Shown here one piece after another: positions 1 through 32,667 of a stretch of 32,667 nt of DNA; positions within the stretch are counted from its first letter, which is position 1, and every line of letters starts with the position of its first letter. A model generated the notes under the pieces. The model saw only the letters and a list, made by a program, of their open reading frames with translations. It was not told where the DNA came from and did no database searches. The stretch is from Acidobacteriota bacterium (GTDB lineage Bacteria > Acidobacteriota > UBA6911 > JACQSX01): positions 1 through 32,667 of the forward strand of contig DASYPF010000256.1 of assembly GCA_036006905.1 (NCBI GenBank), in the 5' to 3' direction. The translations under genes were made by a program, and so were the position numbers.

Positions 1-61
1 CCGTGTCAGCCGCTCCTTAAGGCGCGCGGCGTCCGCAGGGTTAGAAGTTGCGGCGAGCTGC

Positions 62-952
62 TTATGCCACATGCTCTTCGTCTTTCTTCGCTTCCTTGGC
101 CTCTTTTTTCCCCAATTCCGTCTGTGCCCAATCGGCTTCAAACGTTCCATGGATCCGTCTTGCCACCCGAGGATCCCGTACGATTACGCCCAGCTCGCGC
201 CGCGAATCCAATTCCGCTTTCTTCAGACTCTGGCTGCCGATGAACGCGTCGCGTTCGTCACGGATAATGGCGCGCACGTGCAGGCGTTTGCCGGGAAACT
301 TCTGGACCTCGATTCCGGCGCCTCGCTTGCCGAGGCGTCCGATGACTTTGACCTCAACTCCGGATTTGACTCGCTCCTGCAGGACTCGGATCATGGGAGG
401 ATCGGTAAGCTTCGGATCGTAAATGCACAACTGCTTGCGCGCGCCCTTGAGGAAAGCGGCCAACTGCGATCGTGAATTCTCCGGGCTGACGACGAAATTA
501 GGCATGCCGGGACTATAGGGCTGCCGCTTAACGTCGGCTTCGAACAGCTTAATGGCCTCTTCCACCATTCTCTTGTTGTTGATCATCAGACCGAAGCTGC
601 GGCTGCGCTCTATGTCCAGGTAAGTGAAGTTGAAACCCAACACATAGAGCAAGCGCTGGTCGATGATTATCATTTTGTCGTGGTAGCGGGCCAGATCGTC
701 GGCGGTACGGGCCACGGTTGTTCCGACCTCCAGCAGGCTCATCTCAAGCTTCCGCAGCGACTTCTCGCCTTCTCCGTTGGTGTGCGCAATCAGCGCATGG
801 ACCAGAACACCTCGGCTGATGGCGGCTTTGAGAGCCTTTTCAACAGCGACGTGATCGAAGCGAAAGATCACGATCTGAATAGTCTTTGTGGCACTATTGA
901 TTGCGGTAACCAGCGGGCCCGCGCCGTCATCGGGCTGAAGGAGAACCTTCAT
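62..952 (-). CDS. Phospholipase D superfamily protein with two HKD-like domains
   Basis: 296-aa ORF with ATG at 952. First motif is HDKMIIID. Second is HVRAIIRDERDAFIGSQS, which has the HxKxxxxD-x6-GSxN spacing but Arg for Lys and Ser for Asn. Divergent from ppx. Confidence 0.75.
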   Translation of the reverse strand: MKVLLQPDDGAGPLVTAINSATKTIQIVIFRFDHVAVEKALKAAISRGVLVHALIAHTNGEGEKSLRKLEMSLLEVGTTVARTADDLARYHDKMIIIDQRLLYVLGFNFTYLDIERSRSFGLMINNKRMVEEAIKLFEADVKRQPYSPGMPNFVVSPENSRSQLAAFLKGARKQLCIYDPKLTDPPMIRVLQERVKSGVEVKVIGRLGKRGAGIEVQKFPGKRLHVRAIIRDERDAFIGSQSLKKAELDSRRELGVIVRDPRVARRIHGTFEADWAQTELGKKEAKEAKKDEEHVA

Positions 953-1157
953 TGCCGGCTCCCTGAATTCATTATCCTTCGATCTCCTCTGTCAACCAGA
1001 CAGGACAATAGCTCCAGCATGTTCATGAAGTTATGCCGGTTATCGCTCCAAGTCAAGTGACCGGAGCCGCTTTTTCGCAATCAAAACTCGCTCTTGAGAC
1101 CCGCCCGAATTCAGTTTTTCCTTATCCTCTTGATAGAATTTAAAGGGTCGTCCTTAT

Positions 1158-2726
1158 ATGCCTGAAACCGGAACCACTACCGCGATATCCGCTATCGCCG
1201 CTCTGGACATTGGCTCGAGCGCCATCCGCATGGCCATCGCTGAAGTGGACGCGGCAGGAAATCTCCGAGATTTGGAAAACGTGTCCAAAGGAGTTTCCCT
1301 GGGAAAGGATGTCTTCATGGATGGCCACATCAGCGAGCAATCCATCCAGGCTGCGTGCGACACGCTGCGCGCCTTCAAGGACACCATGGATACATACAGC
1401 GTGAAGCGATTTCGGGCTGTGGCTACCAGCGCGGTGCGCGAGGCGGTCAACACCGATACCTTTCTCGACCGCGTGTTCCTGCGGACCGGCCTGGATATCG
1501 AAGTGATCGATGGCCCCGAGGAAAACCGCCTTACCCTCCTGGCTGTCACAAGCATCCTGGGCGAAGAATTGAAGTCGGCAAACGGGGAAGCTCTGCTGGT
1601 CGAAGTCGGAGGTGGCAGCGCGGACATTTCTCTGATCCGCAACGGGGGCCCGGTGCACGCGGGGACTTATCCGCTGGGTGCGCTGCGCCTGCGCCAGTCG
1701 CTGGCTGGTGTAAACAGGGGGCACCAGCACCGAGTGGAGGTTCTAGATCGATACATCCATAACGTGCTGGAGACGATGCGCAGGTCCGTCCCCTTCAACA
1801 AAATCTCTCAAGTGATGGCGGTGGGGGGAGATGTCCGGTTCGCAGCTCGCCACCTGCAGGGAAAGGGCCAGGCTGTGCACACAATCTCTCGCGAAGAGTT
1901 TCTGAAATGCTGCCAGGAGATCTCGCAGTTTGGCGAAGACGAACTGGTGAAGCGTTTCCACATCAACTATGTGGACGCAGAAACCCTGGTTCCAGCGCTG
2001 CGCGTGTACAAGCAGTTGTTAGAAAGAACCGTCGCGCAAACAGTGATTATACCCAGCGCAAACATTCGCCAAGGCCTGCTGCTGGACATGGCGCGCGCGG
2101 ATCGAAGGCGAGGCATGGATGAGCTCTCCAAGCAGGTGCTCAGCTCCGCCCGCGAACTGGCCCGAAAATATCAAACCGACGAAGCTCATGCAGACCATGT
2201 CGCCGCGCTGGCCGTTCAGATATTCGACCAGTTGCGCGCGGAACATGGTCTTGATGACCATGCCCGGATGCTTCTTGAGGCAGCGGCAGTACTGCACGAC
2301 ATTGGACTCTTCGTTCATTCTCGCGAGCACCACAAGCATTCGCAATATTTGATCAACAGCTCTGAAATCTTCGGACTGAGCCGGCATGATGCCGAATTAA
2401 TAGGTAACATTGCCCGCTACCACCGGCGAGCCATGCCGCAGCGCAGCCATACCAGCTATCGCAGTCTGGATGCCGATGAGCGAATGAAAGTCAGCAAGCT
2501 GGCGGCGATCCTCCGCATTGCCAACGCTCTCGACAAGGACCACACGCAGAAGATCCAGAACGTGGAAGTGGTGTCGAAAGAAGACGAAGTGTTGTTGCGA
2601 GCCTTGACGCGCAAAGACGCAGATCTGTCAATTGAGCGGATAGCGCTGCAGGGCAAAACCAACCTGTTTGAAGAAATCTATGGCAAACGATTCGCTTTAC
2701 AACAGATTTCCAGAAGTCAAGGTTGA
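1158..2726 (+). CDS. ppx: Exopolyphosphatase, Ppx/GppA family with C-terminal HD domain
   Basis: 522 aa with ATG at 1158. The N-terminal sugar-kinase/actin-like fold shows motifs ALDIGSSAIRMAI and LVEVGGGSADI. The C-terminal HD motif is VLHDIGLFVHSREHHKHSQYLI. The ORF overlaps the start of ppk1. Confidence 0.85.
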   Translation: MPETGTTTAISAIAALDIGSSAIRMAIAEVDAAGNLRDLENVSKGVSLGKDVFMDGHISEQSIQAACDTLRAFKDTMDTYSVKRFRAVATSAVREAVNTDTFLDRVFLRTGLDIEVIDGPEENRLTLLAVTSILGEELKSANGEALLVEVGGGSADISLIRNGGPVHAGTYPLGALRLRQSLAGVNRGHQHRVEVLDRYIHNVLETMRRSVPFNKISQVMAVGGDVRFAARHLQGKGQAVHTISREEFLKCCQEISQFGEDELVKRFHINYVDAETLVPALRVYKQLLERTVAQTVIIPSANIRQGLLLDMARADRRRGMDELSKQVLSSARELARKYQTDEAHADHVAALAVQIFDQLRAEHGLDDHARMLLEAAAVLHDIGLFVHSREHHKHSQYLINSSEIFGLSRHDAELIGNIARYHRRAMPQRSHTSYRSLDADERMKVSKLAAILRIANALDKDHTQKIQNVEVVSKEDEVLLRALTRKDADLSIERIALQGKTNLFEEIYGKRFALQQISRSQG

Positions 2727-4836
2727 AGTGCAAGTGCCCGATCCCCGGGTATTCATCAACCGCGAGTTGAGCTTGCTGGAATTCAATGACAGAGTGTTTC
2801 AGCAGGGCATGGACCCCAACACTCCGCTACTGGAGCGGCTGCGCTTCTTTGCCATTGTTCTCTCCAACCTGGACGAGTTTTTTATGGTGCGGGTGGCCAG
2901 GCTGAAAAGCTGTATCGAAGCCAAGGAGTCTTCTGACTGCCCCACTGGTATGTCTTATCGAGAACAGTTCCAGCGTGTTTCAGAGGCCGCCCATGTTCTG
3001 GTCGAGAAAGTCTACTCCGGCTTCAGATCGCTCACTCAGCAGTTGCGCCATGCCGGGATCAGGATTCAGCAGCTCAAGTCACTCACGCCGCCTCAACGCC
3101 AGTTTGTCTTGGAAAAATTCGAGAGCGAAGTCTTTCCCGTGCTCACGCCGTTGGCCGTTGACCCGGCCCATCCTTTCCCGCTGCTGCTGAATCTATCATT
3201 GAACCTGCTGGTGCGATTACGCTCTCTACAGCGGGAAGGTCTTCTGGCCCTGGTGCAGGTTCCAGCCACGCTGCCGCGTCTGCTGGAACTTCCGTGCCGC
3301 AGAGGCAAGCAGTTTGTTCTCCTCGAGGAGGTGATCGCAGCCAATGTTGACGAGTTGTTTCGCGGCCACGAAATCCTGGAGACCGGAATTTTTCGAATTA
3401 CGCGCGACGCCGATTTGGAGCTGGACGATGAAGGCCCCGAAGATTTCATTCACGCGGTAGAAGAGGAGCTGCGGAAACGCCGCATAAATGAGCCGGTTCG
3501 GCTGGAGGTCAGGAGTTCTCTCGGCACACAACTCACAAAGACTCTGCAGCGCCACCTTGGATTAAGCAGAGCGGACGTTTATCGCATCCGCGGGCCTCTG
3601 GATCTGCGCGGGCTTACCTCTTTGTGCGATCTTCAAGATTTCGAATCCCTGAAGTATTCTCCGCTGCCTCCCGTGATTTTGCCGCAGCTTGTCGAGCAAA
3701 CCGACCTATTCGCCGTCGTTGCGGCACGCGATCTGCTGTTCCATCATCCTTACGATTCCTATGAGTCGATTGTTGATCTGGTGCTACAGGCCGGATCGGA
3801 CCCCGACGTTCTTGCCATCAAACAGACGTTCTACCGGACGAATGAGAACTCCCCAATTGCGCGCGCTCTGGAAGCTGCGGCGCTCAGCGGCAAGCAAGTC
3901 ACTGTGCTGGTCGAGTTGACGGCCAGATTCGATGAAGAGCGAAACATCACCTGGGCCCGACAACTGGAACGCGCCGGCGCTCACGTGATCTACGGCTTGG
4001 CCGGCCTGAAGACGCATGGCAAGATTCTGCTGGTGGTGCGAAGAGAAGCGGATGGAATTCGCCGATACGTCCACTTGAGTACCGGGAATTACAATGACCG
4101 CACGGCGCGCCAGTACACCGACATCGGCCTGCTGACGGCGCGCCATGATATGGGTGCCGACGCCTCCGGCTTCTTCAACGCAATTACCGGTTTTAGCGAC
4201 CCTCCCACCTATCAGCAACTGACTATGGCTCCGTTTGGCCTGCGGGAAAGGATCATCTCTTTGATAGAACGCGAGACCGCTCGAGCACGCGAAGGCCAGC
4301 GCAGCTTCATCCGAGCCAAAATGAATTCTTTGCTGGATGTGCCAATTTTGGTCGCGCTCTATGAGGCTTCGCAGGCAGGAGTGAGTATTGATCTTTGTGT
4401 GCGCGGCATGTGCGTGCTCCGGCCCGGACTACCGGGCATCAGCGAGAACATCCGTGTCATCAGCATTGTGGATCGCTTCCTGGAGCACAGCCGCGTTTTT
4501 CATTTTCATAATGGGGGAAGTGACGAAGTTTATCTGAGCAGCGCTGATTGGATGCCTCGCAACCTCGACAAGCGTGTGGAATTGCTGTTTCCCGTCGAAT
4601 CCACAGAGACCAGGAAAAAAGCTCTGCAGACCCTTGACATCGCTTTTAGCGATAACGTGAACGCATGGGAATTGCGGCCGAGCGGTGAATACATCCGGCG
4701 CCGGCCTGGCCCGGGCGACGAAACGGTGCGATCGCAGTACGCGCTCTATGAATTAGCCAAGCGTCAGTACGAACAGCATGCCCGGGAATTCCATTTTCAA
4801 TTGCGCCCCATTGAGTCCAGGGAAGGGAGGAGCTAG
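2680..4836 (+). CDS. ppk1: Polyphosphate kinase 1
   Basis: The N-terminus FINRELSLLEFNDRV is typical of PPK1. The phospho-His region is LKTHGKILLVVRRE (His codon 4015-4017), followed by STGNYN and the C-terminal PLD-like domains. The track start at 2668 is TTG; I chose ATG 2680, and GTG 2728 is also possible. Confidence 0.9.
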   Translation: MANDSLYNRFPEVKVEVQVPDPRVFINRELSLLEFNDRVFQQGMDPNTPLLERLRFFAIVLSNLDEFFMVRVARLKSCIEAKESSDCPTGMSYREQFQRVSEAAHVLVEKVYSGFRSLTQQLRHAGIRIQQLKSLTPPQRQFVLEKFESEVFPVLTPLAVDPAHPFPLLLNLSLNLLVRLRSLQREGLLALVQVPATLPRLLELPCRRGKQFVLLEEVIAANVDELFRGHEILETGIFRITRDADLELDDEGPEDFIHAVEEELRKRRINEPVRLEVRSSLGTQLTKTLQRHLGLSRADVYRIRGPLDLRGLTSLCDLQDFESLKYSPLPPVILPQLVEQTDLFAVVAARDLLFHHPYDSYESIVDLVLQAGSDPDVLAIKQTFYRTNENSPIARALEAAALSGKQVTVLVELTARFDEERNITWARQLERAGAHVIYGLAGLKTHGKILLVVRREADGIRRYVHLSTGNYNDRTARQYTDIGLLTARHDMGADASGFFNAITGFSDPPTYQQLTMAPFGLRERIISLIERETARAREGQRSFIRAKMNSLLDVPILVALYEASQAGVSIDLCVRGMCVLRPGLPGISENIRVISIVDRFLEHSRVFHFHNGGSDEVYLSSADWMPRNLDKRVELLFPVESTETRKKALQTLDIAFSDNVNAWELRPSGEYIRRRPGPGDETVRSQYALYELAKRQYEQHAREFHFQLRPIESREGRS

Positions 4837-5041
4837 TACGCTGTAACAGAAAAATTGGTACCGCTTATTGGGACACGGATGACACAGTAATCACGGATTT
4901 GCGAATGTCTTTTCGGGGCACCCTGAGACACAATCAGGCCCGGCAATAAATGCAGGGTGCCCCGAAAAGACATTCGTGGGTCCGTGTTTTCCGCGTTTTC
5001 CGTGTCCTAATAAACAGTACCAATTTTTCTGTTACAGTGTA
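4837..5041. repeat. 205-bp nested near-perfect palindrome (long hairpin) filling the ppk1-sixA spacer
   Basis: Outer arms 4837-4861 and 5017-5041 pair at 24/25. Second tier 4863-4879 and 5000-5016 pairs at 15/17. CACGGA 4892-4897 pairs with 4981-4986. The inner stem 4902-4925 with 4953-4976 is perfect over 24 bp, with a 27-nt loop at 4926-4952. The arms show about 9-nt periodicity (cacggatga/cacagtaat/cacggattt against ccgtgtttt/ccgcgtttt/ccgtgtcc). Confidence 0.9.
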
Positions 5042-5050
5042 CCAGCAACT

Positions 5051-5557
5051 ATGATCCTCTATTTCGTTCGCCATGCAATTGCCCAAGACGCCCAATCCTG
5101 GGGCAAGGGAGACGAGACTCGCCCGCTTACCGCCGAAGGCGTCAAAAAGATGCGAGAGGTAGCCGCCGGCCTGGCTAAGGTAGTGGAGGGCTTCGACGAA
5201 ATTTGCTGCAGCCCTTTGGTGCGCGCTCGCCAGACGGCCGAAGTCCTGACTCAGCAGTTTAAGCACAAAAAGGATCTGGTTATCTGGAAGGAGCTGATAC
5301 CGGGGACGGAACCTGCCGAGCTGCAAAACAAAGTGAATAGACTGAAAGCAGACACGGTCGCGTTGGTCGGTCACGAGCCTCACCTCGGTTATTCCGTCTC
5401 GTATTTTCTGAGCGGCAAGCAGGATACCGTTCAGATAGATTTCAAGAAAGCTGCCGTCTGTTGTATCGAATTCAATGGCTCGATACCGGCCACGCTCCTC
5501 TGGTTTATTCCTCCGAAGGTCGCCAGAGCGATGGTCAGAAGAAGCCGCCACCTATAA
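5051..5557 (+). CDS. sixA: Phosphohistidine phosphatase, SixA family (histidine phosphatase superfamily branch 1)
   Basis: MILYFVRHAIA carries the RH(A/G) catalytic motif (His codon 5072-5074). SPLVRARQTAEVL and the second His in LVGHEPHLG are present, and the size of about 168 aa is typical of SixA. The track ORF begins at 4976 inside the palindrome; ATG 5051 fits the family N-terminus. Confidence 0.75.
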   Translation: MILYFVRHAIAQDAQSWGKGDETRPLTAEGVKKMREVAAGLAKVVEGFDEICCSPLVRARQTAEVLTQQFKHKKDLVIWKELIPGTEPAELQNKVNRLKADTVALVGHEPHLGYSVSYFLSGKQDTVQIDFKKAAVCCIEFNGSIPATLLWFIPPKVARAMVRRSRHL

Positions 5558-5786
5558 AAAGCCGGAAGAGGGCGATGACGATCACCCCGACTGAAATCAC
5601 CGTGCCGGCTACTCCAAGCGACCGTCCCACGCGCGCGCGGGCGCTGACTCGGCTGAAAGCCAAGCCGACAAGAGCAAGCGGAAGTGACGTGATCCAATTG
5701 ATCCATCCAAGCAGCGGTACCAATCCCACCAACAGGCAAAGGCCAGCAGCCAGGCCAAAAGCGATTCCCAGGATTCCCGTAATCAT
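5535..5786 (-). CDS. Small hydrophobic membrane protein (3 predicted TM segments), function unknown
   Basis: 83-aa ORF with ATG at 5786, consisting almost entirely of Gly/Ala/Leu/Val-rich helices (ILGIAFGLAAGLCLLVGLVPLLGW, LPLALVGLAF, VISVGVIVIALFRLFIGG). No Shine-Dalgarno sequence seen. Convergent with sixA and overlaps it by 23 nt. Confidence 0.45.
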   Translation of the reverse strand: MITGILGIAFGLAAGLCLLVGLVPLLGWINWITSLPLALVGLAFSRVSARARVGRSLGVAGTVISVGVIVIALFRLFIGGGFF

Positions 5787-5860
5787 TGAAAGCGATTCTA
5801 TCAGAAATTGCTTGTAGCGCCCGCCGTGCTTGAATATGCTGCTTAAGGAAACAATTAACT

Positions 5861-6478
5861 ATGGCGCTAATCCGATTCCTCCAGAAGGATGAAAAATTTA
5901 CAGATGTGTTTCGGGCGATGACGTCCAACCTGACCGCCGCCTGCCAGCTTCTGGAACAGTTGCTGGCCGGGCCCACAGACGGCGGCATGAAGGATCGCAT
6001 CAAAGAACACGAGCACCAGGGAGACCTTCTTGTTAAGGAAGTGATCCAGAAACTGGACATTACCTTCATCACTCCTTTTGATCGCGAAGACATCCACCGG
6101 CTTTCAGAGATTCTGGACGACGTAGTTGACCTGGTTTACCGGGCTGCGTCAAAGATGACGATGTACAAGATCCGGAGAGAAGTGCCTGGATCTCGAGAGC
6201 TGGCCAAAATCCTGACCCAACAGAGTCAGGCACTCGAAGCAGCAGTCACCAGCCTGAGAAATTACAAAGAGGCGCTGGCGCACTGCGAGCGCGTCAACGA
6301 GTTGGAACGCGGCGGAGACGCGATCTACGCCCAAACCATGAGCTCGCTTTTCGATGACGTGCATGATCCCATCGAACTAATCAAGCTGAAGGAAATCGTC
6401 GAAACCGTGGAATCAGCGCTCAACCGCAGCGAAGACGTGGCAGACGTGATTGAGTCCATCGTGATCAAAAATAGCTGA
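5861..6478 (+). CDS. DUF47 family protein (PhoU-like helical bundle, phosphate-transport-regulator related)
   Basis: 205 aa. The N-terminus MALIRFLQKDEKF..F, then HEHQGD, ITPFDREDI and LERGGDAIY, and the C-terminal acidic helix match my recollection of the YkaA/DUF47 family. No Pit transporter gene follows it here. Confidence 0.75.
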   Translation: MALIRFLQKDEKFTDVFRAMTSNLTAACQLLEQLLAGPTDGGMKDRIKEHEHQGDLLVKEVIQKLDITFITPFDREDIHRLSEILDDVVDLVYRAASKMTMYKIRREVPGSRELAKILTQQSQALEAAVTSLRNYKEALAHCERVNELERGGDAIYAQTMSSLFDDVHDPIELIKLKEIVETVESALNRSEDVADVIESIVIKNS

Positions 6479-6524
6479 CCGAAGTTCGAGCTTCGAAACT
6501 CGAATCGCCGCCTCTGGTGATTTT

Positions 6525-7796
6525 ATGAACCGCAGAATGTTTACTGCTGAGCTTTCTGCGTTGCTCTTGACGCCAGCTTTGCTGCCCGCCCTGGAAGAAA
6601 AATCTCGATGGCGGGAATGGGTTTCTGAGTCCGATTCAACCGACTACTGGCAGAAGGTCCGCCACGAATTCCTGCTTCCCGACGAGATCTCGTACCTCAA
6701 CAATGGCAGCCTGGGGCTTTCACCCCGCCCCGTGCTGGAGGCGATGTATCACCACCTGCTGGAAACCGAAGCAGTGCGGACGCGGAAATATGCCGAGTAT
6801 CCGTGGTGGGGGTATGGGCCTACGTTGGAGATCCGAAAAACCGTGGCCGACTTCATCGGCGCGCTGCCTGAAGAAATCGCTCTGACCCGCAATGCGACCG
6901 AGGGGATAAACACAGTGGCGACCGGACTGGATTTGAATCCGGGGGACGAAGTGCTGCTGACCAATCAGGAGCATCCCGGCGGACGCAGCGCCTGGTACCA
7001 GCGCGCCAAACGATATGGCATCGTGGTTCGCGAATTCGAACTTCCCGTGCCGCCGAAGTCTCCGGCAGAGATTTTGGAAAGACTGCAAGGCTCTATAACC
7101 TCCAAAACACGCGTGATCAGTATCAGCCACATCACCACAGTCACCGGTGGAATTTTGCCTGCAAAAGAAATCTGCGGGCTCGCCAGAAACAGGAACATCA
7201 TCAGCCTGATTGATGGCGCCCATGCCATCGGGCAGATCCCCCTGAACATGCATGACATGGGATGCGACTATTACGCCACCAGCCCTCACAAATGGCTTTA
7301 TGCACCAAAGGGGACTGGGATCCTATATTGCCGTAAGGGGATGGCGGAGCGATTGTGGTGTCACACTGCCAGCGGCGCTTGGGACCAACCGGAATTGGGC
7401 TGCGAGCGCCTTACCAACATAGGCACGTCGAATTTGAGCTTGCTGGTAGGCATGGTTGCCGCTATCGATTTCCATAAAAAAATCGGAACGGACCGCATCC
7501 TGGCGCGCCAACATTCTCTTGCACGCGGGCTGCGCTCCAGCCTTTCTGAGATCAAAGGCGTCTGGTTTGGAAACGGACCGCCCCCCACTCTGTCGGCTGC
7601 GATGGTAAAAGCAATGTTGCCCGTACAAAAGATCGGGGAGTTTGCCGGCAAGCTTTGGCAGGATCACAAAATCTGGGTCACCGCGGCCGATGGAGACACC
7701 CGGATGCCTGCCTCGATCCGCTTCTCCTGTTCCATCTATGTCACGGAAAAAGATCTGGACCGAACCGTACTCCTGCTGAAGAAACATCTCGGCTGA
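6525..7796 (+). CDS. Aminotransferase class V-fold PLP-dependent enzyme (cysteine desulfurase / isopenicillin-N epimerase-like) with a possible Tat signal
   Basis: 423 aa. LNNGSLG, TRNATEGIN, IDGAHAIGQ and the PLP-lysine motif SPHKWLYAPKGTGILY are present. The N-terminus MNRRMFTAELSALLLTPALLPAL resembles a twin-arginine leader. Confidence 0.8.
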   Translation: MNRRMFTAELSALLLTPALLPALEEKSRWREWVSESDSTDYWQKVRHEFLLPDEISYLNNGSLGLSPRPVLEAMYHHLLETEAVRTRKYAEYPWWGYGPTLEIRKTVADFIGALPEEIALTRNATEGINTVATGLDLNPGDEVLLTNQEHPGGRSAWYQRAKRYGIVVREFELPVPPKSPAEILERLQGSITSKTRVISISHITTVTGGILPAKEICGLARNRNIISLIDGAHAIGQIPLNMHDMGCDYYATSPHKWLYAPKGTGILYCRKGMAERLWCHTASGAWDQPELGCERLTNIGTSNLSLLVGMVAAIDFHKKIGTDRILARQHSLARGLRSSLSEIKGVWFGNGPPPTLSAAMVKAMLPVQKIGEFAGKLWQDHKIWVTAADGDTRMPASIRFSCSIYVTEKDLDRTVLLLKKHLG

Positions 7797-7867
7797 TCAA
7801 AAGCCAAGCCGCGGCCCGTAGGACCTGTGAAAGAATCACAGGTTCGCGTCGCCCGGCGATTTTTGCT

Positions 7868-8824
7868 ATGCTTGTCACAGAAATGGAAAAGGAAATTATC
7901 CTGGCCCGCCCGCGTGGATTTTGTGCCGGCGTTGTCCGTGCCATCGACATTGTCAACGTCGCGCTTGAGAGATTCGGCGCGCCACTCTACGTTCGTAAAG
8001 AGATCGTCCATAACAAACATGTAGTCCAACAACTTCGGGATAAGGGCGTGAATTTTGTCGAAACGCTCGATGAGGTCCCGGATGGCGCCCGGGTGGTATT
8101 CTCCGCCCATGGCGTTTCACCGGAAGTTCGAGACACGGCGCGCGCGCGACATTTGAAAGTCATTGACGCTACTTGTCCGCTGGTGACCAAGGTCCACCTG
8201 GAGGCGGCTAAATATTCTCGTGAGGATTACTCGATCATCCTGATCGGCCACAAGGGCCACGAAGAGGTGGAAGGAACCATGGGAGTCGCTCCCGGACGGA
8301 TGCGGTTGATCAGCAGAGTGGAAGACGTTGATCAGCTCGATGTTAAGGATCCTTCCCGCGTCTGTTACCTGACTCAAACAACGCTGAGTCTGGACGACAC
8401 GCGCGAAATCATCGACGCCTTAAAGCGGAAGTTCCCAACCATCACGGGCCCCGCTGCTGAAGACATCTGCTACGCCACACAGAACCGCCAGGCCGCAGTC
8501 AAAGCTGTTGCGACAGAAACTGACCTGGTTCTCGTCGTAGGAGCTGCCAATAGCTCCAATTCTGTAAGGCTGGTGGAGGTTTCAGAAACCCGTGGCACTC
8601 CCGCGTACTTGATCGATAACCGCAGCGCGATTCAACCGAAGTGGCTGCATGGTGTGCAGCGCATCGGTGTAACCGCGGGTGCCTCGGCCCCTGAGGTGCT
8701 TGTCGAACAGGTCATCGATTGCTTGAAATCGCAGGGGTTCTCTGCTGTGCGAGAAGTCGTCGTCACCGAAGAGGATGTTTACTTTCCATTGCCGCCTGAG
8801 CTGCGGATGTCAAATGTCGAATGA
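7868..8824 (+). CDS. ispH: 4-hydroxy-3-methylbut-2-enyl diphosphate reductase
   Basis: ILARPRGFCAGVVRAIDIV, VYVRKEIVHNKHVV, FSAHGVSP, IDATCPLVTKVH, GHKGHEEVEGT and NSSNSVRLVE are canonical IspH/LytB motifs. The track ORF start at 7655 overlaps the upstream gene. ATG 7868 was chosen; ATG 7883 (MEKEIIL) is equally plausible. Confidence 0.9.
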   Translation: MLVTEMEKEIILARPRGFCAGVVRAIDIVNVALERFGAPLYVRKEIVHNKHVVQQLRDKGVNFVETLDEVPDGARVVFSAHGVSPEVRDTARARHLKVIDATCPLVTKVHLEAAKYSREDYSIILIGHKGHEEVEGTMGVAPGRMRLISRVEDVDQLDVKDPSRVCYLTQTTLSLDDTREIIDALKRKFPTITGPAAEDICYATQNRQAAVKAVATETDLVLVVGAANSSNSVRLVEVSETRGTPAYLIDNRSAIQPKWLHGVQRIGVTAGASAPEVLVEQVIDCLKSQGFSAVREVVVTEEDVYFPLPPELRMSNVE

Positions 8825-9107
8825 TGAATTGAAATCCGCTTACGAGCGGGCGCTGGAGAAGCTGAAAGAAAAGGGCATCGACGAAACTGTTGAAAAGCTG
8901 AGCAGCGAGCAAAAAGCGGAAATTGCTCAGATTCGCAGTCTCTACAAATCCAAAATCGCGGAATTGGAAATAGGAAAACAGGGCGACAGCGCCAAGGCCC
9001 AGGACCTAGAGCAACTGGAAAAAATTCAAGAGCGCTTCGTCAACGACCGGTCACGCCTGGAACGGGAAATGGAGCGCAAGATTTCCGAAGTGCGGCAGCG
9101 CTCGTAA
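8814..9107 (+). CDS. Small charged coiled-coil protein, function unknown
   Basis: 97 aa from ATG 8814, Lys/Glu-rich with a heptad-like pattern. The start overlaps the ispH stop (ATGTCGAATGA), suggesting translational coupling. A strong hairpin follows it. Confidence 0.5.
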   Translation: MSNDELKSAYERALEKLKEKGIDETVEKLSSEQKAEIAQIRSLYKSKIAELEIGKQGDSAKAQDLEQLEKIQERFVNDRSRLEREMERKISEVRQRS

Positions 9108-9134
9108 GTGCGAATGTCGAAGACATTCGCACTT
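9106..9134. terminator. Bidirectional stem-loop between convergent genes
   Basis: aagtgcgaatgtc-gaa-gacattcgcactt forms a 13-bp perfect stem with a 3-nt loop. It spans the stop codons of both flanking genes (taa 9105-9107 on +, tta 9134-9136 read on -). No clear U-tract. Confidence 0.6.
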
Positions 9135-12100
9135 TAAGGCGCGACCACAAACTCCACAAAATCGCTGATGTTGCTTCCCACGGCAATTTGAAAATGTTTT
9201 TTGCCCAGTACCGCATCGGGAGCAATATCGTAGACAGCGGTCAATGAGCTATCGCTGTTGACTGTGGCGCTGACAAAGCTCAGCCCGCTTCCCACGTCGG
9301 GAACGATCTGTACGTTTCCTCCCGCTGAAAATCCAGATCCAGTGATGGTAAATGTAACGCGCGCTCCCGGCTTGACAACCGAAGGAGAGATTCCGGTCAC
9401 CTTCAGGCTGGTGCTCCCGCCGGGATTCACTGCCAGCGAGAAAAAGTTGCTCTGCAGACTGTCAAAGTAGACGTTCAAATCCCGAAAGCCTGGCGCCAGT
9501 CCCTGGCCGGCCAGGTAGGTCAGCCGCATTTCATTGCTGCTGACCACCTGAGATTCGGCGCCCACCAGGCTCAGTCCTGCATCTGGATCAATTGATGCCT
9601 GAGGATTCGATCCTGAGAAATTCTCTCCTCGGATATTGAAAGTGACTTTTTGCCCGTTGGAAATCGCCTGGGGATTTACTGATGTAATGAGCGGTATCTG
9701 CCTGAGAACCGTGTAAGAAAACGGAGCGCTGCTTCGCCCCGAGACTGCAACGGTGACAGGGACTGGCCCTGCAGCCAGCGTCATAGGAACCCAAACTCGG
9801 ATCTGAGTTGGAGTCGCCGATATAATGCTTGCCAAAGCCGAGCCAAAGCGAACCTGAAGCTGCGACACATCGCTGCTTAAACCGCTCCCGGATATGGTCA
9901 CCGGCGCCCCGGGCGATACAGACGCGCCCATCGATTGAATGGTGGGAGGAGGGATAGGAGCAGACGTTCCCACAAAGAATACTTCGTCTGGAATCAACTT
10001 TTGTAAGTCGATACCGATCACCTCGGGCAAGAAACTAAAACCGGACTTGGAAGCGGAGACCTGAACGTTGTTTTTCAATTTGGACAAAGTGAAACTGCCG
10101 TCGGCGGCGCTGGTGGTAGACGCGTTGCCGTAGCGTATCGTGACGCCTGCGATCGGTTTCAAATTTGAGTCAAAAACCTCTCCCGAAATATCGTATCCCA
10201 CAAAGCGCGACTCAAACGGAATCTGCGAAGGCTGCAGATCGGCTGTCAGGCCGAACACATAATGGTCAGCGGAAGGATTCTGCGGGATGGTAATTTGAAA
10301 CCCGCGAAGGTAAGCATAGAGCTCGTAACGACTCATGTCGGCGCTCTCGGGAATGGACAAAAACTGGTAGTTCCCGGCAGCGTCTGCAAACTCGTAGTGC
10401 GTTTCCTCAGATTCGGTGTCGTACAGAAGCAAAAATGTGTAGGCCGGCGGGACTCCGTCGACCGCGGTGATCTTTCCCGTGACATTCCACACTTGGCTGG
10501 TGGCGGCAAAAGTCACCGACTGGTTGGCGCTGTTGATCTGGATAATGGCGAATTCCTTGTCGAAGTTCAGGTCCGAAAAAAAAGGAACGACAGCGTACAC
10601 TCCGTTAGGCAGTCCTCGCCTGCGGAACGATCCGTCCTTTGCCGTAAAACTCAGGTAAGCATTCCCGTTAGCATCGGCAATAACGATACCCGCATCAAAA
10701 ATCGGACGCCCGCGGGAATCGGTCACGAAACCATTGATGGTGAAACCCCCGTTTGGATTGGCATCGAAATCTGCAAGTTCCACGTCGTCATCCACTACGG
10801 GCACCATGCGACTGGCCGGAGTGAAAGTGTGGGTGGAAGCTGTGGGAGTCACCGTATAGTTCCCGATCGGTACATTCTCAAACTGGTATTCACCGAAGAG
10901 GTCGGTCGTCCCAGTAGCGACGGTCTTCCCGGTGGCGTTGTCCTTAAGAACAATCGTGATCCCGCTGAGCCCGTCACTATCCTGAAAGACCGCACCGAAC
11001 ACCGTGAATTTGTCGAAAGCCTGATCGATCTTATCCGGTTTTGTTTCTTCGTACTCTTCGCCGACAGGACTAAAAAAGATTTGGTCCGGCGCGTCCGCGC
11101 GTTCTTCGCTGAAAGTGATCGCTTCTTCCCCTCCTTCAACATAAGGATTGTTGGGGTCGATTAGAGAGATATCGGGAATGAACTGAAGGTCTTCGACAAG
11201 ACGCAAGGGTTCGCCCAGAGAAGGGATGATAAGCGTCAGCTTGCCGTTGTTTCCGGACGTGGGCTCTTCTGCCACAAAAAAGAAAAAAGCATCGACGTCG
11301 GCATCGGCGCTGCAGTCCAATCCGGAACGGAAAAGACCAAAAAGGCGCGTCGGCTTCTGCAATCCAGTAATGACGGTTGCAGTCTGTTTCGTTTTTCTAT
11401 CGAAGCGAAGGATCCGGCCGCTATTGGTCTCTGAGGTATAGACCGCGCCGCTGCAGCCATCAACGATCAACCCGCCGGGTTTTTGCGCCGCAAAAAGATA
11501 GCGCGGATTGAGTGAAATAGATGACCCTGTCTTTGCTCTGACGTTGGGATCCAGTTTTGACTTTGCAACCGACACGATGGCATTGGTCTCCTGGTCTGCC
11601 ACCAGGAGATCGCCGGAGGCTTCGTCTACTGTCATGGCCACAGGCAGTTTCAGGCCGGTAGCAATCTCGTCATTTTGATTGCGTGCGGGATCATAGCGGC
11701 TCACTTTCCCCGTGCTGGCCGACAACGGCTGGCCGCTGTCGTAGGAAGAAATCAACAGGTAATCGTTACTCCGCGAATCAGTATAGGGTATGACCGAAAG
11801 CACGTTAGTCTTGGAGAACGTTCTTACTGCCTTCTTCTGCCCAATAGGGCTTAGTTCGGAGATAATCGTGTTGACCGAACCGCCCACCTGCTGGTGATAC
11901 GGGCCAGGGGCGACCTTGCCCGCGACGCCTGCCAGCTCGGCGACGTATAGCTTCTTCAAACCGCTCAGGTAAGTTTGGCTCCTGAGAAAATTAACATCAG
12001 CCTGAAATGCTTCCTTTCGGACCAAGTCGATAGAGCTTCCGGCCACTTGCCTGCCATCTCGAGTTTCGGCGCGAACGGTGACGCGGCCCTGCGGTGGATG

Positions 12101-13693
12101 ACTCGCGGGAGCGGTATAAACCCCCTGACTATCTATGAAGCCATTAACGCTGTCTCCCCCGACTTTCCCATTGACCGACCAGACAACATCGCCCGCCAGA
12201 TTACCGTTTAATTTCGCCTTGAAGGATTGACGACTTTTCAATTGAACCGGGACTACAGTGGAAGGACTCAATTGAAATGAGATCAACGCCGGGTTGGGAC
12301 TGTAACTGGCAGGCGCCGCTTGAGCCGGGACATTGGCGAGCGAGGATAGATTCTCCGTACCGAATAGCTCGGTGACGAAAAGCGGCAAATCGCTGCTGAT
12401 TACAACCAAGCCATTGACGGCTCCCGCAGCCTCCGGCACAAATCCCGGGACGACGTTTACAATTCGCTCCAGGGCTCCCAGGACTTTCTTTACCGACCCC
12501 AGGACTCGGCCGTCCTTGGTGAGAGATGTGATTTCCAGATTAGCTGCCACGGTGCCGGCGTTGAGAATAGCCAGGCCGGTGTAAAAACCTGAACCATTGG
12601 CTTGATGAGAAAAAAGAGCGTTAGTGATCCCTTCGGCCTGTGCGGTGACGGCAGCCAGTGTCGGTTTCGATTTCGTGCCGTAAGCGACAAACCCATGCAG
12701 GGCCGGCTGCGACGTTTCCACTTTCAGCCATCCCTGCAGAGTCGCGCCACCCTGAAAGCCAAACAGAGTTTCTACATCGGCGGTGAAAGCTCCGTTTGCC
12801 GCTATGGCGACACGAAAGGGATTGGTGCCGATAATGTCGGGAGCGCCATAGAGCGTGCCATCGGGCTTGTAGGCGGTGAGGGTGACCAACGCGAGTTGGC
12901 TGCCTAAATTGAAAACACCGACTTGCGTTGCCCAGTCGCCGAGGACGGCAAGCTGTGGAAAGTTGAGCGTGGAAAGCTTCCTGGCGGTTGGCTGAGCCGT
13001 CAGCCCCACGACTTTCGATCCATCGCGCGCGAAGACAAACTCAAATCCGGCGACCGGCACTTTCGATTTTACGTGAAGGGACGCGGCCTGTGAGATCTCT
13101 GCAGAAGAAAACAGAGTTTCCAGCGTCGCTTGCAACGCACCCTTGGCCGCAAGAGAGAGGTTTCTCGATTGAATCTGTGACCCCGAAGCGCTGACCAGAT
13201 TCAACGTTATGTCCGCCTGGGAAGAGTTGGGATTTACCAGGCTGATTTCCGACTGATACTTGGAGGGATCCAGCAACAAATTGTAGTAGCAGTCGAGCGC
13301 CTTGAGGGGAAGGTCGGAGCCGTCGAGGATCTCCGCGCCTCCCATCAGAAAGAAGCCGGTCAGGTTGTCCGCGTCGCTTTGCGCCAGGATCCAGCCTTTG
13401 AATCCACGCGGCGCATTAAAGATGTTGGCGACGACGTCGACAAACTGCTGTCCCGCCGCCAAATCAATGCTGCGCGGGTTTTGCCCGGCGCCCTGCAGAA
13501 TGCTTCCATCCAAACTGTATGCAGTGAGCGCTATGCGCGCGCTGGTTTTTCCCGGGTTGGCGATGGCAATTCCGGTAAAGGTATTGTCGAAGGAGAGACG
13601 TGGGAAAATCAACTCACTGGCGGCAAGGCAAGCCGTCATCCATGCGATGCCGATAGCAGCCGCGGCGAAAAAACGAATAAAAAATCGGCGCAT
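9134..13693 (-). CDS. Giant secreted/cell-surface multidomain protein (unknown N-terminal modules, beta-propeller/NHL-like region, CarboxypepD_reg-like domains, IPT/TIG-like domains)
   Basis: 1519 aa with ATG at 13693 and signal peptide MRRFFIRFFAAAAIGIAWMTACLAASE. There are four N-terminal modules of about 110 aa. A Big-like segment reads VWSVNGKVGGDSVNGFIDSQGVYTAPAS. Propeller-like strands include LLVADQETNAIVSV and GAVYTSETNSGRILRFD. Several CarboxypepD_reg-type units are present (e.g. ITIVLKDNATGKTVATGTTDLFGEYQFENVPIGNYTVTP). The C-terminal IPT/TIG-like units include PTIQSMGASVSPGAPVTISGSG and ITSVNPQAISNGQKVTFNIRGENF. Confidence 0.85.
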   Translation of the reverse strand: MRRFFIRFFAAAAIGIAWMTACLAASELIFPRLSFDNTFTGIAIANPGKTSARIALTAYSLDGSILQGAGQNPRSIDLAAGQQFVDVVANIFNAPRGFKGWILAQSDADNLTGFFLMGGAEILDGSDLPLKALDCYYNLLLDPSKYQSEISLVNPNSSQADITLNLVSASGSQIQSRNLSLAAKGALQATLETLFSSAEISQAASLHVKSKVPVAGFEFVFARDGSKVVGLTAQPTARKLSTLNFPQLAVLGDWATQVGVFNLGSQLALVTLTAYKPDGTLYGAPDIIGTNPFRVAIAANGAFTADVETLFGFQGGATLQGWLKVETSQPALHGFVAYGTKSKPTLAAVTAQAEGITNALFSHQANGSGFYTGLAILNAGTVAANLEITSLTKDGRVLGSVKKVLGALERIVNVVPGFVPEAAGAVNGLVVISSDLPLFVTELFGTENLSSLANVPAQAAPASYSPNPALISFQLSPSTVVPVQLKSRQSFKAKLNGNLAGDVVWSVNGKVGGDSVNGFIDSQGVYTAPASHPPQGRVTVRAETRDGRQVAGSSIDLVRKEAFQADVNFLRSQTYLSGLKKLYVAELAGVAGKVAPGPYHQQVGGSVNTIISELSPIGQKKAVRTFSKTNVLSVIPYTDSRSNDYLLISSYDSGQPLSASTGKVSRYDPARNQNDEIATGLKLPVAMTVDEASGDLLVADQETNAIVSVAKSKLDPNVRAKTGSSISLNPRYLFAAQKPGGLIVDGCSGAVYTSETNSGRILRFDRKTKQTATVITGLQKPTRLFGLFRSGLDCSADADVDAFFFFVAEEPTSGNNGKLTLIIPSLGEPLRLVEDLQFIPDISLIDPNNPYVEGGEEAITFSEERADAPDQIFFSPVGEEYEETKPDKIDQAFDKFTVFGAVFQDSDGLSGITIVLKDNATGKTVATGTTDLFGEYQFENVPIGNYTVTPTASTHTFTPASRMVPVVDDDVELADFDANPNGGFTINGFVTDSRGRPIFDAGIVIADANGNAYLSFTAKDGSFRRRGLPNGVYAVVPFFSDLNFDKEFAIIQINSANQSVTFAATSQVWNVTGKITAVDGVPPAYTFLLLYDTESEETHYEFADAAGNYQFLSIPESADMSRYELYAYLRGFQITIPQNPSADHYVFGLTADLQPSQIPFESRFVGYDISGEVFDSNLKPIAGVTIRYGNASTTSAADGSFTLSKLKNNVQVSASKSGFSFLPEVIGIDLQKLIPDEVFFVGTSAPIPPPTIQSMGASVSPGAPVTISGSGLSSDVSQLQVRFGSALASIISATPTQIRVWVPMTLAAGPVPVTVAVSGRSSAPFSYTVLRQIPLITSVNPQAISNGQKVTFNIRGENFSGSNPQASIDPDAGLSLVGAESQVVSSNEMRLTYLAGQGLAPGFRDLNVYFDSLQSNFFSLAVNPGGSTSLKVTGISPSVVKPGARVTFTITGSGFSAGGNVQIVPDVGSGLSFVSATVNSDSSLTAVYDIAPDAVLGKKHFQIAVGSNISDFVEFVVAP

Positions 13694-13759
13694 GATAATG
13701 TCCCTAAATTGGCCACGTGCACGGGCCTACAGTGGCAGTGTCACAACCACAAAAAAGCC

Positions 13760-13978
13760 GATCACGACCACGTGCACGTCAACGACCACGATCACGTCAA
13801 CGGTAGCGACACATCATACAGCAGCGCACCAGGATCATGAAAAAATCCTTAATGAAGGCTACGGTATCTCCTGCATGTTGTCGTGGACGTTGACGTGCTC
13901 GTTGACGTGCTCGTGAACGGGGCCGTGATCGTTGACGTGCAGGTGATCGTTGACGTGCACGTGATCGTGGCCGTGAAC
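13760..13978. repeat. Tandem-unit palindrome F (hexamer arrays)
   Basis: Seven hexamers at 13760-13801 (gatcac gaccac gtgcac gtcaac gaccac gatcac gtcaac). An 81-bp centre at 13802-13882. Sixteen complementary hexamers at 13883-13978 (gtggac gttgac gtgctc ... gtgatc gtggcc gtgaac). It lies between the desaturase stop and the start of the 1519-aa gene. Confidence 0.85.
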
Positions 13979-14048
13979 GGTTTTTTTGTTGCGGCTCTGC
14001 TGCGCTATGCCTTTGTGATGAGTACTTGTGAATACTCAGGGCTAGCAA

Positions 14049-15047
14049 CTAAACAAAGTGCCAATCGCTGTGCGCTTTCTTGTTTTTGAGAAGGTAGAGA
14101 TAAACCAACTCGCCATAGGAGCGCGGCTGGATATTGTGTCGCTCGAAGAAGGGTTCCAAAAGGCGGTTCAAGCGCGGCAGGTTATAAAAGGGAACATTGG
14201 GAAAATAGTGATGCTCCAGATGGTAGCTCGACCAGAGATAGGCAAAGTCCCAAAAGCGAGAGCGCCGCATGCGCGTGCTCCACTTGGCTGGATCATCGGG
14301 ATCGATGTCATAGTGCTGCCCCAGGCGGTTTACTGCAAACGCGATGGGAAAGACAAAGAAGTAGGGTATGACATAGACACGCAGCAGCGCATACCATCCA
14401 AACCACCCGGCGACGGCTGCGGCAATCGCCAAGTGCAAAACGATAGTAATGCTTCGCTCCCGTGAAATCATCCGCTGCAATTCCACCGGATAAGTCGCCG
14501 TCTCTTTCTTTGCCGCGCGAAAATAAATAGGAAAAAGCGCGGGAGAAAAATAGAGCAACTTGTACCAGCGCTTGTTTATCTTGGGAGAGAGCTTGTTGCG
14601 CTTCGGATCGTCTTCCTCGGAACCCAGTTCAGCGTGGTGATCCAAGTGCCACTTGGTAAACTGCGTGCGCGAGATTCCGCTGGGAAACGCATACACCCAT
14701 CCGAGCATCGAATTCAACTTCTCGTGCTTGCCATCCAAAACTATGTTGTGGACCACTTCATGCAACAGCACGGTGAAATTAAATAGCGTGAGTCCCTGCA
14801 CCAGCGCCGCGGGGATCCAGATCCAGGGATTTTCAAAACGAATGAGCAGATAGCTGCCGGTGAAAAAGAGAAAAAATTGGCGAAAAAGCACCAGAAAGTG
14901 CCGCCAGCCGGCTCTCCGATGCAACCGGCGGAGCTCCTCTTTGGGAATGATATTCCCCAGCTCTCGCCGCAAATCTGCCGTGTGCTGAGCGTAGTAATGG
15001 CTCTTTCCTATCTTCAGAAGCCGATAATCGTGCGCGACCGAATCCAT
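14049..15047 (-). CDS. Membrane fatty acid desaturase
   Basis: 332 aa with ATG at 15047. Three histidine boxes are present (HEVVHN, HLDHHAELG, HLEHHYFPNVPFYNL), plus hydrophobic segments typical of the FA_desaturase family. Confidence 0.85.
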   Translation of the reverse strand: MDSVAHDYRLLKIGKSHYYAQHTADLRRELGNIIPKEELRRLHRRAGWRHFLVLFRQFFLFFTGSYLLIRFENPWIWIPAALVQGLTLFNFTVLLHEVVHNIVLDGKHEKLNSMLGWVYAFPSGISRTQFTKWHLDHHAELGSEEDDPKRNKLSPKINKRWYKLLYFSPALFPIYFRAAKKETATYPVELQRMISRERSITIVLHLAIAAAVAGWFGWYALLRVYVIPYFFVFPIAFAVNRLGQHYDIDPDDPAKWSTRMRRSRFWDFAYLWSSYHLEHHYFPNVPFYNLPRLNRLLEPFFERHNIQPRSYGELVYLYLLKNKKAHSDWHFV

Positions 15048-15116
15048 TGTAATGTATTAGTTTAACACGGCCGCGACCGGGCAGAAAAAGCGAATAGAGA
15101 GAATGTTGCAAGAGAA

Positions 15117-15159
15117 TAGAAAGTTCCTCTTTTGCGTTTTTTAGAAACTTCCTCTTTTG
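15117..15159. promoter_or_regulatory. Direct repeat pair upstream of the desaturase gene (candidate operator)
   Basis: tagaaagttcctcttttg (15117-15134) and tagaaacttcctcttttg (15142-15159) match at 17/18 with a 25-bp period, 70-112 bp upstream of the desaturase ATG. GAATAGA is also duplicated at 15092 and 15113. Confidence 0.3.
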
Positions 15160-15345
15160 AGCTAACGAAAAAAACTAGTAGTCGGGCCTGTGGGAAAGTG
15201 GGAAGGCGCGCTTTTTGCGGCTTTCCACTTGGGTGGCAATTTGCGAACAAAAAGTGAAATGCTCCTTGAGGAAAAGCGCACCCAGTGGTAGCTAAATATC
15301 CGCCAGACTGAGATTTCTGGAACTTCGTGGTGACAGGCAAAATAA

Positions 15346-16326
15346 TTACTGGGTTTTTTGCATCAGTGCGCGGCGGGCAGAACCTTTCAGCGCTGTTTTC
15401 TCATCGAGGATGACGTGGACGGGAATTCCCTGCAACAACTCTTCGAATCTTCCTTTGGCGGTGAAAGCTTTCATGAATTGGCCGTCAACAAGTTTCTCCC
15501 GGATCTTCGGAGCAATTCCACCTCCCACAAAAACTCCACCGACGGCCATGGTCTTTAGGGCCAGATTTGCGGCCTCGGCGCCGTAGATGGAAACAAACAA
15601 ATCCAGGGCGTCGACGGCCAACTGGCAGGCTTTCTCGAGCGCTGCAGTCGAAATGGCCGCGGTCGGATCACCTTTCTGAATTCGGCCACGCAGCCAGTCA
15701 GGCTCCAATCCCTTTCCCGAATCGCGCAAGAACTGGTAAATGCTTAAAAGACCCGGGCCGGAAACAACGCGCTCGTAGCTGACGTGCTCAAACTCTTTTC
15801 GCAGATAATTGAAAAGCTCAATTTCTAAATCGCTGCGCGGCGCAAAATCGGTATGGCCACCTTCCGATGCTGCGGGCAGATGATCTTTGCCATTCCAGTA
15901 CAAGAATGCTTCTCCCAGCCCCGTGCCGGCGGCGATTACCGCCTGATTGCCCGCAGTGGCCTTCCCCGGATTCAAGCACAACAACAAATCTTTCTCGAGC
16001 ATCGCGATACCGTACGCCGTGGCTTCCAGATCGTTAATCAAAATGACTTCTTTCAAATTCAGGACGCCGGCAATTTTCTTTGCCTCGACCACCCAAGGGA
16101 GATTGGATGTCTGAACGCGTCCCTCACGGATCGGTCCAGCAATCCCAAAACAAGCACGTTTTACCTTATGTGGCGCCTCCCTGAGGCATTGTTCAATGAT
16201 GTTTTCCAGGCCTGGATAGCTCCTGCTGGAGAAAGTCTTCGAAGCGACCAGGCGGAGTCGGCCGCTGGAGTCGTCAAAGAATCCCAAGTTGGTTTTTGTA
16301 GCTCCGATATCACCGGCAAGTATCAT
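15346..16326 (-). CDS. glk: Glucokinase
   Basis: 326 aa starting MILAGDIGATKTNLGFF. The Glk-family layout is present (GIAGPI, NDLEA.AYGI, AGTGLGEA, GGVFVGGGIAPKI). It is the last gene of the zwf-opcA-pgl-glk run. Confidence 0.85.
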   Translation of the reverse strand: MILAGDIGATKTNLGFFDDSSGRLRLVASKTFSSRSYPGLENIIEQCLREAPHKVKRACFGIAGPIREGRVQTSNLPWVVEAKKIAGVLNLKEVILINDLEATAYGIAMLEKDLLLCLNPGKATAGNQAVIAAGTGLGEAFLYWNGKDHLPAASEGGHTDFAPRSDLEIELFNYLRKEFEHVSYERVVSGPGLLSIYQFLRDSGKGLEPDWLRGRIQKGDPTAAISTAALEKACQLAVDALDLFVSIYGAEAANLALKTMAVGGVFVGGGIAPKIREKLVDGQFMKAFTAKGRFEELLQGIPVHVILDEKTALKGSARRALMQKTQ

Positions 16327-16340
16327 GATCGTGCCAAAAG

Positions 16341-16456
16341 AAGTCGAAAGTCGCAGGTCGAAGGTCGAAAGTCAACAAGTTAGAAAGTCAACACGTGCAG
16401 ACCTGTTGACTTGCTGGCCTGATGACCTTCGACGTTCGACCTGTGACCTGCGACTC
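16341..16456. repeat. Tandem-unit palindrome A (AGTCGNN/AGGTCGA units) filling the pgl-glk spacer
   Basis: The left arm reads aagtcgaa agtcgc aggtcga aggtcgaa agtcaaca ... and the right arm ... gatgacct tcgacgt tcgacct gtgacct gcgact. A perfect 11-bp outer stem pairs 16349-16359 with 16445-16455. The central 8-bp stem is agtcaaca/tgttgact. Confidence 0.85.
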
Positions 16457-16467
16457 CAGATGTGACA

Positions 16468-17202
16468 TTAATTCAGTTGGCTCGCTGCCGCCTCATCCAC
16501 CAACCACACCAACCGGCCGCGCGGCCGGATCAATTGTGAGGGATAAACTTTCGGCTGCAATTCCCCTTTCAAAACTTGCTTCAGCGCCGGGGCCTTTGCG
16601 GCGCCTGACACTAGAACAATCACTTCTCTCGCATGATTGATCACAGGCGCGGTCAAAGTTATCCTTTCCGTATTTAACTTCTCTACCGGATTGCTCACTA
16701 CCCACCGGGTTTGCTCGGCTAGCGCAGGTGTGCCGGGAAACAGTGACGCAGTGTGGCCATCGTCTCCCATCCCCAAGAAAATCAAATCGAAAGACGGAAA
16801 CTTCTCTTTATCGGTCCTGAAAAAGCGGCGCAGCTCTGTCTCGTATCGGCGAGCCGCCTCGGCAGGAGGCAATTCCGAGAGAATTCGAAAAATATTGGAA
16901 TCAGGAATCGCGACGTGATCAATCAAACTTTCGCGCGCCATTCGGAAATTGCTCTCTTTGTGGTCAGGAGGAACCGGGCGCTCATCCCCCCAGAATAGGA
17001 AAATCCGCGGCCAATCCAATGCCTCGCGGTAATGGTCGGCAAGATTCGCATTGACGGCACGAGGAGTATTCCCACCTGAGAGAGCGACCGCAAAGCAGCC
17101 CGAACGCGAGATGGCTTTGTGTGCCAATCGGGCAAACCGTTCGGCTGCCCGCTGTGCAATCTCCTGGGCATTCTCACAAATAACAATCTCTTTGGAACCC
17201 AT
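16468..17202 (-). CDS. pgl: 6-phosphogluconolactonase
   Basis: ALSGGNTP, FFWGDERPVPPDHKESN, FDLIFLGMGDDGHTASLFPG and RITLT are typical Pgl/DevB motifs. The track start at 17205 is TTG; ATG 17202 was chosen. Confidence 0.85.
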   Translation of the reverse strand: MGSKEIVICENAQEIAQRAAERFARLAHKAISRSGCFAVALSGGNTPRAVNANLADHYREALDWPRIFLFWGDERPVPPDHKESNFRMARESLIDHVAIPDSNIFRILSELPPAEAARRYETELRRFFRTDKEKFPSFDLIFLGMGDDGHTASLFPGTPALAEQTRWVVSNPVEKLNTERITLTAPVINHAREVIVLVSGAAKAPALKQVLKGELQPKVYPSQLIRPRGRLVWLVDEAAASQLN

Positions 17203-17210
17203 CAAGATTC

Positions 17211-17427
17211 AGGTCGTGTGATAAAGTCACAGGTCAACAGGTCAACAGGTCAACAGGTCAACAGGTCAACAGGTCACAGGTCAACAGGTCACAGGTCACA
17301 GGTCACAGGTCAACAGGTCACAGGTCAACAGGTCGACGGTTTCAGACTAGCCCGGGACTTGGTGGACCTGATGACTTGATGACCGTTTGACCGGGTAACC
17401 TGCGGGACCTGTCGACTTGCGACTTTA
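17211..17427. repeat. Tandem-unit palindrome B (AGGTCA(A)C array) filling the opcA-pgl spacer
   Basis: Positions 17231-17337 hold 14 contiguous units: 8 AGGTCAAC, 5 AGGTCAC and 1 AGGTCGAC. They face a shorter degenerate complementary arm at 17353-17427 (ggacctgatgacttgatgaccgtttgacc...gacctgtcgacttgcgacttta). Terminal taaagtc/gacttta pairs 17222-17228 with 17421-17427, which overlaps the opcA stop. Confidence 0.9.
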
Positions 17428-18543
17428 GATCAGGCGCGCTGCCATTCGCAGCGCTTCCTCGTAGACCCAGTCTCGGTCCAACACTTCCAGCTCCTGGCTC
17501 AATATTTCTTCCAGTTCGATTTTTGTCATTTCCCCCACCATGACATTGGACGCAATTCCCGGGAGCTTCACAGTCGTCTCGGTGAAATCCTGGTCAGGCA
17601 GCTTCTTCAGCAGGAAGTCAGCGCCGTCGGCGGTATGGAGCTCGACACCCACGATTGCCGAATTCTCGACAGGGCCTGAGCGGAGAGTCACAACGACCGA
17701 AATCTCAGCCACAGCGCTTCCGAATTGCATCCGAATCGAGTTTCCGCTGCCCTCCATCTTTCCCTGTGGGTTCCACTTCAGCCGGCCGGCCATCCACGCC
17801 GTCAAAAGAAGCGGCCGAACTGGAAAGGCGCCATTCGAGATCCATTCGACATCCATGCGCTGAAGGCCAGCCAAATGATTTCGGTACTGCGCGCTGTCGT
17901 AAAGCTGGGCAAGAATCTGGCGCCAGCGCGTCAATCGACCCCAGTTTAAGTCGCTGATTGCCAGATCGTCACAGCCACGCGGGACGAAATCGACCAACCG
18001 ACCAAAAGCTTCGCGGTCGAAGACTTCCGTGTCCACAATAAGCCGGTTAGCAGCGCGCGCGAGTTTCTCAAACAGCGGGCCGTCAAACTCCGGGCGGTAA
18101 TTCCACCACAGATATACAGGAAGATCCGGGACCAGCAGCGGATCAATGGCCGAATGAATTACGCTTCCCGCTTGTACCCCGCCCACCACCACAACTTGCT
18201 CGCAGCACAGCCTCCGGCCACTGGCATCCGGCAGGCGGCAAACCGACTTGATATATGTCGTCAAGTCATCGCCTGCCTTTTGCGGGTCAGTGACCAGGAC
18301 TATGGCTCGACTTGGAATGGACAGGGACACTTGATCAATTGCAGCCAGCATGCGGGGAAGACTGGTTCGGTCGGCGACATACACTACCAGATTGAGGGCG
18401 CACGCCCGGATCACAGGCCGGCTGTGTTCCGCGTCCTCAGCTTCTGCCGTGGCGCCCCACATGGCGCGCAATTGCTTTTCCACTTCCTGAAACTTCACCT
18501 GCTGAAGACCCGCCAGATCCAATTCAGTCAATTTCGCCTCCAC
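17425..18543 (-). CDS. opcA: Glucose-6-phosphate dehydrogenase assembly protein OpcA
   Basis: 372-aa ORF immediately downstream of zwf, overlapping it by 16 nt (GTG start at 18543). The size, position and overall pattern (ACALNLVVY, LPVYLWW) fit OpcA. Confidence 0.75.
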   Translation of the reverse strand: MEAKLTELDLAGLQQVKFQEVEKQLRAMWGATAEAEDAEHSRPVIRACALNLVVYVADRTSLPRMLAAIDQVSLSIPSRAIVLVTDPQKAGDDLTTYIKSVCRLPDASGRRLCCEQVVVVGGVQAGSVIHSAIDPLLVPDLPVYLWWNYRPEFDGPLFEKLARAANRLIVDTEVFDREAFGRLVDFVPRGCDDLAISDLNWGRLTRWRQILAQLYDSAQYRNHLAGLQRMDVEWISNGAFPVRPLLLTAWMAGRLKWNPQGKMEGSGNSIRMQFGSAVAEISVVVTLRSGPVENSAIVGVELHTADGADFLLKKLPDQDFTETTVKLPGIASNVMVGEMTKIELEEILSQELEVLDRDWVYEEALRMAARLI

Positions 18544-20081
18544 CTCCGCCCGTCGCGCCCCATCATCTCCTGAGCTTCAACCGGTCCCCAAGTGCCAGCC
18601 TCATACTGAGGGAGCCTTTTGAGATTCTGCTGCCTCCATCCTTCCAGAATCTTGCCGACAAATTCCCAGGTTTTTTCCAACCCGTCGCGCCGCGTAAAGA
18701 GCGTGGAGTCTCCGAGCATGCAGTCCAGGATCAACCGCTCGTATGCTTCCGCAATCTCCACTCCGAAGGAACTGCCGTAGCGAAAATCCATGGTTACGGG
18801 GCGGATGCGGATGCGCTGGCCCGGCAGCTTGACATCGGACTTTATCGAGATTCCTTCGTCGGGCTGGATGCGCAATACCAGCAGATTGGGATCGATGTGG
18901 CCGGCAGCGTGTTCTTCGAATAAAATTTGGGGGGGCCTTTTGAATTCAATCACGACTTCAGTAATGCGCCTGGCCATGGCTTTTCCGGTTCGTATGTAGA
19001 AGGGAACTCCGCTCCAGCGCCAGTTATCCACAAAAAATTTTATCGCCGCGTATGTCTCCGTAGTGGATTCGGAATTTACGTCTGGTTCCTGCAGATATCC
19101 GGCGATTTTCTTTCCGGCGACCGAGCCGGCTGCATACTGCGCTCGCACCATATAGTTCGCCACCTCGGAAGGCTCAATCTGGCGAATGGCGCGAAATACT
19201 TTCTGCTTTTCGTCTCGCACCGTGTCGGCATCAAAAGCGACGGGCGGCTCCATGGCCACCAGGGCAAATACCTGCAGCATGTGGTTCTGAATCATGTCGC
19301 GCAACGCTCCGCTTCTGTCGTAGTAGCCGCCTCGGGACCCTACGTTTACTTCTTCGGCCGCCGTAATCTGGACATGATCGATATATTTGTGGTTCCACAC
19401 CGGCTCAAACATTCCGTTGGCGAAACGAAACACAGAAATGTTCTGTACCGTTTCCTTTCCCAGGTAATGATCGATGCGATAAACCTGGCTCTCTTCAAAT
19501 ACCGCCGCCACTTTGGCATTCAACTCGCGTGCGCTGGCGAGGTCGTAGCCGAAGGGCTTTTCAATGACGATTCGCTTCCATCCTTTTCCATCCAGGCCAG
19601 GACGCTGCAATCCCAGATGGCCCAGACCTTCTATAATTGTCTGGTAAGCTTCGGGGGGCGTGGACAAATAGTAAATGCAGTTGGCGAGTGTTCCGTGCTT
19701 GAGATCGCAGCGGGCCAGCGCTTCCTTCAGTTTGGGATAAATGTCGGGGTTGGAGAAGTCGCCGACCAGATAGTACAGTTTCTTAGCGAAACTCTCCCAG
19801 ACATTCTGATCGATTCTTGAGCGAGAAAACTCCGCGAGGGCCTGGCGCATTTCCTCGCGAAACCCCTCATCACTTTTTTCACGGCGGGCGACGCCGATGA
19901 CTGCAAAGGCAGACGACAGCCGCTGCTCGCGCGTCAGGTTATACAACGCCGGCATCAGCTTTCGCCGTGTTAAGTCCCCGGAAGCTCCAAATATCACCAT
20001 CACGCATGGTTCGGCAGCGGCTTCCAGCCGGATGCCTTCGCGCAAAGGGTTCTCAATCGCTTGTGGCGTCATAGCAATCAT
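18528..20081 (-). CDS. zwf: Glucose-6-phosphate 1-dehydrogenase
   Basis: VIFGASGDLTRRKLMPALYNL is the NADP-binding motif and RIDHYLGKE is the active-site motif. DHVQIT and NHMLQ are also present. The track start at 20141 is TTG; ATG 20081 was chosen and ATG 20072 is also possible. Confidence 0.9.
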   Translation of the reverse strand: MIAMTPQAIENPLREGIRLEAAAEPCVMVIFGASGDLTRRKLMPALYNLTREQRLSSAFAVIGVARREKSDEGFREEMRQALAEFSRSRIDQNVWESFAKKLYYLVGDFSNPDIYPKLKEALARCDLKHGTLANCIYYLSTPPEAYQTIIEGLGHLGLQRPGLDGKGWKRIVIEKPFGYDLASARELNAKVAAVFEESQVYRIDHYLGKETVQNISVFRFANGMFEPVWNHKYIDHVQITAAEEVNVGSRGGYYDRSGALRDMIQNHMLQVFALVAMEPPVAFDADTVRDEKQKVFRAIRQIEPSEVANYMVRAQYAAGSVAGKKIAGYLQEPDVNSESTTETYAAIKFFVDNWRWSGVPFYIRTGKAMARRITEVVIEFKRPPQILFEEHAAGHIDPNLLVLRIQPDEGISIKSDVKLPGQRIRIRPVTMDFRYGSSFGVEIAEAYERLILDCMLGDSTLFTRRDGLEKTWEFVGKILEGWRQQNLKRLPQYEAGTWGPVEAQEMMGRDGRRWRRN

Positions 20082-20274
20082 CGACCATCTTACCGCCGCC
20101 AAGGGCCGGATTGCCACGAAGCCACGATGGTTTGAAGTCAATTACGGGATTAACCATCTCAAATGCGCGTCGCAGAACACCTGCACTAGAATTCCCCAGA
20201 CCATCTTCGCGTTGTCGTGGCTTAGTGGCAATTTAGAATTTCAGGCGCTGCTATGTTTGGCTCAAGGGGCTGCG

Positions 20275-20303
20275 TTGACTTCATGGGAACCTGAAGGTAT
20301 ATT
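20275..20303 (+). promoter_or_regulatory. Candidate sigma-70-type promoter upstream of the MBL-fold gene
   Basis: TTGACT (20275-20280), a 17-nt spacer, then TATATT (20298-20303), about 110 nt upstream of ATG 20414. Confidence 0.4.
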
Positions 20304-20413
20304 GGCGGCCACTATCATTTCATTGCAATTGTGCCTCCCTGAACTAAAGGCAAGAGATTGACAGCAAATGCCGAGGGCCAATCGCGAAAGTTAGCAGCCA
20401 CACAGGACAGTAG

Positions 20414-21289
20414 ATGCAAGATCAGAATTCCTTCCGTTTGCGACTTAAGTTCTGGGGAGTGCGCGGCTCCACTCCCACTCCGCAGATTGAAAACCTCAGT
20501 TATGGAGGAAACACCGCCTGCCTGGAAGTGCGCCTTCCCACCAACGAGATCTTTATATTTGATGGTGGAACGGGAGTCCGTAATCTGGGGATCTCATTAG
20601 TCGAAGAATTTAAGGAACGAAAACTGTCTGCTACCTTCTTGCTGACCCACTATCACTGGGATCACATCCAGGGAATTCCGTTTTTCGCTCCGCTTTATGC
20701 CGGGGCCAATGAGTTCACGTTTTATTCCTTCCGCCGCGCAAGGCCCGGACGCAAAGGAGACGCGGAACCATATTACGACACCGTCCGTGAAATGCTGGAA
20801 GGACAGATGAAGAATCCGTATTTCCCCATCAACTTCGCCTTCCTTCCGTCTAAGAGAGATTTTCGCGAAATTCACCGGGACCCGATCAAATTCGGAAACC
20901 TTAACGTCCACCCGTTTCCCTTGAACCATCCTCAGGGCGCGCTCGGATATCGGATCGAATCCGAGGGAGCCGTTATCGTGTACGCCAGCGACTTGGAACA
21001 CGGCCACCGGGAACTGGATTCGACACTGCGTGAATTTGCTCAAAACGCCGATATCTTGATTTATGACTCGCAGTACACTCCGGAAGAATACGAACAGCGC
21101 AAGGGATGGGGACACAGCACCTGGCTGGAGGCGACAAAAGTGGCCAACGATTCGCGAGTAAAACAGCTCATCCTGTTCCACCACGATCCATCGCACACCG
21201 ACCAGATGTTCTTTGAAGTGGTCCAGCAGGCCCGCATGCACTTCGAGAATACGCTCGGCGCCAAGGAAGGCTGGGTGTTTATTCTCTGA
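20414..21289 (+). CDS. MBL-fold metallo-hydrolase
   Basis: 291 aa. WGVRGSTPTP, GGNTACLEV and the metal-binding motif LLTHYHWDHIQGIPFF are present, together with HGH and LILFHHDPSHTD downstream. The substrate cannot be assigned from sequence. Confidence 0.8.
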   Translation: MQDQNSFRLRLKFWGVRGSTPTPQIENLSYGGNTACLEVRLPTNEIFIFDGGTGVRNLGISLVEEFKERKLSATFLLTHYHWDHIQGIPFFAPLYAGANEFTFYSFRRARPGRKGDAEPYYDTVREMLEGQMKNPYFPINFAFLPSKRDFREIHRDPIKFGNLNVHPFPLNHPQGALGYRIESEGAVIVYASDLEHGHRELDSTLREFAQNADILIYDSQYTPEEYEQRKGWGHSTWLEATKVANDSRVKQLILFHHDPSHTDQMFFEVVQQARMHFENTLGAKEGWVFIL

Positions 21290-21292
21290 GGC

Positions 21293-21322
21293 TTGATTAT
21301 TCTAAAGAAAAGCCACTAGAAT
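21293..21322 (+). promoter_or_regulatory. Candidate sigma-70-type promoter upstream of the small secreted protein gene
   Basis: TTGATT (21293-21298), an 18-nt spacer, then TAGAAT (21317-21322). A strong Shine-Dalgarno AGGAGG lies at 21381-21386, ahead of ATG 21394. Confidence 0.4.
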
Positions 21323-21393
21323 GAGGTAGTCCCGAAAAACTAGCGCACTTTTATCGGGGCGGGTGATGTAAAAACAACTAAGGAGGAATCTCA

Positions 21394-21744
21394 ATGAGGA
21401 AAACAATCGCCATTTCGCTGCTTCTCGTTCTGGTTTTTTCGGCGTTTGCACTGGCCGCCGCAAAGAAGGGAAACTGGACCGGCACCATCAGCGATGATAA
21501 GTGCTTTGCAGCTAAGAAAAAACACGATCCCGCATGCGTTGAAAAATGTCTTGCGGGCGGCGGGAAGGCCGTGCTGGTTGTAGGTAAAAACGCCTATACC
21601 ATCACCAATGCTGACGCGATCAAGGGGCACGAGGGCCATCACGTAAAAGTGACAGGCGAGCTGGATGCGGCAAAAAAAGAATTAACGGTAGAAAAGGTAG
21701 AGATGGTACAGGCTAAAGCAAAGAAAGGAAAGAAAGCCGCCTGA
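21394..21744 (+). CDS. Small secreted protein with conserved Cys residues and a Lys-rich tail, function unknown
   Basis: 116 aa with signal peptide MRKTIAISLLLVLVFSAFALAAA and an AGGAGG ribosome-binding site. The pattern WTGTISDDKC..C..C...GG..VLV....Y.I.......GH.GH.V.V.G resembles a DUF family common in Acidobacteria (possibly DUF5818; I am not certain). Confidence 0.65.
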   Translation: MRKTIAISLLLVLVFSAFALAAAKKGNWTGTISDDKCFAAKKKHDPACVEKCLAGGGKAVLVVGKNAYTITNADAIKGHEGHHVKVTGELDAAKKELTVEKVEMVQAKAKKGKKAA

Positions 21745-21780
21745 ATTCCTTCCGGGGCGCTCCCATGGGGCGCCTCATGG

Positions 21781-22058
21781 AATCGATTGCGGATTGCAGA
21801 TTGCGGATTACAGAAGCGTCCGTTGTCAGTTGTCCGTCGTTCGTTGTTTAGCCAGAGCGTCAGGGCGCAGGAAAAATCAATCCGCTCGTACGGGCGGCCC
21901 CTGCGTGGCCGCCCGAATACGTGCGCCATCATGGGCACTCGAGCAAAACATCAGTCCTGGCAAACCTTTACTGGTGTGCCTTCATGCTCCAGAATTCAGC
22001 TTACTGACTACCGCAACCCACAAAGTCCGCAATCGATTCACACCCCATTCCGCAATCA
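21781..22058. repeat. Tandem-unit palindrome E (GCGGATT units, long centre) between convergent genes
   Basis: The left arm at 21781-21810 reads aatcgatt gcggatt gcagatt gcggatt. The right arm at 22011-22058 is degenerate (ccgcaaccc..gtccgcaatcgatt..ccgcaatc). A perfect 12-bp pairing joins 21781-21792 to 22027-22038. The centre contains the GC hairpin gggcggcc-cctgcgt-ggccgccc. Confidence 0.6.
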
Positions 22059-22064
22059 AACACG

Positions 22065-22208
22065 CTACCGCACTATTCCCAGACCCAACAGGCCGTGCAG
22101 TATCAGCCAGATCGCGACAAAGTAATTTAAGAATCGCGGAAAGATCAAGATCAGAATTCCAAACAGTATGGCAAGAACCGGACTTAGATGCCCCGCTGTG
22201 AGTACCAT
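22065..22208 (-). CDS. DUF3096-like small membrane protein (47 aa), absent from the ORF track
   Basis: ATG at 22208 is preceded by GGAGG 8 nt upstream (ggggaggcgaagacATG). Translation is MVLTAGHLSPVLAILFGILILIFPRFLNYFVAIWLILHGLLGLGIVR, with stop TAG at 22065-22067. The core GIL.L..PR.LNY.VAI.LI..G..GL matches my recollection of DUF3096. Confidence 0.6.
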   Translation of the reverse strand: MVLTAGHLSPVLAILFGILILIFPRFLNYFVAIWLILHGLLGLGIVR

Positions 22209-22271
22209 GTCTTCGCCTCCCCTGAACTGTCCTACAAGATAGCATGGAAATTTTGCGTTACAATTTTCCTA

Positions 22272-22697
22272 ATGGACTGGCAATCAAATCTGGTCGATGA
22301 CCCCGACGATGTGGCGAAGATTCTCCGCGAGGCGAAAACAATCGCCGTCGTGGGAGTAAAGAATTCTTCCTACGAAGCTGCATTTTACGTGCCTGAGTAT
22401 CTGCAGCAGAAAGGGTATCGAATCATCCCGGTTAATCCGAAATTGGACCGAGTGTTCGGCAAACGCTGTCTAAGGTCGCTGCTGGAGATCGATGAACCCG
22501 TGGATGTCGTCCTGGTCTTCCGCGCCTCAGAAAACGTGATGCCTCACGCGCAAGAAGCCCTGCAGTTAAAACCCAAAGTATTTTGGATGCAGGATGGAAT
22601 CAGACACGCTCAGGCTGCAAGAATGCTGGCTGAGGCCGCTATCCGTGTCGTGCAGAACCGCTGCATGTTGAGAGATCACGCCAATCTGATCGGCTGA
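22272..22697 (+). CDS. CoA-binding domain protein (YccU/YneT-like)
   Basis: AKTIAVVGVKNSSYEAAFYVPEYLQQKGYRIIPVNP and DVVLVFR are typical of the CoA_binding_2 family. ATG 22272 was chosen in place of the track start at 22188. Confidence 0.8.
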   Translation: MDWQSNLVDDPDDVAKILREAKTIAVVGVKNSSYEAAFYVPEYLQQKGYRIIPVNPKLDRVFGKRCLRSLLEIDEPVDVVLVFRASENVMPHAQEALQLKPKVFWMQDGIRHAQAARMLAEAAIRVVQNRCMLRDHANLIG

Positions 22698-22767
22698 TTC
22701 GGGCAAGCTCCGCCGAGCGTCTCCGATCTAAGTCACATGCATTCGGGAGTTGTTCTCGAAGACAAGA

Positions 22768-23112
22768 TTACGGCACGCCAATCGCCCGCATAACACCGCC
22801 CTCCAAGTCCATCAAGATCTCGCGCGACAACCGGTAGCCAATGCGATCTCCCAATTCACTTTTGTGAACCGGGCCGATGTACTCGCATTTGGCTGTCGAG
22901 TCATGAGGCAAGCCGGTTTGCTTGCTAGGAAGTTTGACGTGCGTGGGCGATGGGCGGTGACGCGTCGACAACGGAATCACCAATACGTCATGAGCAAACT
23001 CATTTCGACCGTTTGGCGAAATGATCACCACAGGCCGCCCTTCTTTGCCGTGGGCAAAGGCCCGGTAGATCTCGCCACGTTTTGGAAAATCCCGATCGGC
23101 GGAATCAGTCAA
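22768..23112 (-). CDS. Type II toxin, MazF/PemK-family endoribonuclease
   Basis: 114 aa. PKRGEIY, GRPVVIISP, VLVIPLSTR, PTHVKLP, GLPHDSTAKCEYIGPVHKSEL fit the PemK/MazF pattern. The only in-frame start is TTG at 23112, which overlaps the antitoxin stop (TTGACTGA). Confidence 0.8.
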   Translation of the reverse strand: MTDSADRDFPKRGEIYRAFAHGKEGRPVVIISPNGRNEFAHDVLVIPLSTRHRPSPTHVKLPSKQTGLPHDSTAKCEYIGPVHKSELGDRIGYRLSREILMDLEGGVMRAIGVP

Positions 23113-23356
23113 TATCAGGACCTGCCAGATGGCGCGAGACGGCCTTTAGCCATCGTCCTTCTTCGGTCTCCTCAGCATCGGCGTATTCTTTGTAATAACT
23201 GGCAAACTCTTCGTCCAGTTTTCTCCGTTTTTCTTCTTCCGCCCAGTTTTCTAGAATGGATTCAAGAACGGCACTTCTGTTTCGGCCAGCATTGGTCAAA
23301 GCTAACGCCAGATCTTTTCGGATTGTCGCAGTAATTCGTACTTTTCGTCTTCTCAT
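23105..23356 (-). CDS. Type II antitoxin, ribbon-helix-helix (CopG/MetJ-like)
   Basis: 83 aa with ATG at 23356. The N-terminal beta-strand plus two helices (RITATIRKDLALALTNAGRNRSAVLESILENW) are followed by an acidic C-terminal tail. It lies immediately upstream of the toxin and overlaps it by 8 nt. Confidence 0.7.
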   Translation of the reverse strand: MRRRKVRITATIRKDLALALTNAGRNRSAVLESILENWAEEEKRRKLDEEFASYYKEYADAEETEEGRWLKAVSRHLAGPDID

Positions 23357-23368
23357 TTGTATTACTAA

Positions 23369-23397
23369 TTTATCGCATCTTCGAAGTGCAGTTTCAA
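23369..23397 (-). promoter_or_regulatory. Candidate promoter/operator of the toxin-antitoxin operon
   Basis: On the minus strand: TTGAAA (23397-23392), a 17-nt spacer, then GATAAA (23374-23369). The -10 element ends 12 nt before the ATG, which implies a near-leaderless mRNA. The spacer contains the 8-bp palindrome CTTCGAAG (23379-23386), a plausible RHH operator half-site pair. Confidence 0.35.
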
Positions 23398-23445
23398 GCC
23401 CATTTTTGCAATTTGGGTCTTAGAGCGGCATGTCTCTAAAGGTTA

Positions 23446-23621
23446 CTGAAAAACTCACCGCGAAGGCGCGAAGAACGCGAAGGCTGTTTGTGGACCCGAG
23501 ACTCTAACGTTGGCATAACTGTCCCGCAGTCATCCATTTAAGGAGGGCTGGATGATTTCGAACGTATGGTCTTGATCTGATCACCTTCGCGTTATTCGCG
23601 CCTTTGCGGTGAGTTTTTCAG
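23446..23621. repeat. 38-bp inverted repeats flanking a 100-bp centre (MITE/REP-like element)
   Basis: ctgaaaaactcaccgcgaaggcgcgaagaacgcgaagg (23446-23483) pairs with its complement at 23584-23621 at 36/38. The arms are themselves built from GCGAAGNN micro-repeats. Confidence 0.85.
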
Positions 23622-23676
23622 CATCCTGCTGGGGCTACGACCACAGGCGTGCCGCAAGGGCGCACGGCCGTGCGCT

Positions 23677-24561
23677 CTACGTTGCATCTGGCAGAAAGAG
23701 CCTTGGGCCCCCATTTACAACGCGAACCAGTTCAATCTGAGTTGCGTACGTTACCGCCGCCAACCAGATGCGCAGCCAGAGTGTCACAAGCAGGATGAGG
23801 CTGGTGATCCTGGTTCCCCAAAATGCTGAAGCATTGGATAGAGGATTCACCGCGAGCAACACTAGCACGCCGAGCACTTTCAGTAAGGAGATCCCGGCAA
23901 CCCATCGTCCGTTCTGCCACACAAACCTGCATGCCGAAAGCCAGGAGAGAACTGTGCTGCTTCGCTCTTCGACCACGGTCTGAACGCGAGCGAAATCGGC
24001 AATGATTTCGATGGCAAACACGAGGGCTATGGCCGACAGCGGCAGCATGATAGACGAGCCCAGCGACAGGTGGAATAGCCGATAGCACCCGGCTAGACAA
24101 CAGCACAGCGCGTAACAGGCGACAACGGGAACGAACCCGAGCAGCGAGATCCTGAGGAACCGGCCGACATACCGGATCCCATATCGAAAGAAATTTAGGA
24201 TTCGCTTCTGTAATACCACCGTTCCGAGGGAGCCTACGACGGCTGCATGCAGCACGTTCTCCAAGGGGAAAAAGATCCACACTGACCAGGATTCGAACCG
24301 TTCATCAATTGGAAGGGGTGGCCGGCCTTCAAGATGAAAGATATCCATCCACCACAGAAAGAACCCCGACTGCCGCGTGAAACCGAATTCCGCGGCCCGA
24401 CCTGAGATTTCCAGCATCAGGAAAGCCAGTGCAAGCTTGGCCAGCCACGGCAGCCAAATCACGCGTCGATTCTGCCAGGCATTGGCGGCGCCCGCGCGAA
24501 TCAGATGAGAGAATCGCATTAGGTTCAATGGAGATTTTATTGATGATTGGCCTATGACCAT
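23677..24561 (-). CDS. Polytopic membrane protein, function unknown
   Basis: 294 aa with ATG at 24561; ATG 24519 (MRFSHL) is an alternative start. About six hydrophobic helices are present (e.g. WLAKLALAFLMLEI, ISLLGFVPVVACYALCCCLAGCY, IMLPLSAIALVFAIEIIADF, LILLVTLWLRIWLAAV). I recognise no family. Confidence 0.6.
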   Translation of the reverse strand: MVIGQSSIKSPLNLMRFSHLIRAGAANAWQNRRVIWLPWLAKLALAFLMLEISGRAAEFGFTRQSGFFLWWMDIFHLEGRPPLPIDERFESWSVWIFFPLENVLHAAVVGSLGTVVLQKRILNFFRYGIRYVGRFLRISLLGFVPVVACYALCCCLAGCYRLFHLSLGSSIMLPLSAIALVFAIEIIADFARVQTVVEERSSTVLSWLSACRFVWQNGRWVAGISLLKVLGVLVLLAVNPLSNASAFWGTRITSLILLVTLWLRIWLAAVTYATQIELVRVVNGGPRLFLPDAT

Positions 24562-24724
24562 TGTCTCGGACGCGCTTTCAAGGCTTCAGACTCTTTGCGT
24601 TTTCTCTAGGCTACGCATTATTCTATCTAGAGTTCCCGATCCCCTGGGTCGTAGATGCCTGCGCTAATTGGGACTGTGCTCAGAACTGGGAACTGGCAGC
24701 TAGCCAAGAACTAGGAGCCGCTTC

Positions 24725-25726
24725 ATGTATCACAGATACATTGAAAAAAAGGAACGCGATTTTTCTTACCGCGATACCAACCGGCGAGTACTGCCATTCG
24801 AGATTGGGCAAGAATGGCTGCCTGCCGACGGAAACTTGGACCTGCGCGAACGATTGCACCGACTTGTGGACCAGGCGCTGCGTGACTCCGATAACTTCTT
24901 CTCGCTGCCTGCCGAGCCGGAATACCGCGTCGAAGGCGACGAGCTCACATTCCCATCGCCCTTGCCGAGTCACATCGAACCGAACGATCTGGCGCGGGCG
25001 CGGCTTTTTTTAAAGCCTGGTGCTGATCGCGTCGTGGTGATCTTGCCGCACTGGAACGCGCAGCCCCACAGCTATGTCTCCCTGGCCAAAGGCTTCAACT
25101 TTTTCAATGTCAGCGCCGTTCGGCTCTCCCTTCCGTACCACGACGGGCGGCGTCCTTCGCATACTGAGCGCTCTGATTATCTGGTCAGCCCCAATCTGGC
25201 TCGAACTCTCCATGCCAACCGGCAAGCGGTAATCGACACTCGTGCCGTTGTACATTGGCTGAAACGCCAGGGTTTTGAACGAATCGGCATCGTGGGCACC
25301 AGCATCGGAAGCTGCATCGGTTACCTGGCGTTTGCGCATGACGTAAATATCCGTGCCGCGGCCTTCAATCATGTCAGCAATTTCTTTGCCGACGTGGTGT
25401 GGACCGGCCTCTCTACGCGGTTTGTTCGCCAAGGATTGGAGTCTCACATCGGGTTGGACGAGCTGCGCTACTCCTGGCTGCCGATCAGCCCCCACAGCTA
25501 CATCGAAAGGGTCAGGCGGAATTACCGGCCGCATCTGCTGATCACAGCCCGTTATGACACCACATTTCGTCCAGAACTCACCGAGCAACTCTTTGCCGCA
25601 TACCGGCGCTTGGATATTCCTTACGAGCGCGCCGAGCTGCCTTGTGGCCACTACACCACCGGCATGTTTCCCTTTAATATTTACGATGGATATCTGATCA
25701 CGCGCTATCTGTTGAGGCATCTATAA
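24725..25726 (+). CDS. Alpha/beta hydrolase fold protein
   Basis: 333 aa with GGAG 9 nt upstream of the ATG. The nucleophile elbow is IVGTSIGSCIG (GxSxG), and a C-terminal His lies in LPCGHYT. Confidence 0.75.
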   Translation: MYHRYIEKKERDFSYRDTNRRVLPFEIGQEWLPADGNLDLRERLHRLVDQALRDSDNFFSLPAEPEYRVEGDELTFPSPLPSHIEPNDLARARLFLKPGADRVVVILPHWNAQPHSYVSLAKGFNFFNVSAVRLSLPYHDGRRPSHTERSDYLVSPNLARTLHANRQAVIDTRAVVHWLKRQGFERIGIVGTSIGSCIGYLAFAHDVNIRAAAFNHVSNFFADVVWTGLSTRFVRQGLESHIGLDELRYSWLPISPHSYIERVRRNYRPHLLITARYDTTFRPELTEQLFAAYRRLDIPYERAELPCGHYTTGMFPFNIYDGYLITRYLLRHL

Positions 25727-25762
25727 TCCCCCATTTTCTGGGCGTTCTTAGCATTGGAAAGT

Positions 25763-25835
25763 CTTTCACCACTAAGGACACCAAGGACACAACGTGAAAG
25801 CCTTAGTGTCCTTGGTGTCCTTGGTGGTGAAAAAG
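25763..25835. repeat. Hairpin built from AAGGACAC(C) micro-repeats between convergent genes
   Basis: ttcaccactaaggacaccaaggacac (arm at 25763-25790) pairs with gtgtccttggtgtccttggtggtgaa (arm at 25806-25835), with one mismatch in 26 and a 15-nt loop. No U-tract on either strand. Confidence 0.85.
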
Positions 25836-25873
25836 TCGCTCGCGGCTCGGGAGATCAAAGAGCGTCCGCGACC

Positions 25874-26311
25874 TCAGAATTCCGGCCCGTCGATTATCAA
25901 ATTCCAGACGAGCAGCACAAAAATGACAGCATTGAGGGCATGGCTCGTAAAGCAGAGCTTGCATGAGACTTTTGTCCAAAAAAGCAGCGAGTACGTCAAA
26001 TAGACCCCAAGCAGCACGGTGAGCAACGATGCCGCCAGCATGACCTGCACAAGCGGAAATTGCCACAACCAGCCGCTGAGAATGCCGGCGAGGAGAAGCA
26101 GATAATACAATTGTCCCAGCAGCGAGTTGGGCACTCCAAAAACTCTGGCGCGCGGAGTGAAAACAATGCTGGCGCACGTTTCTTTCCCCATTTGACAAAA
26201 CTTGGGGATGTAACGGGCCTCCGGATCCATCCAACCATATGCGATTGCGGTGAAGTAGGTCGAGATAGAGAGGCCGATGAGAGCGAGCGCGAAAATGAAC
26301 CTGGGAATCAT
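25874..26311 (-). CDS. Vitamin K epoxide reductase (VKOR) family membrane protein
   Basis: Loop cysteines sit in FCQMGKETCASIVFTPRARVFGVPNSLLG, and a CxxC (CKLCFTSH) lies in a later TM helix. Four hydrophobic helices are present. ATG 26311 was chosen; the track start at 26386 translates the tandem repeat. Confidence 0.7.
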   Translation of the reverse strand: MIPRFIFALALIGLSISTYFTAIAYGWMDPEARYIPKFCQMGKETCASIVFTPRARVFGVPNSLLGQLYYLLLLAGILSGWLWQFPLVQVMLAASLLTVLLGVYLTYSLLFWTKVSCKLCFTSHALNAVIFVLLVWNLIIDGPEF

Positions 26312-26330
26312 CGGGTTTAAGAAACGCCAA

Positions 26331-26506
26331 AGGTCGAAGGTCGAAGGTCGCAGGTCGAAGGTTGCAGGTCGAAGGTCACAGGTCAACAGGTCTGCCGGTC
26401 ACAGATCAATAGGACGAAGTTGCCAACTAAGATGCAACCAACTCTTGGACCTGCTGACCTGTGACCTGTTGACCTGCGACCTTCGACTTGCGACTTGCGA
26501 TCTGCC
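26331..26506. repeat. Tandem-unit palindrome C (AGGTCGA/AGGTCAC units) filling the pruA-VKOR spacer
   Basis: Left array at 26331-26402: aggtcga x2, aggtcgc, aggtcga, aggttgc, aggtcga, aggtcac, aggtcaac and further units. Right array at 26448-26506: gacctgctgacctgtgacctgttgacctgcgaccttcgacttgcgacttgcga. A perfect 12-bp pairing joins 26343-26354 to 26473-26484. Confidence 0.9.
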
Positions 26507-26512
26507 GATTCC

Positions 26513-28066
26513 TCACTTCACTTTCTCCGACATGACCTTCGCTTGAGTAAACAGCAATAGATAGTCCTTGCCGCCGGCTTTTGAATCGGTTCCGGACATG
26601 TTGAAGCCGCCAAACGGATGGACGCCCACCAGCGCACCGGTGCATTTCCGATTAAAATAGAGATTCCCCACGTGAAACTGCCGCTTGGCCCGCTGGATTT
26701 TCTTCTTCGACTTGGTGTAGACGGCGCCGGTCAGTCCGTACTCGGTGTTATTTGCGATGCGCAAGGCGTCGTCGAAATCCTTCGCTTTAATGACGGCCAA
26801 TACTGGCCCGAAGATCTCATCTTGAGCAACGGTAGCGCCAGGAGCAACGTCGGCAATCACAGTCGGCTCCACAAAGAATCCCTGCTCCTGATGGACATTG
26901 CCGCCGATAAGCAGGCGTCCTTCCGATTTTCCTTTATCAATGTATTGAAGGATCTTGTGCATCGCCTGATCATTAATCACCGGACCAAAATTAACTCCGC
27001 GCTGGTCAGGAGCGCCCATGCGCAACTCACTCGTTTTTTTCAGCAGGCGATTTAGAAACTTGTCATAAACCTTTTCAACCACGATGGCTCGCGAGCATGC
27101 GGAGCACTTCTGTCCCTGATATCCGAACGCTGACACGACTACCCCCTGCGCAGCCCGGTCAAGATCAGCATCGGAATTCACAATGATGCTGTCTTTGCCT
27201 CCCATCTCCGCAATTACACGTTTAATCCAAATCTGACCCGTTTGGACTTTGGACGCCAGCTCGTTGATGTGCAGGCCCACTGCCTTAGATCCTGTAAACG
27301 CGATGTAGCGAACCTTGGGATGCGCCACCAACGTGTCGCCGATGGTTCCGCCGCTGCCTGTAATGAAATTGACCACTCCGGACGGCACCTTGACTGCGCG
27401 AAAGATCTCCATCAATTGGGCCGCTATCGCCGGGGCATCGCTCGATGGCTTTAGCACGATTGTGTTTCCGGCAACGATGGAGGCAAAAGTCATGCCCGCC
27501 ATAATTGCCAGCGGGAAGTTCCAGGGCGGAATGACGGCGCCAACGCCAAGGGGAATGTAACGGAGTTCGTTGCGTTCTGAAGACACTTTTACAAGCGGCT
27601 GAGGCCCGGCCAGACGGAGCATTTCACGAGCATAGAATTCGGCGAAATCAATAGCTTCGGCGACGTCTGCATCGGCTTCCTCCCAGGACTTGCCGACCTC
27701 GAAAACCATCCAGGCCGCAAGTTCCATTCGCCGCTTGCGCATCAAAGCCGCGACTTTCAAAAGATACTGAGCTCTCTTCTCCGAAGGTAACGCACTCCAT
27801 TCCCCAAACGCCTGGTGTGCTACTTCCACCGTTCGAGCGGCCAACTCGCGGGTCCCCTTCTGGAAAATCCCAACAATTTGCGCCCTATGTGCGGGATTGT
27901 AGGAGCGCAGTTTGTCTTCGGTATGGAATTTCTGGTTTCCAATAGTGATTGGATACTCTTTACCGAGCGCGCTTCGCACCAAGTCGATCGCCTGCTGCAT
28001 CTTCTTGGCTACTCTCGGCTTGGAAAAATCAAATAGCGGTTCATTCTTGAACGCTTTGAGTTTCAC
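26513..28066 (-). CDS. pruA: L-glutamate gamma-semialdehyde (1-pyrroline-5-carboxylate) dehydrogenase
   Basis: 517 aa. The N-terminus FKNEPLFDFS, then EMGGKDSIIV, FGYQGQKCSACSR and the C-terminal GTDSKAGG..YL are typical of the about 516-aa RocA/PruA-type P5CDH. The start is GTG at 28066 with GGAGGA 10 nt upstream. Confidence 0.85.
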   Translation of the reverse strand: MKLKAFKNEPLFDFSKPRVAKKMQQAIDLVRSALGKEYPITIGNQKFHTEDKLRSYNPAHRAQIVGIFQKGTRELAARTVEVAHQAFGEWSALPSEKRAQYLLKVAALMRKRRMELAAWMVFEVGKSWEEADADVAEAIDFAEFYAREMLRLAGPQPLVKVSSERNELRYIPLGVGAVIPPWNFPLAIMAGMTFASIVAGNTIVLKPSSDAPAIAAQLMEIFRAVKVPSGVVNFITGSGGTIGDTLVAHPKVRYIAFTGSKAVGLHINELASKVQTGQIWIKRVIAEMGGKDSIIVNSDADLDRAAQGVVVSAFGYQGQKCSACSRAIVVEKVYDKFLNRLLKKTSELRMGAPDQRGVNFGPVINDQAMHKILQYIDKGKSEGRLLIGGNVHQEQGFFVEPTVIADVAPGATVAQDEIFGPVLAVIKAKDFDDALRIANNTEYGLTGAVYTKSKKKIQRAKRQFHVGNLYFNRKCTGALVGVHPFGGFNMSGTDSKAGGKDYLLLFTQAKVMSEKVK

Positions 28067-28242
28067 AAGTTACAGTCCTCCAGCGTTTTAGAGCGTGAAA
28101 AGTAAAAATTGCCGCGAAGTAAGCGAAGAGCGCCCGACGTCAGAAGCTAAATTATGCGGAAAAAGAATCCGGGAATAAAGCTGAATATTCAGTCGAAAAT
28201 ACCAGGGATTCTATCTAAACTACTGATTTTAAATGAGATCAG

Positions 28243-29304
28243 CTATAATCGCCGCCCGGGCCTCGTGTGCTTTACCGTTACAACATAAGACCCGCTGTTG
28301 TTGGAGAGGCTGTCGTCGTTGACTCCTAGAAACAACGTTCCCGCAATTGGAGCAACCACTTCCGAGCGGGAGCCAATGACGAATACATCGGAATTTTGTT
28401 CGCCCCGGATCTGTCCAATGAGTGCTCCTTGTTTGGCGTCAGGCACCGGGAGGGTTCCAAAAATAGCACCCAAAATTCCGGGGGATACACCGTCCGGCCC
28501 GCTCGATTTTCCTGGAGCTAGCGTAATCGTTCCGGAGGCCTCCAGATTGATCCGTTCGCCTTCACGCATCTGAATCCCAGTGTCCGTCCAGCCCAGATCC
28601 GAGCGAACTTCAACCCGTTCCTCGACCGTCTCGGCAGCGCTGGCGCCTGATTCCCGCCGCCTTCCCCGAATGCCCGTTCCTTCGTCCTCAGGTTCCCAGG
28701 TGGTGATGGTCACCTGATAACTACCGCTGTTATTTGCCAGAAATCCGTCGTTGATTCCCAGAAAAATCTCTCCGTCTCTGCGTGCAGTGAATTCCCGGCG
28801 CGTACCCACTACCAGCGCCTCGCCTGGATAATTCCCCACCATGGCGTAAAGCGCGCCCCAGTTGTCGCGCGGAAAAGGTCTTTCGGTAGCGCTTCCGGGA
28901 ATTCCGTTGGGTCCGGTTCTGCGCGTCCGGTCTACAAAGATCTCGCCGCGCGCCTCAAGGCGAACTCTGTCCCCCTGCCGCACCTGGACGCCGGTGGAGG
29001 AGACTGGCTGTGTGGAAACAACCTCCAGCGAGCGCGTCACCTCCCGCAAAACAGGCGCCGCTCCCTCCAGACCAAAACGAATCCGGGCGATCTCAGTCAC
29101 ATTAATCACCAACTCGGACGGCTCGCCCGTTCGAGTTCCTGGCAAGGACAGGGTGAAACGGCCGTTTTCGAAAGACCGAATTTCTCCCCTCAGAATATTT
29201 CCGTTCTTGAGATAGACGGTGTCTGCCGTCGTGAGACTCACCGACAGCAGAGCCAGCATTGACGTGATAAGAATTTTTCTGCCAATTTGTTTGAATCGCT
29301 CCAT
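28243..29304 (-). CDS. Secreted protein with two tandem LecA/PA-IL-like lectin domains
   Basis: 353 aa with a signal/anchor (ILITSMLALLSVSLTTA). Two paralogous halves end in GINDGFLANNSGSYQVTI and GVNDDSLSNNSGSYVVTV, with GALYAMVGN and GALIGQIRG cores. Compare P. aeruginosa LecA GALVMKIGN ... YNDVPGTYGNNSGSFSVNI. Confidence 0.7.
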   Translation of the reverse strand: MERFKQIGRKILITSMLALLSVSLTTADTVYLKNGNILRGEIRSFENGRFTLSLPGTRTGEPSELVINVTEIARIRFGLEGAAPVLREVTRSLEVVSTQPVSSTGVQVRQGDRVRLEARGEIFVDRTRRTGPNGIPGSATERPFPRDNWGALYAMVGNYPGEALVVGTRREFTARRDGEIFLGINDGFLANNSGSYQVTITTWEPEDEGTGIRGRRRESGASAAETVEERVEVRSDLGWTDTGIQMREGERINLEASGTITLAPGKSSGPDGVSPGILGAIFGTLPVPDAKQGALIGQIRGEQNSDVFVIGSRSEVVAPIAGTLFLGVNDDSLSNNSGSYVVTVKHTRPGRRL

Positions 29305-29362
29305 TCTCCTACCCTCCCCTTATATTTAAGCAGGCATTTTGGTTTAGGGAACTAGGGTGGTT

Positions 29363-29800
29363 GCGGATTTCGGATTTCTGCGATTGCGGATTGGAGATTT
29401 CGGATTGCGGATTGCGGTTTCGGATTGTGGATTGCGGATTGCGGATTGTGGATTGTGGATTGCGGATTGAGGATTGAGGATTGAGGATTGAGGATTGCGG
29501 ATTTCGGTTTCGGATTGCGGATTTCAAAAAGCGTCCGTGGTCCAACTTTTGCTTTGCGAACCGATGACGCGCTGTTGTCGACGAAAACCTCTGCCGGCGC
29601 TCGCAATCACAATCCACAATCTGAAATCTACAATCCGCAGTCCAAAAAACCCGCAAGCCGAAATCCGCAATCTGCAGTCCAAAAAACCCGTAATCCGAAA
29701 TCCGCAATCCGCAGCCCAGAAAATCCGCAATCCGAAATCCGAAATCCGCAATCCGCAGGCCAAAAAATCCGCAATCCGAAATTCGCAATCTGCAATCCAC
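29363..29800. repeat. Tandem-unit palindrome D (about 440 bp, GCGGATT heptamer arrays) between divergent genes
   Basis: The left arm at 29363-29523 holds about 23 units of GCGGATT and variants (gtggatt, gaggatt x4, tcggatt). The centre is 79 bp (29524-29602). The right arm at 29603-29800 holds AATCCGC-type units, interrupted four times by GCAG(T/C/G)CCA(A/G)AAAA(C/T)CC. Confidence 0.9.
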
Positions 29801-29873
29801 ATTGACACCCACAGACGACCAGCATAATCTCCCACTGCGACAAACAGATTGCGACGATCCGGCTTGAACCGCC

Positions 29874-32306
29874 ATGAAAAGAATCGCTGTTCTTTCCATC
29901 ACTGGAATATGCCTGCTTGCCTCAAGCCTGCTGCTGCGAATTTCGGCTGAGGAAAACGTTCCGGGTTCGCAAGTGACTATGCTTCCTAACGGTTGGAAAA
30001 TCTCCCCGGCGGGCCAGCAGATACCGCTGGATGACTTTCCCATTAACTTCCTGATCGACTCGAGCGAGAGAACCGCGATTGTTCTGCACAGCGGGCATAG
30101 CGAGCCCGTGCTGGCAGTCATCGACTTGGCGCGCGGAAGAGAAATTCAGAGGCTGCGGCTTCGCAATGCCTGGCTGGGAATGGTGCGCCACCCGCGCACT
30201 GGCATGCTTTATGTTTCAGGCGGTGGCGAAAACAACATCTACAAGTTTCGCAAGAACCGAACCGGATACGTCGCCGACGGCGAGATTGTCCTGGCTGAAC
30301 CACGTAAGGCAGACGTCTTTACCGCAGGCCTTGCAATCAGCAAAAGCGGCTCGGTTCTTTATGTCGTGTGCAATCTCTCCAAGGAAGTGCGAGTGGTGGA
30401 TACCTCCAGCGGGCGAACTTTGCTGACGTTTCCGGTGGGAAAGAATCCATACAATTGTGTGCTTTCCTCAGACGAGCAGACTCTTTTCGTTTCCAACTGG
30501 GGAGACGGTTCCGTCTCCATGATTCATCTGTTAACCGGTGAGATCGAAAAAATACCGGTCGGCCCTCATCCTAATGACATGAAGCTGGATCGCGATGGGA
30601 AACTCCTCTTCGTTGCCAATGCCAACAACAATACCGTTTCAGTGGTGCATCTCGGGACACGCCGGGTGCTGGAAAACATTCGCACCAGCATCACCGAAAA
30701 AGCCCCGGAAGGAAGCACTCCCAATGCTCTGGCTCTTTCCGCCGACGGCAGAACTTTGCTGGTCGCCAATGCCGACAACAACGACATCGCCGTGGTGCAC
30801 CTGGCTCCGGAAACAAAAGGCAGTTTGATAAGGGGGTTCATCCCTACTGGCTGGTATCCAACTGGGGTGGCCCTTTCGGAGGATGGGGCCACTATCTACG
30901 TGTTGAATGGGAAGGGCTCGCGCTCCTTTCCCAACCCGCAAGGACCCAATCCATATCAGAAGCCCGGGGAAGAACGACAGTTCATTGGCTCATTGATGAA
31001 GGGCACGCTTTCCATCATCCCCTATCCAACCGACGCGGTGTTGCGCAACTGGACGGACCAGACGTTTCGTAATACACCCTACCGAGATGAACTTTTGAGG
31101 CTCAACTCTGAAACCATGGCTGGCATTTTTTCACAATTCGTCGGAAGCGAATCAAGGAAGATAAAGCACATCATCTACATCATCAAAGAAAATCGGACCT
31201 ATGATCAGGTTTTTGGAGACATACCCCGGGGTAATGGCGATTCTTCTCTGGTATTGTTCGGCGAGGCCATCACTCCGAATCATCACGCCCTGGCGAAAGA
31301 ATTCGCACTGCTTGACAATTTCTTCGTTGACTCTGAAGTGAGCGCGGACGGCCACAACTGGTCGATGGGAGCCTACGCCACTGACTACGTGGAAAAGACG
31401 TGGCCGGGCCTGTATGCGGACCGGGGACGTAAGTATGACTATGAGGGAGAAAACTCAACGGTATTTCCCGAATCCGGATATATCTGGGACGCCGCCAAAC
31501 GCGCCCACGTCACGTATCGAAGCTACGGAGAATTCATCCAAAACGGACCGAAGCCCACAGACCCCGGCAAGGCCCTGGTGCCCGCGCTGGAAGGCAATTT
31601 TGATCCTTACTTTCGTAGTTTCGACTTGGAATACCCGGATCAAAAGCGTGCCGACCGTTTCATCTCCGAATTCCGGCGCCTGGTAAGCGAGGACAAACTA
31701 CCCAGGCTGCAGATTATCCGCTTGCCGAATGATCACACCGCCGGCACTCGGCCGGGGAGCCACACGCCGCGCGCATTGGTGGCAGACAATGACTTGGCGC
31801 TGGGCAGGCTAGTAGAAGCGGTGAGTAAAAGTTCCGTTTGGAAAAAGACGGCAATCTTTGTTCTTGAAGACGACGCGCAAAACGGACCTGATCATGTGGA
31901 TGCACACCGCAGTCCCTGCCTGGTAATCAGCCCCTACGTGAAGCGCCATTTTCTGGACCACACTCACTACACAACGAGCAGTGTTCTGCGCACAATAGAA
32001 TTGCTGCTGGGAATTCACCCTATGAGCCAATACGATGCTGCGGCCCGTCCGATGACCAACTTGTTCACCACCGAGCCGGATTTTGCAGCTTACCGGGGCA
32101 TACCAAACGGCTATCCTTTGGATGAAATAAACAAGCCGGATGCTCCAGGCGCCAAGGAGTCGATGCAAATGAACTTCGAGGACATTGACGCGGCGCCGGA
32201 CGATCTTTTAAACCGGATCATTTGGCAATCGGTGCACGGAAAAGGGGCACAGATGCCCCCACCTGTGCGTAGCGCGTTACCGCTACGCGGGGTGCACGAT
32301 CGGTAG
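29874..32306 (+). CDS. Secreted fusion protein: YncE/YVTN-like beta-propeller plus phosphoesterase (PLC/AcpA family) domain
   Basis: 810 aa with signal peptide MKRIAVLSITGICLLASSLLL. The N-terminal propeller has repeated units (LYVSGGGENNIY, LYVVCNLSKEVRVVD, LFVSNWGDGSVSMI, LFVANANNNTVSVV, LLVANADNNDIAVV). The C-terminal phosphoesterase motifs are IKHIIYIIKENRTYDQVFGD, ADGHNWSMGAY, LPNDHTAG and LEDDAQNGPDHVDAHRSP. Confidence 0.85.
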   Translation: MKRIAVLSITGICLLASSLLLRISAEENVPGSQVTMLPNGWKISPAGQQIPLDDFPINFLIDSSERTAIVLHSGHSEPVLAVIDLARGREIQRLRLRNAWLGMVRHPRTGMLYVSGGGENNIYKFRKNRTGYVADGEIVLAEPRKADVFTAGLAISKSGSVLYVVCNLSKEVRVVDTSSGRTLLTFPVGKNPYNCVLSSDEQTLFVSNWGDGSVSMIHLLTGEIEKIPVGPHPNDMKLDRDGKLLFVANANNNTVSVVHLGTRRVLENIRTSITEKAPEGSTPNALALSADGRTLLVANADNNDIAVVHLAPETKGSLIRGFIPTGWYPTGVALSEDGATIYVLNGKGSRSFPNPQGPNPYQKPGEERQFIGSLMKGTLSIIPYPTDAVLRNWTDQTFRNTPYRDELLRLNSETMAGIFSQFVGSESRKIKHIIYIIKENRTYDQVFGDIPRGNGDSSLVLFGEAITPNHHALAKEFALLDNFFVDSEVSADGHNWSMGAYATDYVEKTWPGLYADRGRKYDYEGENSTVFPESGYIWDAAKRAHVTYRSYGEFIQNGPKPTDPGKALVPALEGNFDPYFRSFDLEYPDQKRADRFISEFRRLVSEDKLPRLQIIRLPNDHTAGTRPGSHTPRALVADNDLALGRLVEAVSKSSVWKKTAIFVLEDDAQNGPDHVDAHRSPCLVISPYVKRHFLDHTHYTTSSVLRTIELLLGIHPMSQYDAAARPMTNLFTTEPDFAAYRGIPNGYPLDEINKPDAPGAKESMQMNFEDIDAAPDDLLNRIIWQSVHGKGAQMPPPVRSALPLRGVHDR

Positions 32307-32487
32307 TGCTCGATGTAGAGATGCGGCACACAACGTCTCGATCTTGGATATTCCTGCCGCGCGCCATAGGCGCGCTAGGCGCGGCTTCGCCGCGCTCTGG
32401 AGATTGGACATTTTGTAGGACCGCTGTGTGGGGATCTCGGGCTGGCCAGAGTCGCGCCTTGTCCGCGAAGCGGACGAACAACAGTAG

Positions 32488-32525
32488 CCGGGGGTGCCGA
32501 CGCGCCAAGCGCGAGGCACCCCCGG
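32488..32525. terminator. GC-rich stem-loop downstream of the phosphoesterase gene
   Basis: ccgggggtgcc (32488-32498) pairs perfectly with ggcacccccgg (32515-32525). The 16-nt loop contains a gcgc-caa-gcgc mini-stem. A second small hairpin, gtccgc-gaa-gcggac, lies at 32461-32475. No U-tract. Confidence 0.35.
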
Positions 32526-32667
32526 TCAGCGATCCCAATATCGCGCGGACCGCGCAAGCGGTCCCATGAGGTTCGGCAGACGTCGATGCCTCAATTCCAG
32601 GTGATGTTTTTGTCTTCTGAGCAAGGCAATGCAGGTAGTGTTCAGTCCCATGGACTTCAATGCAGGG

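Follow-up and report, generated by a model that had tools for sequence, protein, structure and literature searches.

Introduction

Since 1990, to our knowledge, no function and no origin has gained acceptance for heptamer tandem repeats such as the STRRs and the GGGAATC arrays of Xanthomonas. In Xanthomonas campestris and X. axonopodis the GGGAATC heptamers form arrays of 2-26 copies, ~90% of them intergenic (Rehm et al. 2015, PMC4692102), and each genome holds 70-75 convergent (inverted) array pairs, which are potential stem-loops or cruciforms (PMC4692102). These arrays lie 28 nt from the end of the upstream ORF as against 160 nt to the next ORF, divergent spacers are under-represented, array length varies among species with the single or paired type retained, and no function was found (PMC4692102). 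STRR hairpins lie between hupS and hupL, with proposed roles in transcript stability, translational coupling and termination (PMC2670836), and in Nostoc few STRR arrays are paired (PMC4692102). The TAACTGA units of marine Beggiatoaceae are repeated directly, 2-6 times, just ahead of start codons, with a single inverted case among 170 sets (PMC4679880).

The DNA analysed here in its whole length of 32,667 nt, which we call the window, is one entire contig of an uncultured, soil-type Acidobacteriota MAG. Nine of its spacers hold long inverted repeats whose arms consist of tandem 6-9-nt units, and such hairpins make up ~40% of its non-coding DNA. An earlier note on this DNA regarded the class as unrecognised and novel. 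The class is not new, since the paired convergent heptamer arrays of Xanthomonas (PMC4692102) and the STRR hairpins of cyanobacteria (PMC2670836) have the same design, and its function is unsolved there too.

As in Xanthomonas, the window lineage has intergenic tandem arrays of ~7-nt units in convergent complementary pairs, close to stop codons and rare in divergent spacers. Xanthomonas, however, uses one genome-wide G-tract unit, read as G-quadruplex-forming, whereas we found many 6-11-nt units, all lacking G3 tracts, longer arms, nested unit types and about two-thirds of 3'-end spacers occupied, all in another phylum. In none of the at least eight unit types of the window are GGG runs placed so that a G-quadruplex could arise; no window unit can form one, and the explanation proposed for Xanthomonas is therefore removed here. 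The STRRs are likewise intergenic heptamer tandem repeats; they fall into a few families per genome, and some form hairpins between co-transcribed genes. They are known, however, from filamentous cyanobacteria and have other units, e.g. GGGGA(C/T)T, and pairing, confined to few arrays in Nostoc, is the rule in the window lineage. The Beggiatoaceae repeats also are genome-wide intergenic heptamers of unknown function and scattered phylogenetic distribution, yet they are direct and start-codon-proximal (1/170 inverted), unlike the paired inverted arrays described here.

Results

Tandem units form the arms of intergenic hairpins

TRF returned array periods of 6-9 and copy numbers of 2.3-23 in the window, where the elements measure 70 to 456 nt; the window has at least eight unit types, and its relatives together more than 15. 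On a gene map corrected by JGI gene calls (VKOR at 25874-26311, PemK toxin-antitoxin at 22767-23355), all elements proved to be strictly intergenic and to abut stop or start codons, as had been claimed. They are as follows.

Element 4837, 4828-5050, unstranded: long hairpin across the entire ppk/histidine-phosphatase spacer; arms 4832-4925 and 4953-5046, centre 27 nt.
Element F, 13740-13995, unstranded: in the spacer that separates the desaturase stop from the 1519-aa gene's start; on the left 7 CGNNCA hexamers (13759-13802), on the right 16 GTGNNC hexamers (13881-13979).
Element A, 16331-16466, unstranded: fills the pgl-glk spacer; arms 16341-16398 and 16399-16456, loop 4 nt.
Element B, 17211-17427, unstranded: fills the opcA-pgl spacer; on the left 14-15 AGGTCA(A)C units (17218-17336), on the right ~8 degenerate GACYTG units (17346-17424).
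Element E, 21781-22058, unstranded: degenerate member; on the left GATTGCG x3.6, centre ~200-230 nt, on the right scattered CCGCAA(T)C copies.
Element 23446, 23440-23627, unstranded: each arm (23440-23483 and 23584-23627) has 3 GCGAAGNN units, centre 100 nt; in the spacer from the 280-aa gene's stop to the start of the antitoxin gene.
Element 25763, 25764-25832, unstranded: small, short-looped hairpin whose arms have 2-3 AAGGACACC units each; it lies between the convergent S9 peptidase and VKOR genes.
Element C, 26330-26510, unstranded: in the spacer bounded by the stop of aldehyde dehydrogenase (26513) and the start of VKOR (26311); ~10 AAGGTCG units on the left, ~8 GACCTGC units on the right, centre ~40 nt.
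Element D, 29355-29810, unstranded: in the divergent spacer of the 353-aa and 810-aa genes; on the left ~23 GATTGCG-type units (29361-29523), centre 29524-29600, on the right CGCAATC-type units (29601-29800).

The architecture proposed for all of them, direct micro-repeats on one arm and their complement on the other around a non-conserved centre, is real: TRF matched the array coordinates given in the earlier note for F, A, B, C, D, 23446 and 25763, and the arms are inverted. The elements themselves are real, and the unit families seen in the window are AGGTCR, GATTGCG, GCGAAG, AAGGACACC and GTGNNC, with other families in relatives. Paired arrays are all intergenic, and arrays within genes are short and have no partner. 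The 5' arm is purine-rich in 22 of 23 elements. This polarity is telomere-like, the strand that runs 5'->3' towards the centre being purine-rich from both sides almost without exception. Arm copy numbers are mostly unequal (14-15 vs 8 in B, 7-8 vs 15-16 in F, 13 vs 8 in the element of the relative L083), and for 6 of 11 elements permutation tests on the order of unit variants gave no significance.

Elements A, B and C have AGGTCR in common and cross-match by BLAST. In A, the AAGTCGA/AGGTCGA 7-mers of the left arm become 8-mers nearer the loop, TRF gave AAGTCGA x4.7 and GACCTTC x4.4, the inverted arms span 55 nt at 80% complementarity, and the order of unit variants is mirrored across the arms (permutation test, 1/500). 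For B, TRF gave ACAGGTCA x13.9 at 17229-17334; the TAA stop codon of opcA is base-paired within the stem base. Element C yielded AAGGTCG x6.9-10 and GACCTGC x8, inverted arms of 43 nt (86% complementary) and 14/500 in the unit-order permutation. Elements D and E share GATTGCG together with an exact 14-nt junction, AAGCGTCCGTKGTC. TRF read D as TTGCGGA x23.3 and CCGCAAT x15, interrupted by CCAAAAAA, inserts of which give the right arm a higher-order period of 37-44 nt; its inverted arms span 60 nt (82% complementary). Element E, whose right side abuts the stop of a DUF3096 gene (~22066-22209, minus strand), had been described as a two-armed array: the left arm stands with its 3.6 GATTGCG units, but on the right there are only scattered CCGCAA copies.

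The remaining elements are plainer. Element 4837 has 94-nt arms (84% complementary) and a stem base that contains the ppk stop codon, ends 2 nt ahead of the ATG at 5052 and has an A-run and a T-run close by; the hairpin is very strong, but the ~9-nt periodicity once ascribed to its arms is weak, TRF returning only TCCGCGTTT x2.4 on a single arm. Element F is flanked by CAAAAAAG and GGTTTTTTTG and therefore resembles a bidirectional terminator, as does 23446 with its stem base GAAAAACTCACC / GGTGAGTTTTTC. The 44-nt arms of 23446 are 91% complementary (TRF, CGCGAAGG x3.1 at 23459-23484), and their sequence is also present in a Chloroflexia MAG locus. For 25763, TRF found 9-mers x2.3 and x2.9 at 25770-25826, and a 79% similar copy lies at a non-orthologous site in the relative L084.

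Folding and agreement between assemblies

Against dinucleotide-shuffled controls the spacers that bear elements folded far better, which bears out their reading as hairpins: z-scores ran from about -5 to -19.3, whereas 24 coding control windows gave a mean of -0.28 and a minimum of -2.2. Single values were -16 to -19 for 4837, -4.7 to -5.8 for the F spacer, -8.4 to -9.6 for A, -8.4 for the sense RNA fold of B, -5.4 for the E spacer, -8.3 for 23446 and -7.6 for the 25763 spacer; with DNA parameters, C reached -9.4 and D -12.3. The hairpins are very stable on either strand, with the sense strand weakly favoured (more stable in 10 of 15 co-directional elements, p = 0.30; 95 vs 77 G-U pairs).

Low-complexity repeats might have produced the arrays as an artefact of short-read metagenome assembly, and the earlier note had called for a check on mis-assembly. 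We compared the window with contigs of its own population from the JGI and Logan assemblies. Identity was 100% in both over A, B, C, 23446 and 25763, and E showed two differences only, both within its centre. Element D was broken internally by both assemblers, at 29455/29488 and at 29728, and 5-8 positions of 29428-29484 in its left arm differ from the window; its outer arms are therefore confirmed, while the number of inner units and the joining of the two arms are those of the window assembly alone. Given the exact copies, and the same architecture in relatives from other samples and studies, we consider an artefact extremely improbable despite the breaks and mismatches in D.

Elements favour gene 3' ends

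The earlier note had placed elements between co-directional, convergent and divergent genes; equal use of the three kinds of spacer was not supported. Across six loci, strongly folding spacers made up 27 of the 42 with a gene 3' end as against 4 of the 16 divergent ones (Fisher p = 0.009), and in co-directional spacers the distance from stop to element was shorter than that from element to start in 13 of 16 cases (p = 0.02). The four elements in divergent spacers are D, two in the relative L212 and one in L209. A Rho-independent terminator is a GC-rich, short-looped stem with a U-tract after it on the transcribed strand. A T-tract follows the stem only in F, 23446 and 4837 (3 of the 9 window elements), the others having none or an A-run instead, and the stems are 5-10 times longer than is usual for a Rho-independent terminator. 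Most window elements are thus probably not canonical intrinsic terminators.

Unit families across loci and relatives

Beside the 32.7-kb window we examined ~70 kb of loci from relatives at 56-69% protein identity (L082, L083, L084, L209, L210 and L212, of which L084 and L212 are one genome). The architecture recurs in the relatives, in many cases between the same pairs of genes, the exception being L210 (58% identity), where the 7 kb examined held no arrays. A strict TRF-pair detector found 16 elements in 80 kb of window and relatives; in 80 loci from other phyla, 1.245 Mb in all, it found 5, each of them small, so that density is ~50 times higher in the window lineage. The elements characterise a whole lineage.

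Because the unit differs between elements, it had been held that no single consensus was being copied. This view is not supported, given AGGTCR in A, B and C, GATTGCG and the 14-nt junction in D and E, the same families in relatives, and four loci of the L084/L212 genome whose left arms of 31-33 nt are nearly identical and whose centres are unrelated; the D-orthologous site is among these four. Unit families recur 2-4 times per 16-33 kb sample, and the window's families stand at matching junctions in relatives, where the centres are not conserved. Element E is the positional orthologue of GATTGCG elements in L082 and L083; the spacer orthologous to that of D has a GAATGCG element in L212 and none in L209. 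At other junctions the unit differs: GTGNNC in the window and ACGCAAAG in L082 between the desaturase and 1519-aa genes, AAGGTCG in the window and nested AAGAATT and ATGAAGGGAT in L209 between aldehyde dehydrogenase and VKOR, and AGGTCAAC in the window and GGTTTCG in L084 between opcA and pgl, a spacer that in L083 is 1 nt long. The same junction thus retains an element across genera, though the unit can be swapped, and unit families recur at non-homologous loci and shift in concert within a genome, as from GATTGCG in the window to GAATGCG in the L084/L212 genome, including the D-orthologous site.

These observations bear on the idea that the elements are a pure mutational by-product, in which slippage tandemly duplicates the arms of terminator hairpins and quasi-palindrome template switching maintains complementarity, with neither spread between loci nor added function. 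The unequal arms, the mostly unmirrored variant order, the sporadic small versions of 2.5-4 units in Chloroflexi, Nitrospira and other Acidobacteria (the five in 1.245 Mb) and a 3'-end bias compatible with seeding at terminators all agree with it, and literature quoted in PMC4679880 and PMC4692102 makes heptamers the most expansion-prone class of SSR. It leaves unexplained, however, how four unrelated loci in a single genome come to have matching arms of 31-33 nt, as well as the common junction of D and E and the concerted shift to GAATGCG, and samples of 16-33 kb already suggest many near-identical arms at non-homologous sites. We therefore think it unlikely.

Spread between loci raises the question of mobility. 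A REP is a self-palindromic unit of 20-40 nt with a GTAG or CGTC tag and a conserved doublet spacer. REP/BIME and REPIN-RAYT systems resemble our elements as dispersed intergenic hairpin families 3' of genes, with inverted doublets, proposed mRNA stabilisation or termination and long persistence in lineages, but here the arms are variable-length direct SSR arrays, untagged, with unrelated centres. That the elements are not classical REPs was rightly noted, as single arms are direct arrays rather than palindromes, and reading of the arm ends in the window and in relatives' elements found no GTAG or CGTC tag. One GTAG...CTAC pair around the L083 element was considered as a tag and rejected, since it is two stop codons. 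Copying of a REP doublet as a unit with a conserved spacer was also rejected, the L084/L212 arms being near-identical but their centres unrelated. Nor are the elements fixed-TIR MITEs, as had been argued, for we read no flanking direct repeats, sizes range from 70 to 456 nt and centres are not conserved. A CRISPR array has direct repeats of 24-48 nt with unique spacers of similar length between them; the contiguous 6-9-mers here have no spacers and stand in inverted arms, so that its exclusion in the earlier note is confirmed.

Non-autonomous REPIN- or MITE-type elements with SSR arrays as terminal inverted repeats, mobilised by a HUH tyrosine transposase of RAYT/TIRYT-like type whose gene lies elsewhere in the genome, are a possible but rather unlikely explanation. 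It would account for the conservation of same-family arms at non-homologous sites, for the lack of target-site duplications on reading, which HUH transposition predicts, and for presence or absence at the opcA-pgl junction (~220 nt vs 1 nt), and cultured Acidobacteria encode a distinct TIRYT group of RAYT-like transposases, one of them with a TIR repeat family (PMC3733652). REPINs and MITEs, however, move whole, whereas copies with identical arms have unrelated centres here; single arms are neither palindromic nor tagged with GTAG or CGTC, and arm lengths range from 2 to 23 units. Pfam matches in the ~100 kb of window and relatives' loci included no Y1_Tnp or other transposase and no other candidate copying enzyme.

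REP/BIME elements bind gyrase and IHF and are sited at gene 3' ends. The same placement here, the equal folding of both strands, the strong DNA-parameter z-scores and the retention of unit families, but not of centres, at the same junctions across genera would fit arrays that act as DNA, either as iteron- or heptad-like protein-binding sites (cf. the omega repressor of pSM19035) or as cruciform or gyrase sites managing intergenic supercoiling. No single binding protein would fit at least eight unit types in the window and more than 15 in relatives, however, units are degenerate inside arrays, and tandem sites would need no complementarity between arms, which makes a DNA-level role very improbable.

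Discussion

On balance it seems probable that these are dispersed hairpin families which expand through slippage and which the cell tolerates, or uses, as RNA hairpins in 3' UTRs and between cistrons. They would be the Acidobacteriota counterpart of two known designs, the cyanobacterial STRR hairpins and the paired arrays of GGGAATC in Xanthomonas, with a small number of unit families making up inverted pairs of short tandem arrays, for the most part just 3' of stop codons. Family seeds would be spread or homogenised among loci by a copying process, perhaps HUH/RAYT-type transposition or gene conversion, after which each arm would lengthen or shorten on its own through replication slippage of the 6-11-nt unit. 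Expansion would not cost hairpin stability, since one arm can pair with the other in whatever register; the unequal copy numbers and the non-significant unit order in 6/11 elements support independent slippage of the arms. Presumably co-transcribed with the upstream gene, the elements would fold as long imperfect RNA hairpins that bring the upstream stop and the downstream start together at the base, and would therefore be tolerated within operons, e.g. zwf-opcA-pgl-glk. Their role is probably REP/BIME-like: they would stabilise transcripts at 3' ends or between cistrons and in part terminate them, and the copies with A/T-tract flanks (F, 23446 and 4837) may be bidirectional terminators. Some observations count against this explanation: a 3'-end role cannot apply to the four elements in divergent spacers; unrelated centres within a family and the lack of a copying enzyme among the matches are not as whole-element transposition predicts; L210 is free of arrays over its 7 kb; and the weak preference for the sense strand, with a U-tract in only 3/9, speaks against an RNA or terminator role.

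It is also conceivable, if quite unlikely, that the arrays are made by an active templated process and not by passive slippage. Pointers to it are the concerted master units, the purine polarity, the independent copy number of the arms and the unrelated filler centres. Both 3' ends of a break or excision gap would be extended from one template by a reverse-transcriptase-like, telomerase-like or HUH-transposase-linked activity and then rejoined. If this is true, bacteria would have a repeat-generating system of a new kind.

Because the hosts are uncultured MAGs, direct experiments are not immediately possible. The window lineage nevertheless presents an extreme and informative form of these repeats, with ~40% of intergenic DNA occupied and many unit families side by side. 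Unit swaps at kept junctions, concerted drift of families and a near-universal purine-first polarity constrain every model, whether it derives the arrays from slippage, mobility or templated addition, and whether it has them act as RNA hairpins at 3' ends or as DNA structures.

Validation and genomic setting of the hairpins

All of the arrays listed in an earlier note made from the sequence alone were recovered by TRF and paired by an inverted-repeat finder, and they form nine intergenic hairpins with arms of short tandem units: A (pgl-glk spacer), B (opcA-pgl spacer), C (aldehyde dehydrogenase/VKOR spacer), D (divergent spacer between genes for a 353-aa and an 810-aa protein), E (next to a DUF3096 gene), F (desaturase/1519-aa spacer), 4837 (ppk/histidine phosphatase spacer), 23446 and 25763. 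Reading the sequence bore out the unit counts claimed in that note for F (7 versus 16 hexamers), B (14-15 AGGTCA(A)C) and D (about 23 GATTGCG-type units). Two elements were weaker than described: 4837-5041 folds into an excellent hairpin whose arms show little periodicity, and the array of E was found with its right side degenerate. When folded against dinucleotide-preserving shuffles, the element-bearing spacers gave z = -5.4 to -19.3 on both strands, the other spacers gave z near 0, and 24 coding windows used as a folding control gave a mean z of -0.28 (minimum -2.2). With DNA parameters z was -9.4 for C and -12.3 for D, and B folded as sense RNA at z -8.4. By the sum of coordinates, intergenic DNA totals about 4.7 kb, of which the elements occupy about 2.0 kb.

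The genes around them are, by Pfam annotation, ordinary chromosomal genes, and distant homologues of one window protein carry the label Blastocatellia. Some gene positions were taken from gene calls on other assemblies.

Pfam: PLD-like protein, ppx, ppk1, histidine phosphatase, PhoU-like protein, aminotransferase, ispH
Pfam: 1519-aa surface-type protein, fatty-acid desaturase
Pfam: glk, pgl, opcA, zwf
Pfam: metallo-beta-lactamase-fold protein, CoA-binding protein, S9 peptidase, aldehyde dehydrogenase
Pfam: 810-aa phosphoesterase/beta-propeller protein
about 22066-22209: DUF3096 gene (other assemblies)
22767-23355, minus strand: PemK/MazF-type toxin (114 aa) overlapping an 83-aa putative antitoxin (JGI gene calls)
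23676-24518: 280-aa gene (other assemblies)
25874-26311, minus strand: VKOR (other assemblies)

The long plus-strand ORF at 22750-23334 is probably spurious as a gene.

As a check on assembly, we compared the window with same-population contigs from JGI (sample 3300036854) and from Logan (SRR11742812). Neither set differed from it over A, B, C, 23446 or 25763, and E showed two differences only, both in its centre. Contigs from both other assemblers end within D (left side, 29455/29488; right side, 29728); 5-8 positions within 29428-29484 differ from the window, and the outer right arm matches at 100%. This confirms the outer arms of D, and its inner copy number and the linkage of its two arms are supported by the window assembly alone. 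With this caveat for D, an assembly artefact is rejected as the source of the elements. Insertion of CCAAAAAA after each run of 4-5 heptamers gives the right arm of D (29601-29800) a higher-order period of 37-44 nt; the counterpart TTTTTTGG is absent from the left arm.

Unit families are shared between loci while sites keep their hairpins

The earlier note held that the unit sequence differs between elements, so that no single REP consensus is being copied. Units are in fact shared: A, B and C all contain AGGTCR and cross-match by BLAST, while D and E have GATTGCG units in common, together with an identical 14-nt junction, AAGCGTCCGTKGTC, directly past the inner end of the left arm, whose score exceeds 500/500 shuffles. 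A right-hand junction common to D and E was tested and was not significant. Comparison was extended to syntenic loci of relatives at 56-69% protein identity (L082, L083/L209, L084/L085, L212 and L210), where the same architecture is also present; L210, a 7-kb relative, has 0 elements. The window and L082 share AAGTCGM in the pgl-glk spacer and AGGTC-type units in the opcA-pgl spacer, and the window, L082 and L083 share GATTGCG in the DUF3096 spacer; wherever a unit is shared at a junction in this way, the centres are unrelated. The corresponding family of the L084/L212 genome is GAATGCG, with nearly identical 31-33-nt left arms and unrelated centres at four loci, one of them in the spacer orthologous to D, and L084 carries a 79% similar copy of the 25763 hairpin at a different junction. 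This sharing of units and arms across loci rules out the elements as unrelated local inventions and points instead to several consensus families copied or homogenised between loci. A CG dinucleotide occurs in 11/19 units against about 0.41 expected (our own count), which is unremarkable.

In other comparisons the units themselves have changed. In the desaturase/1519-aa spacer, the window has GTGNNC hexamers and L082 has ACGCAAAG octamers; in the aldehyde dehydrogenase/VKOR spacer, the window has AAGGTCG and L209 a nested element built of AAGAATT 7-mers outside and ATGAAGGGAT 10-11-mers inside; and the opcA-pgl spacer of L084 holds GGTTTCG units. Thus, sites stay occupied by a hairpin while the units get replaced. 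The opcA-pgl spacer is element-filled over about 200-235 nt in the window (17203-17424), L082 (9702-9901) and L084 (9765-10000), whereas in L083 a single nucleotide separates the opcA stop from the pgl start (9997-10003), a contrast that suggests precise loss or gain of the whole hairpin. Separately, a gene for a 471-479-aa pyridine-nucleotide disulfide oxidoreductase lies between a 116-aa gene and the GATTGCG element in L082 (2150-3774) and L083 (2443-4076); the window at 21745-22065 is without it, and the centre of E there is unusually long, at about 230 nt.

Arm structure and polarity

Copy numbers are unequal between arms, at about 15 versus 8 in B, about 7-8 versus 15-16 in F, 13 versus 8 in L083 and 11 versus 4 in the opcA-pgl element of L084. 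When units were shuffled within one arm and arm-to-arm complementarity was rescored, a significant fall was confined to A (1/500), C (14/500) and one L082 element (8/500), with no significant loss in B, F or the GATTGCG elements. Outer ends and unit-type blocks are mirrored between arms and the inner order of variants mostly is not, which fits independent slippage in each arm once the pair exists.

A purine-rich 5' arm is paired with a pyrimidine-rich 3' arm in 22/23 elements (p = 6e-6), and the same polarity holds for 15/16 distinct unit types and for 11/15 inverted pairs of metagenome contigs. Since the two strands of an inverted repeat read alike, this polarity is intrinsic and independent of transcription direction. 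A possible reading of the rule invokes Rho: if the pyrimidine-rich arm emerges first, a Rho-loading site would lie exposed until the hairpin closes.

Placement relative to genes

To score placement, we folded all spacers of 60 nt or longer from six loci and took z <= -4 as strong folding. The elements had been described as occurring between co-directional, convergent and divergent genes; D does lie in a divergent spacer, the sole such element in the window, but strong folds were found in 27/42 gene-3'-end spacers versus 4/16 divergent ones (Fisher p = 0.009). In co-directional spacers the element lies nearer the upstream stop than the next start codon in 13/16 cases (p = 0.02), and in several elements (4837, B) the stop codon is included in the stem. 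Elements of the zwf-opcA-pgl-glk cluster leave just 5-21 nt ahead of the next start codon, and by reading we recognised no Shine-Dalgarno motif ahead of the glk, pgl, histidine phosphatase and VKOR starts; it follows that downstream genes of the cluster must be read through the hairpin, whose stem would have the stop codon and the following start codon side by side at its base. The distance from hairpin to start codon is 2-21 nt for glk (16312-16330), pgl (17190-17215), histidine phosphatase (5040-5055) and VKOR (26305-26330).

Strand asymmetry in G-U pairs and folding energy, used as a test for RNA-level selection, was weak and not significant: the two strands fold about equally well, with the sense strand the more stable one in 10/15 co-directional elements (p = 0.30), and G-U pairs number 95 on the sense versus 77 on the other strand. 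A-run/T-run flanks typical of bidirectional intrinsic terminators occur in F, 23446 and 4837 only, the remaining elements having no U-tract or an A-run in its place. A consensus promoter/terminator scan, of a design not meant for long stems, gave no enrichment, and Rfam returned no family at gathering thresholds, its sub-threshold matches being plant/animal miRNA-precursor hairpins only.

Comparison with known repeat systems

The class had been called unrecognised, yet its design is already in the literature, in Xanthomonas (PMC4692102) and in cyanobacterial STRRs (PMC2670836). Rehm et al. (2015) described GGGAATC heptamer arrays in Xanthomonas, about 185 to a genome and about 90% intergenic, with 70-75 cases of two convergent arrays as potential stem-loops or cruciforms; the arrays lie nearer the upstream ORF, are rare between divergent genes and differ in length between species, and no function was found (PMC4692102). 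On our reading of that paper, the convergent G-rich arrays appear to have the same polarity as the window elements. The window and its relatives differ in belonging to another phylum (Acidobacteriota), in the many families of 6-11-nt units, in the nesting of unit types, in very high occupancy and in lacking G-tracts, so that a G-quadruplex reading is inapplicable. In cyanobacteria, the spacer between hupS and hupL has hairpins made of STRR heptamers, for which transcript stability, translational coupling or termination was proposed (PMC2670836); the TAACTGA repeats of Beggiatoaceae are of the direct type (PMC4679880). CRISPR, classical REP and MITE were each rejected on defining features, in agreement with the earlier note, as was the G-quadruplex. 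REP/REPIN have placement and family behaviour in common with the window elements, but their palindromic unit, GTAG or CGTC tag and conserved doublet spacer are missing here. Acidobacteria have been reported with a separate group of RAYT-like 'TIRYT' transposases (PMC3733652).

A second hairpin class consists of short GC-rich palindromes (for example TGGCCGCTTCAGCGGCC and GGAGACGGCCCACCGGCCGTCTCC), single or clustered in spacers:

window 32307-32667
window 21750-21780
window 21895-21920
window 23640-23680
L209 204-1134
L209 9507-10084

Spacers with this class fold at z -4.9 to -12 and have no tandem-unit arms; the class looks REP-like.

Distribution

A strict detector required two TRF arrays (5-12 nt) whose units are complementary and whose separation does not exceed 400 nt. 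It found 16 elements in the 80 kb of window and relatives; in the control, 80 loci of other phyla totalling 1.245 Mb (Zwf matches listed, all at no more than 59% identity), it found 5 small ones, a frequency about 50-fold lower. Paired-array hairpins are thus a trait of the lineage. A metagenome scan with GGAWTKN x3.5, a pattern for GGATTNN-type arrays, returned 120 loci, most of them terminal (GGGGATT)n runs of low-GC rumen contigs; 37 of the 120 were bacterial-looking (GC 0.40-0.71), and the 15 inverted pairs among these indicate that the design is scattered more widely in environmental bacteria. In the rumen and other low-GC contigs (L087-L165; 1-3 kb, 16-30% GC), (GGGGATT)n is inverted at both ends, and these ends look like telomeres of ciliate gene-sized chromosomes, unrelated to the elements. 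Viral contigs scanned for the GCGAAG arm yielded none. The left arm of 23446, CCGCGAAGNCGCGAAGAACGCGAAG (window 23440-23483; 22 specified bases), recurs exactly in a Chloroflexia-labelled MAG (L018 4993-5057), 17 nt past a stop codon, against a chance expectation of about 1e-7 in 1.25 Mb; horizontal spread, mis-binning or convergence could account for it.

In summary, the elements are real and belong to a class already known, and their structure and evolutionary behaviour are well supported. They could possibly act as REP-like 3'-UTR or intercistronic RNA hairpins, a reading that we hold only tentatively. Their comparative regularities are unusually rich: hairpins stay at a site while units are replaced, families change in concert, and the polarity is purine-first.
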